61,524 nucleotides of DNA, from the NCBI GenBank assembly GCA_043820265.1, contig JBDREA010000097.1, positions 1-61,524 of the forward strand. Reading direction: 5' to 3'. Of this stretch, positions 1 through 61,524 are shown one piece after another. The notes beneath the pieces were generated by a model. That model had not been told where the DNA came from. It was given only the letters and a program-made list of their open reading frames with translations, and ran no database searches. Each line of letters starts with the position of its first letter. The first letter of the stretch is position 1. Made by a program: the position numbers and the translations under genes. The stretch comes from Candidatus Altiarchaeota archaeon. GTDB lineage: Archaea > Altiarchaeota > Altiarchaeia > IMC4 > JBDREA01.

Positions 1-162
1 ATTCTCCTTTACAACTTTTCGGGCGGGTTTTCTTCCTAGTAAATTCGGATCTTCAATCTCCTTAATCTGCGCCATTGCATCTTCAGGCGATACCTGATTT
101 AGCATAAGACGATTAAGGAGGTCTTGTTGTTTCGCCCTTTCCCCCTTGTCATAAAGAGGCAT
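1..162 (-). CDS. hypothetical protein, N-terminal fragment (gene runs off the window start)
   Basis: A minus-strand ATG (plus-strand cat at 160-162) opens the frame MPLYDKGERAKQQDLLNRLMLNQVSPEDAMAQIKEIEDPNLLGRKPARKVVKEN..., which stays open to position 1. No family recognised. Confidence 0.3.
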   Translation of the reverse strand, partial: MPLYDKGERAKQQDLLNRLMLNQVSPEDAMAQIKEIEDPNLLGRKPARKVVKEN

Positions 163-364
163 GAACATATACAGGAATTCAAAGGAAAAAAATCATATAG
201 AAAAGCTAAACCTACTACCTAACTTCCTTTTTTATATTCTTTCCAGCCCAATAATCCCTTGAAATTTCTATCAAAAACCGTTTGTTTGAGTACTTGAACT
301 TTTAGAAAGTCCTGTCCAAGGTGAGTTTTTTATTTTTAAACATGTTTTTCTGTTTGTTACTGTT

Positions 365-859
365 ATGGTTTCGTGTGGGAAGTGCGGGGGTGAGGTTCAT
401 ATCGAGAAATCGGTTTGTGGTAAGTGTGTTGATGTTTTTGAGGATGTTGTAGTGCATCATATTCGGGGTTTTGTTTTGAGTTTTTTGTTTGTTATTTGTT
501 TGGTCTTTGTATGCTCTTATTTTTTAGTGTCTTTGGTTAGTGGCGGCTGGGTTTTAATCGATCCCTTTTATGTTTTAGGTCTTGTAATGCTTTTTTTTGC
601 TTTGTTGTTGTTGGGCATTTTTATTGCTGAGTTAAAGATTCACGGTTCGTCTGGGGGCATTTCTAATCCTTGGAGTGCCTTGGGTTATTTTATGGTGCGT
701 GTTTATACTGTCACAGGTTTTTTGGTGGGGGGAGGGGTTGGATTTATTTTAGGGAAGAATTGGATGAATGCTTTGCTTTTAGCCCCTCTTTTTGCGTTTT
801 TGGGGATGAGCATGTCCTATAAGGTTGGATACGGAAATAAGATGTATAGGTGGTTTTAG
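365..859 (+). CDS. membrane protein with N-terminal zinc-ribbon (CxxC...CxxC)
   Basis: 164-aa ORF. The N-terminus CGKCGGEVHIEKSVCGKC looks like a zinc ribbon and is followed by about 4 hydrophobic helices. No family recognised. Confidence 0.55.
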   Translation: MVSCGKCGGEVHIEKSVCGKCVDVFEDVVVHHIRGFVLSFLFVICLVFVCSYFLVSLVSGGWVLIDPFYVLGLVMLFFALLLLGIFIAELKIHGSSGGISNPWSALGYFMVRVYTVTGFLVGGGVGFILGKNWMNALLLAPLFAFLGMSMSYKVGYGNKMYRWF

Positions 860-862
860 TTT

Positions 863-1342
863 TTAGATATCCTTCGTTTTTTCGCATTCGTATTTTCCTG
901 TGGCGCAGTAGTTTTTGAAGTGTTTGAGCCATTTGGGGTTTTTTGGGTTGTTTTCGACGAATTCGACGAGTTTTCCGAGCTGCTCTATGCTTTCGGGGCT
1001 GAGTTGGTGCTCGATTTTGCAGGCATCCTCTTCTGCGGTTCTTTCTGATACTAGTATGATCTTTAGGAGTTTTGTGAGGGTTTCATGGCGTTTACTCACG
1101 GCTCTTGCAATCTTTTCGCCTTGGGGCGTCAATTCTGGCGGCTTGTAGGGTATGTGGGTGATTAGACCTTTCTCTGAGAGTTTGTTGAGCATCTCGGTTA
1201 CTGATGGGGCTGATACTTGGAGTTCTCGGGCCAGGTCTCTGGTTCGGACTGCTCCTTTTAAGTTTCTTAATTTGTAGATTGCTTCCAGGTAGTCTTCCAT
1301 CACATTGGTGATCATTTTAGGGTGGCCTAAGAATTTTTCCAT
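863..1342 (-). CDS. DtxR/MntR-family metal-dependent transcriptional repressor
   Basis: The N-terminal wHTH MEDYLEAIYKL...VRTRDLARELQVSAPSVTEMLNKLSEKGLI and the metal-binding/dimerisation region RHETLTKLL...AEEDACKIEH are typical of DtxR/IdeR/MntR proteins. The gene is divergent from feoAB. Confidence 0.9.
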   Translation of the reverse strand: MEKFLGHPKMITNVMEDYLEAIYKLRNLKGAVRTRDLARELQVSAPSVTEMLNKLSEKGLITHIPYKPPELTPQGEKIARAVSKRHETLTKLLKIILVSERTAEEDACKIEHQLSPESIEQLGKLVEFVENNPKNPKWLKHFKNYCATGKYECEKTKDI

Positions 1343-1398
1343 TTTCTAATTCTATCTCTTGGTTAATAAGTGCATTATAACCTTTTTTTTCAGGAATT

Positions 1399-1450
1399 TT
1401 AGGTTAGAAGATATATACAACCTAATTCTTTATTATTAGGTATGCCTAAC
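1399..1450 (+). promoter_or_regulatory. feoA promoter with DtxR-box-like operators
   Basis: TTAGGTTAG (1399-1407) and CAACCTAA (1418-1425) flank a TATA-like ATATATA (1411-1417). A second site, TTAGGTATGCCTAAC (1436-1450), matches 13 of the first 15 positions of the DtxR consensus TTAGGTTAGCCTAACCTAA and contains the feoA ATG (1442). TATA-to-ATG spacing suggests a leaderless mRNA. Confidence 0.55.
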
Positions 1451-1717
1451 ATGCCAAGACTGAAATTAACCGAAATACCTCTCGACACTATATTTGTTAT
1501 CGTCGAAGTTGTAGGGGGGAGGGGGATAAAAAAGCAGCTCCGAGACATCGGGCTAGGTGAAGGAGTTGAGCTGACGCTAATCGCCATGCAACCCGCAGGA
1601 GGCCCCCTAGTGGTTCGAACCCAAAGCTCGATGATCACTCTTGGCAGGGGAAAGGCGGAACGAATAATGGTGGAGATTCAAGATGAAAAGCCGTCAACAG
1701 GGGTCAAATCCGGATAG
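1442..1717 (+). CDS. feoA: FeoA-domain ferrous iron transport protein A
   Basis: 91-aa SH3-like FeoA pattern (VVGGRGIKKQLRDIGLGEGVELTLI...GGPLVVRTQSSMITLGRGKAERIMV), immediately upstream of and overlapping feoB. Confidence 0.85.
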   Translation: MPNMPRLKLTEIPLDTIFVIVEVVGGRGIKKQLRDIGLGEGVELTLIAMQPAGGPLVVRTQSSMITLGRGKAERIMVEIQDEKPSTGVKSG

Positions 1718-3437
1718 TTCGGAAAGATTTAGGAAAAAGATCCTTTTGATGGGTAACCCCAACGTGGGAAAAAGCGCATTGTTCTCCAGGCTGACAGGAT
1801 TGAACGTCATCTGCTCAAATTACGGGGGCACTACAGTAAGCTTCTGCATAGGAACCGTGAAAATCCGAGATAACACCTTTGATCTCATAGATGTCCCGGG
1901 GACATACAGCCTCGAAGCCACATCAGATGCCGAGAAGGTTGCCACAGATCTTGTAGCCGAAGGCGACATCATCCTCAATGTCGTTGACGCAACCAACCTG
2001 GAACGTAACCTCAAACTCACGCACGAACTCATGCATACTGGAAAACCGATGATTGTGGCGCTTAACATGTGGGACGACACCAGGCACCTTGGGATTCACA
2101 TCGACAAAGACCTTCTGAGCAAACGCCTTGGAGTTCCCGTAGTATCAACAGTTGCTGTGAGCGGGGAAGGATTGAAGACTCTGGTCGAATCAATCGACAA
2201 AGCGACTCCATCCAAAAATAAAAGCGAAGGAGATTCTGATCATAGATACAGGGAGATAGGAAAAATAATCGAGGAAGTGCAGGTCCTCGAGCACAGGCAC
2301 CACACCTTCCGGGAGCACTTGGAAGATGCAAGCGTTAAACCCCTGACAGGCATCCCGATAGCATTATTCGTCTTGTATGTTATGTTTCAGACGATAATCA
2401 CTGCGGGAAACCTCATAATTGAATACTTAATGGATCCTTTCTTCTATGGGGTCTATGCCCCCCTCGTTGTGCCAGTAGCTGAGGCTATAGTCGGGACCGA
2501 AGGGCTTTTGCATGAGATACTGATCGGCTCAGGTGAGAATTTCATCGAATCTTTTGGTGTGTTGACTACAGGACTCTATGTTCCCTTCGACATGGTCCTG
2601 CCTTTCGTAGTCTTATTCTATTTTATGCTGGCGCTCCTTGAGGACGTCGGCTATCTTCCCCGTCTTGCCACCTTATCTGACAGTGTCATGCACAGGGTTG
2701 GTTTGCACGGAACAGCCATCATCCCCTCGATACTAGGTTTGGGCTGCAATGTTCCTGGAGCACTTTCTGTCAGAGTTCTTGAGACGAGAAAGCAGAGATT
2801 CATCGCTTCGCTCCTTTTGGCTATTTGCATCCCATGTCTTGCCCAATCCGCTATGATCTTTGGATTACTGGCCCCCCATGGACTCAAATACCTGGCAATA
2901 GTATACGGCACTCTATTATTCCTATATCTTTTTCTAGGTGGTGTCTTGAACAGATTTCTTGAGGGAGAAAGCCCGTCTATCCTCATGGAGATCCCCCCCT
3001 ACAGGTGGCCGAACCTAAAGATTCTACTTAAAAAGGTCTGGATGAGGGTGAAATGGTTTCTTTTGGAAGCTGTGCCTTACGTGCTCTTAGGAGTGTTGAT
3101 TGTGAACCTTATGCATGTGACTGGGGTGGTGGATTTCCTAGCAAAACTCGCCGCGCCTTTATTCGTCAAGGTGTTCGGATTACCCGAGGAGGCAGTTGCC
3201 GCGCTCGTCGTTGGATTTTTCAGAAAAGACGTAGCCGTTGGGATGCTTGCACCTCTTGGAATGACAGCTAAACAACTAACGATTGCCTCTACTATACTTG
3301 CAGTTTACTTCCCATGCGTAGCGACCTTCACGGTTATGATACGTGAACTCGGATGGCGGGACATGACTTTGGCCGCAGCGATTATGGCAGTAGTGTCTCT
3401 AACGGTGGGGGCTTCGCTGAACTTGCTTTTAGCATAG
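1683..3437 (+). CDS. feoB: ferrous iron transporter FeoB (G-domain plus permease)
   Basis: N-terminal GTPase motifs (GNPNVGKSALF, DVPGTYS, NMWD) followed by a polytopic membrane domain. 584 aa. Overlaps the feoA end by 35 nt. Confidence 0.95.
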   Translation: MKSRQQGSNPDSSERFRKKILLMGNPNVGKSALFSRLTGLNVICSNYGGTTVSFCIGTVKIRDNTFDLIDVPGTYSLEATSDAEKVATDLVAEGDIILNVVDATNLERNLKLTHELMHTGKPMIVALNMWDDTRHLGIHIDKDLLSKRLGVPVVSTVAVSGEGLKTLVESIDKATPSKNKSEGDSDHRYREIGKIIEEVQVLEHRHHTFREHLEDASVKPLTGIPIALFVLYVMFQTIITAGNLIIEYLMDPFFYGVYAPLVVPVAEAIVGTEGLLHEILIGSGENFIESFGVLTTGLYVPFDMVLPFVVLFYFMLALLEDVGYLPRLATLSDSVMHRVGLHGTAIIPSILGLGCNVPGALSVRVLETRKQRFIASLLLAICIPCLAQSAMIFGLLAPHGLKYLAIVYGTLLFLYLFLGGVLNRFLEGESPSILMEIPPYRWPNLKILLKKVWMRVKWFLLEAVPYVLLGVLIVNLMHVTGVVDFLAKLAAPLFVKVFGLPEEAVAALVVGFFRKDVAVGMLAPLGMTAKQLTIASTILAVYFPCVATFTVMIRELGWRDMTLAAAIMAVVSLTVGASLNLLLA

Positions 3438-3454
3438 TAGGGCCAATCCGTTGT

Positions 3455-3808
3455 CTAATCTAAGCCACTTGTGATCTTTACTACGTAGTATGGTTGGCCG
3501 TCTACTTCAATGGGTGAAAACTTTGTGTTTAGGAGGACTACGTCCCCGTTTTTTTTCATGAGAGGTATCTTTTCGATTTCTCCCCCTCCGTGTAGGATGA
3601 TTTTTAGTAGCTCCTTCTTTTTGTCCCCAGCGAGTGTGCTTATGCTAAAAATCGGTTTTTCGCAAATCTCAGATGGGAGATAACCGAGCAAATCAGCTGT
3701 TTCATGGCTTATCCAGGCCACGCCCATTGCATACAAGTCGATTATCGCGTCAAAGTCCCCTACCCTCTCCTCTGCAATCCTGACAACTTTTTCGATGTTT
3801 TCGTTCAT
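3455..3808 (-). CDS. PAS-domain protein
   Basis: PAS-like core (AWISHETADLLGYLPSEICEKPIFSI...KKNGDVVLLNTKFSPIEVDGQPYYVVKITS). The ORF-track start at 3868 is a TTG, so I prefer the ATG at 3808 (MNENIEKV). Confidence 0.7.
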   Translation of the reverse strand: MNENIEKVVRIAEERVGDFDAIIDLYAMGVAWISHETADLLGYLPSEICEKPIFSISTLAGDKKKELLKIILHGGGEIEKIPLMKKNGDVVLLNTKFSPIEVDGQPYYVVKITSGLD

Positions 3809-3875
3809 AGTGGGTATATCTTGGAGTTTAGAAATAAATTTGAAGGAATGACTCAGTTGAGCTGCCAAATCTTTT

Positions 3876-4049
3876 TTAGGCGGGTTTGGGCGTTAGAGAA
3901 ATCCTCTCTCTGGGCTTGATCTTTACACATTGGTTCTCTTTTAGTTCCAGCCCATCTGCGACAAATTTATCGATGCATATGACGCCGTCTCTCCCTCTCC
4001 CCTGATACAAGAAGTAACCTCTAAACGACTTTCTTCCCCCATTAACCAT
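3876..4049 (-). CDS. small (57 aa) protein, possibly AbrB/SpoVT-like or double-psi beta-barrel-like
   Basis: Not in the ORF track (under 60 aa). ATG at 4049, TAA at 3876-3878: MVNGGRKSFRGYFLYQGRGRDGVICIDKFVADGLELKENQCVKIKPRERISLTPKPA. The G..I.ID......GL..(gd).V.I pattern resembles small beta-barrel DNA/substrate-binding domains. Lies directly upstream of the PAS gene on the same strand. Confidence 0.4.
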   Translation of the reverse strand: MVNGGRKSFRGYFLYQGRGRDGVICIDKFVADGLELKENQCVKIKPRERISLTPKPA

Positions 4050-4070
4050 GTCTTATCCAATCAAATATCA

Positions 4071-4105
4071 CAAAACAGATATATAAGCGTATGATGACGT
4101 CATCA
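4071..4105 (+). promoter_or_regulatory. TATA box with purine-rich BRE-like flank, followed by a perfect 14-bp palindrome
   Basis: CAAAACAG-ATATATAA (TATA at 4079-4086), then TGATGACGTCATCA (4092-4105), a perfect palindrome. A start about 25 nt downstream of the TATA would fall near G4111, where the GC-rich structured segment begins. Confidence 0.4.
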
Positions 4106-4110
4106 AATTA

Positions 4111-4495
4111 GTGGAATACCTCCTCATGCCGCGGAGAGCCGGAAACGACGAAGAGCTTCGCTCTTCGTGTTCACGAACAGTGAACTGTTCGTTGAACCCG
4201 GCAATTCATTGCCGGGATGCGAAAGAGACCGAAGGTCTCTTTGTGCGCATGAACGCGAATCGTTCTTCGCGGGAGGCCGCGGCCAATCCGGCTCTCCGGC
4301 ACACAAGCGACACCGATGTGTCGCTGTGCCCACAAACACCCTTGGGGTGTTTGTCGGGTGAAACCCCGCACTCGCTCAAAATCCCCTCGGGATTTCCCTA
4401 ATCAACCTTCGGTTGATTGGGCGCGAAATTCGCGAAGGGAATTTCAGCGTGGCGCACGGGAACACATAGCGTTCCCAGTGTTAGTGCGGGGTTAT
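4111..4495 (+). ncRNA. candidate large structured RNA of unknown class (strand assignment tentative)
   Basis: About 57% G+C by hand count versus about 33% in the 90 nt upstream. No credible ORF. Two perfect 11-bp long-range helices (4132-4142 with 4288-4298; 4362-4372 with 4483-4493) each enclose several perfect hairpins, with two further hairpins (4306-4325, 4332-4354) between them. See findings. Confidence 0.5.
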
Positions 4496-4929
4496 TCATC
4501 CAAAACGAGATGCGAGATATAGCCAAAAAACGCAAACCCGCAGTACACAGGGGACACTAAATACAAGGGCACAGAAAAAAACAAGGCGGCGGCCGGCGTA
4601 TGATAAAGCCTTCGATGCTTGGCGAACCAAAGCAGATACGGAAAGACAGCAAATATTAGAGCCACAAACAACACATAAATATCCGCCCTACCACCCAAAA
4701 ACATACCGATGGAAACGATGACGACAGCCAAGCATATGATGGAAACAGGCTTTCTGATCTTTGACGAAGGAGTGTCGATATCCGGCAAAATTGAATAAAC
4801 CGATCCAATCAATACTCCCACAAAAAAATCCCTAAAACTTATATCAATAAACTCCCCTCTTTCGTTTAAAACAAAAAACAAAAAGGCCAAAAACCAAAAA
4901 CCCACCAGATGAACTCGATAAGAAGGCAT
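4492..4929 (-). CDS. membrane-bound metal-dependent hydrolase-like protein (YdjM/DUF457-like)
   Basis: Polytopic membrane protein starting MPSYRVHLVG..., with PDIDTPSS and a C-terminal HLVLDE, typical of this family. The track N-terminal extension (MASNILEDI...) is encoded by the repeat element and was rejected. Confidence 0.65.
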   Translation of the reverse strand: MPSYRVHLVGFWFLAFLFFVLNERGEFIDISFRDFFVGVLIGSVYSILPDIDTPSSKIRKPVSIICLAVVIVSIGMFLGGRADIYVLFVALIFAVFPYLLWFAKHRRLYHTPAAALFFSVPLYLVSPVYCGFAFFGYISHLVLDE

Positions 4930-4932
4930 GAT

Positions 4933-5040
4933 AAATATAGTGGAGGACATATATATCCGGATAAATTCTATGTCTTCCAATATATTTGAGGCCATAACTG
5001 ATTACAGGACTGTCTAGGAGTTTATGGCCTCAACTATATT
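4933..5040 (-). repeat. double-hairpin promoter-proximal element, copy A
   Basis: Hairpin 1 arms are 4979-4997 and 5022-5040 (AATATATTTGAGGCCATAA / TTATGGCCTCAACTATATT). Hairpin 2 arms are 4942-4950 and 4970-4978 (GGAGGACAT / ATGTCTTCC). Homologous to the copies at 34086-34196 and 36682-36792. Confidence 0.65.
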
Positions 5041-5086
5041 ACACCGATACCTTTTTATTGTCTAATGCCCTATTATCTTCCTCACG

Positions 5087-5446
5087 ATGTACCATAAAGA
5101 CAAGACAAAAGCCCACAAAAAGAGGAAATACGCCCAAGGCAGGTTTTCAACCGAGACTACTGTTGGAAAAAACCAGATAAAAAAGGTCAAAGTCAAAGGT
5201 GGCGGGGAGAAGACAAAGCTAGCCTCAGCTGAAAAATGCAATGTCCTCCTCGACGGAAAGCACATTGTATGCGAAATCATCACAGTAACAGACAATCCAG
5301 CTTCAAGGGACTACACCCGCCGAAACATAATAACTAAAGGGGCGCACCTGAATGTGAAAACCCCGGCCGGAAAAGAGGTTGAAGTGGCAGTCACCTCAAG
5401 ACCAGGCCAGGTGGGGACAGTGAACGCCGTTGTAAAATCCGCTTGA
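5087..5446 (+). CDS. rps8e: 30S ribosomal protein S8e
   Basis: The basic N-terminus KAHKKRKYAQGR...KVKVKGGGEKTKL...NPASRDYTRRNIITKGA is typical of archaeal/eukaryotic S8e. Confidence 0.9.
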   Translation: MYHKDKTKAHKKRKYAQGRFSTETTVGKNQIKKVKVKGGGEKTKLASAEKCNVLLDGKHIVCEIITVTDNPASRDYTRRNIITKGAHLNVKTPAGKEVEVAVTSRPGQVGTVNAVVKSA

Positions 5447-5536
5447 AACTCAAGCAAGTAATATTTTCACTTAATATTTGGTCGGTAATATAAGCAGATT
5501 ACACCGATTCAATTCTAAAATTTTTTCGGGGGAAAA

Positions 5537-7180
5537 ATGGAATTCAAAGAAAAAGCTGAAAAACTAATTGAAACCCATAAAAACGTAAAGGATAATCTTA
5601 GCCGAAAAGAACTTATCAAAGCTTGTGTCGAAAACAGGGAAGCAATTGTAGCTGCAAACGGCGCGCTTACAACCTGGACGCCTACTAATTCAACCGGTAG
5701 GAGCCCAAAGGATACATACCTGGTGAAGCGTCCGGAAAGCCAAGACACAATCGACTGGAACAGCCCCAACAACATCCCACTCTCACCAGAAACCTTTGAT
5801 ATGGTTGTCGAAGATGCGTTAGCTACTCTATCAAAAAAAGAAAAAATATATGTAACCGACCGCGTCCTCGGAGCCGACTCCTCCTACGCCCTCCCCGTAA
5901 AGACAATCACAGACAAAGCAATAATCTCACTTTTCACTGACAACATGTTCAGAGCCACACCAAAAGATATTGAAAAGAGCGTCTTTGCAGACAAACCTTT
6001 CATACTCATTGTAGTCCCAAATGACAAACTTGACCCGAAAAAATACACTGGTCTTCTACGAGTCCGGTCTACGGGAAATACTTCGCGAATGGCGATCGTG
6101 GCAGATATCGACAAACGTATCGGAGTAGTCTACGGTAGCTTTTATTGCGGATCCGTGAAAAAACTCATGTTCACCGTTATGAACTACGTGCTCCCGGGTG
6201 TTGGCATCCTACCTTTGCATTGCAGCGCAAATGAAGGAAAGGAAGGCGATACAGCACTTTTACTCGGACTTTCTGGCACTGGAAAAACCACTCTTTCCGC
6301 CGATCCTAATAGGGCATTGCTAGGGGACGACGAACACGGTTGGGATGAAAATGGAATAGCAAACTTTGAAAATGGATGCTACGCCAAACTCATCAACCTT
6401 CGAAAAGAGAAGGAACCAGAGATCTTTAATGCATGTTTCAAAAAAGAAGACTACTTAGATCACGGAGCAATAATCGAAAACTGTATGATGTATCCAGACG
6501 GCACATTCGACGTCGACGACGAAAGGCTTACGCCCAATAGCCGAGGTTCATATCCCCTTTCCTCTCTTAAAAACATTAAGACCCCCCCTGTGGGTGGCCA
6601 CCCAAAAACGATTCTCTTCCTCACAGCCGATGCAAATGGTGTGCTACCCCCGGTCTCAAAACTCACAGCCGAGCAGGCGATGCTCTGGTTTTTGATGGGA
6701 TACACTAGTAAGCTCGCAGGCACCGAACGCGGAGTCACCGACCCTGTGTCGACATTCAGCCGGTTCTTCGGCTCACCTTTCATGCCCAGAAACCCGGACG
6801 TCTACGCCAAGCTCCTCGGCGAAAAGATGAAAAAGCACGGGGCAACCGTCTATCTCGTAAACACTGGCTGGAGCGGCGGACCCTTCGGCGAAGGCGAGAG
6901 AATGGACATCATGCTCACCCGCGCAATCGTAGACGCATGCTTATCGGGAAAGCTTGAAGATGTCGAATACGAGGAAGACCCCCTCTTTCACATACTGGTT
7001 CCAAAATCGTGCCCAGGCGTAGCCTCAGATGTTCTGCATCCAAAAAACACCTGGAAGGACAAACAAGCTTATGACAAACGCGCCGAAAAACTCGCCAAAG
7101 ACTTCTGCGAGCATTTCCAAAAAGCCTACGGCAAAAAAAACATAGACGTCAACGTAGCCCAGATGTGCCCTGGAATCTAA
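5537..7180 (+). CDS. pckA: phosphoenolpyruvate carboxykinase (ATP)
   Basis: 547 aa. Kinase-1a P-loop LGLSGTGKTTLS, plus GDDEHGW and NTGWSGGPFG motifs characteristic of ATP-dependent PEPCK. Confidence 0.95.
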   Translation: MEFKEKAEKLIETHKNVKDNLSRKELIKACVENREAIVAANGALTTWTPTNSTGRSPKDTYLVKRPESQDTIDWNSPNNIPLSPETFDMVVEDALATLSKKEKIYVTDRVLGADSSYALPVKTITDKAIISLFTDNMFRATPKDIEKSVFADKPFILIVVPNDKLDPKKYTGLLRVRSTGNTSRMAIVADIDKRIGVVYGSFYCGSVKKLMFTVMNYVLPGVGILPLHCSANEGKEGDTALLLGLSGTGKTTLSADPNRALLGDDEHGWDENGIANFENGCYAKLINLRKEKEPEIFNACFKKEDYLDHGAIIENCMMYPDGTFDVDDERLTPNSRGSYPLSSLKNIKTPPVGGHPKTILFLTADANGVLPPVSKLTAEQAMLWFLMGYTSKLAGTERGVTDPVSTFSRFFGSPFMPRNPDVYAKLLGEKMKKHGATVYLVNTGWSGGPFGEGERMDIMLTRAIVDACLSGKLEDVEYEEDPLFHILVPKSCPGVASDVLHPKNTWKDKQAYDKRAEKLAKDFCEHFQKAYGKKNIDVNVAQMCPGI

Positions 7181-7191
7181 TAAAAAAGAAA

Positions 7192-7380
7192 ATGCCTGTA
7201 ATAGAAGTAAAACTCTGGGACGGCCGCACACCCGAACAAAAGGAAAAAGTCATCGCAGTCGTCACCGACGCCATCTGCGAATCGATTGGATGCCCCCGCG
7301 AACACGTCCACGTCATCATCCACGACGTGAAAAAAGAGAATTGGGGGATAGGCGGAAAACAAGCAAGCAAAATCCAATAA
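7192..7380 (+). CDS. 4-oxalocrotonate tautomerase family enzyme
   Basis: MPVIEVKLWDGRTPEQKEKVIAVVTDAICESIGCPREHVHVIIHDVKKENWGIGG. Catalytic Pro-1 after Met and about 62 aa, a classic 4-OT monomer. The start was moved from the track's 7165 to 7192. Confidence 0.85.
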   Translation: MPVIEVKLWDGRTPEQKEKVIAVVTDAICESIGCPREHVHVIIHDVKKENWGIGGKQASKIQ

Positions 7381-7433
7381 ACCACCACCTTAAACGCACT
7401 ATTTATCCTAGTTCTTCCCTGATAATTAATGCT

Positions 7434-10400
7434 ATGGCGAGGGGAAAGGTGGTATCTGGGGGCCAAAGACTAGTTCAAAAACCCCCAATATTAGATTTTA
7501 CTGAACTTGATTCACTTCTTAAGACCGCGGGACCTCAAGTCCAAGAAAATGTTTCTGGCTGGATAGATTTTCTAGAGGTAGGAGGCTACCAAGGTAGCAG
7601 ATTGTCCAGATCGATCGGGAGGGCTCTATCCTCCTACGATCAATTTTATATGGCCCACTTTCTCTCAAAAATGGGTTTTGGAGCTCCGAGAATTGCACCT
7701 ATTGTAGGATTACGGAAGGCGGATAGTGTTAGCCAATATTTAGAAAGGGAAATTCCTCTAAAGTATTCGGGTGCATCTATCGCAAGAGGTGAGAGTAATA
7801 GGGATGCTGCTCCCATACCATTCGTTGAGTCAGAGGAATTTGCTTATCTTCTAGGAGCATATTTAGGTCAGAAAAATAGACCAGGAAATCCTCGGTGCAT
7901 CTCCTTCGTTTCTGATTCGGCCAAAGTGTTGCATAGGATTTCCAGTACATGCAGGCATTTATTTGATGATAACCGAGAAGAACCAGTCGAACCTGTTACA
8001 TCTGATGATGGAAAACCGACTGGTTTTCATAGATTTTTCTACTATTCTAACGAATTGACACAATACCTCAGAAGCATAACTGATGGTAAAAAACGTCTTC
8101 CATGGGAGCATCTTCAGTCCAAAGCAGAAAAGATCGCGTTCCTGCAAGGATTCTTTGATGTTTCAGGTCACGTTTATACTGGAAAACATGCAAAAACAGA
8201 CAGACCACTCACCGTAGGACTCCGTAGTGAAAAACCTAATAGTCAAATACCGATGCTAGAGGATGTTCAAGCGTTATTATACGATTTAGACATATTTTCT
8301 CTTGTCGCCCCCTACCCAAACGATCGTTGTCGGTTGAAGATTGGTCTAAGAGAGGATGCTAAACGACTTGTTGATATAGGGGTTTTTACGGATGTAGAAA
8401 GGTTAGGGAAGTTACAGGTTGCGATTTCTGCGGGGGAAGAAGCTCCCTCAATTATAGGGATTCACTTGATGGATACCCTACGGAAAAAACGCGGTATTGC
8501 GCTCAAAGAGAAAATGGCATCTCGCCCCGATCACAGATCGATTGGATTTTTCCACAGAAACGTAGCTCCAATACCTGCACTAGCTCAGAGGGCAGCCAAG
8601 ATAGATTTAGATGAACTTAAGAGGAGATATATTGTTCTTGGAGGAGCAATGGGTATTGTTGAGCTTCGTTTGAATCCACAGTTGATTCTTCTTTCCCCTC
8701 AGGAATTCGAGCAGAGGTTTGGGGAAGAAGTGGAAATAAAGGCGAAAGCAGAGGAGAAAATAACTCCAATAATACAATCGGGTTCACCAGCAACTGAAGC
8801 CATGAAAGCTCTTGAGCTTTTATCTGAGTACCGTGCTGAAGGCAAAAGCCTTGAAAATGGCAGCGAAGACGAAAAAACACTTTTTACTGGCCTTCGAAGC
8901 CTTAATCCAGAAACACACCAGGGTGAATGGGGACGCCTTCTGAACTTCCTAGCTCATCAAAAACAGGGATTGGTTAAACGAACTTCTAAGGCATTCAAGA
9001 ATACTGGAATAGAAGAAGATGATCTAATCCAAATGGGAAATGTTGGATTAACCAGGGCATTATTGAAATACACTCCAGGGAGCGGAGCGTCATTTGACTC
9101 ATATGCGCATTGGTTCATCTATGGCGGCGTCATTGATGAATTAAGGATAACTGGGCGTTCCTCTGATCCAGTTAAGCTATCCAGGAAGCTGTTTAAGGAT
9201 ATGGGTAAGGTGGATACTGCAATCAGTCAACTCGAGCAGGAGTCGGGTGTGTATCCGACAACTGAAAAGATCGCACAGAGAGCAGGATTAAATCCTGATA
9301 AAGTGATGGAAATCAAACAACTTTGGACCACAGACCTTGAACTTGACAGGCTTGTAGACGATGGAGAACATGAGAGTACTCGCCAACTACCTGCCCTTGA
9401 TGGCCTAGCTGATTTCCGGACTCCGGATCGAGTAACAGAGACCAGGGAGAAAATGCAGATTCTTCAAGCACAGATAGCCGATCTTCCAGCCGAAGAAGGT
9501 TTTGTATTGAAGTTGAGAGAAGGTATCGGCACAAAAAATCACAGAAAGTACACAAACGATGAGATAGGTTCTGCATTAGGGGTTGATGATACTCGAGTCT
9601 CCCAGATCTATTCAAACGCTATTGATAAGCTAAAGAAAATCAATTATTCTTCTCGGGAAGCTCGCCAAGCCAAAGTTAGTAACTCTGATGTCGTCCTCTT
9701 CGAGGAGCTTGGCTGGACTCCCAGGAAACCTTTTTTCGACAGCCTTTGTCATGTACCTCATGATTGGCTGAGAGAAGCGATCACTGACATCCGCAAAAAT
9801 AATATTACGTTACCACCAAACATAGCTAAGGTTTTATTTATCCTGTTTCCTCTTGATCCAGTTCAGGAACAAACCAAGGACTTCCCACCTGAAATCATTT
9901 CTAATCTGCCTCGAAGTGAAAGAGTCATCTATAAACTACGCAATGGGATTGGAACTGAAAATGGATGGCGTTATTCGGCTGAAGGCATCGGCCTTATGTT
10001 CGGATTCTCCCCTGATCGTGTTAGAGACATGGAAAGGAAGGCTCTGACTACTCTTGAGGCACGAAAGGTAGATGCTAATACTGTAAGATCCGGAAGACGG
10101 TTGAAGCCCAATTATGCTCACATGGATAATGCAGACGTTTTTATCGCTGAACAGCTACATATCACATTTCAGGATCCAAGATTCACAGAGCTTGAGGAAC
10201 TCGGGGAGAAACTTCTTCGAGGAGAAGTTGCTAGACTTCATGATAAGAGGATCTCCTCAACTTCAGATATGATTGACCTACTCTTAAAGCATCCTCAAAT
10301 ACATCGAAACCGAGATTATAAGGCGAGAGTAGTGTCTCTAATCCCATTAAAGCAAGGACTTATATGGAAGCTTATGAATGGAATCGGGACTAGTGGGGGG

Positions 10401-10487
10401 AGATACACTCTAAGCAGATTAGTAAATGAGTTCAACCTTTCTCCAGGTTACGTAACACCTATGCTACAAAAAGCAGAAAAAACCTAG
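7434..10487 (+). CDS. LAGLIDADG-like domain / sigma-70-like (regions 2, 3, 4) fusion protein with two additional region-4-like HTH modules
   Basis: LAGLIDADG-like motifs FAYLLGAYLGQ (about 7839) and IAFLQGFFDVSGHV (about 8132). Sigma region 2 is DDLIQMGNVGLTRALLKYTPGSGASFDSYAHWFIYGGVIDELRI (about 8925-9155). Region 3 is about 9175-9325. Region 4 is FVLKLREGIG...YTNDEIGSALGVDDTRVSQIYSNAIDKLKK (about 9436-9640). Extra region-4 copies lie at about 9906-10062 and about 10341-10484. Start set at ATG 7434; the track start at 7290 overlaps the tautomerase gene. Confidence 0.8.
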   Translation: MARGKVVSGGQRLVQKPPILDFTELDSLLKTAGPQVQENVSGWIDFLEVGGYQGSRLSRSIGRALSSYDQFYMAHFLSKMGFGAPRIAPIVGLRKADSVSQYLEREIPLKYSGASIARGESNRDAAPIPFVESEEFAYLLGAYLGQKNRPGNPRCISFVSDSAKVLHRISSTCRHLFDDNREEPVEPVTSDDGKPTGFHRFFYYSNELTQYLRSITDGKKRLPWEHLQSKAEKIAFLQGFFDVSGHVYTGKHAKTDRPLTVGLRSEKPNSQIPMLEDVQALLYDLDIFSLVAPYPNDRCRLKIGLREDAKRLVDIGVFTDVERLGKLQVAISAGEEAPSIIGIHLMDTLRKKRGIALKEKMASRPDHRSIGFFHRNVAPIPALAQRAAKIDLDELKRRYIVLGGAMGIVELRLNPQLILLSPQEFEQRFGEEVEIKAKAEEKITPIIQSGSPATEAMKALELLSEYRAEGKSLENGSEDEKTLFTGLRSLNPETHQGEWGRLLNFLAHQKQGLVKRTSKAFKNTGIEEDDLIQMGNVGLTRALLKYTPGSGASFDSYAHWFIYGGVIDELRITGRSSDPVKLSRKLFKDMGKVDTAISQLEQESGVYPTTEKIAQRAGLNPDKVMEIKQLWTTDLELDRLVDDGEHESTRQLPALDGLADFRTPDRVTETREKMQILQAQIADLPAEEGFVLKLREGIGTKNHRKYTNDEIGSALGVDDTRVSQIYSNAIDKLKKINYSSREARQAKVSNSDVVLFEELGWTPRKPFFDSLCHVPHDWLREAITDIRKNNITLPPNIAKVLFILFPLDPVQEQTKDFPPEIISNLPRSERVIYKLRNGIGTENGWRYSAEGIGLMFGFSPDRVRDMERKALTTLEARKVDANTVRSGRRLKPNYAHMDNADVFIAEQLHITFQDPRFTELEELGEKLLRGEVARLHDKRISSTSDMIDLLLKHPQIHRNRDYKARVVSLIPLKQGLIWKLMNGIGTSGGRYTLSRLVNEFNLSPGYVTPMLQKAEKT

Positions 10488-10764
10488 CTGAACACCTACG
10501 TATTAAAACACCAGTAGGTGACTTAGCAACCAACAATAGCGACGTTTGCGCCGTAGAAGAACTTAGACTAAAACCAAGCGATCCTCGGATTAAACCTTTA
10601 TCTACTCTACCCGAGGCTACTATGCGAAAAAAAATAGCCGAACTTCGGAACCAAAAAAAATCCAATCCAGAAATCATTTCAGAGCTTGTTGCACTCGCTA
10701 CTTGGGATCAGAATTGTTTTTAAGAACTCTCTTTTTTCTAAGCGATCAAGATAACTGATTATAT

Positions 10765-11244
10765 TCATCTTTCTTTCAGCACGACTGACGTTTCCACTTG
10801 TCTTTCTGGTATCTTCCAGTATTTTCTTAGTAGCCTTTCTTTTTCACTGTGGGATACGACTTTGAATCCGTGTTTTTCGTAGAATTTTATCGCCCAAGAT
10901 GCGTCAGCCCAGGTTCCGATCAGGAGAGGTTTGTTCGTTTTTTTTCTGAGGTGGGTGAGCAACTCACTTCCTATTCCTCTTTTTTGTTTTTCCTTTAGGA
11001 CGTAAGCGTGTCGAATTAATGTGATGTCTTTAAGTTCCTGGATGCCCATCACACCCACAAGAACTCCATTATCCTCTGATCCCCAAAACACAACGCCAGC
11101 ATCGATCTCTCCTCGCAATTCTTCTTTAGGCATATATGGTTCATGCCAGCAGTCAGCGGGGATGACGCACTTGTAAGCGAAGGCTGCCTCATTTATTATC
11201 TCAAAGACAGCATCGAAGTCGTCGGAAGTGCATTGGGTGATCAT
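10765..11244 (-). CDS. GNAT-family N-acetyltransferase
   Basis: Acetyl-CoA binding motif KEKQKRGIGSELLTHL, then a C-terminal ...AIKFYEKHGFKVV. 159 aa. Confidence 0.85.
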   Translation of the reverse strand: MITQCTSDDFDAVFEIINEAAFAYKCVIPADCWHEPYMPKEELRGEIDAGVVFWGSEDNGVLVGVMGIQELKDITLIRHAYVLKEKQKRGIGSELLTHLRKKTNKPLLIGTWADASWAIKFYEKHGFKVVSHSEKERLLRKYWKIPERQVETSVVLKER

Positions 11245-11250
11245 GTTTCC

Positions 11251-11856
11251 TCAAGTTTCCACTTTTTTATAGTAGCATCTTTCATTGGTTTTTGGGACCT
11301 TGCTTTTTTCTGGAACCTCGCATTTGGATCCCCACTCATACACCTTCCAGTTGGTACCCGGGACCTGGTTGCACTCCTCTTCTATGAGTCCTTCGTTTTT
11401 TGATTTCCACAATCCCCTCAACTTTTCGCAGTAGTCTTTTTGGGAGATGCATCCTTCAACTTCGTCGAAGATTAGGTGGCCAAGGGTCTTTCTGTCATAG
11501 GATTCATGGTATTTACAGTTGCAATTTTCCTTGAAGATCCAATCTCCGCCGGTGTCCCTGCAAAGCAAGACTGATTTTTTGACCTTCTCGATTTCAGCCC
11601 TCCTCTTGTTTATCATATCTGAGTACTTGGGGTCGATAGTTGAGCAGCCGTTGAACTGGATGTCCTCACAAAAATCGCAGCTTGGACCGTAAGCAGATTG
11701 ACAAATCTCTTTTAAAAAGCATTCTGTTTCGTCAAGATTGGAACAATCGTCTTTATGGATTAGAGCGGTGTTTTTTTCGATGCAACCCGACATGAGAATT
11801 ACTATAAGAAGCACTCCGATGCAGATAACTAATATGGGCTTTTTTTCCTTGGCCAC
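11251..11856 (-). CDS. Cys-rich secreted lipoprotein-like protein
   Basis: N-terminal signal with lipobox-like LMSGC, followed by a domain of about 170 aa with many Cys residues. No family recognised. Confidence 0.55.
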   Translation of the reverse strand: MAKEKKPILVICIGVLLIVILMSGCIEKNTALIHKDDCSNLDETECFLKEICQSAYGPSCDFCEDIQFNGCSTIDPKYSDMINKRRAEIEKVKKSVLLCRDTGGDWIFKENCNCKYHESYDRKTLGHLIFDEVEGCISQKDYCEKLRGLWKSKNEGLIEEECNQVPGTNWKVYEWGSKCEVPEKSKVPKTNERCYYKKVET

Positions 11857-11861
11857 TTTCC

Positions 11862-13367
11862 CTATTCAGTGACTTCTTTCAGTATTACTCCGCCTACTCG
11901 AACTGGATTCAATTCTTTATTGAATCGGATTGCTTCGGTTAGCTTGTGTTCGTTTTCAGAGTAGATGGTGAAGAGGGGTTGGTTTTCTTCTACTTCGTCT
12001 CCGACTCTGACGTGAAGGTAGACTCCTGCGCCCTGGTCTTTGGGTGCTCCTGCGTTTCTTGCCACCTTTGATATCTTCTTGTTGTCGATGTGTCTTACGG
12101 TACCTTTTATCGGGGACTTGATGATGTGTGTTTTGTCTCCGATTGGTATGTCTTCAGCGGTCACTTGTGGGTCTCCGCCTTGGGCAGCGATTATTTCCTT
12201 CATCTTCTCGTAGGCTTTACCGGATTTAAGGATCTCTTCGGCCATCTTTCGGCCCTCCTTTTTCGGCACCTTGCCTGATAGCTCAAAGAGTATTCCTGCG
12301 AGGTCAAGAGACTTGTTTATCAAATCGACCGGCCCTTTGTTTTGAAGGGCCAAAAGCACATCTCGCGCTTCGAGGGCTGGGCCGATCCCCGAACCGATTG
12401 GCGCGCTTCCGTCGGTTATCAGGCATTCCACGGACATATCCAGCCTTTTACCTAACTCGATGAATTTGTGGGCTAGGGAAGTTGCTTCTGTCATGTCTGC
12501 GATCTTTGCCCCCTCGCCTACGGGGATGTCTATGACGACGTAGTCTGATCCGACGCTCTTCTTTTTTGCCATCACAGATGCGAGGACCTGTCCTTCGGGG
12601 TCGATCGACAAAGGATATTCTACTTGAATAATTCTGTCGTCTGCGGGCGCCAGATTGACTGCTCCCCCCCAGATAATGCAGCCGTTTGTTTTTTTCACTA
12701 TTTTTCTCAGCTCGTCGATTGAGAATTCGACGGGTGCCAGGACCTCCATTGTGTCTGATGTGCCTGCTGGTGACGTGATCGCTCTTGAGCTGGTCTTCGG
12801 CATCGTGTATCCAGCAGCGGCAAGTATTGGAACCACTATCATTGTCGTACGGTTTCCCGCCACTCCTCCGATACAGTGTTTGTCGACGATATCGGTTCCG
12901 AAGTCTATCTGTTGTCCAGTCTCGACCATGGCTTTGGTCAAAGCCACGGTTTCGTCCATGTCGTAGCCGTTTATGAAAGCCGAGGTTATGTAGGCTGTCA
13001 GCTCCACATCGCTTAGGTTGTTGTCGACGACGTCTTGGATTATCGTTCTGATCTCACTGGATTCGAGCTTTTTCCCCTCCATTTTTTTCCGAATGTATCT
13101 TATGGATTGGGGTTGGTTTGTAACGGTTATATCGACTTCGTCTCCTTCCTTTACATTCAACGCTTTTATCAGGTCCTCAAAGAGAGCTATTTCTCCTTCT
13201 TCGACGAACGTTGTGGTCGAGTCTGTTATGGCTGTGGCAATCGATTTTCCTGCATTGATCTTGATCCTGTCCGATACGTGTATTCCGAGCTCCTTCATGT
13301 CCTCTAAGCTCAAGACAGCAACTAGCTTTCCGGTCTCAACTGCAATGACTTTTACCTTACGTTTCAT
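11862..13367 (-). CDS. AMP phosphorylase / thymidine phosphorylase family protein (archaeal long form)
   Basis: About 500 aa with an extra N-terminal domain, then glycosyltransferase family 3 motifs (DKHCIGGVAGNRTT, TSSRAITSPAGTSD) and a C-terminal PYNP domain. Start set at ATG 13367 (MKRKVKV). Confidence 0.9.
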   Translation of the reverse strand: MKRKVKVIAVETGKLVAVLSLEDMKELGIHVSDRIKINAGKSIATAITDSTTTFVEEGEIALFEDLIKALNVKEGDEVDITVTNQPQSIRYIRKKMEGKKLESSEIRTIIQDVVDNNLSDVELTAYITSAFINGYDMDETVALTKAMVETGQQIDFGTDIVDKHCIGGVAGNRTTMIVVPILAAAGYTMPKTSSRAITSPAGTSDTMEVLAPVEFSIDELRKIVKKTNGCIIWGGAVNLAPADDRIIQVEYPLSIDPEGQVLASVMAKKKSVGSDYVVIDIPVGEGAKIADMTEATSLAHKFIELGKRLDMSVECLITDGSAPIGSGIGPALEARDVLLALQNKGPVDLINKSLDLAGILFELSGKVPKKEGRKMAEEILKSGKAYEKMKEIIAAQGGDPQVTAEDIPIGDKTHIIKSPIKGTVRHIDNKKISKVARNAGAPKDQGAGVYLHVRVGDEVEENQPLFTIYSENEHKLTEAIRFNKELNPVRVGGVILKEVTE

Positions 13368-13434
13368 TTTATCGAAATCAAATTTATCCAATAATAAAGG
13401 GATGCCTGTACTACACATTCAGGTTTTATTTTTT

Positions 13435-14442
13435 TTAGTACTGCATCATTCCCCCTAGGAAGTAGTCTAAGATAAAGCCACCTAAAAAGAATAGGCTTAA
13501 GGCGATAATAACAAGTATTGGGAAGAATTTAAATCCGTCTCTTTCTTCACCTTTCATTATCAAGCCCATGACCATTGCACCGAAAAATGACGAGGCGATG
13601 AGGGAACCTATGGAGTACAACCTGATGAATTCCGGGGTTATCTGCATTTTTGTTATTGAGATCGGCATGGCTCCTGATCCTTCTCCTCCTGCGGGCATGT
13701 CAGCAGCGATTGTGTTCATCATGCCCCCCATCAGGTTCACGAGGAAGGATGACATGGCATAAAGCGCCGGGGCTCCAATGCCAATCGCTATGAAGATGAA
13801 GAACACATACATCAGTACGGATGCGGAGATCTCTTTTTGGATCATTTGTTGATCTCTTAGGTCGTCTGCGGTCTGGTCGAGGAGATCAGCCAGTTTTCCG
13901 CCTGAATTGATGCTTTGGATTATGAGGTCCATGGTTCGCTCGAGGTTCGTTGATCTAACGTTTTTTCCGGTTTTTTGCAGTGCTTCGGTCAAGCTTCTAC
14001 CAGCCATTGCCTCTTTTCCTATTCTTTTTATCTCCAAGCTGAAGTAACCGAATTCTGGCCTTGCCGCAAGAAGAAGTGCTTTGTCTGTCGTCAGTCCTGC
14101 TCTGATGTTTGAGCTCATCAGTTGCAGGGCGTCTGGCAGGGCAGTTTCGACTTCTCTGGCCTTGGAGTCGGCAGATAATAGCACAAGCATGTAGATGAGT
14201 CCTTCGAACAATACGAAAAAGACGAGGATTCCGATCAATAGATTGATTGGTCCCCAAATGTTGATGAGGTCATAGGCTTCAATAAGGGATCCCATTATGA
14301 ATCCGAAAAATAATCCTAAAAGAAGCATTGAACCCATGAATGTGTCTGGGGGGGTTTGAATCCTAGAGAACCTCAGTAACTGGCGGTACTTTATTCTTGT
14401 ACCGCGGGGGAGAACCTTCACGATTGGATTGAATACATTCAT
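13435..14442 (-). CDS. type II secretion system F-domain membrane protein (TadC/PilC-like)
   Basis: 335 aa. Cytoplasmic helical T2SS-F domain (ALPDALQLMSSNIRAGLTTDKALLLA) flanked by TM segments. Adjacent to a second T2SS-F gene and the ATPase. Confidence 0.85.
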   Translation of the reverse strand: MNVFNPIVKVLPRGTRIKYRQLLRFSRIQTPPDTFMGSMLLLGLFFGFIMGSLIEAYDLINIWGPINLLIGILVFFVLFEGLIYMLVLLSADSKAREVETALPDALQLMSSNIRAGLTTDKALLLAARPEFGYFSLEIKRIGKEAMAGRSLTEALQKTGKNVRSTNLERTMDLIIQSINSGGKLADLLDQTADDLRDQQMIQKEISASVLMYVFFIFIAIGIGAPALYAMSSFLVNLMGGMMNTIAADMPAGGEGSGAMPISITKMQITPEFIRLYSIGSLIASSFFGAMVMGLIMKGEERDGFKFFPILVIIALSLFFLGGFILDYFLGGMMQY

Positions 14443-14449
14443 CTTTTTT

Positions 14450-15355
14450 TTAGTTACCTATTAGATTTGGTCTTTTGGATTTTATTATTCCCATGAATAT
14501 GAATTGCATGATGGCTGTTCCTCCAAAGAGCATGTAGTATGTCTGCTCTCTTCCAATGGCTTCCATTCCTGGGAAAGTTGAGAGGATGATGAGCATTGTT
14601 ATCCCAAGTGACGGCAGGATAACTGCAACCATCATATACATCATCGCTAGGGGATTGAGTATGCTCTTGTATCTCCTTATCTCGATTAGCTGTTCTTTGG
14701 AGAGGCTTGATATGACGTTTGCGATGTTGTCTCCGACGTCTGATCCGCTTTTTAGGCTGTTTACGAGCTGCCAGATTGCGCGTCTAAAATAAAGCGAGGG
14801 ATTCCTGTTGGCGAGTTCCTCGAGAGCGTTGACTACTGGTTCGCCGGCATTGACCTTTTCTATTACTGTTTTGAATTCCCCTGTTATTGGTCCGTAGTCT
14901 CCTGTCGAAAGAGATGCTAGGGAATTGAAGACTGGTACGCCTGATCTAATCTGTACTAACACGGTTCTTAATGCGAATAGCAGGTTTCTTTCAAGATATT
15001 TTACTCTTTTATTGACAAGGGATTTTGGATACATCAAAAGGTAGGCGAACATCCCGAATCCCACTATTCCTCCGAAGATGGGTCCTATGACGGGGTGTTC
15101 TCCCCCACCAACTAAGATGACGTAATATATGGGTATCGTGACCAGTATGAACATGAATATCCCCATGAAAAAGGCTATTGCAATGTAATCCCTGGAATTT
15201 ATCTTGTATTCGTCTGTGAGGCCTGATTGTTTTAGAAGGGAGTCTACGTTGGGAAAGAGCCTGAGAAAAAATGACCCTATTCCCCTGAATATATGGGATG
15301 CCGAGCGAATGCCCGGTGAGGCTAGGAATTTAAGCTTCTGTTTTCTTTCTATCAT
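14450..15355 (-). CDS. type II secretion system F-domain membrane protein (TadB/PilC-like)
   Basis: 301 aa with the T2SS-F pattern (NLLFALRTVLVQIRSGVPVFNSLASL...). Its start overlaps the ATPase gene end by 26 nt. Confidence 0.85.
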   Translation of the reverse strand: MIERKQKLKFLASPGIRSASHIFRGIGSFFLRLFPNVDSLLKQSGLTDEYKINSRDYIAIAFFMGIFMFILVTIPIYYVILVGGGEHPVIGPIFGGIVGFGMFAYLLMYPKSLVNKRVKYLERNLLFALRTVLVQIRSGVPVFNSLASLSTGDYGPITGEFKTVIEKVNAGEPVVNALEELANRNPSLYFRRAIWQLVNSLKSGSDVGDNIANVISSLSKEQLIEIRRYKSILNPLAMMYMMVAVILPSLGITMLIILSTFPGMEAIGREQTYYMLFGGTAIMQFIFMGIIKSKRPNLIGN

Positions 15356-17186
15356 CTTCTATTAGCTCTAACATATATTTTGGGTCTTTGTTTTCGTTTA
15401 CTGTGTCAAGGACGGTTTGTCGGTCGAGGTAGTATCTGCTGAGTATTTTTCCGACTTCGTCTATGCACCTGATGTTTCTGTCGACCATGTAGTTTAGGAT
15501 TTTTTTCTTCATCTCTATCTCTTCTCTGATTTCCTGCTGGTTGAGGCCGGTATGTCTTTCGAGTTCCGCAAATAGGTGTGTTGGTTCGTTCACCTTATCT
15601 ATGGTGTCGGTTCTGGCATTCCATGCGTACATCACGTTGGCCTTATATTTTATCCTGCCTTCTTTTTCCATATGTTCCTCATCCATTATAAATTCGCCGA
15701 CTTCGTAGGTCCTCCTTATCCCCCGTCTTCGGTCTCGGAACATTACCACGTTTAAGTGGACGGAGTCGAGCATGCTGTGCGGTATCTCGATTGGCGGATT
15801 GGTGAATCTTGTAATGGTCTGTGCGCATGTGTCTGCGTGAAGGGTTCCATATACACTGTGTCCTGTATGCATGGCTTCGAACAATACTTCGGCTTCTCTT
15901 TTTTTTCGGATCTCTCCCATAATGATCCTGTCGGGACGCATTCTTAGGCAGTTTATGAGGAGGTCGAGCATGGAGACCTCTCCTTTTCCTTCAGGATTTG
16001 GTTCTCTTGTGGTAAGCGGGCACCAGTATAGGAAGTCTGGAAGCTGCAGCTCTCGGGTGTCCTCAATTGATATGATTCTGTTGTTGGGGGGCATGAAGGG
16101 CATGCAGATATTTAGGAAACTTGTTTTTCCACTTCCTGTGCCTCCCGATAAGATCATGTTCATCTCGTATTGGATAACCAACCAGATCAAAGCGAGGGTC
16201 TCATCTGATGCTGTGTGGTTCTTGATGAAGTCTGTGCATGTCCATGGATCGCGCGCGAATTTCCTTATCGTCACAGTGTTGCCTTTGCTGGAGATGGGTG
16301 ATAGGATTGCATTGGCCCGGTCCTTGCTCATCAAATGGGCGTCAAGTAGCGGATTTAATGTTGAGATTTCTCGCCCGATCCTTCTAGCAATTGTTGATGC
16401 ATAATTGGCTATCTGGCTTTCGCTTACGAGATTCACGTTTGTTAAAAGCCAGCCGAATTTTTTTTGGTACACTCTCACCGGTTCCTTTGCCGAGTTTATG
16501 ACTATCTCTTCGAGGTTTGGGTCGTCTAAGAAGAACTCTATCTCTCCAAGGCCCAGTAGTTCGTGCACGAGGTTTAAGATGAAGTGGTCTTTTACATCGT
16601 CTTTGAGGTGAGGCAGTTCGCTTTTTATCAGTTCTTCAGCGCTTTTTTTGAATTCGTCCTTTAAAGCTAGTAGAAGTTTTGGATCGAGTATGTCACTTGT
16701 AGTCATCTCTACCGACGTGATCAGTCTTTCCTTGATGTCGTCTAGGAGGCCTGCGGTTGCGATGCCGACTTCCGGCAATACCAGCTTATATTTTGGGGTG
16801 TATCCTTCCTGCACTATTCTTACTCCAGTAGTTACTCCTTCGCATTGGATGTCGTATTCGTCGAGTATCTTCTCTTTTTTCTTCTTTGGTTTGTCAAAGG
16901 TGAGTTCCTCTTCTATTTTAACCTTCACTCCACCAGGACTTGGTATGCTTTCCTTTTTTTCTGATTCGGTTTTCTCTTTCTCCTCAGTGGATTTGGGCTG
17001 CTCTGATTCTTCTTTTTTGTCTTTTTGCTTTTGATCTTGTTGCTCAGGGGATCTTTCTTGTTGCTGTCCTTTATCTGATCGTTTCTCATCTGGTTTTTGT
17101 TCTCCCTGGTTTAAGCCTTCCTGGTTTTGGGTCTGCCCACCTTCGCCTTCATTGGGATTATTATCTGTTTTCTGGTCTCCTTCCAT
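15330..17186 (-). CDS. type II/IV secretion ATPase (GspE/VirB11/FlaI-PilB family) with low-complexity N-terminal extension
   Basis: Walker A LSGGTGSGKTSFLN, Asp box IISIEDTRELQL, Walker B/His box RPDRIIMGEIR...GHSVYGTLHA. The first 110 aa or so are K/E/Q-rich low complexity. Confidence 0.9.
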   Translation of the reverse strand: MEGDQKTDNNPNEGEGGQTQNQEGLNQGEQKPDEKRSDKGQQQERSPEQQDQKQKDKKEESEQPKSTEEKEKTESEKKESIPSPGGVKVKIEEELTFDKPKKKKEKILDEYDIQCEGVTTGVRIVQEGYTPKYKLVLPEVGIATAGLLDDIKERLITSVEMTTSDILDPKLLLALKDEFKKSAEELIKSELPHLKDDVKDHFILNLVHELLGLGEIEFFLDDPNLEEIVINSAKEPVRVYQKKFGWLLTNVNLVSESQIANYASTIARRIGREISTLNPLLDAHLMSKDRANAILSPISSKGNTVTIRKFARDPWTCTDFIKNHTASDETLALIWLVIQYEMNMILSGGTGSGKTSFLNICMPFMPPNNRIISIEDTRELQLPDFLYWCPLTTREPNPEGKGEVSMLDLLINCLRMRPDRIIMGEIRKKREAEVLFEAMHTGHSVYGTLHADTCAQTITRFTNPPIEIPHSMLDSVHLNVVMFRDRRRGIRRTYEVGEFIMDEEHMEKEGRIKYKANVMYAWNARTDTIDKVNEPTHLFAELERHTGLNQQEIREEIEMKKKILNYMVDRNIRCIDEVGKILSRYYLDRQTVLDTVNENKDPKYMLELIEDDRKKTEA

Positions 17187-17222
17187 ATTGTCTACCTATT
17201 TGCCTAATAGCACATATAATAG

Positions 17223-18359
17223 CTATTCTTTTCCTTCCTTGGAGATAATCTTAATAACTGGCTCCCCGATCGTTGGGTAGTGTAGCTCTAAGAGGTTGTG
17301 TTCTTCGAGGATCATGGCCCATTCCTCGATTTGGGTTTTGCTGACCCTCAACGCCCTCGCCAGCCTGTCATCTACCTTCAAGGTCTTGTATTTTTGGACG
17401 AGCTCATAAAGCCTGTCTATGCTTGTTTCGACCTTTTCTCCCGCCTCAAAGGATTTGACCTTGATTTTGGGTTCTTCTTCGGGTTTTTTTATCACGGTAA
17501 CGATCCTTTTTCTTTGGATCTCTTCCATGCGCTCCCGTTTTCGGCTGCTCATACCCTTGACTGTGCCGGTTACTGCGGCCATCATCCCCTGCTGTGGCTG
17601 ATTTAGTCTGTGCTGCTGGGCTGCAAGAGCGTTTGCAGCCATATCTGGGGCTGGGTTGCTGATTACAGCGTCAAGGCGGCCTTTCTGGATTTCTTTTGCT
17701 CGCTCGGCTTTTTTCATCTCTTCTTGGCTTGGCATGTTTCCCCCAAAACCTGCTACGTGGGGCATCTTGTCACTTATCCCTGCACCGTCTGGGTGGGGTG
17801 AGGGTCCTTTTCTGATTTCACTTAGCCTATCCCCTCTTAAAGGTTTTGGACTTGTGTGACTTGATCCAAATATGCTGGTTATTCTTCCCAGGCCGAACAT
17901 CCTGGAGTGTCGTACGTTCTTTTCCTGGCTTGCGGCTCCTAGCGGCTGGGGTTGGATTTTTGATATTGTTTCTTTTGGTTTAATGGATTTTATCTTTACT
18001 CCGATTTCGCTGAGCTTTAGGATTGAAGATGCCAGGGCTTCTTGATTATCATCTAAGGAGGTCTTCATATCCTGTTCGTCGAATCGATAGATGTCCAGTC
18101 TTCCTGCCGACCCGGCCATGTGTTCTCTGATACTTGCGAGCGCGTCGTCTCCGAGCAGGACTTTTTTGCCCCCCAACGCCTCAAAGGATGCTCCTCTTAT
18201 GTCTCCGTTTTCGATTAGGATGTCTGCTTGATAGAGGACTTTTTCTACTATCCCCATCAGCCTCATGCATCCTGTGAAGTTAACATCGAGTTCCTTACAG
18301 ACCTGGTAGAAGTCTTTTGTGTTTCTGGGTGTTATGTGGTGGCCTTTGAGGAGATTCAT
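17223..18359 (-). CDS. pilus-locus accessory protein with C-terminal winged-helix-like domain
   Basis: Hypothetical. The C-terminus SIDRLYELVQKYKTLKVDDRLARALRVSKTQIEEWAMILEEHNLLELHYP looks like a wHTH. Directly upstream of the ATPase on the same strand. Start set at ATG 18359. Confidence 0.55.
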   Translation of the reverse strand: MNLLKGHHITPRNTKDFYQVCKELDVNFTGCMRLMGIVEKVLYQADILIENGDIRGASFEALGGKKVLLGDDALASIREHMAGSAGRLDIYRFDEQDMKTSLDDNQEALASSILKLSEIGVKIKSIKPKETISKIQPQPLGAASQEKNVRHSRMFGLGRITSIFGSSHTSPKPLRGDRLSEIRKGPSPHPDGAGISDKMPHVAGFGGNMPSQEEMKKAERAKEIQKGRLDAVISNPAPDMAANALAAQQHRLNQPQQGMMAAVTGTVKGMSSRKRERMEEIQRKRIVTVIKKPEEEPKIKVKSFEAGEKVETSIDRLYELVQKYKTLKVDDRLARALRVSKTQIEEWAMILEEHNLLELHYPTIGEPVIKIISKEGKE

Positions 18360-18527
18360 GGTCTTGGGGTTAGAATAAAAGATATTATAACGAATTGCAT
18401 AAATAAATGAACATTTGGAGTTATGCAATTCGATATATTCGATTGCATAAGTAATCCTTATAAAGTTCAAAAACTTATGTAATCGACTATACTTTCAGAC
18501 ATTAAAAAAAAAGATTTTTTTTTAGAT

Positions 18528-20933
18528 CTAGGCTTTGATTTCGATCGACTCAATGTATACGTAAGTGTCTGAGCTTCCTTTCGCACCTGAGGGATTTTGC
18601 GTTCGAATCCAGCTCCAGGCTTCAAATCTGATTTGTTGGATTGTGTCGTTATCTGGGACTGAACCAATCCAGAATCCTGAGTTACCTTCTTCTATTGGAT
18701 CAGGTTCGTTTGCGGGGCAAGTGCCTGATTCAAGGGGGCAGTTTGGGGTTCCGCTAGGATTACCTATGAATCTATTTGAGGTCTCTGTTCCGTTGTGTGT
18801 CAATTTGATATTTGCCTCCCAGTTTCCACAAATATTTTGTACTTCACATGTGATATTATTTTCGGCCTTCCAAGTAAAGTTTACTTCAGTGAAACAGTTG
18901 TTTGGGAAAAGATTTATCTCGATATATGTTGTTTGTTCTTCTGTTTCTTGGACTCCAATCCCACCTTGTTCCTCGTTGACTTTAGACCAAAGAGTAATAT
19001 TTCCTGCTTCGTCTACACTCCACTCGGTTTTTGCCCCGTTTTCGTCGTCAAATTCTCTTCCTTGGAGTTTAGATGGGCCATAATAATTATCCAAGCTGCC
19101 GTTGTATAGTGTAGTCCATCCCATCGGACAACCCCCACATCCATCCAAAGTTACAGAGGTTCCTGTAGCTGGAGTTTCTTCTGTTCCATTATTGTCTGTT
19201 GCGCGAGCCTGTATTATGTATGTTCCATCGACTCCCGGATCCCATGATATGTTCCATTCATCTGTCCCATTAGCAAGCTCCCAAGTATTGCCTCCATCCC
19301 ATGACACATCGACAATTGTGACGTTTCCGTCTGAATCTGATGAATTTCCTTTGATGAATAAATTACTGGGACAGGTGTCGTATAGGGCTCCGTCAGCGGG
19401 TTCATTGATCTGTGAGGCAGGAGGTTTATTGAACGTGGAAAAGCAGGCTGATGTGAGATTGTCGAGTTCGGCGTGCGGGCAGTCGTAGCGGAAGGAGTAT
19501 GTATAAACTCCCTGGCAGACTCCATATACTTCACAGGCGGAGGTGTTCTGCCAGTAAAGATAGTCCACCCACGTGTCCGAGGTTTTCACAGTTATTCCCC
19601 GCGCCAATAGGTCATATGGGTTAATCAATGATTCAAGCCCGATGTAGGGATTATTGAAATATCTGATGCTGAGATTAACGTATTTTTCGCTCAAATTTAG
19701 TTTTCCGTCCATCCGGTCAAAGAAGCTCGGGCCGTTTTCGTACCGGCTCGGACAGTATGTTCCGTACCCGCTCACATTGCTTACCCTGTAGCATGTGGTG
19801 TTTATCTGGCGGGGATTTATTCCAAGCAATACTTGGTGAGTGCTTCCGTCGTTAAAGAGGTAAATGCAACTGTCTTCTTCGACGGTCAGGGAGTTGTCCG
19901 CTCCGCAGGAGGGGTCGGCTCCCGTGGGGGTGGGGGGTGACAAATCACCTGTTCCGTTTATCCAGGGGATTGTTGCGTTGCATGTCCCCCTGATGGCGTC
20001 TGGATGGTCTTCGTAATCGATGAGGGCTGAAAAAGTCTTTGAGGAATTAGCTAGAAAGCAATCCTGAATGCTTTGGTTGCAGGAGCCGGCATACGCTTGA
20101 TCCATCACCAATACCTTGTCTTTCATTATCTCTCGGTCTGTGTTTTGGCAGTATGTTTCTAGTGCGGCTTGGCTTCCGATCTGCGTTGAGTAAAGAAGGG
20201 CTTCCCCCCCAGATACGCCTATCCCGTTTTGCTGAGCGCATCCTACGACCCCTGATAGTTCGACAAAGTCTGTGCAATTATTCAAGGCTTTGGTTAAAAG
20301 TCCGCCTGATTCCAATGGATAAAGGGGGTCTTCTAAACCGATGATTGACGTCAAAGAAGTGGTTTCGACACTGCTTCCCCGATAAAAGCAGAGCCCGCTC
20401 TCGTCTTCCACGTTCAGTGAATTGTTGATGATTATCGCAAAGGTGAACGCGTCATATGGGACAATCGTGATGTTGTTCAATGTGATGTTTATCTTGAAGT
20501 TCATGTCGCTTTCAAGAGCCATCATCTTATCTATCCAAACCGGAAGGGTATGGTTTTTCATGTCGCTTATGTTGTTTCCCCCTACTGTTGCGCACATCAT
20601 CAGCTCGGCTATGGCCGCTCTTGAACCGACTTCGCTATACTGGAATGAGGAGCAGTTATTATAGGTGTAGCTCTCAAGAGGTTGGTTGTTGGATACGATA
20701 TAGTCGATGGAGTAGATAGTGGCTCTTCGGCCGAACACCGACATGGCCCTGTCCAGGTCTCTTTTTATGTCTTCGACAAAATACTGGAGCTCGTCGCAGC
20801 GTATTTTTCCAGCCGCATCATCCACTGATTCCTGCTGCTGGGTTGAGGTGAAAGTGACTAAAAGGAGGAATGGTATGGCCAGAAGTAGGATGGCTATTGT
20901 GAAAAAGTATCCTTTGTTGTTTTTTACGGTCAT
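18528..20933 (-). CDS. giant prepilin-like surface protein (801 aa) with Ig-like C-terminal region
   Basis: Class III signal-peptide-like N-terminus MTVKNNKG/YFFTIAILLLAIPFLLLV. A large Cys/Asn-rich ectodomain includes an Ig-like stretch NVTIVDVSWDGGNTWELANGTDEWNISWDPGVDGTYIIQARATDNNG. Start set at ATG 20933, 6 nt from the upstream gene's stop. Confidence 0.75.
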   Translation of the reverse strand: MTVKNNKGYFFTIAILLLAIPFLLLVTFTSTQQQESVDDAAGKIRCDELQYFVEDIKRDLDRAMSVFGRRATIYSIDYIVSNNQPLESYTYNNCSSFQYSEVGSRAAIAELMMCATVGGNNISDMKNHTLPVWIDKMMALESDMNFKINITLNNITIVPYDAFTFAIIINNSLNVEDESGLCFYRGSSVETTSLTSIIGLEDPLYPLESGGLLTKALNNCTDFVELSGVVGCAQQNGIGVSGGEALLYSTQIGSQAALETYCQNTDREIMKDKVLVMDQAYAGSCNQSIQDCFLANSSKTFSALIDYEDHPDAIRGTCNATIPWINGTGDLSPPTPTGADPSCGADNSLTVEEDSCIYLFNDGSTHQVLLGINPRQINTTCYRVSNVSGYGTYCPSRYENGPSFFDRMDGKLNLSEKYVNLSIRYFNNPYIGLESLINPYDLLARGITVKTSDTWVDYLYWQNTSACEVYGVCQGVYTYSFRYDCPHAELDNLTSACFSTFNKPPASQINEPADGALYDTCPSNLFIKGNSSDSDGNVTIVDVSWDGGNTWELANGTDEWNISWDPGVDGTYIIQARATDNNGTEETPATGTSVTLDGCGGCPMGWTTLYNGSLDNYYGPSKLQGREFDDENGAKTEWSVDEAGNITLWSKVNEEQGGIGVQETEEQTTYIEINLFPNNCFTEVNFTWKAENNITCEVQNICGNWEANIKLTHNGTETSNRFIGNPSGTPNCPLESGTCPANEPDPIEEGNSGFWIGSVPDNDTIQQIRFEAWSWIRTQNPSGAKGSSDTYVYIESIEIKA

Positions 20934-20938
20934 TTTTT

Positions 20939-23900
20939 TTATCGCCAGATTGTCAGGTCCGCTTGTATCGGACCCCAAAGAGATCTGACCTCACCTGTCT
21001 TTGAGAAGTCGACTATCAATTGTCCTGCTGCGAACTCTAACCCGAGCATTCCGTCATCGTCTATGTCCAGTTGGCTTAGAAGCCTATATACTGCGTCATC
21101 GACGGCGTCGTTCGTATCATAGCACGCCGAAGTGGAACAGATAGAAGTGTAGTTGCATTCGTTTGTCCCGTTGTAGTTCGAGGGAAAGTCGATTCTTGTG
21201 TCGCTTCCGTCCTCGAATTCTATGTTCCATGTGCAGCCCTCCTTGTCCTGGAACACCCCGCCGTAGTCTACGCTGCCTCTTAGTCTCACAGTGTATATCG
21301 CCCTGCTGTATTCAGAACAGAACGTTGGCGTGCTTGGGTCGTTTCCTGTTCCGATTGTGAATGAATTGTTTTCTCCGTTTTTTATAAGGGAAGCTGGGAC
21401 CTGTATGAAGTATGGGTCGCCTAGAATCGTGTAGTCTCCCCCGAAGTGGCTGTCGCGTAAGGTGTAGATGTCATAGCTTCCTGCGCTGTTGTTTAGGCTT
21501 AGGTAGTCTGTCCAGTACTCTCCGGAATATGAAGTTATCTTTACGTCGACAACTGTCAAGTTATCCCTTACACTCAGCTTACCCTCGCATCCACCGAATG
21601 TCGGCGTATCGAGGTTTATCGAAATCTCTCCGTAGTCTGGGGGATTGATGCTTGGATCATAGGTGAACTCGATGTATGAGTCGTTGTAGAGGATTCCCCT
21701 GAAAATATCCCCTTCGGTCACATTAATAGCCTGCCCTCTGTAGCTGGCATTCACAAGGTCTTGGGCTATCTCTCTGTAGATAGTCGCAAGTTCTGATGCA
21801 TTGGTGCTCATGTAGAAGTGGCTGCAGTTGTCAATGCAGGCTGTGTCGTTCATGTTGTCTGCGCAGGTTGAAGCGTCTCCATAAAGAACAGTATACAACG
21901 CAATGCCATACGTGTCGTATGCTATTGTCGCTTCGTCTAAGACTTCCTGCTTTGCCGTAGCGTCACTGCAGCTGACGCCTGGAATACATCTGTTAGCGCA
22001 TCCGTCGCTCATAATAATTATGGCCTTCAATCGGTCGATAGTGTTTATTATTTCTAGATCAAATGCAGCACTTGAGGTGTCGTCATTGTGGACTATCACA
22101 CCTAAAACATTATCTCCATCGGCCACATCATTATTGTTAATAACTATTCCGTCTCTATCCCAGTATGATCCAGAATGCTCGGTAGAATCGTTATCTATGA
22201 GCACCCCGTTAAGATAAACTTCGGCTTTGTCGTCTGATAGCACAAACAATTTCGTGATGTTTAGGGTCGACTTGTTCACAGTAAACGTCTTCCTGAAGTG
22301 GTAGTCTCCGCTGGCGGCGATTGTGGGTATGAGCTCTAAACTCACGTTTGTAAAGTAGGCTATTATGCCCTCACTGTCAGATTGGGATCCTGTAGTAGCA
22401 TCAAACTTTACTCCGAAATCCAAGTAATACCACCCTGCACCTCCAGAAGATATGATGGTAGACACATTTTGCCTGAATCTTCCGCTGTTATTGATTCCAT
22501 TACCATCCATGTCGAAGTCCCCGTAGACTTCATCTTCATCCCATTCTATGTTGTCGGTAATGCTATGGTCATAGAGTACTTCAAGAGTTGTATCAGTCGG
22601 AGCATCACCGTTTCCATTGCCTGTATCAAGGTCGTATCCAAGGTAGTTGTTGCTTAGGTCCGGGTCTCCGAGCTGGAAGAATCTTGACTTAATCCATACC
22701 GACTCCTCCGTATCGTCACTCGATGATGTGTCAAATGCTTCATAGTCAAATGACACAAAGACTTCTGCTCCAGCAGCAATTGCATCCACAACTGCTTGTG
22801 TGATGTTTATCTGAACCCCCCAGGCACCGCTGTCGGCTACCTCATCTGTGCGGCCCTCTATTCTAACCTCGAGCCGGCTGCTTCCATCTTGAGTTGTGCC
22901 GCCAGAAAGACCTGATGGATCATAGTGGCTGGTCATATCAGAATTACCTGGTATTCCTCCAGGTCCTAATGTTCCGTATGCGTCATCTCCCCTAAACCAG
23001 TCCCATCCGTCATCGTAGTTTGCAAAGTCTATGCTCATGATTATCTCAGTGTTTGCTGTGCTGTTTAAGCCGCTTGTGAAATCCACAGGAGACGGTATAT
23101 CTTGGGCCATATCCCAGAGGTCGGCGTCAAGTGCACCAGCCCCCTCCCCGACCTTTAATTGTATGTTATCAAAATATGCCGCCAGACCTTCTCTATTACT
23201 TCTCCCATTGCTCCATGGCCCCCTGAAGTCGACCTTCGCCCCAAGAGCCAAGTAGTACGCACCCGGACCTGAGATATAAGGTGAAACATTCTGCCAGAAA
23301 TTCCCTGATACTAGGCTGTTCCACCCGTTACTGTCATCGTCGACTGATCCCCAGATCTCATTTGATGCGTCACTGTATCTGTGGCCTGAATCCAGGTCTG
23401 AACCCAGCCAGTACGTATCGGTTGTGTCACTGAAGCGTGCTTTTATCCAAGCACCTTCCTCAAGGTCATCGTCGGCATCGTCTGCCCCCCACCAAAAGGA
23501 GAGGTTTGTTGTGGCTCCTGCATTAATCTGGACCCACATAGCGTCTGTTATGTTGAACTCTATCCCCCAGGCACCACTGTCTGAGATGTCGTCTAGGTTG
23601 TTCCCGCTGGGTCCCACAACAACTGCAATGTACTTTCGACTTCCTGGTCCATCATATCGCTGAATTTGGGTTGAAGTGTCGGTGTCGTAGTCGCTTTTTC
23701 CGGACGGATCGCCGTGCTCGCAGTGGTCGCTTGTCGCATCTCCCACGAAGTCTCTCCACCAGTCCCATCCGTCATTGCTATCGCCACCGTTTGAAAAGGT
23801 GTTGTCTAGGCTGTTCACGCCGTCCGTGAAGTCCACGTTCTTCGAGCAACCACCCGCAGTGTTCCAGATGTCCAAATACGTTGTATGCACGTTCGTACTC

Positions 23901-25531
23901 ATTAATTCGCTGGTGTTGCCGAAGCCGAGAATCGCCTTTCCCTGATCCCAGGTTGAGTCATCGAATGACAGGTTGTTCCAGCCGGCGGGCGGGGCACTGG
24001 CAAGATAATCAGTTGAATATTTCCAGCAGCTCTCTCTTTCCACGAGCTTTTCGAATCCCAGGTTAGCCAGAGTCTCACGGGCAGACCTTATCGAACACGA
24101 CGTGCATGTGTAACCGCAGTCGTCGTCGTAGAAGTCGATGTTCGCGATAAGCGCTGCAGTATTGTCAGTTAAGGACTGTGTCCTACAGACCGAGGTCCCG
24201 TAGGCGACCAACCCAATCCTGTTTCCCGAGACGTTTGTCACGATGTTTACGAAGTCTTTGTCGTTGCATTTGGCGACAGAAATCTTTGTGGTGTCCAGAT
24301 CAAAGAGGTTCGGATCAGTGCAAACGCGGTCCACTGCCCCAGTATAGTCTCCGTCAAATTTTTCACCCATGCTTCCCGAATTGTCTGTTATGAGCATGAT
24401 GTCTGCTATTCCGTCTCCCCCTTCCATGAAGTATGAAAGCCCTTCTGTTCCCAGACGCAGGGGGACGGTCTGCTCGGAGTACTCGTCGTCTGACGCACCA
24501 TAATCTATGAATGAGGAGAAGTTGACGTCATCCATCAAAATTATTTGTTCTGTACCGTTCGTGGAAAGATTCACCTGACTGTCCCCCACCCTCATAAAAG
24601 TCGTGTAGTTGTTTTTGATGTGAAGGTACATGTCCATCTGGTACAAGTCTCCGGGAACATAGAAGCTGTCATAGAGGTTTATCAACCCGACAATCCCCGG
24701 GAAATTATAGCGCATGATTCCGGCGGGATCCTGGGCAGCAAATTCTTTGGTTGTGTAGCTTACCCTGATGAATCCTCCGCCGATGTAGGAGACACTGAGG
24801 TCTGTGGTGTCAAAGATTATCTCAAATGTATTGTTTTCACCGGGAGTAATGTCATCATGGCAGACTGTATCGAGGATGTATGTGCCAACATTGTATGTGT
24901 TACTGGCTTTGGTTTTCAATCCACCGCATTGGATGCCGTTGATGAATACCTTGAAGTCTTCGCCCACGCTCAACTCCAAATAGATCTCCGAAATGTTTGC
25001 ATCGAGAGGTATGCCTTCAACTATCCTTGTGATGTTTCCCTCTCCCACAAATCCCCCGAAATAAGCGTATGAGGCAGTTTCCTTGGATTTTACTCCAGTA
25101 AGAAAAGCTCTCGCCACGCTCCCCTTCACGGGCAAACCCTTCCCGTAACCGACGAGTACCCTGCTTGAATGGGTTAGTTCTGTCGCATCACCCATGGACC
25201 TGCGCCCTGAGCCGTTGGAGACGACTTCATCGTCGATGGTGAGCCTGTATCCGGCGTTTGCGGGAACCAATTCAGAAAGATAGTAGTCTGCTATCCCCAT
25301 ACTACGGTTCATGTCGTTTTCCGCCCACGCCTCGCCGATCTCGTCAAGTATCCCTTGTTTGTTCATAGTTTCCAGCACGTCTTCGGATAGATAGTGGAGA
25401 TTCTTAAAGCTTGTAATCGAGGTCCTACTCGTCGCAGAATACTGGAAACCTAAAAGAGAAACGAAGATGACGGAAACAAAAAGGAGGGCAATGACTGAAT
25501 CAAGCAAAACGGTATACCCTCTATCCTTCAT
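20939..25531 (-). CDS. giant prepilin-like adhesin (1530 aa) with split VWA domain, split jelly-roll module and tandem internal repeats
   Basis: N-terminus MKDRG/YTVLLDSVIALLFVSVIFVSLL. VWA MIDAS DNSGSM at about 24370-24390, with the rest of the VWA (IIIMSDG...) at about 22000. Two repeats of about 235-255 aa at about 23145-23842 and 22325-23093. Confidence 0.8.
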   Translation of the reverse strand: MKDRGYTVLLDSVIALLFVSVIFVSLLGFQYSATSRTSITSFKNLHYLSEDVLETMNKQGILDEIGEAWAENDMNRSMGIADYYLSELVPANAGYRLTIDDEVVSNGSGRRSMGDATELTHSSRVLVGYGKGLPVKGSVARAFLTGVKSKETASYAYFGGFVGEGNITRIVEGIPLDANISEIYLELSVGEDFKVFINGIQCGGLKTKASNTYNVGTYILDTVCHDDITPGENNTFEIIFDTTDLSVSYIGGGFIRVSYTTKEFAAQDPAGIMRYNFPGIVGLINLYDSFYVPGDLYQMDMYLHIKNNYTTFMRVGDSQVNLSTNGTEQIILMDDVNFSSFIDYGASDDEYSEQTVPLRLGTEGLSYFMEGGDGIADIMLITDNSGSMGEKFDGDYTGAVDRVCTDPNLFDLDTTKISVAKCNDKDFVNIVTNVSGNRIGLVAYGTSVCRTQSLTDNTAALIANIDFYDDDCGYTCTSCSIRSARETLANLGFEKLVERESCWKYSTDYLASAPPAGWNNLSFDDSTWDQGKAILGFGNTSELMSTNVHTTYLDIWNTAGGCSKNVDFTDGVNSLDNTFSNGGDSNDGWDWWRDFVGDATSDHCEHGDPSGKSDYDTDTSTQIQRYDGPGSRKYIAVVVGPSGNNLDDISDSGAWGIEFNITDAMWVQINAGATTNLSFWWGADDADDDLEEGAWIKARFSDTTDTYWLGSDLDSGHRYSDASNEIWGSVDDDSNGWNSLVSGNFWQNVSPYISGPGAYYLALGAKVDFRGPWSNGRSNREGLAAYFDNIQLKVGEGAGALDADLWDMAQDIPSPVDFTSGLNSTANTEIIMSIDFANYDDGWDWFRGDDAYGTLGPGGIPGNSDMTSHYDPSGLSGGTTQDGSSRLEVRIEGRTDEVADSGAWGVQINITQAVVDAIAAGAEVFVSFDYEAFDTSSSDDTEESVWIKSRFFQLGDPDLSNNYLGYDLDTGNGNGDAPTDTTLEVLYDHSITDNIEWDEDEVYGDFDMDGNGINNSGRFRQNVSTIISSGGAGWYYLDFGVKFDATTGSQSDSEGIIAYFTNVSLELIPTIAASGDYHFRKTFTVNKSTLNITKLFVLSDDKAEVYLNGVLIDNDSTEHSGSYWDRDGIVINNNDVADGDNVLGVIVHNDDTSSAAFDLEIINTIDRLKAIIIMSDGCANRCIPGVSCSDATAKQEVLDEATIAYDTYGIALYTVLYGDASTCADNMNDTACIDNCSHFYMSTNASELATIYREIAQDLVNASYRGQAINVTEGDIFRGILYNDSYIEFTYDPSINPPDYGEISINLDTPTFGGCEGKLSVRDNLTVVDVKITSYSGEYWTDYLSLNNSAGSYDIYTLRDSHFGGDYTILGDPYFIQVPASLIKNGENNSFTIGTGNDPSTPTFCSEYSRAIYTVRLRGSVDYGGVFQDKEGCTWNIEFEDGSDTRIDFPSNYNGTNECNYTSICSTSACYDTNDAVDDAVYRLLSQLDIDDDGMLGLEFAAGQLIVDFSKTGEVRSLWGPIQADLTIWR

Positions 25532-25692
25532 TTTACCTCTCAGAGACGGTCGGACTGTAAACTAATTGCAGGCGGCGTATTAAAATGTTGAATTCTGGGT
25601 GTATATAGTTGTCGATTTCAAGCACTCAAAGTATTTAAATCTGTCGATTCCTGAACTGCTCCATGAAAAATTGTTTAAGTAGGGGTGAAGCT

Positions 25693-28332
25693 TCAACAGT
25701 GTCTATAAGTAATATTTAATAGGAAGTCTAAAAATTCCAATCCAGTTGCCTCTGATAGGTGGACTCCGAATACATTATCGCCCGTTGAAGTATATGCTGT
25801 AATGTTCTTCCAGCCAGTCGGATCTTGAACTGCCGCCTTATCGCAGTCTACTCCGTTGTTGTACCATCCGCAACCCGATTTGTTGCAGTCTGCTCCGGAG
25901 TGATTAGCTAGATTATCGTTTGCATAAAGCCAGAATCCATCATCCGAGTTGAATTTAAAAGTCACGTTTTCAGGAGTGCCAGGTATTGTGACAACCTTCC
26001 TATAGTAGAAATCGCAGTTATTGCAGTAGCTTCCTCTTGGAAGTGGCAGGTTTGTATCATTCCAAGCTGTATCGTCATATCCGAGCTGCGCCCATCCAGG
26101 TGGCCCACTGCAATTAGTAGAAGAATAATTCATTGTCTTCCACCCAGACGTAAGGTCCCCTAAACTGAAGGTTCCCTGGCAGTCGGCGTCCGCGCAGTCA
26201 ACATCGCCGTCGCAGTCGTTGTCTAAACTGTCAGTACAATCTACTTCTATCCCTCCACAGTCCACATCGTCTGTGTCTACGCATCCGTCGCAGTCGTTAT
26301 CATTTGAATCACCGCATTGGCCTAGCCCCTCGATTCCACTGCAGTCAGAATCTGCTGCATCTATACAAAGGTCGCAGTCATCGTCGACTGTGTTAACGCA
26401 GGAAATCTCTGTTGTAGTCAAGTTAACAGTTAAATTATAGCTGTCTAAGTCATCCACGACTCCATTGTCTTCGCAGTCTCCCCCGTCAGCATCAATTGTA
26501 ATATAATAAGTTATTCCTGAGGTGACACATGAGGAAATCCTAGCCGGCCAAATCGGCGGACCTGCGTCATGGGCTAAATGTATGCAGTTCTGGTCTTCGA
26601 TACTTACATCTGCTTGATCGTTTGATCCAGTTGGTGGTTCGCTCGACCAAAGAGCAACCCACAATTTTCCGCTGGCATCTGGAATATACTTGTAGATATG
26701 CCATTCGCTCGTGTAGTAGTCGAAGTTGTTGCAGGTGTAGGAGGCATTGTCTGGAATCAAGAAGGCATCTGCGGCCGGGTCGTTGCAACTATGCCAGTCC
26801 TGTCCGGCTCCATTGCATACATCGTCATCGGCGGGATCGCAACCAGTTGTCCAGCCACAACCGAATGGCAGAGTATCGGTGCAGTCTGTGTCGTTCCAAT
26901 CCAATAGTCCGTCGTTGTCGTTGTCGCCGCAGTCCCAGCAAATCTCTGCGCCGCCCCAGAACTTGCATTCACCCGCTCCATCGCATTGATATTGTCCCTT
27001 ACAGGCTTCATCCTGTAGTCCGATTCCCACAGGGACTTCTCCGCACCCAAGGGTACATGTGGGGTTATAGCACATATTGTTGGGACAAGACGAAGCATCT
27101 CCTCCACAATCTTCGCCTGGATCACATATGCCGTCGCCGCATTGCACTGACTTAACTTTTCTTTCGTCGGAGTACCAGAGAGTCAGAGTAGTCTTAACAA
27201 CTTCGTCTTCTAGAACACCAGTACGATAGGTCGTGAGTTTTTCAGTTTCGTTTTCAGGTCTCATCCCGAATTCGATTACGTATTCGTTGAAGGTCGCAAG
27301 GATTGGAAACAAAGATATCGAGTTTGGATCTCCGCTGTCTGCAATGTATCTGACCGAGCCATCCCCGTATTTCCAGCGGCAAAGAAGGCATTTGTCTGCG
27401 TCTCCCGCTACACTGATGGCAATCTTTTTCGTGTCATCGGAGTCTATCTGTATGGGATAACCTTCCATGGAGCCTATGGTATCGCCTACGCTGAGGTTTG
27501 TGGGAAGCAGGTAGTCGTTTGTCAGAACCTGACCGGTGTAATTATCTGGCACCCCTACAATGGATGAGTTGAAATAGCTTATCTCAGGAGTGAATTTTTC
27601 AGCCACAAGGATACCTCCCCTCGCAACATATTCCCGCAGAATATTTATCTCTGTGAAGGTCAGAGAAAGGTTATCCGTATCCTCCAATATTACAGCATCA
27701 TAGTTAGAGAGGTTGTTTAGAAGATACTGGGTGACATCGTCTTTTGTACCCTGATAAAATGATTCAGCAGTCGAATAATTGGTTCCTGGCGCTGCCAGGT
27801 CGTTTCCCCAATAATAGTCCCAAGTTATATTGAAGGCTTGAAGGGAGGGAAGAAAGCCTTGTTCGTCTATTTGATAAGTGAAATACGCAAGCCTTATCCT
27901 TGAAAGATTACTGATGATGACTTCGTTTCCCAGAACCAAAGGCGGAGTGCGCGAAACCTTGAACAAAAACTCGTATCTCCCGATCCCAAGCATATGCTTA
28001 TTGTTCTCATAGCCCATGCTCGGAATGTCCATCAACTCGGCGAACATGTAAAGTCTATCAGTCAACATCCTCCCCCGGTTCTTGTCTGATAACCCGATCG
28101 CTTGAACGTTCGTAAGGTTCCACTCAGTCGGGGTCCCAGGGGTTCGGACGAGTTGTTCTGCGACATCGATCGTCACTTTTTCGAGATCGTAGCGGATTTC
28201 TGCGTCAGCCAGGTTTCGGGTCGTAGAATCCCAAAGATAGATGGTCATCGTCAAGGCTGCTATGAAGATGATGTACGCCAAAAGGAATTCTCCCCCGAAC
28301 ATCTGCCCTTTCTTTTTGTTTTTTTCCATCAC
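25693..28332 (-). CDS. giant prepilin-like surface protein (879 aa) with Cys/Asp-rich repeats, PPC-like and jelly-roll-like domains
   Basis: N-terminus MMEKNKKKGQ/MFGGEFLLAYIIFIAALTMTI. Four repeats of the type C..S.DNDCDG.VD..D.DC. A pre-peptidase-C-terminal-like segment (...GITYYITIDADGG...YNLTVNL). C-terminal W..LGYDDTAW...FYYRKVVTIPG...FNSDDGFWLYANDN. Confidence 0.8.
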   Translation of the reverse strand: MMEKNKKKGQMFGGEFLLAYIIFIAALTMTIYLWDSTTRNLADAEIRYDLEKVTIDVAEQLVRTPGTPTEWNLTNVQAIGLSDKNRGRMLTDRLYMFAELMDIPSMGYENNKHMLGIGRYEFLFKVSRTPPLVLGNEVIISNLSRIRLAYFTYQIDEQGFLPSLQAFNITWDYYWGNDLAAPGTNYSTAESFYQGTKDDVTQYLLNNLSNYDAVILEDTDNLSLTFTEINILREYVARGGILVAEKFTPEISYFNSSIVGVPDNYTGQVLTNDYLLPTNLSVGDTIGSMEGYPIQIDSDDTKKIAISVAGDADKCLLCRWKYGDGSVRYIADSGDPNSISLFPILATFNEYVIEFGMRPENETEKLTTYRTGVLEDEVVKTTLTLWYSDERKVKSVQCGDGICDPGEDCGGDASSCPNNMCYNPTCTLGCGEVPVGIGLQDEACKGQYQCDGAGECKFWGGAEICWDCGDNDNDGLLDWNDTDCTDTLPFGCGWTTGCDPADDDVCNGAGQDWHSCNDPAADAFLIPDNASYTCNNFDYYTSEWHIYKYIPDASGKLWVALWSSEPPTGSNDQADVSIEDQNCIHLAHDAGPPIWPARISSCVTSGITYYITIDADGGDCEDNGVVDDLDSYNLTVNLTTTEISCVNTVDDDCDLCIDAADSDCSGIEGLGQCGDSNDNDCDGCVDTDDVDCGGIEVDCTDSLDNDCDGDVDCADADCQGTFSLGDLTSGWKTMNYSSTNCSGPPGWAQLGYDDTAWNDTNLPLPRGSYCNNCDFYYRKVVTIPGTPENVTFKFNSDDGFWLYANDNLANHSGADCNKSGCGWYNNGVDCDKAAVQDPTGWKNITAYTSTGDNVFGVHLSEATGLEFLDFLLNITYRHC

Positions 28333-28358
28333 ATATCCTATGATAAAATTATCACATC

Positions 28359-29129
28359 CTATGCTAATACTATCATTTCAACTAATTGGTTATTTGACTC
28401 TATGCTTTCAAAACTTGAATTCGAATCGTCCACGCTAACTTCTATCCTATAAGAACCCGCGGGCCAGGGGGGTGAAACATAGCTTACAGTCAAGGTCTCT
28501 CCCGCGCCAAGTCCTGTGACCGTCACCCCGGTGCAGGGGTGGTTGTCGGCGCATATACCGTCTGTTCGGTCGAGGTTGGTGAACATCACGATAAAATCCT
28601 TCGTTTCTTCGACGTGGGCGTCGTTTTCTATCTCCACTGACACGGTGTTTGCGACTCCCCCTTGCCCTGGAGTCGATTTTAATGTGTTGTTTAGGGGTCT
28701 GAGCTCCGGCCTGTGGCATGTGATGATTATCCTCCCCTCCTCGTTTAGCGCCCTGTTTGAATAGTTTCTTCCGTAGTCCAGGCAGTGGACGGTGACGTTG
28801 CTGTTTATGATCTGCCTCGCCCACGCCCTCTCCTCCCCCCAGAGTATCTCCACGATATTGCTTGATACGACCAAAGAGTATTCTTCTTGGGAGTAAAGCA
28901 GTCCGGGGAGAGTGAAGTATCTGAAGTAACCCGAACCCTGCTCGCTTATCGTATTGATGTTGTCTGCGAAGCTGTCGGTCACACTTTTTGCGTCAGAAAA
29001 GATTTTTATCTGGGTGCTGTCCTGGATCTTTCTGATGGAAAGAAGCGAGACCATAATGAAGATTATCAGGATGAATCCGAACACCATTATGAGCTCGACT
29101 CCCGACTGCCCTTTTCGTCTGTGATTCAC
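28359..29129 (-). CDS. prepilin-like protein (256 aa) with CARDB-like C-terminal domain
   Basis: Class III signal-like MNHRRKGQ/SGVELIMVFGFILIIFIMVSLL. C-terminal beta-sandwich-like VSVEIENDAHVEETKDFIVMF...GETLTVSYVSPPWPAGSYRIEVSVD. First gene of the minus-strand locus. Confidence 0.75.
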   Translation of the reverse strand: MNHRRKGQSGVELIMVFGFILIIFIMVSLLSIRKIQDSTQIKIFSDAKSVTDSFADNINTISEQGSGYFRYFTLPGLLYSQEEYSLVVSSNIVEILWGEERAWARQIINSNVTVHCLDYGRNYSNRALNEEGRIIITCHRPELRPLNNTLKSTPGQGGVANTVSVEIENDAHVEETKDFIVMFTNLDRTDGICADNHPCTGVTVTGLGAGETLTVSYVSPPWPAGSYRIEVSVDDSNSSFESIESNNQLVEMIVLA

Positions 29130-29269
29130 TTTCAGGTTAAGCGCGCATAAAAACTTTTATCGGCTGGCCTTAAAAGACTTTGTTCGGGGATTTTTTCGCT
29201 CACCTTAAAAGTAATTTAGACGTTTGCACTATTAGCTCATTTTAATCCTGAACTCTTAAATTCTTTCCG

Positions 29270-29671
29270 ATGAAAAAGAAGGATCAATCATCTGTCAGCA
29301 TTCGCGAACTCATGGATCTGATGGAGCATATGCGCTCGGAAGCCGGTTGCCCCTGGGACAGAGAGCAGGATTTCGCAACTATCAGAAACACATTCGAAGA
29401 CGAATTCCGCGAAGCTGCCTGGGCCCTCGATAACGAAGACTTCGAGAATCTGAAAGAAGAACTTGGAGACGTTTTCTGGAACATAATCTTTCTCTCTCAG
29501 CTCGCGAAAGAAAAAGGATACTTTGACTTAGAAGATGTTGTAACAGACATGAAGAAAAAAATCACAAGAAGGCATCCCCACGTCTTCGCAGGAAAAAAAT
29601 TAAACTCAGTAGAGGAAGTCAGAACGGAATATCTGAAAATCAAAAAGTCAGAAAAGAATAAAATAAGATAA
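29270..29671 (+). CDS. mazG: MazG-family nucleoside triphosphate pyrophosphohydrolase
   Basis: MazG motif pattern CPWDREQDF...EEFREAAWAL...LKEELGDVFWNIIFL...RRHPHVF. Confidence 0.85.
   Translation: MKKKDQSSVSIRELMDLMEHMRSEAGCPWDREQDFATIRNTFEDEFREAAWALDNEDFENLKEELGDVFWNIIFLSQLAKEKGYFDLEDVVTDMKKKITRRHPHVFAGKKLNSVEEVRTEYLKIKKSEKNKIR
29569..29626 (+). repeat. direct repeat, copy 1 (authentic mazG 3' end)
   Basis: AAGGCATCCCCACGTCTTCGCAGGAAAAAAATTAAACTCAGTAGAGGAAGTCAGAA. Repeated at 30194-30250 with a 1-nt deletion and a few substitutions. Confidence 0.8.
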
Positions 29672-29690
29672 AGGAAGGAGAAAAGAGAAG

Positions 29691-29924
29691 TTAGGCTACC
29701 CCTTTATCTATGTCTTGGAATACCAGGAATTCTGAAGAAGCACTAGACTTTGGGATAGGGATCTTGTCCTCTACCATCCCTTGAATATGCATTTCAATCG
29801 CTGTGTGCATGTTTTTTTCAGCCTCTTTTTTAGTGCGGCCGGCAGCTACGCAACCAAGAAGGTCAGGGGAGTATGCCGAGTATCCGTCTTTGGTTTTTTC
29901 AAAGACGACGAGGAACCTGTGCAT
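29691..29924 (-). CDS. hicB: HicB-family antitoxin
   Basis: MHRFLVVFEKTKDGYSAYSPDLLGCVAAGRTKKEAEKNMHTAIEMHIQGM matches the HicB N-terminal fold pattern. Located 4 nt downstream of hicA. Confidence 0.85.
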   Translation of the reverse strand: MHRFLVVFEKTKDGYSAYSPDLLGCVAAGRTKKEAEKNMHTAIEMHIQGMVEDKIPIPKSSASSEFLVFQDIDKGVA

Positions 29925-29928
29925 TTTT

Positions 29929-30129
29929 TCATTTACCTCTTTTCTTCAATTGAGCTTGTTTGAAGACGCTACTTAATGTCCCAGGCGCCAAAGTATGGCT
30001 AAGATTACCTGCTATTGTTACGCGACCTTTTTTGGAGGGATGTTTATACTGCCTATGACTTCCCCTCATATTTACGAGGTACCAGCCATCAGCTTCGATG
30101 AGCTTTATCACATCCCTGATCTTCATCAT
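29929..30129 (-). CDS. hicA: HicA-family mRNA interferase toxin
   Basis: MKIRDVIKLIEADGWYLVNMRGSHRQYKHPSKKGRVTIAGNLSHTLAPGTLSSVFKQAQL matches the canonical HicA pattern (GSH.....P....V.....L..GTL). Confidence 0.85.
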   Translation of the reverse strand: MMKIRDVIKLIEADGWYLVNMRGSHRQYKHPSKKGRVTIAGNLSHTLAPGTLSSVFKQAQLKKRGK

Positions 30130-30193
30130 AACTATTGATTGGAAGTCATATTTATAATCTCCTATCTACACAAACCAAGAAAAATACACTTAA

Positions 30194-30250
30194 AAGGCAC
30201 CCCACGTATTCGCGGGAAAAAAACTCAACTCAGTAGAGGAAGTCAGAAAA
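30194..30250 (+). repeat. direct repeat, copy 2 (orphaned duplicate of the mazG 3' end)
   Basis: AAGGCACCCCACGTATTCGCGGGAAAAAAACTCAACTCAGTAGAGGAAGTCAGAA. Read in frame it encodes PHVFAGKKLNSVEEVR, the same peptide as the end of mazG, but with no upstream ORF. Confidence 0.8.
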
Positions 30251-30304
30251 GAACAAAAAAAATCAAAGCAAAAGAGAAAACCAAGAAAAACTAATCAAGA
30301 TCTT

Positions 30305-30727
30305 TTATCTCTTCTTCTCTATAACCTTTGCTTTCGCATCGTCTGGTCTATAGTGTAGCTCTGAGTCCAATCCACGGAATTTATCTCTGCCGCTTATCCC
30401 GTTTCTTGTGACAAGGAAATGATCAGTTCTTGCAAAGTCGTATCCAAGTATAATCCCTGCTCTACGTATGCTCATGTCCATTTGCTTCATAGGCTCCCTG
30501 AGTTCTTCAAAGCCTGGTGTTTCTCCTTTTTCAAATATGAATAAAGTAAAAGCTCTTCCATGCGCATCGATATAGTAACCTAAGGGTGTCTCCCATAACA
30601 CACCTGCTTTGGTTCGAATATCCCATGCAACAGATAGTTCTCCCTTCGCCGCTTCCTCAGCCTTTTGTATTCCACCGTTTTTCCTTATTACTCTGATGGT
30701 TCTGGTCGGCTTAACCGCGATCTTCAT
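30305..30727 (-). CDS. hypothetical protein
   Basis: ORF with ATG at 30727 (MKIAVKPTRTIRV...); the track uses GTG at 30757. No family recognised. Sits in the small accessory islet. Confidence 0.5.
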   Translation of the reverse strand: MKIAVKPTRTIRVIRKNGGIQKAEEAAKGELSVAWDIRTKAGVLWETPLGYYIDAHGRAFTLFIFEKGETPGFEELREPMKQMDMSIRRAGIILGYDFARTDHFLVTRNGISGRDKFRGLDSELHYRPDDAKAKVIEKKR

Positions 30728-30769
30728 ACTTCCCCCATCCACTGGTTTTGTCTCCACCCAGAACGACTT

Positions 30770-31006
30770 TCACCCATTTCCTTCCAATTCATGTCTCTCG
30801 TTTAGAATCCAGTTTTCCGGTTGAAGGAGCCTGCGGAATCTATCCTTAGTCGATAGAAGAACCAGTTTTCCACCATCCCTAGTCGGTTGAGAAATGAAAA
30901 TCGGATCACCTCACTTTTCTCTCTTAGTCATCAGGTTTACTGCCGCTATCGTTGCGATGTCTCTATCAGTTAATGCATCCTTAGGTTTTTGCTGAGTGAT
31001 AACCAT
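30770..31006 (-). pseudogene. Phd/YefM-like antitoxin remnant interrupted by an in-frame TGA
   Basis: ATG at 31006: MVITQQKPKDALTDRDIATIAAVNLMTKREK-TGA(30911-30913)-GDPIFISQPTRDGGKLVLLSTKDRFRRLLQPENWILNERHELEGNG-TGA. The second half resembles the YefM core (P.lItr.g....VL.s.e.y..L). Total length of 77 aa fits the family. Confidence 0.3.
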
Positions 31007-31110
31007 TCTAAATAATATTAGGAAACTAAAAATTAAAAATCAGATAAAGAACAATAAAAGACGTTAGAGAAGAATACTTAAAGATAAAGGAAAAGAAGGA
31101 AAACGGCTAA

Positions 31111-31896
31111 TTACTTTGTTACTAATCGCCTAGATCTGTTCTTCCTAACCATATGATCTGCTGGTCTGATACCGTCACTGAATCTCCCATCAAGAGAGTC
31201 TCTTTGATTAACTAACTCCTCCTCACGATTCATTGGATCTGGTGGAGGTTCTAATCCACCCATCAATTCAAGGCGTTTTCTGTTCCTCTCCTCGGTCGTT
31301 CTTCCAGAAGAAGTTAAGTCTCTAGCATTTATTATATCACTCCTCACTTTTAACATTTTTTGATGTCGTGACATTTCAGACCTTGCCAACCACCTCCCAA
31401 CACGGCTCCCACTCATTATATATCCTAAACTCTTTCGAGAATACAGCTCCCGCAACCTTATAGAAGCAGTTCTATGAGACAATACTCCCTTCCTATTTCT
31501 AAAAGCGATGTATAAGCCATCGTCCCCAACACCTAATCTCACAGGATTATGCATACTCAATTGTCCGAATGTTTTAATGTCATGTTGAAGGGGGATGGTC
31601 TCTGGGGTTTTGGTAAATGAGAATTGAACTTTTGGTGTTCTATCAATTAATTTTTCCCCACCTTGATGACTGTCTTGCTGGAGATAGAAATACATAAAAC
31701 CTAGGGATCTTCTTCTTATAGGATCAAATACTTTGTGTACTTCGCTGTTATCTTCCTTATCAACTATTCTTGTGACTTCTAGATGGGGGTCACCTTTTCT
31801 TCCCCCTATTTCATAGTGGCTGATAATGAATCTCTTTCGATCTAATTCAGGTCTATGAAAATATTTTTCTCTTTGCTGAAACTTCTCATCAGGCAT
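31111..31896 (-). CDS. hypothetical protein
   Basis: 261-aa ORF, basic, with no recognisable motifs. Confidence 0.5.
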   Translation of the reverse strand: MPDEKFQQREKYFHRPELDRKRFIISHYEIGGRKGDPHLEVTRIVDKEDNSEVHKVFDPIRRRSLGFMYFYLQQDSHQGGEKLIDRTPKVQFSFTKTPETIPLQHDIKTFGQLSMHNPVRLGVGDDGLYIAFRNRKGVLSHRTASIRLRELYSRKSLGYIMSGSRVGRWLARSEMSRHQKMLKVRSDIINARDLTSSGRTTEERNRKRLELMGGLEPPPDPMNREEELVNQRDSLDGRFSDGIRPADHMVRKNRSRRLVTK

Positions 31897-31938
31897 AGTA
31901 ATTATAATTTAGGAGAACTCCGATTAAATACCCTTTTT

Positions 31939-32685
31939 TCAGTGCCCATGAGGCACAACTGAAAGCGCTGCCCAAATTACTACTATTCCAAGTATCAGTG
32001 CAATTGATTGTACGATCATCTTTTTGAAGTTTCTGGTCTTGTGTAGTTCGGGCATGAGGTCTGCGGTGGCGATGTAGATGAATCCTCCGGCGGCGAATGC
32101 GAGGGCTGCTGGAATGTATTTTTCTAGGGTGGATAGGAGGATGAAGGCCCCGATGGCTCCCCCGAAGGCGGTGAGGGCGGACAGGAAGTTGTAGGCGAGG
32201 GCTTTTTTCCGGGATAGGCCGCTGTGAATTAAAACCGCGTAGTCGCCTATCTCCTGGGGGATCTCGTGGAGGAGTACGGCGAAGGTGGTGACTGCGCCGA
32301 CGTGCAAGCTTGTCATGTATCCCGCCGTGATGATTACGCCGTCGATGAAGTTGTGGACTCCGTCGCCGATTAGGTTGAGGTAGGCGACGGGGTGTATCTC
32401 GCAGTCGTGGTCTCGGCAGTGGTGCCAGTGGATGAATTTCTCGATCAAAAAGAACGAGACGATGCCTGCGAGGATGAAGGCATATGAGTCTTCACCGATG
32501 AGGTCGGCTGCTTCAGGTATGAGGCCGAGGAAGGCGGCGGCGAGCATGGAGCCTGAGGCAAAGGCGACGAGGAAGAGTAGGAACCGGTCAAGAAACTCCT
32601 TACGAATCGAAAGAAAAATCACCCCAGAAAGAGAGATCAGGCTGACAATGAAAACACTTACCAAAGTCGGAAGGAGGACGTGCAT
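31939..32685 (-). CDS. zupT: ZIP-family divalent metal transporter (ZupT-like)
   Basis: 8-TM protein with the ZIP signature HNFIDGV...LLHEIPQEIGDYAVL. Confidence 0.85.
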   Translation of the reverse strand: MHVLLPTLVSVFIVSLISLSGVIFLSIRKEFLDRFLLFLVAFASGSMLAAAFLGLIPEAADLIGEDSYAFILAGIVSFFLIEKFIHWHHCRDHDCEIHPVAYLNLIGDGVHNFIDGVIITAGYMTSLHVGAVTTFAVLLHEIPQEIGDYAVLIHSGLSRKKALAYNFLSALTAFGGAIGAFILLSTLEKYIPAALAFAAGGFIYIATADLMPELHKTRNFKKMIVQSIALILGIVVIWAALSVVPHGH

Positions 32686-32686
32686 T

Positions 32687-34060
32687 TTATTTCAGTTTTT
32701 CTTTGAGTAGTTTTTGTACGACATCGGGTTTTGCTCTTCCTTTCATTTTTTTCATTGCTTGGCCCATTAGGAAGTTTAGTGATTCTTGTTTTCCATCTTT
32801 GTAGTCTAATGCTGCTTGAGCGTTTTCTTTTATTGCTTCATCAGCGGCGTTCCCGAGTTCATCTACGCTTTCAACTACACCTAAGCTTTCCTTTTTCACG
32901 ATTTCTGCAATGCTTTCGCCTGAGTCGATGACTCGTTCGATTAGTTTTTTTGCTACAGCATCAGTGACTTCTTTCTTTTCGAGGAGATTCAGCAGCTCTA
33001 TGATCTGTTTGGCGTGAAGCTTTGTCTCTCTGAGCTCCTGGCTTCTATAATTCAGCTGCCTTGCCACTTCTTGCGTTATCCAGACAGATGCCATCTGGGG
33101 ATTAGAGTCTTTGGCAACGTCCTCAAAGAGGTCTGCGAGCTGTTTTTCGGCTACCAATAATCCAGCGAATTTTTCTTCTAAGCCAAAGTCTTTGACCAAA
33201 CGCTTTCTTCTGCGCTCAGGCGTCTCGGGAAGCTCGATTGAGTCGATGAATTTCTTATCGAGTACTAGGGGGGGGATGTCCGGGTCGGGGATGTAACGGT
33301 AGTCGGCTGCGCTCTCTTTGGTGCGAAGCTCTGTTGTGATCATGTTCTTTTCGTTGAATCCTCTGGTCTCCTGTTTGACTTCCACCCCTCTTTTCGCCAT
33401 GTTTTTTTGGCGGATTATCTCAAATGAAACAGCCTTGAATGCCCCCCGCACGGAATTGATGTTTTTTATCTCAACCCTCGCACCACCCTCTATACTGATG
33501 TTTACGTCGGCTCGCATCACGCCTCCGACGTCGACTACTCTGCCAGTGTATGCGAGGAGATTTGTGAGTTCTCGAAGGAATTCCCTCATCTGTATGGGCG
33601 AATTCATGTCTGGTGCGGTCACTATCTCGATCAAAGGAACACCTGACCTGTTGTAATCTACATTGCCTGTGGCAAGGTCGTAACGACCCGGGTCTTCTTC
33701 CATGTGCACCTCCCAGAGCCCGACGCCCGCGAGATTTCCGTCTATTCCTATCGGTTCGCTTGTTCTCTGATAGCCAGACGGCAAGTCTGGGTAGTTGTAG
33801 TGCTTTCTTTTCACAAATGTTTTTGTCGTCGAAGTCTTGCAGTTGAGTAGCTCTGATATCATGACCACGGATTCGAGCGCCCGCTCGTTTATCGGATGCG
33901 GCTTCGAGCCAGGCATTCCCGTGCAGACTTCGCAGACGTTTGTGTTTGGTAATACTACCTCATAGTAGTTGGTGGGGCATGTGCAAAAAAGCTTCTGTTT
34001 TGTTGCAAGCGGCACGTGGATCTCCAATCCAATCTTGATGTTTGGCGTTTCTTCTTCCAT
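32687..34060 (-). CDS. gatB: Asp/Glu-tRNA(Asn/Gln) amidotransferase subunit B
   Basis: N-terminus IGLEIHVPLATKQKLFCTCPTNY...CEVCTGMPGSKP, and a C-terminal YqeY-like tail ending ...NFLMGQAMKKMKGRAKPDVVQKLLKEKL. 457 aa. Confidence 0.9.
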   Translation of the reverse strand: MEEETPNIKIGLEIHVPLATKQKLFCTCPTNYYEVVLPNTNVCEVCTGMPGSKPHPINERALESVVMISELLNCKTSTTKTFVKRKHYNYPDLPSGYQRTSEPIGIDGNLAGVGLWEVHMEEDPGRYDLATGNVDYNRSGVPLIEIVTAPDMNSPIQMREFLRELTNLLAYTGRVVDVGGVMRADVNISIEGGARVEIKNINSVRGAFKAVSFEIIRQKNMAKRGVEVKQETRGFNEKNMITTELRTKESAADYRYIPDPDIPPLVLDKKFIDSIELPETPERRRKRLVKDFGLEEKFAGLLVAEKQLADLFEDVAKDSNPQMASVWITQEVARQLNYRSQELRETKLHAKQIIELLNLLEKKEVTDAVAKKLIERVIDSGESIAEIVKKESLGVVESVDELGNAADEAIKENAQAALDYKDGKQESLNFLMGQAMKKMKGRAKPDVVQKLLKEKLK

Positions 34061-34085
34061 TAAGCGAAAAGAAATGGTAGACTAC

Positions 34086-34196
34086 GTATATAGTTGAGGT
34101 CATAATTACATGGGCATTCCAGGGTTAATTATGACCTCAAATATATTGGAGGACATTAAATATAGCCCAAATAATTATGTCCTCCACTATAAAAGA
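34086..34196 (+). repeat. double-hairpin promoter-proximal element, copy B
   Basis: Hairpin 1 arms are 34087-34104 and 34129-34146 (ATATAGTTGAGGTCATAA / TTATGACCTCAAATATAT). Hairpin 2 arms are 34148-34156 and 34177-34185 (GGAGGACAT / ATGTCCTCC). It is followed by ACTATAAAAG, then ATG at 34218. Confidence 0.65.
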
Positions 34197-34217
34197 GCTG
34201 ATTCGAGAATATATTTC

Positions 34218-35186
34218 ATGCGTTTTCTTTTGCAGTTTTCAGGCGAACACGACAAGCTTCCCAGAGCGGAGCTTACGGCGGTCTTGGAGGGCGAGGGTTT
34301 TCGTTTTGAATTCGGCCGCGTGTTTCGCGAGAAAAGGATGATTCTCGTTGACGTCGATTGCCCGGATGGTTCTTTTATTTCTCGGTTGGCTTACACTCAA
34401 AAGGCTCATAGAGTTCTGGAAGTTGCCCAGCGCATCGAGCCTTTGGCAGAAAAGGCAGTTTCTTTGATGGCAGAGAGTGATACTTTTAGGACTACGGCGT
34501 CTTCCCAGATACTTGAGAGGAGGCTTGGGGCTTTGATAGCCAGGAGTGGTTTTCACGTCAGCCTCGAAAGACCCGATAAGGTTTTCTCGGTCTTTGAGGA
34601 GAGAGGAATCTGTATTTTAGGTGAACCGATCTCATTGGAGAAGGATTTTGAGAAACGCAAACCACAGCACCGCCCGTTCTTTCATCCCACAAGTCTGCAC
34701 CCCAAGCTCGCCCGCTGCCTTGTCAATCTTTGTCGGGTCAGGGCAGGAGACACAGTCCTCGACCCATTTGTTGGAACTGGGGGAATCTTAGTGGAGGCTG
34801 GATTGATGGGGTTGAAACTTAAAGGGTGGGATGTCAAAGAAGAGATGGTTGAGGGGTGCATGATGAACTTCAAGCACTTCAGCTTAGTTGGGGGGTTGGA
34901 AAAAAGGGATGCTCTGAGAGACGGCAAAGATACTGGATTCGTCGATGCGATTGTCACCGATCCCCCTTATGGGAGGGGTTCTTATTCATCTGTTGGAAAT
35001 CCGTATTCACTCTACCAGAGTTTTCTCAGTGAAGCGAAAAGTTGGATTGCTTCGGGGAGATTTCTGGTTGTTGTTTTTCCTTCAGAGTTTGTTCCCCCGC
35101 TTGAGGGGTGGAGAAGAAAAGAGAGTTTTGAGGTTTACATCCATAAGAGCCTTACACGAAAGATATGGGTTCTGGAGAAAACCTGA
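34218..35186 (+). CDS. THUMP-domain tRNA (guanine-N2) methyltransferase (Trm-G10/Trm14-like)
   Basis: MRFLLQFSGEHDKLPRAEL... is a typical start for this family. SAM motif I is LDPFVGTGGILVEAG and motif IV is DPPYG. Start moved from the track's 34110 to 34218. Confidence 0.85.
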   Translation: MRFLLQFSGEHDKLPRAELTAVLEGEGFRFEFGRVFREKRMILVDVDCPDGSFISRLAYTQKAHRVLEVAQRIEPLAEKAVSLMAESDTFRTTASSQILERRLGALIARSGFHVSLERPDKVFSVFEERGICILGEPISLEKDFEKRKPQHRPFFHPTSLHPKLARCLVNLCRVRAGDTVLDPFVGTGGILVEAGLMGLKLKGWDVKEEMVEGCMMNFKHFSLVGGLEKRDALRDGKDTGFVDAIVTDPPYGRGSYSSVGNPYSLYQSFLSEAKSWIASGRFLVVVFPSEFVPPLEGWRRKESFEVYIHKSLTRKIWVLEKT

Positions 35187-35189
35187 GCG

Positions 35190-36659
35190 CTACTCTATAA
35201 TGGATTTACGCCTCTCAAAATCTCCTGCAATAGGTTTCCTTTTCGGTGTAGTTTCAAAATCATCCCCTCTTTTCTGTGTTTCTGCCTGCTTTATTTTTGG
35301 CGCCAGATAAGCTTCTCTCTTGATAACCCTTGAGAGCGATTGATTGATGAATCTGCCCTCATAGTAAGGCAAATATACTACTCCCTTGTGATGCACTTCT
35401 CCCCAGAAAATGCTTTTCAGTATCTGTTCGATGTCTTTTGAGCGGTAACGGGTTTGGTCGAATTCGAAGTCTTCCTCCAAGCCCTCTTCCACATCTATGA
35501 ATTCTTTCAGGTTGTATATCCCCCTGACGTGGTGCGGCATCTTTACCTTGGCTCCGACTTGGCGGTCTTCTTCTTTTTCCTGGGGCTTTGATTCGGTCCC
35601 CCCGTTTCCTTCTCCTCCGGTGAAGCTTCCGAAGATGTCGAGGAATTCGTCCAATATTAAAACGATTATGCTTTGGATGAATCCGACTATTTCTTGGGCG
35701 CGCGTTGTCGTCTTTCTGTCGCTTAGGTTATAGATATGGACTACCCCTCTTTTTTCAAGTATGGATAGGTGCTTTCCGACAAGGTGTTCGTGGGGTAGAT
35801 CTCCGTGCTCTAGGAGGTCGATTAAATGGGACTTTGACTCTGGCGGCAGAAGGAGGATATCTTCGATTATCGTTGAAGTCTTTAACTCATTCTCTGGTGG
35901 TTCGCTTTTTCTTGCTAGAAACCCTTTTTTTTGGGGGGTTCCCCTTAACATGTAATATAATTCGCCGTTGTTTAGGTTGACGTACAGAGATTCTTCGTCG
36001 TGAAGCATAGCGCCTTCCTTTTCAGCAGACTTTATTCTTGATTCATCAATGTCTGTTATCAAGAAAACCCCCACTGGGGTATATCGTCCCTCGACCCTTA
36101 ATCCCCTGTCCTTTTTTGCTATTATGTGAGAGGGGATTTTTTTCAATCTTTCCGCAAAGTACTCTTTTGCTTCACTTAATGTTTTTCCAATTTTGAAGGA
36201 GTGTTTTTCGGTTTGATAGTATTTTTCAGCCAAACCGTATTTGTCTAAAAGGTTCACAAAGTCTTCCTCGAGCTCTACCCCAGACATGCTCAGGCTTTCA
36301 AACAATCTGTACCTGTTCACCAGACTTAAAGGTTTTCCTGCGGCATATGCGTGGGCTTCCTCTGCGAAGTCGCTTGTCGTGACGTAGGCTGCCCGGACCG
36401 CACCCATCTTTTTCATGTCGTCGAAGAGTTTTTGGACGTCCGACTCCATGATCTTTTCAGTGGAGGTTTTGGCTCGTATAAGGCTTAGAACTGAACCCCC
36501 CAATGGGTTCGCTGATTTGGCTATGACATCTACGACGCCGTCTCTGTCCCTCTTTAGGGATTCCACTTCGAATCCCATCTTGGCGACGAATTGAGATATC
36601 ATCTTCTCAAAGTCGTAGGGATCGATTTCTGAGGAAATGTAGTCTTTTTGTTCGACCAT
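35190..36659 (-). CDS. Mrr-like restriction-endonuclease-domain protein with large uncharacterised C-terminal region
   Basis: The N-terminus FEKMISQFVAKMGFEVESLKRDRDGVVDVIAKS...LSLIRAKT fits the Mrr_cat (D-x(n)-(D/E)xK-like) pattern. The remaining 350 aa or so are unassigned. Confidence 0.6.
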   Translation of the reverse strand: MVEQKDYISSEIDPYDFEKMISQFVAKMGFEVESLKRDRDGVVDVIAKSANPLGGSVLSLIRAKTSTEKIMESDVQKLFDDMKKMGAVRAAYVTTSDFAEEAHAYAAGKPLSLVNRYRLFESLSMSGVELEEDFVNLLDKYGLAEKYYQTEKHSFKIGKTLSEAKEYFAERLKKIPSHIIAKKDRGLRVEGRYTPVGVFLITDIDESRIKSAEKEGAMLHDEESLYVNLNNGELYYMLRGTPQKKGFLARKSEPPENELKTSTIIEDILLLPPESKSHLIDLLEHGDLPHEHLVGKHLSILEKRGVVHIYNLSDRKTTTRAQEIVGFIQSIIVLILDEFLDIFGSFTGGEGNGGTESKPQEKEEDRQVGAKVKMPHHVRGIYNLKEFIDVEEGLEEDFEFDQTRYRSKDIEQILKSIFWGEVHHKGVVYLPYYEGRFINQSLSRVIKREAYLAPKIKQAETQKRGDDFETTPKRKPIAGDFERRKSIIE

Positions 36660-36681
36660 CGTCTGAGTTACCTATTTATTA

Positions 36682-36792
36682 TTATAGTCGAGGACTTAAT
36701 TACCTGGATTAATTTTTATGTCCTCGAATATATTTGAGGCCCTAACTTATCCTAATTCAGTCCATAACGTTGGGGCCTCAACTATAAATATA
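36682..36792 (-). repeat. double-hairpin promoter-proximal element, copy C
   Basis: Hairpin 2 arms are 36688-36695 and 36720-36727 (TCGAGGAC / GTCCTCGA). Hairpin 1 arms are 36727-36746 and 36769-36789. The orientation points toward the Mrr-like gene, whose ATG is at 36659. Confidence 0.6.
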
Positions 36793-36853
36793 GGGAATAG
36801 CGGGAAGAAATATTATATAAACGCCCAGAAAATGAAAAATAGGGATAAAAAAT

Positions 36854-37408
36854 TTATTTTTTAGTCTTGACTTTTTCCAATCCATAGTCGTAGCCTGCCT
36901 CAAACGCCTTCTGGTTTAACTCTAATGTTCCCGAAGGTACTGAAGAAAGTATGGATTCCTTCATAGCTTGAAAGCTGACTGCGCCGGTCACCGCCGTAAA
37001 GAACCCTAGCATTATGATGTTGGCGACTATCCTTCTTCCGATTTTTTCGGCCATTTTACTTGCCGGTATTGAGTAAAACTTCGTGTTTCCTTCGATTGTA
37101 CCTGTTTTAACTAAGTCTTCCTCGACGATCAGATAGCCGTCATTTTTTAGCTGGGGAAAAAACTTTGAGTAGGCTTCTTGGGACATGGCAACCAGTATGT
37201 CAGGGGCGATGAGCTTGGGGTAATCCACTACGTCGTCTGATATTATAACGTTCGCCGAACATGCACCTCCGCGAGCCTCAGGACCGTATGCCTGGGTTAA
37301 GGTGGCATTCTTTTTGTCGTATATGGCGGCAGCTTTCCCGATGATGTATCCTGAAAGGATTATTCCTTGGCCTCCGAATCCGCCAATCTTGATTTCTGTC
37401 CTCGTCAT
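36854..37408 (-). CDS. 2-oxoacid:ferredoxin oxidoreductase, gamma subunit
   Basis: IGGFGGQGIILSGYIIGKAA... is the typical gamma subunit start. Last gene of the delta-alpha-beta-gamma operon. Confidence 0.9.
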   Translation of the reverse strand: MTRTEIKIGGFGGQGIILSGYIIGKAAAIYDKKNATLTQAYGPEARGGACSANVIISDDVVDYPKLIAPDILVAMSQEAYSKFFPQLKNDGYLIVEEDLVKTGTIEGNTKFYSIPASKMAEKIGRRIVANIIMLGFFTAVTGAVSFQAMKESILSSVPSGTLELNQKAFEAGYDYGLEKVKTKK

Positions 37409-38247
37409 TTTTTTCGGAGCAGGTGTCTTGCGAATCCCTCTTTCATTGTGTGGGTGAAGGAGGGTTTGTCGATGTCTATGAATTTGCCGACTTTAATCTC
37501 CTTTTCACGCATTCCGAGGTAGACTTCCTGGGGGTCTGCGCCGTTTTTTATCAGGCTGTGGTCGCGGAAGAATTTCATTTCGTCTAATCCTGACCCGAGC
37601 TTGTTTCTTCGTTGAAAGGCGGTGGGGCAGGGTGAGATTATCTCGATGAAGCTGAATCCTTCCTTGTGCATGGCCTCTTTCATGGATTTGATGAGTTGTC
37701 TGACATGATAGGTTGTCCATCTGGCTACATAAACCGCCCCGCTTGCTGCCGCGAGGCCTGGGAGGTTAAAGGGTTTTTCGTAGTTGCCGTAGGGGGCTGT
37801 CGTCGCCTTTGCACCCACTGGTGTAGTCGGTCCAAGCTGTCCTCCCGTCATTCCATAGTTGAAGTTGTTCACACAAATCACTGTTATGTCGATGTTTCTT
37901 CTTGCGGCGTGTATGAAGTGGTTCCCCCCGATGGCAAACAGGTCTCCGTCTCCTGAAAATACTGTGACGTTTAGCTCGAGGTTGGCAAGCTTAAGCCCTG
38001 TCGCAAATGGGATGGCTCTTCCATGGGTTGTGTGAAACGAATCGATATTTGTGTAGCCTGCTACTCTCCCCGAGCATCCGATTCCTGAGACTACGACGGC
38101 TTTGTCCAATGGGATTTTTGATTCCTTTAGCGCTTCGAGGTAGCAGGTGAAATTCGTCCCAAGGCCGCAACCCGGACACCAGATATGCGGCATCCTCTCT
38201 GATCGTAGAAGGGCGTCGATTGGGTGTCCGCTTGCTTTGTTACTCAT
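37405..38247 (-). CDS. 2-oxoacid:ferredoxin oxidoreductase, beta (TPP-binding) subunit
   Basis: WCPGCG, GIGCSGR and GDGDLFAIGGNH TPP motifs. Start set at ATG 38247, which overlaps the alpha subunit's stop (ATGA). Confidence 0.9.
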   Translation of the reverse strand: MSNKASGHPIDALLRSERMPHIWCPGCGLGTNFTCYLEALKESKIPLDKAVVVSGIGCSGRVAGYTNIDSFHTTHGRAIPFATGLKLANLELNVTVFSGDGDLFAIGGNHFIHAARRNIDITVICVNNFNYGMTGGQLGPTTPVGAKATTAPYGNYEKPFNLPGLAAASGAVYVARWTTYHVRQLIKSMKEAMHKEGFSFIEIISPCPTAFQRRNKLGSGLDEMKFFRDHSLIKNGADPQEVYLGMREKEIKVGKFIDIDKPSFTHTMKEGFARHLLRKK

Positions 38248-39398
38248 TTGGCCACCTCCTCGATGACCTTTAATATTTCCTGGGGTGTATGGATATCTCC
38301 GCCGAGCTTGGAAATGAGTCTTACCTTGGCATTCCCCGCCGCACAACGTTCGACTTCGTGTACGATCTGTCCGTTGTTTATTTCGGGTACTATGAATACT
38401 TCAACGATTTCAGCGAGTTTTCGGATTTCTTGTTCTGGGAAAGGCCATATGGTGCATAGGCGGATCATGCCTGCTTTTATGCCCTTCTTTCTTGCCATGT
38501 GGATTGCGCTTAAAGCTGAGCGCGAAGGCGAGCCGAATGCCACGACAACGACCTTGGCATCATCCATTTCTGTCTTTTCTAATCGGATTATGTCTTTGGA
38601 GTTTTTCAGGATTTTGTCGCAGAGTCTTTTCACAAGTTTTTCCTGGACTTCAGCAGTTGTTTCGGGGTAGCCTTTCTCGTTGTGAGTCAAGCCTGTGGCT
38701 ATTACCCTATACCCTTCGCCGGCGTTCGCCATGGGGGGCACTAAATCATCGTCTGGTTTGTACATGAGGTACTCTTCTGGTCCGACACGGGGTTTTTTCC
38801 GGTTTATTATTTCGATTTCGGAGGCTTCTGGTATAACGACTTTTTCGGTCATGTGTCCTACGACCTCGTCTGATAATACGATCACTGGCAGCCTGTATTT
38901 TTCGCTTAGATTGAAGGCCCGGATTGTATAGTCAAACATCTCTTGGGGTGAATTAGGCGCTAGAGCTATTACTTCATAGTCGCCGTGGCTCCCCCATCTG
39001 GCCTGCATTATGTCTTGTTGGGCTACAAGGGTTGGAAGTCCTGTGCTTGGCCCCCCTCTTTGCACGTTGACTATGACTGCGGGTGTTTCCATCATTATCC
39101 CTAATCCGAAGTTTTCCAGCATCAAGCTGAATCCCGGACCCGATGTTGACGTCATGGATTTCACTCCAGCCCATGAGGCGCCAAGTATTGAGTTCATGGA
39201 AGCTATCTCGTCTTCCATCTGGATGAACACTCCTCCGACTTCCGGGAGTCTTCGAGCCATTCTTTCTGCGATCTCTGTGGCGGGAGTTATGGGGTATGCC
39301 CCGAAAAATCTGCATCCTGCAGCGATTGCTCCTTCTGCGCTTGCGATGTCTCCGAGCATGAAGTATTCTCCTGTCAAGGTTGCGTCGTCGTCAGCCAT
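38244..39398 (-). CDS. 2-oxoacid:ferredoxin oxidoreductase, alpha subunit
   Basis: 384 aa. GDIASAEGAIAAGCRFFGAYPITPATEI is the typical alpha N-terminus. Confidence 0.9.
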   Translation of the reverse strand: MADDDATLTGEYFMLGDIASAEGAIAAGCRFFGAYPITPATEIAERMARRLPEVGGVFIQMEDEIASMNSILGASWAGVKSMTSTSGPGFSLMLENFGLGIMMETPAVIVNVQRGGPSTGLPTLVAQQDIMQARWGSHGDYEVIALAPNSPQEMFDYTIRAFNLSEKYRLPVIVLSDEVVGHMTEKVVIPEASEIEIINRKKPRVGPEEYLMYKPDDDLVPPMANAGEGYRVIATGLTHNEKGYPETTAEVQEKLVKRLCDKILKNSKDIIRLEKTEMDDAKVVVVAFGSPSRSALSAIHMARKKGIKAGMIRLCTIWPFPEQEIRKLAEIVEVFIVPEINNGQIVHEVERCAAGNAKVRLISKLGGDIHTPQEILKVIEEVAK

Positions 39399-39678
39399 TT
39401 TTTAATATTTTTTCGTCTTCGTGGGTTTTAATATATATTGAGAATTCCGGGCATAGGAGCTCGCACATCTTGCATGCGATGCATTTTTCGGGGTGTGTTG
39501 CTTCGGGCGGGTGGTATCCTTTTTCGTTGAAGTCTTTGGATACTTCAAGCACTTTCATTGGGCAGAATTCGATGCAGAATCCGCAGCCTTTGCATCGGTT
39601 GCGGATTATGTGAACTTCTCCTTTTGGTTTGGTTTTCTGTTGGGGTTTTTCCGCATTGGATTTGTCTATTTTAACCAT
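39391..39678 (-). CDS. 2-oxoacid:ferredoxin oxidoreductase, delta (2x[4Fe-4S] ferredoxin-like) subunit
   Basis: Two cluster motifs, CKGCGFCIEFCP and CIACKMCELLCP. Start probably ATG 39678 (the track begins at 39744). Confidence 0.85.
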   Translation of the reverse strand: MVKIDKSNAEKPQQKTKPKGEVHIIRNRCKGCGFCIEFCPMKVLEVSKDFNEKGYHPPEATHPEKCIACKMCELLCPEFSIYIKTHEDEKILKNG

Positions 39679-39893
39679 TTCAAGATGCATTCGTAAATTG
39701 CTGCTTCTGCTGGTTTTTCTGACAGTTGGGAAGAAAGATACCATTGGGAGATTCCCTTTATAAAGTCGTAGGGGTTTCCGCTATGAGTAGGGCTTAGTTC
39801 TTTATAGTTTTACATTTAGATCTAAATGAAATCCCTGGGTTTTTCCCATATTGCTATCAAAGCCATATTAATCAAACAAATTGGAAAAAAATT

Positions 39894-40307
39894 CTAAGCG
39901 TGTTTTTCAATCTCGGATTTCAGCCAGGACTCAGCTTCTCTCCCTTTCATAAGATCTCCTTTCTCGTCTGGATTAGACAGCTCAATCTCGAAGATCCACC
40001 CGTCGCCGTATGGGTCGGAGTTGATGATTGCCGGGTCATCGAATAATTTCTCGTTTGTCGCAGTGACTTTACCTGACATGGGCGAATATATGTTTCCTGT
40101 CCACTTTTTGGTTTCCATTGTGCCCACTTGGTCGTCTTTAGAGACTTCGTCTCCATCAAACGGCATCTGCACGTAGCTTATCTCTCCTGCGAGCTTTTGT
40201 GCGAAATCGTCCACTCCAACCTTTGCCTTGTCTCCTTCTATTTTTATCCACATGTGTTCCTTGTGAAATAAAAGTTCATCTGGTAGCTCGTATGTATCGA
40301 CTTTCAT
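39894..40307 (-). CDS. gcvH: glycine cleavage system H protein (lipoyl carrier)
   Basis: HMWIKIEGDKAKVGVDDFAQKLAGEISYVQMP... with the lipoyl-lysine context GTMETKKWTGNIYSPMSG. Confidence 0.9.
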   Translation of the reverse strand: MKVDTYELPDELLFHKEHMWIKIEGDKAKVGVDDFAQKLAGEISYVQMPFDGDEVSKDDQVGTMETKKWTGNIYSPMSGKVTATNEKLFDDPAIINSDPYGDGWIFEIELSNPDEKGDLMKGREAESWLKSEIEKHA

Positions 40308-40387
40308 TTTCAGAAATACACCCCCTGATTTTAAGGAAGAATCTCGTAGTCAAATATATACTCTAAGCTTTATAAGAATGTTGGAAA

Positions 40388-40876
40388 ATGATCGTAGGGA
40401 AAGATGGGCTTCGCAAGTTAGTTGAGGAAAACCACTTGTTGGAAAACTTTAGCATGAAGGCTCTGGGTGGTGCTGGATACGACCTCAGACTCGATAAAAT
40501 CTATCAGCTCAAATCGGAATCCTATCTTGGAGTAGCGGACAGAAAGACCCCGGAAATCAGAGAAATTTCTTTTGAAGAATATACTCTAAACCCCAATGAA
40601 TATGTGTTGGTTGAAACCCTTGAAAAAGTAAACATGCCTGAAAATCTGATGGCCAGGATCCTCCCCAGATCAACTCTCTTTCGATGCGGAGTCACACTCA
40701 TTACAGCAGTCGTCGATCCGGGATTTCAGGGAACCCTGACAATGGGGCTGAAAAACATCTCAAACCAGGAGTTCAAAGTTGAGCGAGGCGCAAGGATCGC
40801 GCAAATAGTGTTTGAGGAAGTCGCAGGAAAAACTGAAAAATACAACGGAAAATACCAGGGCGGAAAAGTCGTATAA
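40388..40876 (+). CDS. dCTP deaminase / dUTP diphosphatase family protein
   Basis: GAGYDLRL, ARILPRSTLFRCGV and VDPGFQGTLTMGLKN motifs of the trimeric dUTPase/dCTP deaminase superfamily. The short (162 aa) archaeal form. Confidence 0.85.
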   Translation: MIVGKDGLRKLVEENHLLENFSMKALGGAGYDLRLDKIYQLKSESYLGVADRKTPEIREISFEEYTLNPNEYVLVETLEKVNMPENLMARILPRSTLFRCGVTLITAVVDPGFQGTLTMGLKNISNQEFKVERGARIAQIVFEEVAGKTEKYNGKYQGGKVV

Positions 40877-40919
40877 TATTAAAGGAAGATTTCAGGCATG
40901 GTTAGCCTTTTTGGACGGT

Positions 40920-41621
40920 TTAACTATACAGCGCAAAGGTTCCGCATGCGTCTTCGAGACCAGAATCTTTCATTTTCACAAGGCTTTCTGTGATCCTTTC
41001 CACTTCAACTATCTTTTCTGTTTCGGATGTCAGAGATTTCGCGGTAACAATTATCTTTGTATCACGGGTGAGTGTCTCCGTACCCCTGGTTGACACTTTA
41101 ATAACCTGGCTTCCACCAGGATTTAAGTTGAAATTTTCAGGTTCAACAATCAGTTGTTCACCTTCTTCCGTTTCTGCGAACACATCGACTATATCGTTTA
41201 TGTCTCCGTGGTTTTCAACGTTCAGCTTGAATCCGGCGCTGTCAGACCAGAGGGTTAATGGGCCTTCTTCGTCGGATGTAATCCTTAATTCGGCTTTTTT
41301 GTTTTCATCGAGCTTCTCAGAGACGTCTTTGGTTTGAAAGTCTTCTATGGCTGTTCTAGTCACCTTTAAGGGGATGCTTGTCTCCTCCTTAATCAGGGCT
41401 AGTTCATCCGCTCTGAGATTCTGAATTTCAATCTTTGGCACGAATGCCTGGACTTCCGAGCTCAAATGGGATTTCGTTAGCCCCTGTTGAATATCTTGTC
41501 GTTCCTCGGTCAAATCCCAAGATAAATAGATTACTGATGCTGCCGAGATTCCAGAAGCAAAGCTGATTACCAGGATAAAAAAGAGTGCAAAAAACAACGG
41601 AATGTTACTTGAATCGTACAT
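40920..41621 (-). CDS. membrane-anchored secreted protein (beta-sandwich-like)
   Basis: N-terminal signal anchor, then a domain resembling CARDB/NEW3-type beta-sandwiches (FKLNVENHGDINDIVDVFAE...NLNPGGSQVIKVS). Tentative. Confidence 0.5.
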   Translation of the reverse strand: MYDSSNIPLFFALFFILVISFASGISAASVIYLSWDLTEERQDIQQGLTKSHLSSEVQAFVPKIEIQNLRADELALIKEETSIPLKVTRTAIEDFQTKDVSEKLDENKKAELRITSDEEGPLTLWSDSAGFKLNVENHGDINDIVDVFAETEEGEQLIVEPENFNLNPGGSQVIKVSTRGTETLTRDTKIIVTAKSLTSETEKIVEVERITESLVKMKDSGLEDACGTFALYS

Positions 41622-41771
41622 TTAAACACCACCCTTAGGGATATAAACTACGCAACAATAGTATATAAAAGCGTATTTGGCGCCAAATTGCCTCGAAGGC
41701 TTATTATAACTGAATAAACTAAGTAATTCTTGTTGTTTTACGGCTCTGTATTCACCCAGAGGTTTCGAAAA

Positions 41772-42533
41772 ATGAAATATAATGTCAGCTTGGTCATGAT
41801 GGGCTTGTTGCTTCTGACAATCATCTCTCTTATCTCTCTAGCGCTCTATTCGAGGATGAAATACGACGATCTGAGCGAAGACTATGAGAACGCCATCAGA
41901 GAAGTCAATAAGGCGGCAGAAGAGCTTAATCAGACCCTTGCGGAGGCTCAGGCTAAAGAGAAGCTTCTAACAACCAAAGAGCAGATCCTCGTGGATTACC
42001 TCGATGAACTGAACCTCTCAAAGGAAAGGGAATCCAGTCTGGGGGTTCATTTCACAGAGCTCAGGGGAGAAAAAGACATCTTAACCGCGAACCTCTCAGA
42101 GACCAGGGAAAGGTTGGGGGAGTTAAACGACGAATTCGAGAAAGCCAAGACCAGCCTCGACGTATGCGAGATAGATTTCGACCTCTGCGAAGATCAGTTG
42201 GAGGATACAGCCGAAAATATGCCTGCGATGAAGGGTAATTTCAGCGAGCTATTGGAGGAGATGAATGATGCCTGGGCCGATCTCACCCGGATCCTTGACG
42301 AATACGAAGAAGTGGATTCTGAGGCAACTGCGTTAAGAAAGGAAATGGTCAAGCTCGAAAACTCAACCGATGATGAAGAAGAATTAGAAGATGCCATCGA
42401 CGCTGTCAAAGACGAGATTAATGACGTTGAGACAAAGCTTAGTGCATTGAAGCGCTCGATAAACGATCTCGAAGAAAACCTGGACAGCGCCCTTGACAGG
42501 ATGCGCCTGGAGCTAAAATGGATGACGTCCTAG
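41772..42533 (+). CDS. membrane-anchored coiled-coil protein
   Basis: N-terminal TM (MKYNVSLVMMGLLLLTIISLISLAL), then about 220 aa of acidic heptad-like sequence. First gene of the MoxR operon. Start set at ATG 41772. Confidence 0.6.
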   Translation: MKYNVSLVMMGLLLLTIISLISLALYSRMKYDDLSEDYENAIREVNKAAEELNQTLAEAQAKEKLLTTKEQILVDYLDELNLSKERESSLGVHFTELRGEKDILTANLSETRERLGELNDEFEKAKTSLDVCEIDFDLCEDQLEDTAENMPAMKGNFSELLEEMNDAWADLTRILDEYEEVDSEATALRKEMVKLENSTDDEEELEDAIDAVKDEINDVETKLSALKRSINDLEENLDSALDRMRLELKWMTS

Positions 42534-43441
42534 CAAAGATCAGAGAGGTCAGAAACCTCGTCTACTTTATCCTTTTATACACTGCCAGCCTGGATTTCAT
42601 TTTTTCCTTTTTGGTCTTCGCGATAATCCTAGACCTATTTGGTGTGAAGTTCCTTTATGCTCTGGTTCCCGCCTTGTTTTACACAGTCTACGCCCTGAGG
42701 GAGAACCTGAAGGAAAACGATGTAATCCGGGATATTGAAGCCAATTTCCATGGATTAAACGAGAGATTAAAGACCGCTTACGATAACCAGGGGCAAGACA
42801 ACGTTATACTCAGAGGGCTAAGAAGGGACGTCATCGTTAGAATGCAAAGCATAGAGTCAAATCCCTTCATCAATCTGGGTTCGCAGGTAAAGAGGGTCTT
42901 TTCCATAGTCATCCTCTCATTCATTTTCCTTTCTATTGGAACAATCGAATTCAGGGAAATGCCTTTATGGGATTTTCTGGGGGAAAATCCCGTCCTTAAC
43001 GAAGCGAGGGATGCAGTCAATTCAATTCGGGGGGGAATAGAAGATCAACTCGGCCTAGACGAGGACCGAAGCTACAAGGGCGGTAACTACTCTGATCCCA
43101 CCCAAGAGGAGACGTTGGGAGCTGAGGCGGGAGGAAGAAAACCTGGGATATCCTACGGGCCCATTCCTGGAACAGGAGGCGGGGCGGGCGATGATATAAA
43201 CGAAAACATTTTCGGCGAGGCATCTTCTGCGAGCCTTCAAGGCCAAAACATCGATTTCAAGCTTCACCCCGAATACGGGGGGGAAATCGAGGTAAACGAG
43301 GAAGAACAAGAAAACAAGCCATTTCAGGAATTCGTCTTACCTTACATAGAGTCATTAGAGGAGTGTCAGGAGTGCATTGTTGGTCCTGAACACGAAGAAA
43401 TCGTCAGAAGATATTTTGAAAAAATCGCGGAGGAAAGCTAA
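42518..43441 (+). CDS. membrane protein of the MoxR operon
   Basis: 307 aa with 2-3 TM segments and a Gly/acidic-rich tail. Overlaps the upstream gene by 16 nt and abuts moxR. Confidence 0.55.
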   Translation: MDDVLAKIREVRNLVYFILLYTASLDFIFSFLVFAIILDLFGVKFLYALVPALFYTVYALRENLKENDVIRDIEANFHGLNERLKTAYDNQGQDNVILRGLRRDVIVRMQSIESNPFINLGSQVKRVFSIVILSFIFLSIGTIEFREMPLWDFLGENPVLNEARDAVNSIRGGIEDQLGLDEDRSYKGGNYSDPTQEETLGAEAGGRKPGISYGPIPGTGGGAGDDINENIFGEASSASLQGQNIDFKLHPEYGGEIEVNEEEQENKPFQEFVLPYIESLEECQECIVGPEHEEIVRRYFEKIAEES

Positions 43442-44467
43442 ATGAAAGTAGGAACAAGCGTCTGGGACAGCAAAGAAGATGAAGAGCCAAAAAAGGATTT
43501 GGGCGAAGTCTATGAGCACATGAACGAAACCTATAAGCGAGTTATCGAGGAGGCTGGAAAAGTTGTTGTAGGTCAACGAGATGTGATCGAGCAGATACTT
43601 ATCGCAATATTCTCTGATAATCACGCGCTTATAGAGGGTTTTCCGGGATTAGGAAAAACCCTAATGGTTAAGACTTTATCACAGGTAATGAATCTCTCCT
43701 TCGGAAGGATTCAATGCACCCCAGACCTTATGCCATCTGATATAACGGGGACCTACATCGTCGAAGAGGATGCCGGAGGGAGAAAGAAGTTCAGGTTCGA
43801 AAAAGGGCCTGTTTTCACCAATATCCTTTTAGCTGACGAAATAAACCGTGCAACACCCAAGGCTCAAAGCGCTCTTCTCGAATCCATGCAGGAAAGGCAG
43901 GTAACTATGGGTTTGGAGACTCACCTGCTGGAAAAACCTTTCCTTGTATTGGCAACCCAGAATCCCATAGAAATGGAGGGGACATATCCTCTCCCAGAAG
44001 CGCAAGTTGACCGGTTCCTCCTGAAGATAATCGTTGATTACCCTGAACTGGCTGACGAACAAAAGATAATGGACAGATACACAATCGAATCCCTTCCCAG
44101 CGTAAACCGTGTCATAGACAAAGACGTTATTTTGTCAATCCAGGAATTGACCCGAAAGATGCCCATTTCAACCGAGGTCAGAGACTATGCCCTAAATATT
44201 GTGTCAGCAACCAGGCCTGGGCCAAAAAAGGCTACCGCAACAAAGTATCTGGACTTTGGAGCATCGCCTCGAGCTTCCATCGGATTAGTACTGGGTTCCA
44301 AGGCCAGGGCATTGATTAACGGGCGAAACTTTGTAAGCAAAAAAGATGTCGAAGCAATGGCGTTCCCGATTCTGAGACACCGGGTGATACTAAACTTTGA
44401 ATCGGAAAGGAAGGGCATGGTCACAGACGACATCATCGAAGAGATACTTGAGGGGGTGGAGGCTTGA
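43442..44467 (+). CDS. MoxR-family AAA+ ATPase
   Basis: Walker A EGFPGLGKT, Walker B ILLADEINRATPK, then sensor and LATQNPIEMEGTYPLPEAQVDRF, diagnostic of the MoxR/AAA_3 family. Confidence 0.95.
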   Translation: MKVGTSVWDSKEDEEPKKDLGEVYEHMNETYKRVIEEAGKVVVGQRDVIEQILIAIFSDNHALIEGFPGLGKTLMVKTLSQVMNLSFGRIQCTPDLMPSDITGTYIVEEDAGGRKKFRFEKGPVFTNILLADEINRATPKAQSALLESMQERQVTMGLETHLLEKPFLVLATQNPIEMEGTYPLPEAQVDRFLLKIIVDYPELADEQKIMDRYTIESLPSVNRVIDKDVILSIQELTRKMPISTEVRDYALNIVSATRPGPKKATATKYLDFGASPRASIGLVLGSKARALINGRNFVSKKDVEAMAFPILRHRVILNFESERKGMVTDDIIEEILEGVEA

Positions 44468-45345
44468 CCATTGACCCAAGCTTTCTAGACGAGTTAAAGG
44501 AGTTGAAGTTCATCTTAAAGCGCCGTGTTCAAAGCCTATATGCTGGAGGCAGGCCAAGCATCCAACACGGTCGAGGCCTTGAGATAATCGACTACCCAGA
44601 GTATAGTCCGGGCGACGATTTTCGCCTTGTGGACTGGAGGCTTTATGCTAGAACAGAAAAACTCTACATTAAAAGGTTCGAGGAGGAACGGGACCTTGAG
44701 ACCCACGTACTCTTGGATGCTTCTGCCAGCATGGATTTCCGAACCACTTCTATCTCTAAATACGATTTTGCAGGAAGCATCGCACTGGGATTCGCCTATA
44801 TTGCTTCAGTCAACAACGAAAAATTCGCCTTAGGTCTTTATTCAAAAGAACTGAGGGATGTCATCCAGCCGCTCCGGGGGAAAACCAACATTTTCCGGGT
44901 CATCGACCTGTTAAATAAAACAAAGCTTAGAGGAGAAACTGATTTGGGTGTTTCTGCGACTCAGTATTCAAAGATGCTGAAATCCAAGTCTTTCGCAGTT
45001 GTGGTAAGCGATTTTTTGGAGCCTATTGAATCGTTGAGGGAGGGATTTTACCGTCTAGCAAAGCACGTAAAGGATCTCATAATCGTCCAGGTGCTTGATC
45101 CCGGCGAAATCAGTTTTCGCTGGAGCGAAGACGTCAAATTCAAAGACCTCGAAACAAGCCGTATGAAACCGACATATCTTAGTCCAACCTTTAAGGCGGA
45201 ATATGAACGCAGATTCAACGAGCACATAAATAGTCTACAGGAAATAGCCCATGACCTAGGCTGCGATTTCATCTCCCTAAAAACCGATAGTTCGATAACC
45301 GAGGCCTTTGTAGACCTCCTTGGGGGGGCGAAGAGGCATGCTTGA
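44464..45345 (+). CDS. DUF58-family protein (MoxR partner)
   Basis: GRPSIQHGRGLEIIDYPEYSPGDDFRLVDWRLYART is the DUF58 signature, followed by a VWA-like core LLDASASM. Uses a TTG start that overlaps the moxR stop (TTGA). Confidence 0.85.
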   Translation: MTIDPSFLDELKELKFILKRRVQSLYAGGRPSIQHGRGLEIIDYPEYSPGDDFRLVDWRLYARTEKLYIKRFEEERDLETHVLLDASASMDFRTTSISKYDFAGSIALGFAYIASVNNEKFALGLYSKELRDVIQPLRGKTNIFRVIDLLNKTKLRGETDLGVSATQYSKMLKSKSFAVVVSDFLEPIESLREGFYRLAKHVKDLIIVQVLDPGEISFRWSEDVKFKDLETSRMKPTYLSPTFKAEYERRFNEHINSLQEIAHDLGCDFISLKTDSSITEAFVDLLGGAKRHA

Positions 45346-47284
45346 GTTTCTCGGGATAAACGAAGCAGATTTTTTCGGCAACCCAACCGCTTTTTGGGCG
45401 GCTTTCTTAGTTGTCCCGATAATCCTGCTTTATCTTTTGAGACCCAGACCTCAGGTGATCTCCATCCCATCACTTATGTTTCTTCGAAAGATCGAGAAAT
45501 CGCGGAGGCTTCAGTCTTTTTTCACCCGTCTGGTTCGCGACCCGATTCTCATTTTTCAAATAATCATCATTCTGCTTTTGGTTGGGTCTTTGGCTGGTCC
45601 ATTCACCCAGGTTCGCCAAAGCGTTAATCCCGAAGAAGAGGTCGTTATCGTTATCGATGCCTCAGCTAGCATGAAGGCGAAGGATGGGGCAGAAAGCCGA
45701 TTTGACGCTGCCTTGGATGTCACAAGACAGATAATCGGGGGATTGGATGAGCGGGATTTTGTATCCATTGTCGTTGCCGAATCTGTTCCTGCCACAGCAT
45801 TAGTCCATGGGAAACCGTTTGAAGCAACAAGTGCGATGGGACGTCTTAAACCCGCTGACACACCAACTAATCTGGGCGACAGCATACTCTTAGCTAAGGA
45901 TTTGCTCGCAGAAACTGAGCTACAGAGGGTTATCTATGTTGTGTCGGATTTCGCAGGAGAGAGCGTTACAAAAGCTGAACTGGCAAAAAAGATCGCTGCT
46001 GCCCAGGCAATCGAGGTGTCTTTCATCCAGGTTGGCTCAAATGAGGCGTCAAATATTGCCATCACTGCTTTTGAGGCGAAAAGGTCGCTAACCGATAGAA
46101 ACAGGATTATCGTATCGGCCAGCGTTGAAAACTTCGGAAGTGTTGATGTTGAGACCTCTTTTTTCGTCTATACATTCGAGAAGGAACTGGCCTCTGAAAC
46201 CCGGATGATAAAGGCGGGGGGGGAGGAGTTCTTTTATTACCAATTCGGAGTAGGACCTGAGGAACAAAGGATCAGAGCAGAACTGACAGATGGCGGGGCG
46301 CTTTCATCAGATGATGTTTCCTACTCTTATGTTTCCGGCCTAAGACAGTATAAAATCGCGCTTTTAAGTTATACTGGCAAAGACCGGTTTCTAAGATATG
46401 TTTTGGAGTCTCCGCTCAATAACCAAGTGGATATCTTTTACCCCCCAATAATACCTGATTTATCTGCATATGATATCATAATCTTGGGTTCTGTCTCCAA
46501 GGAAAACCTTCTTCCCGGAGCAACCGCTGAACTGTTAAGGCAAGTTAGGTCGGGAACCAACATCCTATTTGTCGGATCAAACGATTTAGGAGAAAACATA
46601 GATTCAAACCTTGCGCAAATTCTTCCGGTGACCCTTGGCGAGGTGATAACCCAGGATCTTCCCGTCAAACAGGCTATCGAGCATGAGATGCTCAAGGATG
46701 TAACTCTAAAAAACATTGTGGTGAAAAAATATTTCTCCTCTCAACCACGTCAGAATGCCACCACACTGCTTTTAGCAGGGAACAATTCCTTGGTGACCTA
46801 TTTCCCGTTTGGTGGGGGGAAGGCCATGTACATGGGGTTGAATCCAGAAAGCGATTGGAGCAATTTCTATCACAGTGCCTCTTTTCCGGTCTTTTGGGTT
46901 CAAGTCATTGAATTCATAGATAGGTTGGAGGATCAACCCACTCAGTTGAATCTGAGAACTGGGGAAATAGTTACTTTACTGTATGCAACAAACATAACAA
47001 CCCCTGCTTGGGAAACGATCCCTACCGGAAGCGTCTATTTGGACGAGATAGGATTTTATAGGGCTGAGATGGGATATGGTCCAGAAACATTTTCTGCGAG
47101 CATGCTTAATGGACTAGAATCGGACCTTAAACTGGGAGAAGTATCAGAAGAGGTTGGGATTGTTGCAGTGATAGTGGATGAACTAGAAGAGATAAGACGC
47201 GAGCACTACTGGATTTTATGTGTTATCTGCATCCTGTTCCTTTTCGCAGAGGCGCTTGTACTCAAGGGGAGGGGGAAGCTGTGA
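45338..47284 (+). CDS. BatA-like membrane protein with VWA domain
   Basis: N-terminal double-TM Bat-type segment (NPTAFWAAFLVVPIILLYLLRPRP), VWA MIDAS VIVIDASASM, C-terminal TM. The ATG overlaps the DUF58 stop. Confidence 0.85.
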   Translation: MLEFLGINEADFFGNPTAFWAAFLVVPIILLYLLRPRPQVISIPSLMFLRKIEKSRRLQSFFTRLVRDPILIFQIIIILLLVGSLAGPFTQVRQSVNPEEEVVIVIDASASMKAKDGAESRFDAALDVTRQIIGGLDERDFVSIVVAESVPATALVHGKPFEATSAMGRLKPADTPTNLGDSILLAKDLLAETELQRVIYVVSDFAGESVTKAELAKKIAAAQAIEVSFIQVGSNEASNIAITAFEAKRSLTDRNRIIVSASVENFGSVDVETSFFVYTFEKELASETRMIKAGGEEFFYYQFGVGPEEQRIRAELTDGGALSSDDVSYSYVSGLRQYKIALLSYTGKDRFLRYVLESPLNNQVDIFYPPIIPDLSAYDIIILGSVSKENLLPGATAELLRQVRSGTNILFVGSNDLGENIDSNLAQILPVTLGEVITQDLPVKQAIEHEMLKDVTLKNIVVKKYFSSQPRQNATTLLLAGNNSLVTYFPFGGGKAMYMGLNPESDWSNFYHSASFPVFWVQVIEFIDRLEDQPTQLNLRTGEIVTLLYATNITTPAWETIPTGSVYLDEIGFYRAEMGYGPETFSASMLNGLESDLKLGEVSEEVGIVAVIVDELEEIRREHYWILCVICILFLFAEALVLKGRGKL

Positions 47285-49839
47285 GTGTAATAGATACTTT
47301 CTTGGATTACGTAGTGGCAGCCAACCAGATTGCATTTGAGCACACTGAACGTCTGCTTTGGATTCCAGCAGTTATAATCCTTCTAGCTTTCTTAATGAGG
47401 AAAGGCGGCTTTTCCCTGAAAAAAATCTGGTTCATCTTGAAGAGATTTCTGCTTTTCTCATTAATCCTCGCAGCGATTGCTTCACCTTACATCCTGGAAA
47501 GCCAAGAGCTACCAAGAAAGATGCCTCCAATTACCTTACTCGTCGATGAATCGGCTAGCATGGGTCTTTTTGAAAATGTCTCAAATGAAGGCCGAGCGCT
47601 CAGACAAGATCTCGTTGAGATAATCGGAAATCTTTCAAGCATCCCGCCAGATGTTTCCATCCAGACATTCAGTAGGGGGAATTCGACATCAATAGGGGAC
47701 GTCCTTTACTCCCAGTCCGTACACTCTCAGAGCTCATCAAACATCATAATATTACTGAGTGACGGACAAAATATCGCGGGAAAAAATCCCCTGGAAGTTT
47801 CTAGGGCCTTAGGGAAAGCTAATTCATCGGTCTTGGTTATCAACCCAAAAATCCAACGCCCGGAAGTTTTAATCACAAACATTGTCGGCGAAAGAAAGAT
47901 TCCCCTTAAGGCCGAGTACACACTTTATGTGGAGGTCGAAAAAGTCACTCCCAAACCAGTGAACTACAAAATCGAGATATTCGTCGACGGATCAAAAAGG
48001 TTCGGCACTCGCGAAACACAATCTGAAGCAAAAAAATACTATCCTCTGAGTCTATCCTTCTCAGATGTCGGCATCCATGAAATCCGCGCAGAGATAACTC
48101 CAAGTTCCGCTGAGCAGGACACATTCCTAGAAAATAACATCTTCTATAAGGGTGTTGAAGTCATAGATAAGCCCCGCATCCTTGTGATAGTCGGAAACGA
48201 GACATCCTCACCTTTAGTCCAGGTACTGGACGACCTATACGACGTGACAGTCACACGCTCCCCCCAACTATCGCAGCTTTCCCAATACAACGCCATCGTA
48301 GTCGACAACCTGCCTACCACAAAGATGGTCAAAGGATTAGTTGACAGACTGAGAGACTATGTCATTGACGGAAACGGTATCTGGGTCGTAGGTGGGAGTA
48401 ACAGCTTCGAATACGGAGGCTACTACAACAGCGACTTCGAAAACCTCCTGCCCGTCCGCTCGATTCCAAAGCCAAAAGAGCTTCGAAAACCGATAAGCAT
48501 TGTTTTTCTTCTGGATGTGTCAAACAGCTTCTCCTATAGCCCAGACCCCCAGACTAAAAGCACGAAACTCGACGTTGAAAAAGCGATCGTCCTAAAGATG
48601 ATGAAGGAATTAAAAGACGACGACCTCGTAGGAGTAATAGCCATGAATGCCGGGGATTTTGCCCTGACGAATGGGATAGAAAGGTTCGGGGACATAAGAG
48701 ACGACATACAAAACGACATCTTACAATTAATACCTGGAGGAGGCACCATCCTAATAAAATCACTCGAAACATCCCAAAACCTTTTTTCGGGGAGAGGAGA
48801 AAAAAAGTTCCTTGTCATAATCTCTGATGGGGTATTTTCCAAATCCCAAAAAAAGCTCAGCCTCGAAAAAATTTCTCAACTCTCAGATTATGGAGTAAAG
48901 ACCTATACGATCGGCCTAGGCTTTGATACAGACGAATACTATATGAGCGAGATAGCGAAAGCAGGAGACGGCCTATACCTGAAACCGGAGGGTTACCAAA
49001 GGCTCAAACTCGAATTCGGAAGGGAAGCAGAGGCGGGAGATTCAGACGCCTCATCTTTGATGGTGAGAGACCAATACCACTACATCACACACAATCTTGA
49101 GCTCCCCGAATCTGCGGTTTCGGACTTCAACAAAGTCAACGAGAAATCAACCGCCAGGGTCCTGGTAACAGCCAAGGGGGATCAGCCCATAGTCACAGTG
49201 TGGAATTTCGGTTTGGGGCGAGTGGCTGCTCTCTCAACTGACAACGGCCTGCACTGGGCACCCCGGGTCTACGATTCTGAGAAAGGAAGATTGGTGGCAT
49301 CAATCACCAACTGGGTTTTGGGAGACATGGAAAAACACAAGAAAGTCCGGATTTCCACAAAGGATCTGTTTCTTGGCGAAGAGGCATTATTCGAAATAAA
49401 ATCTGAATCAAGACCCGAATTGATAATCGAAAAAGGAGATAGCCGGGAAAGGGAGGATGCTCCGCTGAAACGAAGAGAGATGGACTCCTACCAAGCATCA
49501 TTCATTCCCCAGGAAACCGGTTTCTACAGCATTCTCGCAGCAATCGAAGGCGAAGACGACATCGACCTTATCGCTGTCAACTATGAAATGGAGTTTTCAA
49601 AACTTGGCGTAAACGAGGACGTACTGGGATCTATGGCGCAACTTGGGGCAGGAAAACTCTACGGTATGGATGAACTTGATTCGCTAAAAGAGGACATACT
49701 CGAATATGCAAAGAAGGAAACCGTCGAGGAAGTGACAGAAAAAAGGCCGCTTTGGCACATCTTCCTGGTATTGGCTCTGGCGTTCTATTTCATCGATGCT
49801 GTGTATATGAGGATAAGGGAGCTATTTAAAAAACGATGA
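47281..49839 (+). CDS. large membrane protein with two VWA-like domains (BatB/D-like)
   Basis: GTG start within a GTGA overlap with the upstream stop. N-terminal TMs. MIDAS-like LLVDESASMG and FLLDVSNSFS. C-terminal TM. About 850 aa. Confidence 0.8.
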   Translation: MSVIDTFLDYVVAANQIAFEHTERLLWIPAVIILLAFLMRKGGFSLKKIWFILKRFLLFSLILAAIASPYILESQELPRKMPPITLLVDESASMGLFENVSNEGRALRQDLVEIIGNLSSIPPDVSIQTFSRGNSTSIGDVLYSQSVHSQSSSNIIILLSDGQNIAGKNPLEVSRALGKANSSVLVINPKIQRPEVLITNIVGERKIPLKAEYTLYVEVEKVTPKPVNYKIEIFVDGSKRFGTRETQSEAKKYYPLSLSFSDVGIHEIRAEITPSSAEQDTFLENNIFYKGVEVIDKPRILVIVGNETSSPLVQVLDDLYDVTVTRSPQLSQLSQYNAIVVDNLPTTKMVKGLVDRLRDYVIDGNGIWVVGGSNSFEYGGYYNSDFENLLPVRSIPKPKELRKPISIVFLLDVSNSFSYSPDPQTKSTKLDVEKAIVLKMMKELKDDDLVGVIAMNAGDFALTNGIERFGDIRDDIQNDILQLIPGGGTILIKSLETSQNLFSGRGEKKFLVIISDGVFSKSQKKLSLEKISQLSDYGVKTYTIGLGFDTDEYYMSEIAKAGDGLYLKPEGYQRLKLEFGREAEAGDSDASSLMVRDQYHYITHNLELPESAVSDFNKVNEKSTARVLVTAKGDQPIVTVWNFGLGRVAALSTDNGLHWAPRVYDSEKGRLVASITNWVLGDMEKHKKVRISTKDLFLGEEALFEIKSESRPELIIEKGDSREREDAPLKRREMDSYQASFIPQETGFYSILAAIEGEDDIDLIAVNYEMEFSKLGVNEDVLGSMAQLGAGKLYGMDELDSLKEDILEYAKKETVEEVTEKRPLWHIFLVLALAFYFIDAVYMRIRELFKKR

Positions 49840-49910
49840 CCTACCCTAATCTACCAACCAATCACACTATGAAAACTATATAAGGGGAAAAAGACAAATC
49901 CTAAACGAAG

Positions 49911-51380
49911 ATGGCAAAAAAACTCTGGGCTGGGCGGTTCACCAAGGAGTTGAGCGAAAAGGCGTTGGCTTATTCGTCTTCTGTGGCAATCGATTCCCAT
50001 CTCTTTTTCCAAGACGTCTGGCTTTCCCAGGCCCATGCCACAATGCTCGCCCGCCAGGGCGTGATCCCAAAAGGAGATGCCAAAAAGATCATCAAAGGCC
50101 TTGCTGCCATCAAGAAGGATTATGAGCGGGGTTCCTATAAGCTGAAAACTCGACTCGAAGACGTTCATCTAAACATCGAAACCGAGCTTGGAAGAAGGAT
50201 CGGAAAGGATGCCGCAGGAAAACTCCATACCGCGCGCAGCAGAAACGACCAGGTCGTTACTGGTGTGAGGATGCATCTTCGGGAACGGGTACTTGAGATA
50301 CAGGAAAGCCTAATCGCTGCAGAAAAGACGATTTTGTCTCAGGCCAAACGACACGCCAATACCATAACGCCCGGCTACACCCACCTACAGCGCGCCCAAC
50401 CGATTACGCTGGGTTTCTGGTTCACAGGCCTTGCGAGCACTCTCATTCGGGACATCGAGCGCCTCGCCGACTGCTTTGGGCGGATGAACAGAAACACCCT
50501 CGGCTCCTGCGCTCTGTCGGGCACGTCTTTTCCAATCGATAGAATTCTCACCACTCAGCTTTTAGGATTCGACGGAATAATAGAGAACTCACTTGACGCA
50601 TCTTCGTCGAGGGATTTCATTTTGGAGTTGCTATCTTGTCTTGCCATCCTTTCGTCAAATATCTCTAGGATCTGCGAAGACCTTGTCTTGTGGAGTGGAA
50701 GCGAATTCGGATTCGTAGAACTAGACGATTCACTTTCCACTGGATCATCCATCATGCCCCAAAAGAAAAATCCCGATCTCCTTGAGCTGATGCGGGGTCG
50801 GACCGGCGCAGTCTACGGCAACCTCATCCAGGCGTTGACTGTAGTTAAGGGATTGCCTTCTGGTTACAGCCGCGACCTCCAAGAAGACAAGACCCTCCTG
50901 TTCGAATCGCTTTTTATCATACAATCCTCCATCGTCATCTTAGATGAAATCCTAAAGACAGCCAAATGGGATAAATTGAAGATGAGGAAGGCTGCCGAAG
51001 GGGAAGGATTCCTTCTAGCGACCGAATTAGCAGACTTACTAACCCAAACAAAAAAGATGCCCTTCAGGAAAGCTCACACAGTCGTAGGAACCCTGGTTGC
51101 CGCACTCCAAAAGAAAAAGAAAAACCTATCAGACTCAGGTGAAGTCGCAAACCTCCTAAGAAAACAAAATATATCCGTCTCCCAAACCGAACTAGAAAAG
51201 ATACTCACAGTAGACGGAGCAGTAGCCTCCCACAAAAGCCAAGGAGGAACAGCACCCAAAGCAGTCGAAAAAAACATCAAAAACCTCACAAAACAAATCA
51301 AAATCCAAACCAAACAAATAGCAACACGAAAAAGAAAAATCGAAAAAGCAAAAAAGAAAATAGGGAAAACAAAAAAATAG
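49911..51380 (+). CDS. argH: argininosuccinate lyase with Lys-rich C-terminal tail
   Basis: LWAGRF, TARSRNDQV, GYTHLQRAQP and the fumarate-lyase signature GSSIMPQKKNPD. About 30 extra K-rich residues at the C-terminus. Confidence 0.95.
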   Translation: MAKKLWAGRFTKELSEKALAYSSSVAIDSHLFFQDVWLSQAHATMLARQGVIPKGDAKKIIKGLAAIKKDYERGSYKLKTRLEDVHLNIETELGRRIGKDAAGKLHTARSRNDQVVTGVRMHLRERVLEIQESLIAAEKTILSQAKRHANTITPGYTHLQRAQPITLGFWFTGLASTLIRDIERLADCFGRMNRNTLGSCALSGTSFPIDRILTTQLLGFDGIIENSLDASSSRDFILELLSCLAILSSNISRICEDLVLWSGSEFGFVELDDSLSTGSSIMPQKKNPDLLELMRGRTGAVYGNLIQALTVVKGLPSGYSRDLQEDKTLLFESLFIIQSSIVILDEILKTAKWDKLKMRKAAEGEGFLLATELADLLTQTKKMPFRKAHTVVGTLVAALQKKKKNLSDSGEVANLLRKQNISVSQTELEKILTVDGAVASHKSQGGTAPKAVEKNIKNLTKQIKIQTKQIATRKRKIEKAKKKIGKTKK

Positions 51381-51403
51381 ATTAATCCCCTGTCAATTTC
51401 AAT

Positions 51404-51799
51404 TCAACCTTCTTCCTCCTCGATTCTCAATTCAACTCTCTCCCCGTTCCTATCATAAGCTGCGATGTCTTCGATTCCTTGGTATGGATTTTTAACTATC
51501 AGGTGTATCTTTCCCATTTTTTGAAAGTAGCGGAGATCTTCTTGGCTGGGTCTGAAGCTTCCCCCCGGGTGGCTATGCACTGAACCAACAATGCTTTTGT
51601 CGAAGGGGATCATATCCCTTCTTGTTGTTGCGAATCCTTCGCCGAAGGTTGAAGCAGGGATGACTAGGACCTCGGTTATCGTTTCTCCTTCCGCTCTCAG
51701 CTGAGCCGTGAACTCCCGGGGATAGATCTCAGATGAAACACCCAAAATGAATTCAAGGGCAACATGGCGGATAAAATTAATCTGTTGAGGCTTATCCAT
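51404..51799 (-). CDS. JAB1/MPN/Mov34 (JAMM) metalloprotease-domain protein
   Basis: JAMM motif E...HSHPGGSFRPSQEDL in a 131-aa standalone protein. Confidence 0.85.
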   Translation of the reverse strand: MDKPQQINFIRHVALEFILGVSSEIYPREFTAQLRAEGETITEVLVIPASTFGEGFATTRRDMIPFDKSIVGSVHSHPGGSFRPSQEDLRYFQKMGKIHLIVKNPYQGIEDIAAYDRNGERVELRIEEEEG

Positions 51800-51802
51800 C
51801 CT

Positions 51803-52501
51803 CTAAGAGTCTAATATCTTCAGGAGGTCCCCAAGCTGGGAGATAATGTAGTCGGGTTCCTCGCGTTCGCTTTTGGGTTTGGGATGGTCACCTTCTATAT
51901 GTTTGTCTAATAATACAGATGTCATTCCTGCGATGTTTGCGCCTAAAACATCTTTTTCAAGACGGTCACCAACCATGATGGCCTCATCCGGCTTGCAGTC
52001 GACTTGATCACATGCGTCCAAAAATGAGGTGGTCTCAGGTTTTTCTACACCGCGTTCCTCACTAATAACCACCGAGTGAAAAAAATGCTGCAAACCCAAG
52101 CTAATCAGTTTCTCCCACTGCTTGACCGCCACACCATCTGTAATTATTCCAAGTTTGATACCTCTATCTCTGATAGAAATCAATGTGGGAACAGTCTCAG
52201 GATAAGGGACAAGATAGGCGGTCTTGGTTGAATGATAAGCAATGATTCCTGCAGCGATTATGTGGGGGTTGCCCTCCTTTCCGTATATCTTCAAGAGTTC
52301 GTCGAAGTGTCGGCCGTAATTCGAACCGTGCTTTTTGACCAACTCCATCAATTTCACATAGGCTTCGTCTTCGTCTACGTCAAGCCCAGACTCGATCATC
52401 GCCCTAATAGCGTTCCTCCTAGTTGCCTCAGCCAACCTCTTAGTGTCAAAGAGAGTGTTGTCAATGTCGAAGAAAACCGCTTTTACATCCATAATGCCCA
52501 C
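51803..52501 (-). CDS. HAD-superfamily hydrolase
   Basis: Motif I FFDIDNTLF, motif II ITDG, motif III/IV K...MVGDRLEKDVLGA. Confidence 0.85.
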   Translation of the reverse strand: MGIMDVKAVFFDIDNTLFDTKRLAEATRRNAIRAMIESGLDVDEDEAYVKLMELVKKHGSNYGRHFDELLKIYGKEGNPHIIAAGIIAYHSTKTAYLVPYPETVPTLISIRDRGIKLGIITDGVAVKQWEKLISLGLQHFFHSVVISEERGVEKPETTSFLDACDQVDCKPDEAIMVGDRLEKDVLGANIAGMTSVLLDKHIEGDHPKPKSEREEPDYIISQLGDLLKILDS

Positions 52502-52547
52502 TCAACTTATTAATGAACGATTCAATAATCTACTTCGATCTTAAAAT

Positions 52548-53474
52548 ATGGATTGGGCTAAAAAACATATCATTTCCATCAACGACTTCACGCGAGCTGA
52601 AATAGACTTCGTTCTTGAAAAATCCGAAGTAATGGAAGGACTGCTGGAAGACAACCTCACCTCACACCTTCTGGAAAACAAGATTCTCGGATTACTATTT
52701 TTCGAGCCCTCTACGAGAACCAAGCTCTCATTTGAGACAGCCATGAAAAGGCTCGGGGGGCAGACCATAGGTTTCGATTCCGCGGAAGCAAGCTCATCAA
52801 CGAAAGGCGAAACAATAGCAGACTGCCTGAGGATAGCCGCCGGATACGCAGACATCGTGGTATTACGCCATCCACTGGACGGTTCGGCAAGGCATGCATC
52901 AGAATTCCTGGATAAACCGTTGATTAACGCAGGAGACGGAAGCAACCAGCACCCCACCCAGACGCTTCTCGACCTCTATACCCTAAAAAAGAGGTTCGGA
53001 AAAATAGACGGATTAAAGATAGCTTTTCTCGGAGACCTTAAATACGGGCGAACCGTGCATTCCCTTGCAAACGCACTTGAAAAATACGATGTAAGTTTGA
53101 AGCTGATATCGCCTGATAACCTGAAGATGCCCGATGCCCAAAAGAAGTCGCTTACTTCAGCGAAAATCAAATTCAAGGAGACCCCAAAACTCGACTTCGA
53201 CGACTGCGACGTCATCTATGCGACCCGAATCCAAAAAGAGCGCTTCCCGGACCCGCTCGAATACGAGAAGGTGAAGGATGCATTCATATTGGATAAGCAA
53301 AACACCCAAAAAATCAAAAAGGATGCCATACTCCTCCATCCCCTTCCGCGAGTAAACGAGATAAGTCCAGAGCTGGATTCAGCGCCCTTCGCCCACTACT
53401 TCATCCAGGCAAAAAACGGCATCCCGGTCAGGATGACGATCCTCTGCCTCGTCTCCCAAGTGAAATTCTGGTAG
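52548..53474 (+). CDS. pyrB: aspartate carbamoyltransferase catalytic subunit
   Basis: FFEPSTRTKLSFETAM, RHPLDG, HPTQ and HPLPR motifs. Confidence 0.95.
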   Translation: MDWAKKHIISINDFTRAEIDFVLEKSEVMEGLLEDNLTSHLLENKILGLLFFEPSTRTKLSFETAMKRLGGQTIGFDSAEASSSTKGETIADCLRIAAGYADIVVLRHPLDGSARHASEFLDKPLINAGDGSNQHPTQTLLDLYTLKKRFGKIDGLKIAFLGDLKYGRTVHSLANALEKYDVSLKLISPDNLKMPDAQKKSLTSAKIKFKETPKLDFDDCDVIYATRIQKERFPDPLEYEKVKDAFILDKQNTQKIKKDAILLHPLPRVNEISPELDSAPFAHYFIQAKNGIPVRMTILCLVSQVKFW

Positions 53475-53479
53475 AAAAA

Positions 53480-53923
53480 ATGGAGAAAAAGGGAATAAAG
53501 ATAAGAAACATTAAAAACGGCATAGTCATCGACCACATACCTGCAGGCAAAGCCTTTGAGGTATTAAGGATTCTCGGAATCGACGAAAGCTTCCAGGAGA
53601 CAGTTACTGTGGCAATCAACGTTCCCTCCGGCGCATTCGGCCGAAAAGACCTTCTAAAAGTAGAGAACCGCGACCTCCAGTCGGACGAAGTAAATAAGAT
53701 AGCGGTCATTGCACCGCATGCAACCATCAACAAGATCAAGAACTACAAGGTCGAATCAAAAGAGGAAGTCGTTGTCCCAAAGATTGTCGTCGGAGTCCTA
53801 AAATGCCCCAATCCTGCCTGTGTCACGAACGCGGGAAGGGAGCCGATAAAATCCGTTTTCGAAGTATTAAAGACCGAGCCCCTCCTATTAAAGTGCCGCT
53901 ACTGCGAGAGAACGATCACTTAG
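53480..53923 (+). CDS. pyrI: aspartate carbamoyltransferase regulatory subunit
   Basis: IKNGIVIDHIPAGKAFEVLRILGI and a C-terminal zinc domain CPNPACVTN...CRYCE. Confidence 0.95.
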   Translation: MEKKGIKIRNIKNGIVIDHIPAGKAFEVLRILGIDESFQETVTVAINVPSGAFGRKDLLKVENRDLQSDEVNKIAVIAPHATINKIKNYKVESKEEVVVPKIVVGVLKCPNPACVTNAGREPIKSVFEVLKTEPLLLKCRYCERTIT

Positions 53924-53985
53924 CGCCTAATATATTATTTATCTTTCTTGGCGATAATATTTTCTAATGAGAAGGCAACTTCAAG

Positions 53986-54579
53986 ATGAGTCAATCCGTT
54001 AAAATAAGATTTTCCCGAGGCCAGGGTAGCCTGGAATTCATCGCAAGCTACGGCTGGGCGATAATGGTCGTTTTGGTAGCAGGCGCCGCCCTCTACAGCT
54101 TTGGGATAATACAAATTGGCGGCTCAAACGAGGAACTCTGGAGTGAAGGATTCAGCACACTTAAATTACAGGAAGAATCATCGGTTATTGATGATGAAGG
54201 CTACGGTTTGTTTTGCTCATACACGTTGAATTTTTTCAACGGCGGCCCAAAGATTATCGTCACTGAAGTGAATTTGACCTCCTATGCTCCATGCGAAACT
54301 ATATATGGGGATCCTGTTCCTCCGGTTGTTGTTTTAGCTGATCACACTGAAAGCCCGGTTGTAGGCCCCGGAGAATTCTTCACCCTACATGTCCCATTTA
54401 GCTTTTCTGATCCCTCCACCCCCTGCCCGGAGAATCCTGCCGCACCCAATTGCTTGAATTATGGGTGGGACCCTCCCTACAACTACGAAATGAATGTCTC
54501 CATCAAATTCAGGAAATTCGATTCAAACCTCACACACCTGGATCACGGTGTAATCCACGGATTTTTAGATGTAGTATAA
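53986..54579 (+). CDS. archaeal type IV pilin-like protein (class III signal peptide)
   Basis: The N-terminus MSQSVKIRFSRGQG/SLEFIASYGWAIMVVLVAGAAL has the positively charged leader, G/Q cleavage context and hydrophobic helix of archaeal prepilins. Confidence 0.7.
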   Translation: MSQSVKIRFSRGQGSLEFIASYGWAIMVVLVAGAALYSFGIIQIGGSNEELWSEGFSTLKLQEESSVIDDEGYGLFCSYTLNFFNGGPKIIVTEVNLTSYAPCETIYGDPVPPVVVLADHTESPVVGPGEFFTLHVPFSFSDPSTPCPENPAAPNCLNYGWDPPYNYEMNVSIKFRKFDSNLTHLDHGVIHGFLDVV

Positions 54580-54582
54580 AGA

Positions 54583-55383
54583 TTATTTACCAAGCTCCTT
54601 GGACTTTTTCGTTGCCGCAGCTACTGTGTCTCTTAGGATTTCACCTATTTTTCGTTGCCGTAGAACGTTAAGCCCCTCGATTGTTGTCCCACCAGGCGAT
54701 GAAACTCCCTCAATGAGTTCTTCAGGAGATCCCGTATTTCTGAGGATCATATCTGCCGCCCCCTTCGCGGTCTGGGCTGCGAGCTTTAAGGCGACATCCT
54801 CTTCCAACCCCTGTTCGACCCCGGCCTTTGCGAGCTCGTCGATGATAAGAAAAAAGTATGCTGGACCAGAACCGCTTAAGCCGGTAACAGCATCCAATTG
54901 GTCCTCGGAAACAGGCAGCACCAAGCCCATGCCTGAAAGCAACTCCTTAAGAATTCTGCCGTCTTCTTCAGTCGCCTTTGCACCGAGCGCAAACCCCCCG
55001 GCCATGTGGCAGACCCTTGCGGCAGTATTCGGCATCAACCTCATCACCCTTGAGGTCGAATCGAGTTTTTCCTCGATGAAATCCATAGAAATGCCTGCGG
55101 CAACCGAAACGAACAGTTTGTCTGCGCTAACCCTCCTAATCTCTTCGAGAAGCCCCGCCAAGTCCTGGGGTTTGACAGCCAAAAAAATGATTTCTGCCGA
55201 CTCAACTACTGCGGCTGCGGAGTCTTTTAGCTGGAATTCTAGAACCTTGGAAAGCTCTCCGGTTTTCCCCCGGTCCCTGTCAAAGACAAAAAGGTTTTCT
55301 GCCGCAACCTCTTCTGTGAAAAGCAAACCCCTAACAAAAGTCTCACCCATGTTGCCGCAGCCAATTAATCCAATCTTCTCCAT
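54583..55383 (-). CDS. proC: pyrroline-5-carboxylate reductase
   Basis: Rossmann start IGLIGCGNMG, and a C-terminal dimerisation-domain signature SPGGTTIEGL. Confidence 0.95.
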   Translation of the reverse strand: MEKIGLIGCGNMGETFVRGLLFTEEVAAENLFVFDRDRGKTGELSKVLEFQLKDSAAAVVESAEIIFLAVKPQDLAGLLEEIRRVSADKLFVSVAAGISMDFIEEKLDSTSRVMRLMPNTAARVCHMAGGFALGAKATEEDGRILKELLSGMGLVLPVSEDQLDAVTGLSGSGPAYFFLIIDELAKAGVEQGLEEDVALKLAAQTAKGAADMILRNTGSPEELIEGVSSPGGTTIEGLNVLRQRKIGEILRDTVAAATKKSKELGK

Positions 55384-55475
55384 GAAAGGATAATTAGCGA
55401 GACAACCATAAAAAATGAGAGGAAAGCTTGGGAAAAACCATTTTTTTCTTTCAACTTCCTATAATCTAACCTACT

Positions 55476-56639
55476 ATGGTGCACAAAGTCCGAGATCACA
55501 AAGCAGCTCAACAAACTAGGGGAATCGATTCTGTCTTTCAAAAACCCCTCGCCCTTGTTGAATCTCCTCGACAAAAGAGGAGGTTGAGGTGCATTGGTCT
55601 TCCCGTTCTTCTAGCAACAAGTGTACTGATGACCTCCTGCGCTTCACAACGCATTGGGATTCCCATAGAAGAACCTCAAAAACCTTTTGCAATAGAGGTT
55701 CAACAAGACATTGGAGAAAAGACCATCGAATACACAGTTGAGCAGTTCAAGAATGGATTCAGTAAAAAACATACTCCAATCGAGGAAAAGTTCATAGACA
55801 ACGACGAAAAAAAGAGATTTTCAAACTTTGAAACAGCCTCCCAAGTGGCAATCGAAGTGGCTACCCACCTACAAACAAAAGAAGGATTCAAGGTAACATA
55901 CGTTGACAGGGAACAACGTCTCCTAAGAGCCTATATCCTTGCAAGACTCAACCTAGAAGAAAAAGCTGCGTCAAATAAACCTTTAATAGTAGATGGCGAG
56001 CTTAACAAGGACTATCCAAAAACTCATATGTTTCAACTTATCAGGCAGCCAGATGAGGCCAGAAACATACTATTAGACATCGATGCATGCCTTGATCTCC
56101 AAGGAAGGGAAATACTAGACGGCTTTTCCGTAGATTGGAAGGCTAATGAAAGAGTTGTTAGATTAGAGGCATTTCATCCAAATGATTCTGTCTTCGAAAA
56201 AGAGTTCCAGAAAAAATGCCCGGAGGTATACAGTCGGGTGGCCAATCTAGCCAAACAAAAGTCAGATTCAATAGAGTCTCCCGGATTGTTTTCCCTAATC
56301 GAAAAGCACGGAGGAATAGAGCGGCTGCTTCGGCTTCTTTCGCTTGCCACAATTTATGAGTTTGAGAGGGGAAAAATCGACTCAACCACAGCGGACAGAT
56401 TCTCAGATGAAGTCATAAAAAAAGAAGTCATCGGAGACCCCCAAAAAATCCAGGAAAGAATCCTTAACCTCCTCATGAACCTCCAAAAAGCCAAAAAAGG
56501 AAATGACACACCAACCCCCCACCCCGAAGAACAAAAAAAGAAAAAAACCATCCAGGGACGAGCAGCCTCAACTCCACAAAAATATTCAATGCTCACACCA
56601 AACCAAAAAAACTTTCACCGAAGAAAACGTATGCGGTGA
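55476..56639 (+). CDS. paralog family member 1 (TM/lipobox-like anchor plus ectodomain; lacks the cytoplasmic N-domain)
   Basis: The RQKRRLRCIGLPVLLATSVLMTSC anchor aligns with the TM region of the three downstream paralogs. The ectodomain shares IEYTVEQFKNG / RLLRAYILARL / ARNILLDIDACL with 57714-58994. Basic C-tail. Confidence 0.65.
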   Translation: MVHKVRDHKAAQQTRGIDSVFQKPLALVESPRQKRRLRCIGLPVLLATSVLMTSCASQRIGIPIEEPQKPFAIEVQQDIGEKTIEYTVEQFKNGFSKKHTPIEEKFIDNDEKKRFSNFETASQVAIEVATHLQTKEGFKVTYVDREQRLLRAYILARLNLEEKAASNKPLIVDGELNKDYPKTHMFQLIRQPDEARNILLDIDACLDLQGREILDGFSVDWKANERVVRLEAFHPNDSVFEKEFQKKCPEVYSRVANLAKQKSDSIESPGLFSLIEKHGGIERLLRLLSLATIYEFERGKIDSTTADRFSDEVIKKEVIGDPQKIQERILNLLMNLQKAKKGNDTPTPHPEEQKKKKTIQGRAASTPQKYSMLTPNQKNFHRRKRMR

Positions 56640-56679
56640 GGGCGGTATTTATGCGTGTATTTCCTATATGTATCTACAG

Positions 56680-57483
56680 ATGAAACAAAAGCGTGTGAGG
56701 CCGGGCAAGGGAATCGAGGTAGTGTCTGAGGTACCTTCTACAGAGGAGGCTCTGGGGTTACTAAAGGAGGTGGGTATCCTAAAAATCCCTCTCCTGCACA
56801 GAAGAATACGCAGGGAGAGAAAGTTTATCAAAAAGGTCCACGACATGCTGCCCGCCAACGATGAGAGCTTGAAAGCTCTGTCAGAAAGGGGCGGTGAAGG
56901 CTGGAACGATATGAAGAGAAAGTTAGCTGAAAGTCGACCTTTAGTATCCGGCAAAGATAGCAACTGGACAGTAGAAACACTAAAACATTTCGCAAGTCAC
57001 GGATTCCAAGCGGCAGCGCTCCGCGATCTTTTATGGCACTGTAGAGGCCTCAACGAACTTGACTTCGCAGCTGACATATCCCAAAACATTAAGAAGGGGA
57101 TGATTTTGGTATCAGACGGACCTGATGGACAGGCGCGGGAACTAAGCGTTGATGAGGGTCCGGCTCAAACCATCATGTTTCTGACCAGCGAAAACCATCA
57201 CGGCCAAAAGATTGCGACTAGACGAAGGAGACGCGTAATAGGCATCGGAGTAGGACTACCTCTAACATTGGTTGCCCTCATGTTCCTCCACTTTGATCCA
57301 GGGACTAGAAAGGATTTTGAAAGGACACCTGAAGTACAAGGACCTCAACCCAAAGTGGACACCGTCTACGTACCCAGACACGATACTGTTTTCGTGCCAA
57401 AGGTAGACACAGTCTATGCCCCCAAAAAGTCCGGCGAAAAAAAGGAGAGAAAACCATATCTCGACAAGAGAAAAGTCGCTTAG
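56680..57483 (+). CDS. paralog family member 2 (N-domain, single TM, short basic ectodomain)
   Basis: Shares RRERKFIKKV...LKALSERGGEGW...TVETLKHFASHG...LRDLLWHCRGLNELDFAADI with member 3. TM is VIGIGVGLPLTLVALMFL. Start set at ATG 56680 (alternative 56668). The track start at 56503 overlaps member 1. Confidence 0.65.
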   Translation: MKQKRVRPGKGIEVVSEVPSTEEALGLLKEVGILKIPLLHRRIRRERKFIKKVHDMLPANDESLKALSERGGEGWNDMKRKLAESRPLVSGKDSNWTVETLKHFASHGFQAAALRDLLWHCRGLNELDFAADISQNIKKGMILVSDGPDGQARELSVDEGPAQTIMFLTSENHHGQKIATRRRRRVIGIGVGLPLTLVALMFLHFDPGTRKDFERTPEVQGPQPKVDTVYVPRHDTVFVPKVDTVYAPKKSGEKKERKPYLDKRKVA

Positions 57484-57713
57484 TCCAAAGGAGAAAGACA
57501 TCCCACCGACAAAGCGAGAAAAGACCAAAGTCTGCGTCAACCTAGTTCTATAGATAAAAAAAGACATGTATTCACCGACCAAAGACGGGGCATCAAAGCG
57601 ATAGGCGGACACCGAAGAAGGGCGTAATAAAAAATATTATTTTTTTATGAATTCTTTTTTTAATACCCTCCAAGGAGGTATTTATTGCACCACCTCCTAT
57701 ATGTTATTCACTG

Positions 57714-58994
57714 ATGAATCCCCAACCTGAGCCTAAAAGTAAGGCCATAAAGAGTGTTTCTCATATTCCGAGTCGAGACGATGCCTTGGAAGATTTAAAG
57801 GATGTGCATGTCCCAAGGTTTTTTTGGAGAAGAAAACTCCGTCGGGAGAGGAATTTCCTACGAGAAATACATAGCCAACTCCCAAGGGATAGGGAAGAGT
57901 TAGATGCACTATCTGAAAACGAAGATAATGGCTGGCCAGTCCTCCAGCGGAAATTGCTTAAAGCCGGCCAAAAAAACAAGATTTCGCCTGAAGATTTTAT
58001 GTTTACTATCGAGACACTGAAGTACCTTGCAGAAGACGGAATGCCGGCATTGGAGCTTCGAGAGATGGTGTGGAAGAGCAGAAACCTTGGAGACCTGGAA
58101 TATGCTGCAGATATCATCGAAAAAGTTCAAAAAGGAGATATTAAATTAGGGGACGGGACCAGCCGCATGGCAAGAAAACTCAAAAGAGAGGAGAGACATG
58201 CTTATTCACTCAAAAGCCTGGCGAAACGTCTTCAATCAGCGGGTGAAAGACGGGAAGGCGCTCAAATAGTTATGGGCGTCAGTATCGCCTTATGCGTGGC
58301 AGCAGGCACCCTCGTCTATAGCCAAGATATCATTGACTGGATCACCAATCTTGGAAAAACTCAAGAACAAACCACCCAACAACATCAACCCCCTCCAAAT
58401 ATTCACCAAGATCAACCTCACTCAAGTACTCACCAAGATCAACATCATCCAAGCACTCATCCAAATTCTGCCAGAGAAGATGTCATCTATCAGGTAGTCC
58501 AACAATTCAAAGAAGGAAATGATTTCAATTCAACCGAGTTGGAAAGGCGATACAATGGCAGCAATCCAGAATTGTATGATCTAGTTGGAAGAGTCGCAGC
58601 AAAGAAGGCGAAGGACATTGGCAGAGCAGGCTTATGGCATATTATCGATCCAATAGGTGCGAATAGAATACTTCGATTGTATGCGTTAAGCCACCTAGAC
58701 CAATCAGAAGATGGGGCAATAAATGGTGTTATCAAAAACCTTCACTCAAGAAAGGAAATCGAGGAAATACTTGGTAATGCCAACCAGGCCAGGGGGACCC
58801 TCTTAGACGTCGCGATTCAGCTGAATAAAATCCGAAAACCTCCAAGAAGAACCCCTGACGCTACCTCGGCCTTTCCCGGATTCAACCCGGATGAACTGAT
58901 TGACTTACCAATCAGCCAAAAAATTAGTAGGCAACAACTCCCAGACCAAAGGAAAAACATTAAACGAAAAGTAGGACATCGAAGGAGGATATAG
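57714..58994 (+). CDS. paralog family member 3 (N-domain, single TM, His/Gln-rich linker, ectodomain)
   Basis: 426 aa with the full architecture. N-domain RRERNFLREI...LDALSENEDNGW...TIETLKYLAEDG...LREMVWKSRNLGDLEYAADI. TM is IVMGVSIALCVAAGTLV. Confidence 0.7.
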   Translation: MNPQPEPKSKAIKSVSHIPSRDDALEDLKDVHVPRFFWRRKLRRERNFLREIHSQLPRDREELDALSENEDNGWPVLQRKLLKAGQKNKISPEDFMFTIETLKYLAEDGMPALELREMVWKSRNLGDLEYAADIIEKVQKGDIKLGDGTSRMARKLKREERHAYSLKSLAKRLQSAGERREGAQIVMGVSIALCVAAGTLVYSQDIIDWITNLGKTQEQTTQQHQPPPNIHQDQPHSSTHQDQHHPSTHPNSAREDVIYQVVQQFKEGNDFNSTELERRYNGSNPELYDLVGRVAAKKAKDIGRAGLWHIIDPIGANRILRLYALSHLDQSEDGAINGVIKNLHSRKEIEEILGNANQARGTLLDVAIQLNKIRKPPRRTPDATSAFPGFNPDELIDLPISQKISRQQLPDQRKNIKRKVGHRRRI

Positions 58995-59010
58995 GATACA
59001 ATTTTTCCCT

Positions 59011-59880
59011 TTAGCTCTTACAAAGGTTTTCTCCTTGGCATTCTAGTTTTTTCATTTTGCTGCAGCTGAAGTAGTTTTTGAATGCGTCGGCAAGGGGTGC
59101 TCCGCTGCATTCTGCGAGGACGTCTCCTTGGGAGTCAAAATAGACGATGGCCCCCCAGTCGTCGGGGGAGTTCAGCCTGTAAACGTTTTCTTCGCAGCGA
59201 TAGACTGTCCAGTTTGAATATCCTCTTGTAATAGCGAATTCTTTTTTTACTTCCTCTGAAAGTTGAGAGACTTCTCCCCTACAAACGGATGTTAGGGTCT
59301 TAGGTGATAAAGCCTCATTTTCTTCAGGATAGGTAGACCTTTCAGGTTGAATAAAAATTGGGAGGATGAGGATGTGGAAAAATAGAGTAGTGAATAAAGC
59401 AGTTCCAAATCCGGTAACTATTGCTTTTGAAGCAAGTTTTCTGGAAAACTTTTTCTCAAGATGCGATTCTCCTCTCCTCTTTTTTAAAAAACTTAATCCA
59501 GAGAATAAACCCCCCAAACCAGATAAACCAACAAAGAATACAAGATAGAAACTTAGTGAAGTGATCAGGTTTAGAAATAATTGAATGAATAAAATATTAG
59601 ATACAAAAAGTGTTGACTTCTGGAAAGATAGAAATTCTCCAAAAGTGAGAACGGAAAATCCGAAAGCCAAGATCAACCATGAAACTATTCCGACACCTAC
59701 TCCAAGGAGTACTCTGACAAACCAGTTCTTCGGTCCAAGCGATCCTGCGATAAATCCTCCAAAGCTCAGAAAGAATCCATAGACGAGTAGGAGGCCGAAG
59801 ATTGAATCGAGAAAACCAACCAAAGAAATCAGGAAGAAAGGAATAAACCAAAAAGCTAAAAACAAGGGAAAGCCCTTCAA
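59011..59880 (-). CDS. polytopic membrane protein with Cys-containing C-terminal domain
   Basis: 289 aa with about 6 hydrophobic helices, then a soluble domain of about 110 aa containing 6 Cys. No family recognised. Confidence 0.55.
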   Translation of the reverse strand: MKGFPLFLAFWFIPFFLISLVGFLDSIFGLLLVYGFFLSFGGFIAGSLGPKNWFVRVLLGVGVGIVSWLILAFGFSVLTFGEFLSFQKSTLFVSNILFIQLFLNLITSLSFYLVFFVGLSGLGGLFSGLSFLKKRRGESHLEKKFSRKLASKAIVTGFGTALFTTLFFHILILPIFIQPERSTYPEENEALSPKTLTSVCRGEVSQLSEEVKKEFAITRGYSNWTVYRCEENVYRLNSPDDWGAIVYFDSQGDVLAECSGAPLADAFKNYFSCSKMKKLECQGENLCKS

Positions 59881-59979
59881 TTCCTTCCCCCTCTCTCCAT
59901 GTCCTCGTAGGTGAATTTCATTGTTTAGGTAATAGATTTAGGATTATTTATGCGCTGGTTTCCTAAGAAATAAATATCT

Positions 59980-61210
59980 ATGGCAATGAAAATCCCTGAT
60001 CCAGCTCAAGGGAGGAAAAGAGGCATTAAGGTAGTTAAAGAACCTTTCGATTGGGATAGGCGCCTTTTCTCAGATCCAATTAATTGGTCCTGTAGCGAAG
60101 CCTAAAACCGGCCAAGTTGGAAGGGAGAAGGAATTTCTTAAGGGGCTTTTAGCTAGAATCCCAGAAGACGACCTTCGGCTGCGGGCTTTAAGGGATAGGG
60201 ATGGGGAGGGCTGGAAGGGGGTTGAAAGCGAATTAATTGTTCGTTTCCAAGGAACACTCGATGAAAAAAGCATAAGATATTCTGTGAAAGTAGCAAAACA
60301 ATTAGCTGAGAACGGGTGTCCTGCGAAAACGTTTCGCCTATTCCTCCAGAAATGTCGCAACCTAGAAGACCTTGATACCGTCTACGAAGACTTTATGGGT
60401 ATGAATGCCTGTAATGTTTTAAGAGGAAGCGGAAGCCAAGGAGCGCCTCGGAGATTCGAGCAAGGTGAAGCAGCAGCACAGGCGATCGGTAATTTTGCAG
60501 TTAGGAGGCGGGGACAGATACTTCGTGCAAGGAGTTTTAAGAGGGCAGGTATTGGGGCAGTCGGACTAACAGGCATTTCACTTGCTGTTTTCGTAGGTTC
60601 ATTTATTGCTGGATACAAGGGGGCAGAAAGAATTCCTGAAAATGAAATTCCTACGAAAAGAGAGTCATGGGATTATAATTATAAGGTACCCCTTATTCCG
60701 GACACAACAAATGCGAAATTAATGAGGGCGAAAAGAGGCGCTATCAGAGTCTATGCGAATGTCGCCGAACAAGGTGGACTCGACGGATTGATGGAGGAGT
60801 ATGGCGAATTTAGAGGGGAAACCTTTGACAGCATCCGTGTAGCTGCAGGATTAGTCGCACAAGATAGCTTAGGACTGACCGATACGACAAAGATCCCTGA
60901 AGAGGCTTCGAAGCTTACATTATATGCTGCATTGGCCTTAGACATGCTAGATAACGGAGGCTTCGTGTGCTTTGAGTTTCAAAAAGAACATTCGGTAGGG
61001 GACGTTTTGAAATTCCTGGGGTCAAAGGGGGACATACAAAGCACTATCCGAAAGATAAACAATGCAATAGCAGCACAGAGACATAAGAGGCATGAGATGG
61101 AAGACCCGGGGACCGCTGAAAAAGGCGGAAAACAGAAGAAGTTCGCTCCACCTGCTAGCCAGTTCGCTATCTCAAAGAAATCAAAAAAAGGCAGTCGTAG
61201 GGGGGTTTAA
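59980..61210 (+). pseudogene. paralog family member 4, interrupted by a +1 frameshift near 60090-60105
   Basis: Frame 1 (ATG 59980 to TAA 60103-60105) encodes MAMKIPDPAQGRKRGIKVVKEPFDWDRRLFSDPINW..., homologous to the N-termini of members 2 and 3. Homology continues in the +1 frame (open 60035-61210): GREKEFLKGLLARIPEDDLRLRALRDRDGEGW..., TM AGIGAVGLTGISLAVFVGSF. The track only calls a GTG at 60284. Confidence 0.6.
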
Positions 61211-61331
61211 GCCTACCACTCTTCTTCCACATCAGTGTGTGTGTATTTTTTCCCGTCTTTTCGATTGTATTCTGTCATTCTCGTCATGACTAAGGGTTCA
61301 ATTGATGGTTACTCACTATTTATCCTATGAT

Positions 61332-61524
61332 TTACTCCGCTGGCTTGATGATCTTGATTTTTTGTTCGGCTGAGACGAAGAGGATGTCTTTGTGTTCGTT
61401 GAAGTTCTTGAAGAAGTCGAGTCCCTGTTCTTCAAGCTTAGTCAGCGAGAATCCTGCGATGACGAGGTCGGCGTCCTCGGAATGCTCGGATACGAGCTTT
61501 TCTAGGGCCTGCTTAGCCCGGCTG
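61332..61524 (-). CDS. hypothetical protein, C-terminal fragment (gene starts beyond window end)
   Basis: The minus-strand frame is open from the window edge to TAA (plus-strand tta 61332-61334): ...SRAKQALEKLVSEHSEDADLVIAGFSLTKLEEQGLDFFKNFNEHKDILFVSAEQKIKIIKPAE. No family assignable. Confidence 0.35.
   Translation of the reverse strand, partial: SRAKQALEKLVSEHSEDADLVIAGFSLTKLEEQGLDFFKNFNEHKDILFVSAEQKIKIIKPAE

Follow-up and report, generated by a model that had tools for sequence, protein, structure and literature searches.

The 3' end of ydjM

The window, that is, the whole stretch of DNA analysed, is a 61.5-kb contig (61,524 nt) of a Candidatus Altiarchaeota archaeon. Within it, a segment at 4111-4495 has a G+C content of 56.9%, compared to 33.3% in the 90 nt upstream (4021-4110), values that had been estimated correctly by hand (about 57% and 33%) in an earlier note made from the letters alone. 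For ydjM the G+C content is 40.8%, for the entire contig 45.7%. According to the note, the segment lies between two minus-strand genes. This holds for the list of ORFs, but it misleads: one of the two genes is interrupted at its 3' end by the segment. This gene, ydjM, specifies a membrane protein (PF04307) and is, as now readable, located at 4492-4929 on the minus strand; its product ends ...HLVLDE, and the TAA stop codon (4494-4492) is taken from the last bases of the segment. The gene for S8e adjoins the ydjM region in the window.

All three YdjM orthologues that were found continue beyond HLVLD with five or six more residues (EEVFR*, EEVFR*, and KQMKLV*), and the closest two have the C-terminus ...HLVLDEEVFR*. 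The ydjM ORF of the window terminates as ...HLVLDE*, precisely at the edge of the segment. On the far side, at 4108-4125 of the minus strand, the displaced last codons and the stop codon of ydjM are intact (GAG GAG GTA TTC CAC TAA, specifying EEVFH*). Since the ORF stops early at one edge of the segment and EEVFH* is preserved beyond the other, the G+C-rich, hairpin-dense segment is a non-coding insertion of 368 bp (4128-4495) in the last codons of ydjM. The edges of this element follow from the alignment of the ydjM orthologues and from a direct repeat of 4 bp, TCAT on the plus strand, with copies at 4124-4127 (ATGA on the gene strand) and 4496-4499. If the element and one copy of TCAT are removed, GAT GAG GAG GTA TTC CAC TAA is obtained, specifying DEEVFH*, which is equal in length to DEEVFR* of the orthologues; the reconstructed empty site reads ...GGATGA joined to GGAGGTATTCC. 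The element is positioned between ...HLVLDE and EVFH* of YdjM, and the protein loses only four residues because the last bases of the element provide a new stop codon. With 57.3% G+C, compared to 45.7% in the contig, the element has a foreign character.

In the closest available, though distant, relatives (loci L081 and L082) the element is absent from this site, and the end of the PAS gene is separated from ydjM by 4 nt. The PAS gene beside ydjM in the window is inverted relative to the same gene in these relatives, and the insertion site is therefore also a rearrangement breakpoint.

The contig was assembled from a metagenome, the composition of the segment is unlike that of its surroundings, and no relatives were detected in the searches described below. 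A chimeric join or a cluster of foreign reads could give such a picture. The insertion, however, is flanked by a clean duplication of 4 bp, both parts of ydjM have the same orientation and are in the same register, and palindromes tend to break assemblies rather than to arise from them. An assembly artefact is thus considered very improbable.

Folding of the element

Folding of both strands, proposed in the earlier note as a check, gave a minimum free energy (MFE) of -207.6 kcal/mol for each strand of 4111-4495. These values are extreme: fold z-scores were -11.45 for the plus and -11.96 for the minus strand, none of 100 shuffled sequences was as stable, and with DNA parameters z was -13.1. The contig was also scanned with a sliding frame of 150 nt, MFE values being corrected for G+C content by regression. 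Of the seven most extreme frames, six belong to the segment, including the first five (z from -5.1 to -3.55); the best one outside reached -3.5. When perfect hairpins were defined by stems of at least 8 bp and loops of 2-7 nt, 16 distinct ones were detected in the 61.5 kb, seven of which fall in 4148-4418. Other Altiarchaeota loci (about 100 kb) contain between none and four perfect hairpins per locus, and these are never clustered.

The element consists of about 13 different hairpins within 368 bp, arranged in two nested domains whose ends coincide with the ends of the element, and 78% of its bases are paired in the MFE structure. Both closing helices, reported previously as perfect over 11 bp, are indeed perfect. 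The helix of domain 1 comprises 12 bp (4132-4143 with 4287-4298), followed by three further pairs to 4128/4300, and that of domain 2 comprises 11 bp (4362-4372 with 4483-4493), its 3' arm overlapping the present stop codon of ydjM. Six hairpins occupy the interior of domain 1 (4148-4282): 4148-4168 (9 bp, 3-nt loop), 4170-4196 with its core at 4173-4192 (9 bp, 2-nt loop), 4197-4216 (9 bp, 2-nt loop), 4217-4250 (5 + 9 bp, GTG bulge), 4251-4265, and 4267-4282. The hairpins listed in the earlier note were all recovered as described except the one at 4251-4270, which is not a simple hairpin: two mutually exclusive pairings are predicted here, GAACG/CGTTC (4251-4265) or CGCGAA/TTCGCG (4254-4271). 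Two free-standing hairpins are found between the domains (4302-4358), one at 4302-4328 (8 + 3 bp; core 4306-4325 with 8 bp and a 4-nt loop) and one at 4329-4358 (13 bp with one bulge; core 4332-4354 with 10 bp and a 3-nt loop). The interior of domain 2 (4373-4481) contains hairpins at 4379-4395 (7 bp, 3-nt loop), 4397-4421 (8 bp and a 3-nt loop at 4400-4418), 4425-4445 (7 bp, 7-nt loop), and 4454-4481 (6 bp and a 7-nt loop at 4458-4476); alternative pairings in this part differ between the RNA and the DNA folds.

Several properties of the fold are DNA-like. The MFE is identical for both strands and, as had been noted before, G-U pairs are scarce: four of 149 pairs on either strand, compared to about 15 of 121 in shuffled sequences. 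In two stems, pairing continues until only 2 nt are left for the loop, a tightness that is not required of an RNA hairpin. The 5' arms of 10 of 11 helices are rich in A and C (sign test, p = 0.012). Pairwise alignment of all hairpins revealed similarity at chance level only, each hairpin having its own sequence. An internal paralogy of hairpins h7 and d2b, suggested by two apparently compensatory differences, was discarded, six identities of eight in half-stems among 78 pairs being expected by chance.

Signals in the flanks and a possible RNA gene

The earlier note had regarded the segment as a candidate large structured RNA, with a TATA box as promoter about 25 nt before G4111. A TATA-like sequence, ATATATAA, with an A-rich, BRE-like 5' flank is in fact present at 4080-4087, but it is located outside the inserted piece and its orientation is ambiguous. 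It is a near-palindrome about 25 nt from 4111 on the plus strand and about 33 nt from an ATG at 4049 on the minus strand, and it could equally serve the minus-strand ORF starting there. A perfect palindrome of 14 nt, TGATGACGTCATCA, at 4092-4105 also lies outside the insertion and is unique in the window. A start at G4111 is not supported: 4108-4125 are displaced ydjM codons, and the structured piece proper begins at 4128. With the TATA-like box outside the insertion, a plus-strand transcript would start with antisense codons of ydjM. No oligo-T run follows 4495 on the plus strand. Past the element, the minus strand carries the T-runs TAATTTG, CTGTTTTG, and ATATTTG.

A functional structured RNA would be either a free-standing RNA of the plus strand or a 3'-UTR module of the minus strand, stabilising or terminating the ydjM transcript. 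The z-scores of about -11.5 and -12 and the TATA-like box with its flank agree with such an RNA, as does the position of the element at the ydjM stop codon, with T-runs after it on the minus strand. RNA genes in some A+T-rich archaea are marked by G+C-rich islands, which was also counted in favour. Against it stand the scarcity of G-U pairs and the identical folding of both strands, a proportion of unpaired bases of only 22% with no obvious conserved single-stranded core, a promoter outside the inserted piece and a plus strand without an oligo-T terminator after 4495, and the absence of the element from this site in relatives. Furthermore, no Rfam family and no homologue were found (see below). 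What stands of the earlier proposal is the extreme fold outside any known family; an independent RNA gene, driven from G4111 by a promoter of its own, is not supported, and a functional RNA of either kind appears unlikely.

Searches in Rfam yielded no match at the gathering score in the whole window, and permissive searches (E <= 10) of 3900-4700 on both strands gave only chance-level matches (E > 3). RNase P, SRP, group I/II introns, HEARO, and other large RNAs were absent from the Rfam results even at E <= 10, in accordance with the earlier note, in which the RNase P CR-I and SRP helix-8 motifs had not been found on either strand. No tRNA or tmRNA was found. C/D boxes, K-turns, and a CRISPR-repeat mimic were considered and dropped, the defining motifs being missing by eye.

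The ORFs of the segment had been judged not to be protein-like, and this is borne out by the lack of any Pfam match for the five ORFs and of a homologue in any frame. The 96-aa ORF gave two weak matches only, among 1.84 billion representatives; the proteins matched are longer than 2,300 aa and no relatives of the element. The six frames, joined as one query so that genes wrongly called on homologous elements would also be detected, matched none of 5.8 billion proteins, not even their own.

A related or similar element was not detected in Altiarchaeota loci L081-L084 and L099-L102 (about 100 kb), which had been obtained through S8e homologues, by nhmmer at maximum sensitivity combined with a scan for hairpin density. 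It was also absent from 80 PEPCK loci, which are mostly bacterial because the PEPCK gene (5537-7180 of the window) is horizontally mobile, and blastn searches of GenBank phages and PLSDB plasmids gave no match. Scans of IMG/VR with four patterns produced no or chance matches, and such exact-match patterns would miss diverged copies. An exact 19-mer scan of one JGI metagenome gave four chance matches and no relative, the best of these (L086) lying within coding sequence of an organism with high G+C content. In the 61.5-kb contig no second copy was found, nor any k-mer of at least 13 nt shared between the element and the rest. Transposases, integrases, reverse transcriptases, and TnpB were not detected among the scanned contig ORFs of at least 100 aa. 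Homologues, and with them covariation, the lack of which the earlier note had named as speaking against an RNA, were not found in the collections searched.

Interpretation of the insertion

The displaced ydjM codons and their stop are intact and in register. An intron would leave them in this state too, which argues against an insertion element. The distance of 372 nt is divisible by three. Splicing could take the 372-nt piece out of the ydjM mRNA, catalysed by a new ribozyme or by the archaeal splicing endonuclease acting on a bulge-helix-bulge motif of relaxed form, or ribosomes could bypass it by hopping from GAA-UAA to GAG; either would yield ...LDEEVFH*. The ends of the element match the ends of the folded domains. 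A take-off codon GAA is followed by a stop codon and a stable helix, with a matching GAG at the far end, a layout reminiscent of gene 60 of phage T4 and of the mitochondrial 'byps'. In archaeal mRNAs such as that of cbf5, introns occur that are excised through the splicing endonuclease (PMC2738675).

However, none of the canonical helix-bulge-helix-bulge-helix motifs would produce the expected junction. Enumeration of canonical, but not relaxed, bulge-helix-bulge motifs (two 3-nt bulges on opposite strands with a helix of 4 bp between them) near both junctions gave six candidates, none of which leads to ...LDEEVFH*; those in frame delete conserved residues or create a stop codon. Pairing of the exon flanks (-27.6 kcal/mol) was no better than with shuffled flanks (-25.6 +/- 2.9 kcal/mol). 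Read on the minus strand, the element has AUAACCCC at its start and GCGGC(AUGA) at its end, which deviates from the boundary rules of group I/II introns: there is no GUGYG start and no combination of a U at the 5' splice site with a terminal G, and no group I/II match was obtained at E <= 10. The ribosomal hops known so far cover tens of nucleotides rather than 372, and the gain would be limited to four C-terminal residues that are non-essential. Splicing or bypass is accordingly regarded as improbable. The same applies, slightly more so, to the extended proposal of a new mobile, self-folding intervening sequence, a 372-nt all-hairpin module invading coding regions and removed or bypassed in the mRNA. 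This would involve non-canonical splicing and ligation by RtcB, possibly with a stable circular RNA as product, or a long ribosomal hop. If removal at the RNA level were true, it would be important, since just one kind of intron is so far known from protein-coding genes of archaea and this would be another.

The insertion could also have been a single event without mobility. At a break in ydjM, DNA would have been acquired or newly made, for example through several rounds of fold-back (snap-back) priming, template switching, or capture of foreign DNA, and staggered ends would have been filled in to give the repeat of 4 bp. Such an origin is consistent with a single copy that is a complete orphan in the collections searched, with perfect stems that are each unique in sequence, and with the location at a rearrangement breakpoint. 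The A/C-rich polarity of the 5' arms is what a model of a primary arm and its fold-back copy predicts. But no part of the element was templated from the contig, as judged by shared k-mers of at least 13 nt, its G+C content exceeds that of the host by 12 points, and a repair process that would assemble 368 bp into about 13 different hairpins in two nested domains is not known to us. A one-off insertion is therefore rather unlikely, although less so than a functional RNA.

It appears best to regard the element as a non-autonomous insertion element of palindromic type, putatively mobile and probably situated in the 3' UTR of ydjM. We assign to this reading a probability of roughly 45%. An insertion element is more likely than a new RNA gene because no relative is detectable, and the DNA-level palindrome cluster that the earlier note had kept as a caveat has become the better-supported reading. 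The perfect Watson-Crick hairpins may act, or may have arisen, at the level of DNA or single-stranded DNA, for instance as fold-back structures used by, or made during, insertion and copying; that they are selected RNA helices is less likely. Single occurrence in 61.5 kb and dissimilar hairpins near the termini argue against a mobile family, and the TCAT repeat could also be repair microhomology. Passive transcription of the minus strand as ydjM 3' UTR is probable because the element begins at the stop codon of the gene. A very stable hairpin block in this position would probably slow 3'-to-5' decay, as a putative side effect.

If it is an insertion element, it would be a transposase-free insert of uncommon complexity, from an archaeal phylum that has been little studied, and hairpin-based mobile DNA would extend beyond haloarchaeal PATEs and SMRs and mitochondrial GC clusters. 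Its wider significance is modest because it is a single orphan instance without comparative support. There is also a practical lesson: a high G+C content in an island, even together with an extreme z-score of folding, does not suffice for calling a new RNA gene, and here it was the alignment of the gene end with orthologues that revealed the insertion.

Comparison with known systems

Large RNAs such as RNase P, SRP, GOLLD, ROOL, HEARO, and OLE resemble the element in size (300-400 nt), in having multi-helix junctions, and in a G+C content above the genome average. The element differs by the lack of Rfam matches at E <= 10, of an obvious conserved unpaired core, and, almost completely, of G-U pairs, and, unlike these RNAs, it sits inside the coding end of a gene and is absent in relatives. 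The cbf5 bulge-helix-bulge intron (PMC2738675) shares with the element an intervening position in an archaeal ORF, intact downstream codons, and a stable fold. In contrast to introns of this type, the junctions of the element lack the canonical bulge-helix-bulge motif. The cbf5 introns are also much shorter.

REP/BIME arrays likewise form a G+C-rich hairpin block right after a stop codon, are co-transcribed, and are known to shield the upstream mRNA from 3' exonucleases. REP arrays, however, consist of one or two palindromes repeated in alternating orientation, with hundreds per genome, whereas all hairpins of the element are different. Pairwise alignment of the hairpins revealed no repeated palindromic unit, and assignment to this class was rejected; a GTAG or CGTC tag was not seen in the element by eye.

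Closer likenesses exist to the mitochondrial GC clusters of fungi, which are palindromic hairpins, rich in G+C, within a genome of higher A+T content (PMC4478555). They show a sporadic distribution like that of transposable elements and putative short target duplications, and they merge and shuffle into larger composites, some of them inside coding regions; in yeast mitochondria, merging of such clusters into new elements is documented (PMC4478555). On the other hand, they belong to an organelle, single clusters measure 30-60 nt, and they form repeated families, whereas the element is part of an archaeal chromosome, is not seen here as a member of a family, and has no sequence similarity to them. 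Double-hairpin elements and 'byp' elements are related to these clusters.

Among archaea, Ca. Altiarchaeum hamiconexum is reported to possess the highest density of MITEs, 146 per Mb (PMC11602168). For a classical MITE, a target-site duplication is present here (TCAT), but terminal inverted repeats are not, the ends GCCGCGGAGAG... and ...GCGGGGTTAT being no inverted copies of each other. The inverted repeats that are present (4132-4143/4287-4298 and 4362-4372/4483-4493) bound internal sub-units without flanking duplications of their own. The element is not a classical MITE, because the 368-bp unit has no terminal inverted repeats.

Archaea are documented to contain transposase-free palindromic elements without terminal repeats, one such element being able to insert into the next, and PATEs, small mobile repeats (SMRs), and MITE conglomerates have been described for Haloquadratum walsbyi (PMC3119063). 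These families are multicopy, whereas one copy of the element is seen in the 61.5-kb contig, and a string of about 13 perfect hairpins, all different, has not been described for any of them. PATEs possess similar palindromes near both ends and no target duplication; the element has unrelated terminal hairpins and a flanking repeat of 4 bp. Concerning a PATE derived from IS200/IS605, neither tnpA nor tnpB was found among the scanned ORFs of the contig. Such PATEs insert next to a target of 4-6 bp, and a tetranucleotide is present at the junction here; the TCAT repeat could be a target together with the element's own end, or a true duplication. As in PATEs, the whole unit has no terminal inverted repeats. 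The internal units of the element, about 130-170 bp and bounded by perfect inverted repeats, resemble SMRs, which measure about 110 bp and are known to nest inside other elements. Like PATEs, SMRs, and MITE conglomerates in general, the element is short, non-coding, palindrome-rich, too small for a transposase gene, and inserted beside a short oligonucleotide. By analogy, these archaeal conglomerates and the mitochondrial palindromic GC clusters would be its nearest kinds.

Composition and fold of the segment

The segment at 4111-4495, regarded in an earlier note as a candidate structured RNA, is GC-rich as had been estimated there (56.9% G+C), compared with 33.3% in the 90 nt upstream, 40.8% in the adjacent gene, and 45.7% in the contig. 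Its folding far exceeds chance. The minimum free energy (MFE) of the predicted RNA fold is -207.6 kcal/mol for both strands, with z scores against shuffled sequences of -11.45 and -11.96, and z reaches -13.1 with DNA parameters, in agreement with the dense self-complementarity noticed before. When MFE values were scanned in sliding fashion and corrected for G+C, the five most extreme stretches and six of the top seven came from the segment. Perfect tight hairpins, defined by a stem of at least 8 bp and a loop of 2-7 nt, occur 16 times in the 61.5-kb window, seven of them in a 270-nt part of the segment. Both closing helices, 4132-4143/4287-4298 for domain 1 and 4362-4372/4483-4493 for domain 2, are perfect and, like nearly all hairpins, exactly as described; only 4251-4270 differs, consisting of two mutually exclusive short stems instead of a single hairpin.

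The open reading frames of the segment had been judged not protein-like. None of them matches Pfam, a search of 1.84 billion representatives with the 96-aa ORF yielded no more than two weak matches, both to proteins longer than 2,300 aa, and all six frames joined had no match among 5.8 billion proteins. By these searches, a coding segment was rejected. Comparison to Rfam, proposed in the earlier note, revealed no fitting family: RNase P, SRP, group I/II introns, HEARO, GOLLD, ROOL, and self-cleaving ribozymes gave no match even at E <= 10.

Interruption of ydjM

The minus-strand ORF ending at 4492 (4492-4929) specifies a YdjM-family membrane protein (PF04307), for which only three orthologues are found among 5.8 billion proteins. 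All three extend five or six residues past a conserved HLVLD, with the C-termini ...HLVLDEEVFR* (two proteins) and ...HLVLDKQMKLV* (one). The ORF in the window terminates with ...HLVLDE*, and its TAA at 4494-4492 overlaps the final bases of the domain 2 closing helix. The codons GAG GAG GTA TTC CAC TAA (EEVFH*) are found on the minus strand at 4125-4108, beyond the structured segment, and their register is the one predicted by GAA GAA GTC TTT CGN stop in the orthologues. The plus-strand sequence TCAT is present at both junctions, 4124-4127 and 4496-4499. Removal of 4128-4495 along with one TCAT produces GAT GAG GAG GTA TTC CAC TAA, and the C-terminus then has exactly the length of the orthologues. 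The split ydjM end, the paired TCAT, and the rebuilt C-terminus therefore identify the structured piece as a 368-bp insertion flanked by a 4-bp repeat. The proposal of a large, free-standing RNA belonging to a new class thus has only partial support: it agrees with the extreme fold, the non-coding character, and the lack of an Rfam family, but less well with an insertion that interrupts a gene and with the first 17 nt of the supposed RNA being displaced ydjM codons.

The two closest relatives, whose S8e is 63-65% identical, have only 4 nt between ydjM and the end of the adjacent PAS gene, where an element of this size has no room. The PAS gene (within 3455-4049 of the window) is inverted compared to these orthologues (L081, 6258-6602; L082, 1306-1650), and the insertion site is therefore also a rearrangement and synteny breakpoint. 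The inverted gene now follows a 57-aa ORF (3876-4049), and feoAB is found in place of the relatives' upstream hypothetical genes.

The displaced codons could also be reached by way of an intron or translational bypass, which is quite improbable. Enumerated bulge-helix-bulge motifs at both junctions include none yielding ...LDEEVFH*, excluding a canonical archaeal intron, and pairing between the flanks is not above that of shuffled flanks.

The element is an orphan within the collections searched. No second copy is present in the window, and no common 13-mer or longer indicates a copy from elsewhere on the contig. It was not found in other Altiarchaeota loci totalling about 100 kb or in 80 PEPCK loci, there was no match in GenBank phages or PLSDB plasmids, four IMG/VR pattern scans gave nothing, and one JGI metagenome scan produced chance-level matches only. 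The lineage is sparsely sampled, the next-closest S8e being just 65% identical. A classical MITE was rejected, since the 368-bp unit lacks terminal inverted repeats, as was a REP-like array, each hairpin having its own sequence. The segment is a real, odd object, a single orphan instance; an assembly artefact is extremely unlikely.

Neighbouring signals and genes

A promoter had been suggested about 25 nt ahead of 4111. The TATA-like ATATATAA (4080-4087) is indeed there on the plus strand with an A-rich, BRE-like flank, but it lies outside the insertion, is nearly symmetric, and could equally face the minus strand, about 33 nt ahead of the ATG (4049) of the 57-aa ORF, which has no known domain. 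No oligo-T run follows 4495 on the plus strand; on the minus strand, T-runs follow the element immediately beyond the displaced ydjM stop. The simplest expectation would be passive minus-strand transcription of the element as ydjM 3' UTR. The sequence TGATGACGTCATCA (4092-4105), a perfect palindrome of 14 nt that occurs once in the window, is located between the TATA-like box and the displaced ydjM stop and may be a regulator-binding site. Another motif, TTATGRCCTCAA, has five matches in the window versus 0.76 expected. It is arranged as inverted pairs with a spacing of 24 nt in the divergent promoter regions of ydjM/S8e (4986-5033) and gatB/methyltransferase (34094-34140), is also found at 36734-36745, and probably represents a common operator or promoter element.

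Genes on the contig are of ordinary chromosomal kinds: feoAB, an iron-dependent repressor, S8e (5087-5446), PEPCK, an archaeal pilus (type IV secretion-like), gatB, pyruvate:ferredoxin oxidoreductase, pyrBI, and argH. Transposase, integrase, reverse transcriptase, TnpB, and cas genes are absent among the scanned contig ORFs of at least 100 aa, and tRNAs and Rfam families were not detected anywhere on the contig. A 1065-aa ORF (7290-10487, plus strand) contains bacterial-type Sigma-70 regions 2, 3, and 4 at residues ~557-783 on an otherwise archaeal contig; unexpected in an archaeon, they may have been acquired horizontally or be a DNA-binding module put to another use. The ATP-dependent PEPCK (5537-7180, plus strand) shares 65-73% identity with proteins from Cloacimonadota, Acidobacteriota, and Anaerolineae and also from scattered archaeal MAGs (Heimdallarchaeota, Bathyarchaeia, Aenigmatarchaeota), which suggests horizontal transfer. 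In another Altiarchaeota genome, GCA_043800255.1 (L083, 7778-10354), S8e is located about 1 kb from cdc6/orc1 and KaiC-like ATPase genes, and this neighbourhood may therefore be near a replication origin there; a 9-bp perfect hairpin is found immediately upstream of S8e (9938-9958).

Nature of the element

The near-pure Watson-Crick pairing pointed out earlier is evident from the MFE fold, in which four of 149 pairs are G-U on either strand versus about 15 of 121 in shuffles; a fold that is allowed no G-U pairs is only 6-7 kcal/mol less stable. Two stems are complementary down to a 2-nt loop, and we know of no RNA hairpin that could use such a loop. Just 22% of the bases are unpaired, and a single-stranded core is not evident. 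Few G-U pairs, 2-nt loops, and little unpaired sequence are typical of palindromic DNA, or of a sequence that arose very recently, and not of an RNA under long selection, which favours the caveat that a palindrome cluster at the DNA level might be involved. A functional structured RNA, either a plus-strand gene or an exapted 3' UTR, has the extreme fold in its favour and these marks against it, and is unlikely.

Within 4128-4495, the 5' arms of 10 out of 11 helices are A/C-rich and nearly T-free (sign test p = 0.012), with A:U exceeding U:A by 45:12 and C:G exceeding G:C by 53:35. Since the stems are palindromic, this polarity is found whichever strand is read, and it would be consistent with 3' arms that were copied from the 5' arms by fold-back. 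A one-off repair or fold-back insertion is a rather unlikely explanation of the element.

Insertion, 4-bp repeat, foreign composition, absence in relatives, and DNA-like symmetry are established. The favoured, though tentative, reading is that it is a small, non-autonomous palindromic insertion element, with a probability of roughly 0.45, and it is best filed as palindromic insertion DNA pending the full genome, reads, or transcripts. The two closest known kinds are mitochondrial GC clusters, which are palindromic and combine into composite elements (PMC4478555), and, in archaea, PATE/SMR/MITE conglomerates that lack a transposase (PMC3119063); Ca. Altiarchaeum has been reported as the most MITE-dense archaeon (PMC11602168).

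Follow-up and report, generated by a model that had tools for sequence, protein, structure and literature searches.

The described protein that the layout reported here most resembles is the bacterial regulator WhiA, which joins a nuclease-dead LAGLIDADG domain to a sigma-4-like helix-turn-helix (HTH) domain and works while touching sigma and RNA polymerase (RNAP) (PMC10243135, PMC3240954). The HTH is the part of WhiA that reads the DNA, while its LAGLIDADG domain provides a scaffold (PMC10243135). In DPANN archaea, especially Woesearchaeota, sigma-70 genes (fam00359) of unknown function have been reported on verified archaeal contigs, and anti-sigma factors were not found (Castelle et al. 2021, PMC8204110). 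The gene studied here is located in a stretch of 61.5 kb, the window, and encodes a LAGLIDADG-sigma70 fusion protein. Like the DPANN genes, its sigma-70 part is encoded on an archaeal contig; the DPANN account describes no LAGLIDADG fusion and no extra sigma-4 repeats, and the present host is related to Altiarchaeota (PMC8204110). The initial annotation found a sigma module in an archaeon puzzling. This stands in so far as no use for sigma factors in archaea is known, but sigma-70 genes had already been reported in DPANN archaea (PMC8204110).

Like WhiA, the fusion protein carries two LAGLIDADG units folded within a single chain, without the residues critical for nuclease activity, together with HTHs of the sigma-region-4 type. 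The earlier claim that no characterised protein has this combination is therefore not upheld, since WhiA follows essentially the same logic (PMC10243135, PMC3240954). The literature searched contained no described counterpart of the layout of a dead endonuclease plus sigma-70. Unlike WhiA of Gram-positive bacteria (DUF199), the fusion protein belongs to an archaeal host, and in place of one HTH it has a complete sigma 2-3-4 core, two further sigma-4 domains and an N-terminal HTH. None of its Pfam matches is to a WhiA-specific model. On balance, we favour with modest confidence the reading that it is a WhiA-like DNA-binding regulator with multiple HTHs that does not need a bacterial RNAP; DNA binding, the regulatory role and the independence from bacterial RNAP are what we infer. 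The protein would act as a sequence-specific transcription regulator in the fashion of WhiA. Its N-terminal half is an archaeal module of HTH, nuclease-dead double-LAGLIDADG fold and helical tail, of which a stand-alone version exists in Altiarchaeota. Its C-terminal half is of bacterial type, with two 'sigma-4 + tail' units, as in an Omnitrophota protein, added after sigma domains 2, 3 and 4. DNA would be read by the sigma-4-type HTHs, perhaps also by sigma domains 2 and 3 and the N-terminal HTH, with the dead endonuclease fold as a scaffold or a non-specific DNA clamp.

The open reading frame (ORF) runs from 7434 to 10487 on the forward strand and, as originally described, specifies a product of 1017 aa. 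A longer version starting at the ATG at 7290 is unlikely, as it would overlap the tautomerase gene (7165-7380), which is in another frame. About 30 nt 5′ of the ATG, the TATA-box-like element TATTTAT (7399-7405, forward strand) is, judged from the sequence, a possible archaeal promoter that would give a near-leaderless mRNA. A promoter scan from 7000 to 11400 returned 7 bacterial sigma-70 promoters, against 7.0 expected by chance. The archaeal neighbourhood that had been proposed is borne out by profile matches: ribosomal protein S8e (5087-5446), 2 kb upstream, scores 88.8 bits in Pfam and 86.3 bits with TIGR00307 (cut-off 78.25), and AMP phosphorylase (11862-13418) scores 690 bits with TIGR03327. 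The latter is 63-67% identical to proteins of Altiarchaeia/'Methanobacteriota' MAGs, compared with 30-33% for bacteria. The host is an archaeon related to Altiarchaeota. Further genes in the window support an archaeal host: those for a FlaI-like ATPase, T2SSF, DUF2226 and the four subunits of a pyruvate:ferredoxin oxidoreductase (POR). The direct neighbours of the fusion gene are, as claimed, the tautomerase and a GNAT acetyltransferase gene (10765-11244, reverse strand), which is convergent with it. A GNAT orthologue (56% identity) is found close to the fusion gene of another archaeal contig, L055, and a link between the two genes is possible from this sequence context.

The GC3 of the fusion gene is 0.359, compared with 0.499 ± 0.065 for the window (z = −2.15; of 41 genes, one is lower), and is even along its length, with 0.338 in the N-terminal and 0.375 in the C-terminal half. 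For its length, the gene has a high codon-usage (RSCU) distance, 1.13. An artefact of assembly or binning, in which a bacterial sigma gene was joined to archaeal DNA, would fit a bacterial-type sigma module in a gene whose composition departs from the window average. However, the archaeal markers S8e and AMP phosphorylase lie within 2 kb on either side, the ORF itself has an N-terminal half from an Altiarchaeota-associated family, GC3 is uniform over both halves, and independent samples (L001, L002 and the archaeal L055) show the N-terminal module joined to sigma in-frame. A chimeric assembly at the fusion gene, a concern raised at the outset, is thus very unlikely.

The N-terminal module begins with a helical region that contains an HTH (aa 59-106; 7608-7751, forward strand, like all features below), supported by the alignment and by helices in the model. 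The region, with the HTH core at aa 81-104 (GFGAPRIAPIVGLRKADSVSQYLE), is conserved across all family members in the alignment, and here the family profile gave weak PDB matches to HTHs of the transposase, ParB and Cro type. It is followed by two LAGLIDADG half-domains (aa 134-216, 7833-8081, and aa 230-314, 8121-8375), both seen in the alignment, the model and PDB structure matches, and by a conserved helical region (aa 321-401; 8394-8636; alignment and model) with a PD..IG...RN......LA.R.A motif common to all N-terminal modules. The model of aa 58-404 (pLDDT 74.8, pTM 0.72) has two alpha-bb-alpha-bb-alpha units, and aa 134-314 are modelled as a double LAGLIDADG fold. The LAGLIDADG-like domain that had been noticed from the sequence is confirmed at the level of structure, with all of the best 50 PDB matches being LAGLIDADG proteins, intein endonucleases included, whereas the Pfam LAGLIDADG_3 match stays below threshold (14.8-18.5 bits, cut-off 22.5; a weak match at aa 233-291). 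The best structural matches are the archaeal endonucleases I-DmoI and I-Tsp061I (E from 1.2e-5, for I-DmoI, to 1.7e-5; target TM 0.62-0.68, the TM of 0.68 for I-Tsp061I) and WhiA (3hyi, 3hyj and the RNAP-sigmaA-WhiB form 8dy7/8dy9; E 1.5e-5, target TM 0.63-0.66). As the fold is equally near to both, the modelled structure suggests that it was probably domesticated independently of WhiA.

Motif 1 (SEEFAYLLGAYLGQKN, 7830-7877) has Q and motif 2 (LPWEHL..EKIAFLQGFFDVSGHV, 8097-8174) has S at the position of the catalytic acid. The alignment shows the acids replaced in all six family modules, by Q, A or T in motif 1 and by S, C or G in motif 2. Because the acidic residue is replaced in both motifs, the fold is predicted to be nuclease-dead. 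The protein could otherwise be an active homing endonuclease or mobile element, free-standing or derived from an intein, in which the HTHs are incidental; the structural matches to I-DmoI, I-Tsp061I and intein endonucleases and the weak LAGLIDADG_3 match agree with this. Such an activity is highly improbable given that neither motif has the metal-binding acid, in the query or in any relative. Moreover, Pfam detected no Hint/intein domain, a collection of viral contigs yielded no relatives, and the gene lies between intact neighbours, with no sign of flanking repeats or of a disrupted host gene. Unlike I-DmoI and I-Tsp061I, the fold is not intron- or intein-encoded and lies inside a multidomain protein of 1017 aa. 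The N-terminal HTH and the loss of both catalytic acids had been overlooked in the initial annotation.

The sigma-70 core of regions 2, 3 and 4 that had been read from the sequence is clearly recognisable. It comprises sigma domain 2 (regions 2.1-2.4; aa 478-573; 8865-9152; pLDDT 94-96), sigma domain 3 (aa 584-632; 9183-9329; pLDDT 94-97), a linker of the region-3.2 type that is predicted to be disordered (aa 633-663; 9330-9422; pLDDT <50) and aligns with the sigma 3.2 linker, and sigma domain 4 (regions 4.1-4.2; aa 664-735; 9423-9638; pLDDT 94-98). Pfam scores are 35.8 bits for Sigma70_r2 (aa 509-572, cut-off 24), 25.3 bits for Sigma70_r3 (aa 591-630, exactly the cut-off of 25.3) and 35.7 bits for Sigma70_r4 (aa 682-735, cut-off 24.1); the superfamily model TIGR02937 of NCBIfam scores 78.7 bits (cut-off 42.9). 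As in the sigma-70 factors of groups 1-3 (RpoD/SigA, RpoS, FliA), regions 2.1-4.2 are colinear and take the sigma fold of the holoenzyme. A phmmer search against PDB sequences aligned aa ~500-735 with SigA/RpoD (E 7e-19). In the AlphaFold model of aa 470-1017 the three sigma domains have pLDDT values of 94-98, and the best 50 Foldseek matches listed are all sigma chains (SigA, RpoD, SigmaS; E down to 3.8e-10), nearly all from RNAP holoenzymes or initiation complexes. Unlike a bacterial sigma-70, however, the protein stays below every equivalog cut-off (RpoD_Cterm, for example, 111 bits compared with 354), is encoded by an archaeal gene, has no regions 1.1 and 1.2 detected by Pfam, and is extended by ~470 aa of unrelated domains at the N-terminus and ~280 aa of repeats at the C-terminus.

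The repeats start with tail 1 (aa 736-815; ..SNSDVVLFEELGWTPRKPFFDSL..; 9639-9878), followed by a second sigma-4-type HTH (aa 825-878; 9906-10067), tail 2 up to aa 962 and a third HTH of this type (aa 970-1017; 10341-10484). In self-BLAST the second HTH is 37% identical to region 4 (E 5.5e-9), and in phmmer against PDB 49 of the 50 matches listed for it are sigma region 4 (best E 6.5e-5). Evidence for the third is weaker (self-BLAST E 0.002 to region 4, pLDDT 50-87, alignment, and a match of repeat 2, aa 895-1017, to repeat 1, aa 746-873, with an E of about 1e-12). The best overall match of the query is P0004 (MBF0486236.1, Candidatus Omnitrophota, 3581 aa; E 4e-36), to which it is only 24-28% identical. 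Two units of P0004 are colinear with aa 478-925, and the arrangement 'sigma + tail + extra sigma-4', including tail 1, is shared, but P0004 has no LAGLIDADG module, concatenates several sigma units and has a C-terminal match to Pfam ASD1_dom. P0050 and P0112 are bacterial sigmas with C-terminal sigma-4-like repeats, and the contigs of all three proteins are bacterial. The sole PADLOC match is MzaA of the MZA anti-phage system, likewise large and with its sigma-70 module at the C-terminus (E 1e-17), but the match is confined to the sigma part and NCBIfam gives 84 bits against a cut-off of 800. PADLOC matched no Mza component to the GNAT, to a 201-aa neighbour or to the family relatives, and Pfam and NCBIfam annotation of the neighbouring genes gave no defence-system context.

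Residues of the sigma module were numbered after an E. coli sigma reference, whose region-2 and region-4 equivalences match those in the HMMER alignment with SigA. Ten residues that are key to promoter reading have been replaced (R436Y, Q437G, T440I, R441D, H455K, E458K, R554E, R584D, E585T and R588S), so that most of the residues predicted to read the -10 and -35 bases (regions 2.4, 3.0, 4.2) are lost. In the manner of bacterial sigma-70, the region 2.2 helix (D403, Q406, N409) and the melting aromatics (Y430, W433; W434F) are largely retained. The retention of these core-binding and melting residues weakens the WhiA-like reading. It would suit a genuine initiation factor, whose sigma module binds an RNAP and directs the opening of the promoter or helps with it, further promoter contacts being made by the N-terminal module and the extra sigma-4 domains. 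Its partner could be the archaeal RNAP, contacted at the conserved coiled-coil of the clamp, or an enzyme of bacterial or phage type encoded elsewhere. The counterpart of this coiled-coil on beta-prime is the site used by sigma region 2.2. Nevertheless, we regard such a function as rather unlikely: no bacterial- or phage-type RNAP subunits are encoded within the 61.5 kb window, to our knowledge the archaeal RNAP has no role for sigma, the base-reading residues are mostly gone and regions 1.1 and 1.2 undetected, and the kept residues may be merely structural. The cell is not expected to have a bacterial RNAP, so the protein should not be a classical initiation factor for one; this absence from the host is an assumption, the search having covered the window. 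That WhiA physically acts on sigma/RNAP also speaks for an initiation factor (PMC10243135, PMC3240954). Between the two options offered initially, a repurposed DNA binder and a partner of a non-canonical polymerase, the evidence leans towards the repurposed DNA binder.

The family of LAGLIDADG-sigma fusions is small and rare, and its relatives had escaped the initial annotation. Stand-alone N-terminal modules are P0040 (annotated as 'Candidatus Altiarchaeota archaeon') and P0154; fusions to sigma besides the query are P0007, P0065 and the 888-aa protein of L055, a contig that is archaeal by its dph5 and archaeal phosphopantothenate synthetase genes. At least three lineages have the N-terminal module fused to a sigma module, and these sigma modules are unrelated, being 22-24% identical to one another and 30-40% to generic bacterial sigmas. 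This low mutual identity argues, at the sequence level, that fusion happened repeatedly and independently, and hence that the N-terminal module and sigma-type domains are functionally linked. For the initiation factor, fusion to different sigmas would suggest selection for sigma function itself. The L055 and P0007 fusions carry almost canonical sigmas, the former with 193 bits for RpoD_Cterm and with R584, E585, R586, R588 and Q589 kept, of which R584/E585/R588/Q589 read the -35 element. Such near-canonical sigmas favour an initiation factor and are not what one would readily expect of an array of HTHs alone.

An A6 homopolymer (10477-10482) directly precedes the stop codon of the fusion gene, and with one more A the ORF would reach 1096 codons. 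Beyond it, a third tail homologous to tails 1 and 2 (..NNSDVCAVEELRLKPSDPRIKPL..; 10488-10723) lies out of frame (in tblastn, E is 3e-7 and 6e-8 when the gap is searched and 2e-4 for the window as a whole); from its sequence it may be either a frameshift remnant or an assembly or sequencing error. Together with the low GC3, it means that the gene could be a recent, decaying import with little or no present function, a fusion that arose elsewhere, came by horizontal transfer and stands outside host regulation. The uniform GC3, the RSCU distance and the degenerate promoter-reading residues point the same way. So does the search of 1.84 billion representatives, which contained no close relative (best full-length-type match 27% identical), and among the related AMP-phosphorylase loci drawn from the genome collection, not one has the fusion gene or the neighbouring genes of the window. 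Decay is nonetheless unlikely, as a stop-free ORF of 1017 codons would hardly last long without selection. All residues that define the folds of the six or seven domains are kept and the models of these domains are confident, the TATA-like element is at the right distance, the gene is tightly packed among its neighbours, and L055 also has the orthologous GNAT close to its fusion gene. The two extra sigma-4 domains, the out-of-frame third tail and the loss of most -10/-35 reading residues had gone unnoticed in the first reading of the sequence.

Sigma factors define transcription initiation in bacteria; archaea use TBP, TFB and TFE. The initial annotation had claimed, from sequence alone, a sigma-70 core fused to a LAGLIDADG-like domain in an archaeal context. 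The sigma part of this fusion protein was confirmed beyond chance. Its ORF spans positions 7434-10487 on the forward strand and encodes 1017 aa. A mechanical ORF call places the start at 7290, and the ATG at 7434 is the sensible start because the longer reading would run into the tautomerase gene (7165-7380), which lies in another frame. In Pfam searches, Sigma70_r2 (aa 509-572) scored 35.8 bits against a cut-off of 24 and Sigma70_r4 (aa 682-735) scored 35.7 bits against 24.1, with Sigma70_r3 (aa 591-630) exactly at its threshold of 25.3 bits (25.3). The protein also passed the sigma-70 superfamily model TIGR02937 of NCBIfam (78.7, cut-off 42.9). When compared with PDB sequences by phmmer, aa ~500-735 aligned colinearly with regions 2.1-4.2 of SigA/RpoD (E 7e-19). 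The structure search that the initial annotation had proposed alongside HMM searches gave the same picture. An AlphaFold model of aa 470-1017, which rested on a 73-row alignment, showed sigma2, sigma3 and sigma4 at a pLDDT of 94-98, joined by a disordered 3.2-type linker. The best 50 Foldseek matches listed were all sigma chains (SigA, RpoD, SigmaS), with E values down to 3.8e-10, and nearly all of them came from RNAP holoenzyme or initiation complexes. The protein does not score as a primary sigma factor: RpoD_Cterm reached 111 bits against a cut-off of 354, every NCBIfam equivalog stayed far under its threshold, and the models of regions 1.1 and 1.2 were absent among its Pfam matches. By sequence and fold it falls within the sigma-70 superfamily, but it matches no named sigma equivalog. 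The sigma part also gave a PADLOC match to MzaA of the MZA defence system, limited to aa 506-740, and in NCBIfam the MzaA model reached 84 bits against a cut-off of 800; the neighbours of the fusion gene had no PADLOC match. An MzaA identity was ruled out, as the match is confined to the sigma part.

Two features downstream of the sigma core had escaped the first reading: two extra sigma-4 domains and an out-of-frame tail. Self-comparison revealed two repeats of ~130 aa (aa 746-880 and 895-1017) with a region-4-like HTH at the end of each, and the repeat HTH aligned to region 4 with 37% identity (E 5.5e-9). Searched alone against the PDB, the second HTH matched sigma-A region 4 best (E 6.5e-5), and 49 of the 50 matches listed were sigma region 4. 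The third sigma-4 HTH is weaker (E 0.002, pLDDT 50-87). Beyond the TAG stop codon at 10485-10487, a shifted frame remains open to 10723. After each sigma-4 HTH comes a tail of ~75 aa, and this stretch (10488-10723) encodes a third copy of it, as detected by tblastn against the gap (E 3e-7 and 6e-8) and against the window (E 2e-4). Lengthening the A6 run at 10477-10482 by one A would yield a 1096-aa ORF ending at 10723 with three aligned units of sigma-4 plus tail, and the restored frame would shorten the odd 277-bp convergent gap before the GNAT gene to 41 bp. The out-of-frame tail is either a true frameshift or a homopolymer error.

The N-terminal module could be assigned by structure and not by sequence, since the Pfam score of LAGLIDADG_3 (14.8-18.5 bits) lies under the gathering score of 22.5. 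The AlphaFold model of aa 58-404 (pLDDT 74.8, pTM 0.72) consists of two consecutive alpha-bb-alpha-bb-alpha units with the two LAGLIDADG helices at the interface, which is the double LAGLIDADG fold. Its best 50 PDB structure matches were all LAGLIDADG proteins, among them archaeal I-DmoI (E 1.2e-5), I-Tsp061I (target TM 0.68), intein endonucleases and bacterial WhiA (3hyi, 3hyj), the latter also within the Streptomyces RNAP-sigmaA-WhiB open complex (8dy7/8dy9). The fold is thus present, and the nuclease is dead. Motif 1 (LLGAYLGQK) carries Q and motif 2 (FLQGFFDVSG) carries S at the acidic metal-binding position, and in an alignment the acidic residue that closes each LAGLIDADG motif was missing in all six related modules. 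An active homing endonuclease, which the fold by itself would suggest, was ruled out by the loss of these catalytic acids in the fusion protein and its relatives, and we give this reading next to no weight. An intein-associated endonuclease was likewise rejected, as Pfam scans of the whole protein and of its pieces found no Hint or intein family.

The closest characterised design is that of WhiA, in which a nuclease-dead LAGLIDADG domain serves as a scaffold that binds WhiB and the beta-prime dock and touches the DNA backbone, while the C-terminal HTH sits on a -35-like GACAC motif in the manner of sigma-4 (PMC10243135). Direct binding of WhiA to the sigma factor WhiG has also been reported (PMC3240954). 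The initial annotation knew of no characterised protein with such a combination, yet essentially this logic is found in WhiA, which joins a dead LAGLIDADG domain to a sigma-4-like HTH. The fusion protein shares this design, in that a sigma-4-like HTH follows a nuclease-dead double LAGLIDADG, but it carries extra domains. It is not a member of the WhiA family, since the WhiA models (DUF199/COG1481), which in Pfam cover the WhiA N-terminus, its LAGLIDADG and its HTH, gave no Pfam match at E values up to 1-10 and were not found among the best 25 of 53 NCBIfam families. With WhiA as the first, this is a second and apparently independent instance of the design, which suggests an intrinsic functional logic in this pairing. 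Sigma-70 genes on archaeal contigs have been reported from DPANN archaea, mainly Woesearchaeota, as genes of unknown function with no fusion partner described (PMC8204110). The fusion protein would belong to both known kinds, the regulators that combine a domesticated LAGLIDADG with a sigma-type HTH and the archaeal sigma-70 homologues. In the literature on archaeal sigma factors and LAGLIDADG-sigma fusions, we found no description of such a fusion or of the N-module family.

The N-module, comprising an N-terminal HTH, the dead LAGLIDADG and a helical tail, defines a small Altiarchaeota-associated family. By sequence, its members share the HTH and the motifs ES.EFAYLLGAYAA, RLPWEHL...EK.AFLQGFLD.SG and PD..VIG..RN......LAR.IA. 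In an exhaustive phmmer comparison with 1.84 billion representatives, four proteins matched the N-terminal part, and a word-index search added one more. The phmmer matches include P0007 (E 7e-20), P0040 (E 1.3e-17) and P0065 (E 4.4e-17); P0154 matched with E 5e-15. A metagenome scan with the core N-module alignment yielded a single new locus, the contig L055, recognised as archaeal by dph5 (248.9 bits) and by an archaeal phosphopantothenate synthetase (340 bits). Among more than 15 billion proteins, 241 million metagenome records and a viral collection, only seven related loci came to light, all from singleton clusters. The scan of the viral collection gave no N-module relative, a scan of the genome collection with the fusion protein alone gave no relative, and the word-index search with the six-sequence N-module alignment, capped at 8000 candidates, gave no match. 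Under the same cap, the full-length protein retrieved three bacterial sigmas and its N-terminal 480 aa retrieved P0154, so that hardly any of this sparse family was caught by the word index. Exact-sequence look-up found no identical entry for either the fusion protein or the AMP phosphorylase of the window, and no paralogue of the N-module or the sigma module was found in the window.

Within this family, P0040 (MFC2162744.1, ‘Candidatus Altiarchaeota archaeon’) and P0154, which is encoded with UPF0147 on L005/L006, are stand-alone N-modules. P0007 (904 aa, on L001) and the L055 protein (888 aa) carry an N-module and a sigma module, and P0065 (1548 aa, on L002) carries two N-modules and a sigma module. 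The neighbours of the stand-alone genes were considered as split sigma partners (ORFs of 308 and 842 aa on L005 and of 837 aa on L003) and rejected, since no sigma motifs could be recognised when they were read and the precomputed annotation gives them no Pfam match. Between L055 and P0007 the sigma modules show 50% identity, and both are only 22% identical to that of the window protein, which is 24% identical to that of P0065; each of the family's sigma modules is 30-40% identical to ordinary bacterial sigmas. Because of this difference, the simplest reading of the alignments, in a comparison set biased to the matches of the window protein itself, is that the N-module was fused to different sigmas at least three times independently. 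On a handful of archaeal contigs, sigma-70 modules are joined to a domesticated homing-endonuclease fold. Such fusions offer a handle on the abilities of sigma domains outside the bacterial holoenzyme, be they autonomous DNA recognition or an unsuspected interaction with archaeal RNAP.

The C-terminal unit of sigma, tail and extra sigma-4 is common to the window protein and P0004, a 3581-aa protein of a Candidatus Omnitrophota bacterium that is its best match (E 4e-36, colinear over aa 478-925). A looser form of this unit is found in P0050 and P0112, two bacterial sigmas with repeats at the C-terminus. By these alignments, the gene appears to combine an archaeal N-module with a bacterial-type sigma that carries repeats. 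P0004 itself (L004 1-10747, partial) comprises several complete sigma-70 modules with extra sigma-4-like repeats after each, and has a C-terminal Pfam match to ASD1_dom; such a concatenation of sigma factors is unusual in itself. On the bacterial contig L056, which carries MraZ, RsmH and a PASTA-domain PBP, two sigma-70 genes lie next to each other (10001-14626). The 596-aa product is P0112, with its C-terminal sigma-4-like repeats, and the 930-aa product has Pfam sigma-70 matches. In P0065 (L002 856-5502), the two tandem N-module copies precede a sigma with no recorded Pfam match to region 2 or 3, although a stretch resembling region 2 can be aligned; a gene for an IS91-type transposase is located nearby. 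P0007, P0040, P0154 and L055 (5293-5600) have ~100 extra N-terminal residues (e.g. R.SLEVRLS..E...LG) that are missing from the window protein, and in most relatives a second HTH, absent from the window protein, separates the LAGLIDADG core from the helical tail.

The functional residues of the sigma module were examined in E. coli sigma-70 numbering, with a manually entered reference whose region-2 and region-4 equivalences agree with the HMMER alignment to PDB SigA/RpoD. The window protein keeps D403, Q406 and N409 of region 2.2, which contact the beta-prime coiled coil, as well as K418, F427, Y430 and W433, with W434 changed to F. Most of the promoter-reading residues of regions 2.4, 3.0 and 4.2 are replaced. 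For the -10/-12 element these are R436Y, Q437G, T440I and R441D, for the extended -10 element H455K and E458K, and for the -35 element R554E, R584D, E585T and R588S, so that Q437/T440/R441/H455/E458/R584/E585/R588 read G/I/D/K/K/D/T/S. In the L055 protein, almost all of these positions are conserved, including VTRERIRQIE.

On balance, and by analogy with WhiA, we lean towards the view that the fusion protein is a sequence-specific, multi-HTH DNA-binding regulator that operates without bacterial RNAP. The analysis establishes the domain architecture, the dead active site, the exchanged reading residues and the archaeal host, and from these we infer DNA binding and a regulatory role. An extended or repeated site with a new specificity would be recognised by the three sigma-4 domains, possibly aided by sigma-2/3 and the N-terminal HTH, and the dead endonuclease fold would serve as a scaffold or clamp. 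If the protein is only a WhiA-like repressor or activator, it would represent cross-domain domain shuffling in a poorly known lineage and no change of paradigm. A still-functional sigma that acts on archaeal RNAP or on an unseen polymerase appears quite unlikely. The conserved region 2.2 and aromatic residues speak for it, as do the near-canonical sigmas of L055 and P0007; the promoter-reading residues of the window protein are exchanged, and no bacterial or phage RNA polymerase subunit was found in the 61.5-kb window. More doubtful still is a layer of sigma-dependent initiation or promoter opening in archaea, formed by the fusion proteins and, by implication, the stand-alone N-modules of Altiarchaeota. 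Such proteins would act either on an unrecognised polymerase or on archaeal RNAP, in the latter case via the clamp coiled coil that is conserved in both beta-prime and Rpo1N, and the dead LAGLIDADG module would be the platform that positions the sigma domains. This idea stays alive because the N-module seems to have been fused repeatedly and independently to three unrelated sigmas and because the L055 and P0007 sigmas are near-canonical.

The archaeal context claimed for the gene was borne out by the markers of the window. Ribosomal protein S8e (5087-5446) scored 88.8 bits in Pfam and 86.3 against 78.25 for TIGR00307, and the AMP phosphorylase scored 690 bits for TIGR03327. Further archaeal markers are a FlaI-like ATPase with T2SSF genes, DUF2226 and a four-subunit pyruvate:ferredoxin oxidoreductase, which we counted among them. 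The AMP phosphorylase is 63-67% identical to proteins of MAGs labelled as Altiarchaeia, ‘Methanobacteriota’ or ‘Euryarchaeota’; its identity is 56-58% to Altiarchaeota and no more than 30-33% to bacteria. None of the fetched AMP-phosphorylase genome loci carried the tested neighbouring genes or the fusion gene, which places the organism far from all species representatives. In the window, tRNA and Rfam scans returned nothing, and therefore no RNA-based taxonomic marker is at hand. Upstream of the ATG (~30 nt), the sequence TATTTAT fits an archaeal TATA box and a near-leaderless transcript; bacterial-type promoter matches around the fusion gene were at chance level.

In composition, the fusion gene is atypical as a whole. 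Its GC3 of 0.359 (window 0.499 +/- 0.065, z = -2.15) is the second lowest of the 41 window genes and is even across the gene (N half 0.338, C half 0.375), with no internal seam, and the L055 fusion gene has a host-typical GC3 of 0.596. A low and even GC3 in the window copy, set against the host-typical value in L055, suggests that the gene was imported as a complete unit, possibly from another archaeon, or that it is weakly expressed. A recently imported gene in decay would combine the atypical GC3 with the broken frame at its 3′ end, the latter being also readable as a homopolymer error, and we regard such decay as unlikely. An assembly chimera, which would place a bacterial sigma gene on an archaeal contig by artefact, is very unlikely and has hardly any probability, because composition is even, the N-module is Altiarchaeota-associated and the in-frame layout recurs on independent contigs.

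Convergent with the fusion gene lies a GNAT gene (10765-11244, reverse strand), whose 56%-identical orthologue is found on L055 (10340-10816, reverse strand) 2.4 kb downstream of the L055 fusion gene. It is the only other gene common to both loci. On L002, a different, unrelated GNAT gene (282-800, reverse strand) lies directly upstream of the fusion gene. GNAT and fusion genes may be functionally linked, three loci being too few for an operon-like association. Directly upstream of the window fusion gene (5537-7380, forward strand) are an ATP-type PEP carboxykinase (557 bits) and the 4-oxalocrotonate-tautomerase-family gene. The PEP carboxykinase and the listed tautomerase ORF overlap by 16 bp (7165-7180); the Pfam match of the tautomerase begins at residue 11, and its true start may lie downstream. 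Elsewhere in the window, GatB, a UPF0020 methyltransferase and an Mrr_cat restriction-type gene occur together (32687-36659). The same three gene types are present on L005, the contig of P0154 (3180-7185 and 14698-16068), with GatB 65% and the methyltransferase 46% identical to their window counterparts, and the two organisms are probably related. The reverse-strand cluster at 13435-29129 comprises two T2SSF genes, the FlaI-like ATPase, DUF2226, proteins of 816, 1530 and 879 aa with hints of Big_7/VWA, and a CARDB protein, and resembles a locus for an archaeal type-IV pilus or for adhesion, with giant surface proteins. At 43442-49839 (forward strand), a cluster of MoxR (AAA_3), DUF58, BatA/VWA and VWA genes with DUF7408/DUF7406 forms an operon of the Bat-like ‘aerotolerance’ type.

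Follow-up and report, generated by a model that had tools for sequence, protein, structure and literature searches.

Organization of the Locus

The window, which is the whole 61,524-nt stretch of DNA analyzed here, belongs to a contig of a Candidatus Altiarchaeota MAG and contains a pilus cluster of eight tightly packed genes, all on the minus strand. They encode four pilin-like proteins (256, 879, 1530, and 801 aa; hereafter g1–g4), an accessory protein with a DUF2226 domain, an ATPase, and two T2SS-F platform proteins. An earlier note on this DNA had counted nine consecutive genes; the NCBI accessions for the cluster (MFH1722031 to MFH1722038) give eight, while the ORF coordinates, the strand, and the N-termini quoted in that note were all verified in the sequence. 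The features discussed are as follows:

28359–29129, minus strand: g1, 256-aa pilin-like protein, N-terminus RRKGQSGVELIMVF (NCBI MFH1722038.1, "CARDB domain-containing protein")
25693–28332, minus strand: g2, 879-aa pilin-like protein, N-terminus KKKGQMFGGEFLL (878 aa from the NCBI start, the ATG at 28329)
25532–25692: intergenic gap between g2 and g3, 161 nt, read directly from the sequence
20939–25531, minus strand: g3, 1530-aa modular pilin-like protein, N-terminus KDRGYTVLLDS
18528–20933, minus strand: g4, pilin-like protein, N-terminus NNKGYFFTIAILL (801 aa from ATG, 816 aa from an upstream TTG)
17223–18359, minus strand: cytoplasmic DUF2226 accessory protein, 378 aa from M38 (NCBI MFH1722034.1; the ORF extends to 18470)
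15330–17186, minus strand: ATPase of FlaI/GspE2/CpaF type, with T2SSE and PilB3_C
14450–15355, minus strand: platform protein 1, TadB/EpdJ-like, with a single T2SSF domain (61.3 bits, cut-off 25.2) and TM segments
13435–14442, minus strand: platform protein 2, TadC/EpdK-like, with a single T2SSF domain (70.4 bits, cut-off 25.2) and TM segments (NCBI MFH1722031.1)
53986–54579, plus strand: 197-aa ORF, candidate for a stand-alone major pilin, with the predicted signal peptide MSQSVKIRFSRG / QGSLEFIASYGWAIMVVLVAGAALY (Q+1, E+5)

Pfam matches above the cut-off were obtained for T2SSE (115 bits), T2SSF (70 and 61 bits), DUF2226 (27 bits), and CARDB (33 bits). The cluster had been described as having a single gap of about 160 nt. 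The gap of 161 nt between g2 and g3 is there; however, the most likely start of the accessory gene is M38 (position 18359), where NCBI also places it, and with this start there are two gaps, the other one being of about 168 nt. The 25532–25692 gap holds no credible ORF (none above 38 aa). It contains an oligo-T run past the g2 stop, AT-rich TATA-like stretches, and a Shine–Dalgarno-like GAGAGGT ahead of the g3 ATG, and on sequence grounds the gap may be an internal transcription boundary.

Motor, Platform, and Accessory Proteins

The ATPase, a secretion ATPase of hexameric type, matches T2SSE at 115.5 bits (cut-off 24.9), as expected of the secretion ATPase of a TFF system, and it carries Walker A (GGTGSGKT), Walker B (RIIMGE), and His box motifs as well as an E/K/Q-rich N-terminal extension of about 100 aa. 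Its closest solved relative is GspE2 from A. fulgidus (2oap, E 9e-66), followed by FlaI and CpaF (E about 1e-50); no NCBIfam equivalog cut-off was reached by this protein, the similarities to FlaI, TadA, and BasE being below threshold. The two adjacent genes with a single T2SSF domain each provide the polytopic platform of a TFF system. Together with the conserved synteny described below, the T2SSE match and the two T2SSF matches support the earlier assignment of the region as a type IV pilus/Tad-like locus, which we describe as a type IV filament locus of an Epd/Tad-like kind.

In the accessory protein, a DUF2226 N-domain (27 bits, cut-off 22) is connected by a low-complexity linker to a C-terminal module, about 60 aa long, that is kept into DPANN (loci L004–L006). 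The protein has no TM segment, and no profile match in the window protein confirmed the wHTH ascribed to it earlier.

Predicted Prepilin-Type N-Termini

The predicted signal peptides of g1–g4 are short (5–12 aa), positively charged, and end in G, with a hydrophobic helix or stretch after them, and these four proteins and the 197-aa ORF satisfy a FlaFind-style rule or the family-derived motif. In a search of all six frames of the window, the family-derived motif was found only in g1, g2, g3, and the ORF at 53986–54579. Epd pilins of M. maripaludis follow a rule of a 5–13 aa peptide ending in Gly with Q+1 and E+5 (PMC3875500). This Epd (EppA-substrate) signature is exact in g1 (MNHRRKG/QSGVE) and in the 197-aa ORF (G/QGSLE), whereas g2 has Q+1 and E+6 (KKKG/QMFGGE), and Q+1 is absent from g3, which has D+6 (KDRG/YTVLLD), and from g4, which also has no acidic residue (KNNKG/YFFT). 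The bacterial IPR012902 motif is absent from g1–g4.

Among orthologs from 85 related loci, the junction is kept in 63 of 64 g1 sequences ([GAS]Q...E), 65 of 69 g2 sequences ([GAS]Q....[ED]), 68 of 78 g3 sequences ([GAS]x5D[AST]), and 76 of 80 g4 sequences. K or R occupies position −2 or −3 nearly always, and a [KR]-[G/A/S] cleavage-type junction occurs in all four families. This conservation and the long N-terminal helices of the AlphaFold2 models support the prediction that the four upstream proteins have prepilin-type N-termini. Because the motif is specific in the window and 79 other loci share the gene order, the pilin-like set is not a chance occurrence.

As previously noted, the window has no prepilin peptidase: none of the ORFs scanned matched Peptidase_A24 or Arc_PepC, and a set of 28 polytopic ORFs taken from the flanks of the 85 related loci likewise yielded no prepilin peptidase. 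This absence is what would be seen if g1–g4 were type II membrane-anchored surface proteins with uncleaved signal anchors that merely adjoin a pilus operon, and the same reading is favored by Pfam Class_IIIsignal matches that stay below significance at the N-termini of g1–g4 and by the g4 junction with no acidic residue past it. We nevertheless consider uncleaved anchors quite unlikely, given that four separate families keep, across phyla, a [KR]-[GAS] junction together with Q+1/E+5 or D+6, that strict synteny ties them to the ATPase and platform genes in 79 loci, that small majP pilins share the signature, and that prepilin peptidases are encoded in other clusters of DPANN genomes (PMC9563170).

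Modular Ectodomains of g1–g4

In g1, the signal peptide is followed by a pilin module and a C-terminal CARDB domain (residues 141–249; 33.2 bits), confirming the CARDB-like module of the earlier note; DUF7289 matches weakly, and identity to g1 from loci L001, L002, and L003 is 34–39%. No Pfam family was found in g2. Residues 1–386 of g2 correspond to the "long form" of its family, in which short relatives (165–200 aa) align to residues 5–128 and relatives of 360–400 aa align to residues 5–386, and there is no full-length match among the 150 best matches listed, which are representatives of 50%-identity clusters. Cys/Asp-rich acidic repeats occupy residues ~390–720, and the C-terminal domain (residues 728–879) is also present in many proteins of unrelated length. 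For the Cys/Asp-rich Ca-binding-type modules of the earlier note, the support consists of composition (42 Cys, 101 Asp), three DxDxDGxxD-like motifs, and a weak profile match (NCBIfam "acidic double-disulfide repeat," E 0.0024).

The conserved core of g3 consists of residues 1–372 and 1278–1530, and its VWA domain is interrupted by an insertion of ~680 aa (about 490–1170). The MIDAS residues are intact (D383-x-S-x-S387, the T in GYTCTS, and D1176). In the window protein the VWA_2 match is below threshold (24.2 bits, cut-off 27) and the domain is split; the VWA assignment stands on the MIDAS residues, on orthologs with precomputed matches, and on AlphaFold2/Foldseek analysis. The g3 model is that of a 918-aa ortholog, P0125, whose identity to the window protein is 43% across the third that aligns best; it was predicted with a pLDDT of 87 and has an N-terminal helix at residues 4–58 and the VWA domain at residues 380–650. 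The top Foldseek match of this model is the modular minor pilin PilB from Streptococcus sanguinis (7b7p/7ba2, E 1e-12), a match that is dominated by the VWA domain and has a TM of 0.45 on the target, followed by the pilus-tip adhesins Mfa5, PitA, and RrgA.

Protein g4 has a conserved core of ~500 aa, an Ig-like (Big_7-type) domain at residues ~506–596, and a β-sandwich at the C-terminus (residues 638–800). The AlphaFold2 model of the window protein (pLDDT 86) contains helices at residues 7–31 and 34–82 and a long three-stranded sheet at residues 146–196. In Foldseek searches the core had no match to solved minor pilins, and the Ig-like domain alone was matched. Although Big_7 scores below its cut-off in the window protein (22.1 bits, cut-off 24.1), the Ig-like module is backed by g4 orthologs with precomputed matches and by AlphaFold2/Foldseek. 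Of two further modules named in the earlier note, the jelly-roll survives only as the predicted β-sandwich of g4, and the PPC-like modules found no support in profile searches. That the ectodomains are very large and adhesin-like was, however, borne out.

A Candidate Major Pilin

The 197-aa ORF, which was missed in the earlier note, is annotated by NCBI as a "hypothetical protein" (MFH1722066.1) and has no Pfam match. Its N-terminus is 50–56% identical to those of DPANN "majP" pilins (BLAST down to 5e-8). The majP pilins are ~140–180 aa in length and bear the same N-terminal signature as the g1–g4 families, and in many DPANN loci they adjoin the cassette in one to four copies. No major pilin gene lies beside the cassette in Altiarchaeota loci. 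The ORF, 25 kb from the cluster and linked to it only by family resemblance, is the best candidate for a major pilin in the contig.

The presence of such a candidate in the window favors a real pilus over a pseudopilus that serves display only, in which the large class III proteins would be anchored or extracted and shown on the cell surface with a short cell-bound stub or no filament at all. A display system of this type has been proposed for sugar-binding proteins in Sulfolobus, and it is the reading closest to the display idea of the earlier note. Ectodomains that far exceed anything packing into a filament, and Altiarchaeota cassettes with no major pilin gene beside them, speak for display. 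On the other hand, one to four majP genes flank the orthologous DPANN cassette, the four pilin families are distinct and form a fixed set in a fixed order that resembles a minor-pilin set rather than interchangeable binding proteins, and the substrates of the bindosome are usually encoded beside ABC transporters and outside the TFF cluster. We therefore regard display without a true pilus as rather unlikely.

Conservation of the Cassette in Relatives

The order g1-g2-g3-g4-accessory-ATPase-F-F, in which g1 is sometimes preceded by d1, was identified in 79 GTDB species loci, and the cassette is hosted by Altiarchaeota, Woese-, Nano-, Pace-, and Aenigmatarchaeota. Where enough flank is available, the ATPase and F genes are present in 29 of 35 loci; the large genes are tightly tied to the ATPase/T2SS-F genes in relatives, and the synteny test by which the earlier note could have been refuted is passed. 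A tandem duplication (g3-g4-g3-g4) occurs in loci L014, L024, and L075. The usual sizes in relatives are ~130–250 aa for g1, 170–190 aa for g2, ~900 aa for g3, and 320–660 aa for g4, and g3 alone is always large across cassette loci. Because these sizes are smaller, the window represents an expanded variant, which was found in this MAG and three close relatives. The machine had been proposed to be specialized for giant adhesins, but at least 79 GTDB species have this four-gene cassette with g1, g2, and g4 that are much smaller. Hundreds of DPANN and Altiarchaeota genomes share the cassette, of which the locus is an extreme form, and the machine is not a new kind.

The distribution and the modules of the cassette also bear on a T2SS-like reading, in which g1–g4 form a pseudopilus piston that pushes other proteins, or the large proteins themselves, through an Altiarchaeote outer membrane. 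Ca. Altiarchaeum is double-membraned (PMC4460559), four "minor pseudopilins" would parallel GspH–K, and the ATPase is equally close to GspE-type and pilus ATPases. A piston is nonetheless very unlikely: VWA/MIDAS, CARDB, and Ig modules suit adhesion instead, no secretin, GspC/L/M analog, or candidate exoprotein cargo was found at the locus or in relatives, and the same cassette is present in sampled DPANN lineages. To our knowledge, a second membrane has not been described in those lineages.

Because the source organism is an Altiarchaeote, we also considered whether the locus assembles or anchors hami, the filaments of Altiarchaeota that are shaped like grappling hooks. It has been suggested that these filaments are assembled by a type IV pilus-like route (PMC4460559), and hook-like decorations are named by Makarova et al. 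as a possible role of minor pilins (PMC4858521). However, the hamus subunit is S-layer-like, has a Sec signal peptide, and lies in another contig context (PMC4460559), most Altiarchaeales have no hamus homologs (PMC4975002), and the cassette is common to DPANN lineages, for which the literature consulted reports no hami. A role in hamus assembly is extremely improbable.

Proposed Function of the Cassette

The evidence is probably best explained by an Epd/Tad-like archaeal pilus in which the four minor pilins form a tip complex that carries adhesin modules. The proteins g1–g4, which had been labeled cargo, are better read as subunits, that is, as minor, modular pilins. A prepilin peptidase encoded elsewhere would cleave them after Gly, and their N-terminal helices would hold them together in a heteromeric complex. 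The complex would prime polymerization of a small major pilin, for which the 53986–54579 ORF is the best candidate in the contig. This complex would sit at the pilus tip, as do GspH-I-J-K, FimU-PilVWX with PilY1, and S. sanguinis PilB/PilC, and modeling of PilB has placed bulky modular pilins there (PMC8179133). The displayed modules, that is, the MIDAS-bearing VWA, CARDB, Ig-like domain, β-sandwich, and acidic Cys-rich repeats, would be held away from the cell at the C-termini and serve in adhesion to surfaces, to the biofilm matrix, or to other cells. Their growth in this genus may have proceeded by domain accretion and by the ~680-aa insertion within the VWA domain.

A narrower version of this proposal, which we advance only tentatively, is that the cassette is the archaeal counterpart of the bacterial four-minor-pilin plus PilY1 priming/tip complex, conserved in Altiarchaeota and throughout the DPANN radiation, and that the always-large g3 is mainly responsible for recognition of host or surface and its insertions set the specificity. 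The variable insertions of g3 include Laminin-G, CUB, DUF2341, and FG-GAP, in addition to the ~680 aa in the window protein. At least some Altiarchaeota, including Ca. Altiarchaeum, have two membranes (PMC4460559), and no outer-membrane conduit for a pilus is evident; if the narrower version is true, the pilus of double-membraned Altiarchaeota would cross the outer membrane without a secretin.

Comparison with Known Systems

An archaellum was rejected: at 267.7 bits, the match to the FlaI model is well short of the cut-off (550), the platform is split, and the window ORFs scanned contained no archaellin or Fla accessory family. The bacterial Tad pilus is similar in its split platform and in CpaF-level similarity of the ATPase, but it was also rejected, with TadA at 171 bits against 373, no Flp, TadV, or secretin found, and an archaeal organism.

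One of the closest known systems is the Epd pilus of Methanococcus maripaludis (archaeal TFF system 1; clade 1 of Makarova et al. 2016), a system characterized by stand-alone major pilins, several minor pilins in the cluster, and a platform split into two T2SSF genes (PMC4858521; 10.64898/2026.04.22.720090), although a split platform is also possible in subsystems 4A and 4B. Further shared features are the association with large adhesin-like proteins, the reported occurrence in DPANN (PMC4858521; 10.64898/2026.04.22.720090), and a signal peptide whose final Gly is followed by Q+1 and E+5 (PMC3875500). In contrast to Epd, there is no EppA peptidase in the cluster, a DUF2226 accessory gene is present, the candidate major pilin has 197 aa with a globular part rather than being Flp-like with ~70 aa, and the large proteins are themselves pilin-like, with class III N-termini and VWA instead of DUF2341. 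Altiarchaeota are not mentioned in the surveys of this system (PMC4858521; 10.64898/2026.04.22.720090).

The conserved type IV pilus loci of cluster 2 DPANN (Hamm et al. 2024, PMC11291902) and the kaiC-associated Tad-like clusters of Nanohaloarchaeota (Microbiome 2022, PMC9563170) share with the cassette a CpaF/TadA-like ATPase, a TadC-like platform, nearby kaiC genes, the lack of a peptidase in the cluster, and the same DPANN lineages. Coiled-coil proteins are, however, the focus of those papers, in which few or no annotated pilins are reported; they describe neither the four-family pilin cassette with its ~900-aa VWA pilin nor its occurrence in Altiarchaeota. The Sulfolobus bindosome (Bas), or "functionalised TFF," likewise has large extracellular class III proteins that depend on a TFF ATPase and platform, but its solute-binding proteins are encoded with ABC transporters, whereas here the domains are of adhesin type and the cassette lies inside the TFF cluster.

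As in GspH-I-J-K, FimU-PilV-W-X with PilY1, and TadE/F/G, four pilin-like genes are found in fixed order beside the machinery, one of the proteins is much larger than the others, and the tip adhesin has a VWA domain (PilY1, TadG). Neither sequence nor fold searches gave a match to these proteins. The fusion of a pilin module to an adhesion module is shared with S. sanguinis PilB (vWA) and PilC (lectin), and PilB, the best structural match of g3, also has a MIDAS-containing vWA and a predicted tip location (PMC8179133). The differences are the archaeal lineage, a junction that is not the bacterial N-methylation motif, and the position of the g3 VWA, which is inserted in the middle of a conserved ~630-aa core instead of being grafted at the C-terminus. 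Each of g1, g2, g3, and g4 joins an N-terminal pilin module to a functional module that is not particular to pilus biology, and in this respect they fit the modular pilins as defined by Raynaud et al. (2021); the large ones have 801–1530 aa, and up to 2667 aa in the family, against 860 aa for that survey's most extreme multi-domain example (PMC8179133).

Gene Content of the Pilus-Like Locus

An earlier note had described the region as a type IV pilus/Tad-like locus of nine genes with giant adhesin-like prepilins. Its genes are indeed consecutive, tightly packed, and all on the minus strand, but they number eight rather than nine (NCBI MFH1722031 to MFH1722038). They are listed here in transcription order, g1–g4 being the four pilin-like genes.

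Genes of the locus
28359-29129, minus: g1, 256 aa
25693-28332, minus: g2, 879 aa (878 aa in NCBI, where the start lies one codon later)
20939-25531, minus: g3, 1530 aa
18528-20933, minus: g4, 801 aa counted from ATG
17223-18359, minus: DUF2226 protein, 378 aa
15330-17186, minus: ATPase, 618 aa
14450-15355, minus: T2SSF protein
13435-14442, minus: T2SSF protein

No credible ORF lies in the 161 nt that separate g2 from g3, and a longer, TTG-initiated version of the DUF2226 ORF has 37 extra residues that are absent from every relative compared. Housekeeping genes lie on both sides of the locus: downstream, one resembling AMP phosphorylase and, upstream on the opposite strand, MazG.

A Pfam scan of the locus proteins bore out the proposed ATPase and two T2SS-F proteins, with T2SSE once and T2SSF twice above their cut-offs, and placed DUF2226 above its cut-off in the accessory protein. 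None of the eight proteins reached an NCBIfam equivalog cut-off; the ATPase is therefore not an archaellum motor, and an archaellum was rejected given that the FlaI equivalog cut-off was not reached and archaellins are absent. The closest solved relative of the ATPase is GspE2 of A. fulgidus, followed by FlaI and CpaF. That the locus encodes a T2SS-like piston appears highly improbable. The ATPase is 618 aa long versus about 500–530 aa in most relatives and 576–580 aa in the closest ones, and its residues 1–100, a low-complexity stretch rich in E/K/Q, extend the N-terminus by about 100 aa.

Prepilin-Like N-Termini of g1–g4

The class III-like N-termini reported for g1–g4 are present in all four proteins as a Lys/Arg-rich peptide of 5–9 residues that ends in Gly and is followed by ~20 hydrophobic residues. 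A FlaFind-style rule, applied to all potential ORF starts across the window, selects g1–g4 and two probable false positives. The junctions recur in orthologues on three Altiarchaeota contigs (RGQ/SGxEL, GQ/MFSGEF, RG/YAxxLDA, and KG/xFFT for g1–g4, respectively). Across a set of 85 loci, the g1 junction [GAS]Q...E is found in 63 of 64 sequences, the g2 junction [GAS]Q....[ED] in 65 of 69, and the g3 junction [GAS]x5D[AST] in 68 of 78, the g4 pattern is kept in 76 of 80, and K/R almost always occupies position -2 or -3. In the Epd pilins of M. maripaludis, a 5–13-aa signal peptide with glycine as its last residue precedes a conserved glutamine at +1 and a glutamate at +5 (PMC3875500), a rule that g1 fits exactly and g2 nearly. 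As a point against prepilin-type N-termini, Pfam Class_IIIsignal/DUF361 matches to the N-termini of g1–g4 and to DPANN pilins were not significant (E 0.1–0.2). AlphaFold2 predicts an N-terminal helix of 55 residues in a g3 orthologue (pLDDT 87) and, in g4 of the window, helices at residues 7–31 and 34–82 that lead into a long three-stranded sheet (pLDDT 86). We infer that g1–g4 are probably cleaved as prepilins; that they are uncleaved membrane anchors instead is very unlikely.

Sizes and Modules of the Pilin-Like Proteins

Median lengths of g1, g2, g3, and g4 are 253, 189, 943, and 659 aa in the Altiarchaeota loci and 132, 171, 905, and 336 aa in other lineages; g3 is therefore always large. 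The longest g3 family member in a wider database has 2667 aa, and the family carries inserted Laminin_G_3, CUB, DUF2341, or FG-GAP domains. In g3 of the window, the conserved core comprises residues 1–372 and 1278–1530, and the VWA domain keeps its MIDAS residues intact and is split by an insertion of ~680 aa lying after the helix with the MIDAS threonine and before the strand with the MIDAS aspartate; by eye, the insertion may hold two tandem repeats. The model of a g3 orthologue, in whose PDB matches the VWA domain dominates, is closest to PilB, a minor pilin of S. sanguinis (7b7p/7ba2; E 1e-12), followed by the VWA-bearing pilus-tip adhesins Mfa5, PitA, and RrgA.

Residues 1–386 of g2 correspond to a long-form g2 module found in DPANN relatives of 360–400 aa, and the remaining C-terminal extension of ~490 aa consists of acidic Cys-rich repeats and a domain that occurs in many other proteins. 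Of the 150 top-scoring 50%-identity representatives listed, not one has this whole architecture, and g2 has no Pfam match in a full-length scan. Protein g4 combines a conserved core of ~500 aa with an Ig-like domain and a beta-sandwich; in Foldseek comparisons with solved structures only the Ig-like domain found a match, the core having no solved relative. Among the modules named in the earlier note, CARDB scored above its Pfam cut-off, and VWA and Ig-like modules gained support from the intact MIDAS of g3 and the Foldseek match of g4 even though Pfam VWA_2/VWA (g3) and Big_7 (g4) stayed below threshold; a PPC-like module was not recovered, as nine sub-fragments of g2, g3, and g4 covering the extra modules gave no PPC match and nothing else significant in Pfam. 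A BLAST comparison for modules shared among g1–g4 returned a single weak match, between residues 774–857 of g2 and 1076–1145 of g3 (E 0.014).

A g3 or g4 of comparable size is encoded on three short contigs at 62–65% identity, and the g2 of another related locus (L076) has 1049 aa. The sizes across loci and these similarly large relatives thus make the window an extreme, not a unique, member, a genus-level elaboration of a widespread cassette.

Synteny and Distribution of the Cassette

Three Altiarchaeota loci (L001–L003) have the order g1-g2-g3-g4-DUF2226-ATPase-(KaiC-like)-F-F, where F is a T2SSF gene. In three Nanoarchaeota-type loci (L004–L006), a divergent operon of an extra small pilin (d1), g1, g2, g3, and g4 faces the accessory, ATPase, F-F, and KaiC-like genes, and BLAST pairs each protein with its counterpart in the window (e.g., g3 with E 1e-50 to 1e-79). 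When GTDB species genomes were searched with an alignment of g3, at least 449 stretches encoding a g3 relative were identified, of which the best 79 loci belong to Altiarchaeota, Aenigmat-, Woese-, Pace-, and Nanoarchaeota. ORF calling and BLAST revealed the same gene order almost everywhere in these 79 loci, and 29 of the 35 loci whose flanks are long enough also contain ATPase and F genes. With order and machinery genes conserved in relatives, the proposed linkage of the large genes to the ATPase and T2SS-F genes withstood the synteny comparison. This shows that the four pilin-like families form a fixed set beside pilus machinery across hundreds of genomes. One of the four is a ~900-aa modular pilin with VWA/MIDAS, and most of the families bear the annotation "hypothetical" or "VWA domain-containing protein".

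Some Altiarchaeota (L014, L024, and L075) carry two tandem copies of the g3-g4 pair (g3-g4-g3-g4), suggesting that g3 and g4 work together, and g3 alone is multiplied in some Nanoarchaeota (two or three copies in L035 and L049); these duplications suggest paralogous tip variants. Two contigs with g3/g4 homologues, L029 (QMNJ01000180.1) and that of protein P0308, carry the names "Candidatus Coatesbacteria bacterium" and "Deltaproteobacteria bacterium", respectively, and are probably mis-binned archaeal contigs.

In related loci the cassette contains or adjoins KaiC/RecA-like ATPase genes (PF06745), which the window locus lacks. A divergently oriented gene for a very large PQQ/FG-GAP beta-propeller protein (913–1546 aa) lies right upstream of g1 in three Altiarchaeota, a position that MazG occupies in the window.

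Additional genes in related loci
KaiC/RecA-like (PF06745): L001 11549-12268; L002 11559-12281; L004 13716-18114; L005 13905-16026; L006 9056-11799
PQQ/FG-GAP beta-propeller: L001 1-1234; L002 1-2363; L003 1-3327

Candidate Major Pilin and Search for a Prepilin Peptidase

In DPANN loci, one to four copies of a ~150-aa pilin (KGQ/AAMEFLMTYGWAILVV) adjoin the cassette; no such pilin was found beside it in the related Altiarchaeota loci. Archaeal clade 1 systems typically have a major pilin gene that stands alone (PMC4858521), and a candidate turned up among the unannotated window ORFs that were checked for membrane proteins.

53986-54579, plus: candidate stand-alone major pilin, 197 aa, "hypothetical protein", between pyrI and proC

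Its N-terminus, MSQSVKIRFSRGQ/GSLEFIASYGWAIMVVLVAGAALY, bears a class III signal peptide of the Epd type (SRG/QGSLEFIASYGWAIM...) and is homologous to the cassette-flanking DPANN pilins (BLAST down to 5e-8). The FlaFind-style rule leaves this protein out owing to its hydrophobicity threshold; a family-derived motif recovers it and, in all six frames of the window, finds only g1, g2, g3, and this ORF. The 197-aa protein would be the likely shaft subunit of a pilus; display in the manner of a bindosome, with no long filament, is a less favored and, in our judgment, unlikely arrangement.

As the earlier note stated, the window lacks a prepilin peptidase, none being found among all of its sizeable ORFs. 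One membrane protein was considered in particular.

59011-59880, minus: protein with about six TM segments, 289 aa, Cys-containing C-terminal domain

Having neither a Pfam match nor a GxGD motif, it is not an obvious prepilin peptidase. The 28 polytopic ORFs flanking related loci likewise include no A24 peptidase, their members including presenilin-type SPP, rhomboid, and M50 proteases. KaiC-associated Tad-like clusters of Nanohaloarchaeota also lack the peptidase, which is encoded in another cluster (PMC9563170).

Lineage of the Contig and Other Genes

Relatives of the window ATPase at 65–81% identity are nearly all from Altiarchaeota, and those at about 60% are from Nano- and Woesearchaeota. 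A bacterial origin or contamination, prompted by a sigma-70-like ORF, was rejected because the homologues of the ATPase, g3, and g4 and the NCBI names point to Altiarchaeota.

Other genes in the window
7290-10487, plus: sigma-70-like ORF, 1065 aa, bacterial sigma-70 regions 2, 3, and 4 (Pfam)
34110-36659: Mrr_cat restriction-endonuclease-like gene (minus) adjoining an N6/N4 methyltransferase-like gene (plus)
42518-49839, plus: MoxR (AAA_3), DUF58, BatA/VWA, and VWA/DUF7408 in a row, a Bat-like "aerotolerance" operon

The sigma-70-like ORF matches SigA/RpoD at residues 548–790 (phmmer vs. PDB, E about 3e-18) and has LAGLIDADG-like motifs in its N-terminal half and two additional region-4-like repeats at its C-terminus. 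VWA/MoxR pairs have been tied to archaeal pilus regulation (Makarova et al. 2016, PMC4858521).

Proposed Function and Comparison with Known Systems

DPANN archaea and Altiarchaeota are uncultured or difficult to grow, and little is known about how they attach to hosts, minerals, or one another. The best-supported reading is that the locus encodes an Epd/"system 1"-like type IV pilus (PMC4858521; 10.64898/2026.04.22.720090), although it may belong to subsystem 4A instead. In such a pilus, g1–g4 would act as four minor, modular pilins that form a priming/tip complex displaying adhesin modules. A link to hami was rejected as the main reading and is barely credible, given that the subunit of hami, an S-layer-like Sec protein, has its gene elsewhere (PMC4460559) and is missing in most Altiarchaeales (PMC4975002). 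The cassette supplies concrete candidates for the adhesive tip of DPANN/Altiarchaeota pili, and the variable modules of its pilins can be compared with host range or habitat.

Surveys have reported Tad/Epd-like ATPase and platform genes in DPANN with few or no pilins (PMC11291902, PMC9563170). Earlier work describes large adhesin-like proteins, split platforms, and KaiC association in archaeal TFF loci (including PMC4858521 and 10.64898/2026.04.22.720090), as well as large functional proteins that bear class III signal peptides; we found no description in the literature of the four-family cassette, its ~900-aa VWA pilin, or its presence in Altiarchaeota. Modular pilins have been described in bacteria only (PMC8179133), and the cassette would carry this concept over to archaea, with pilins up to several times as large.
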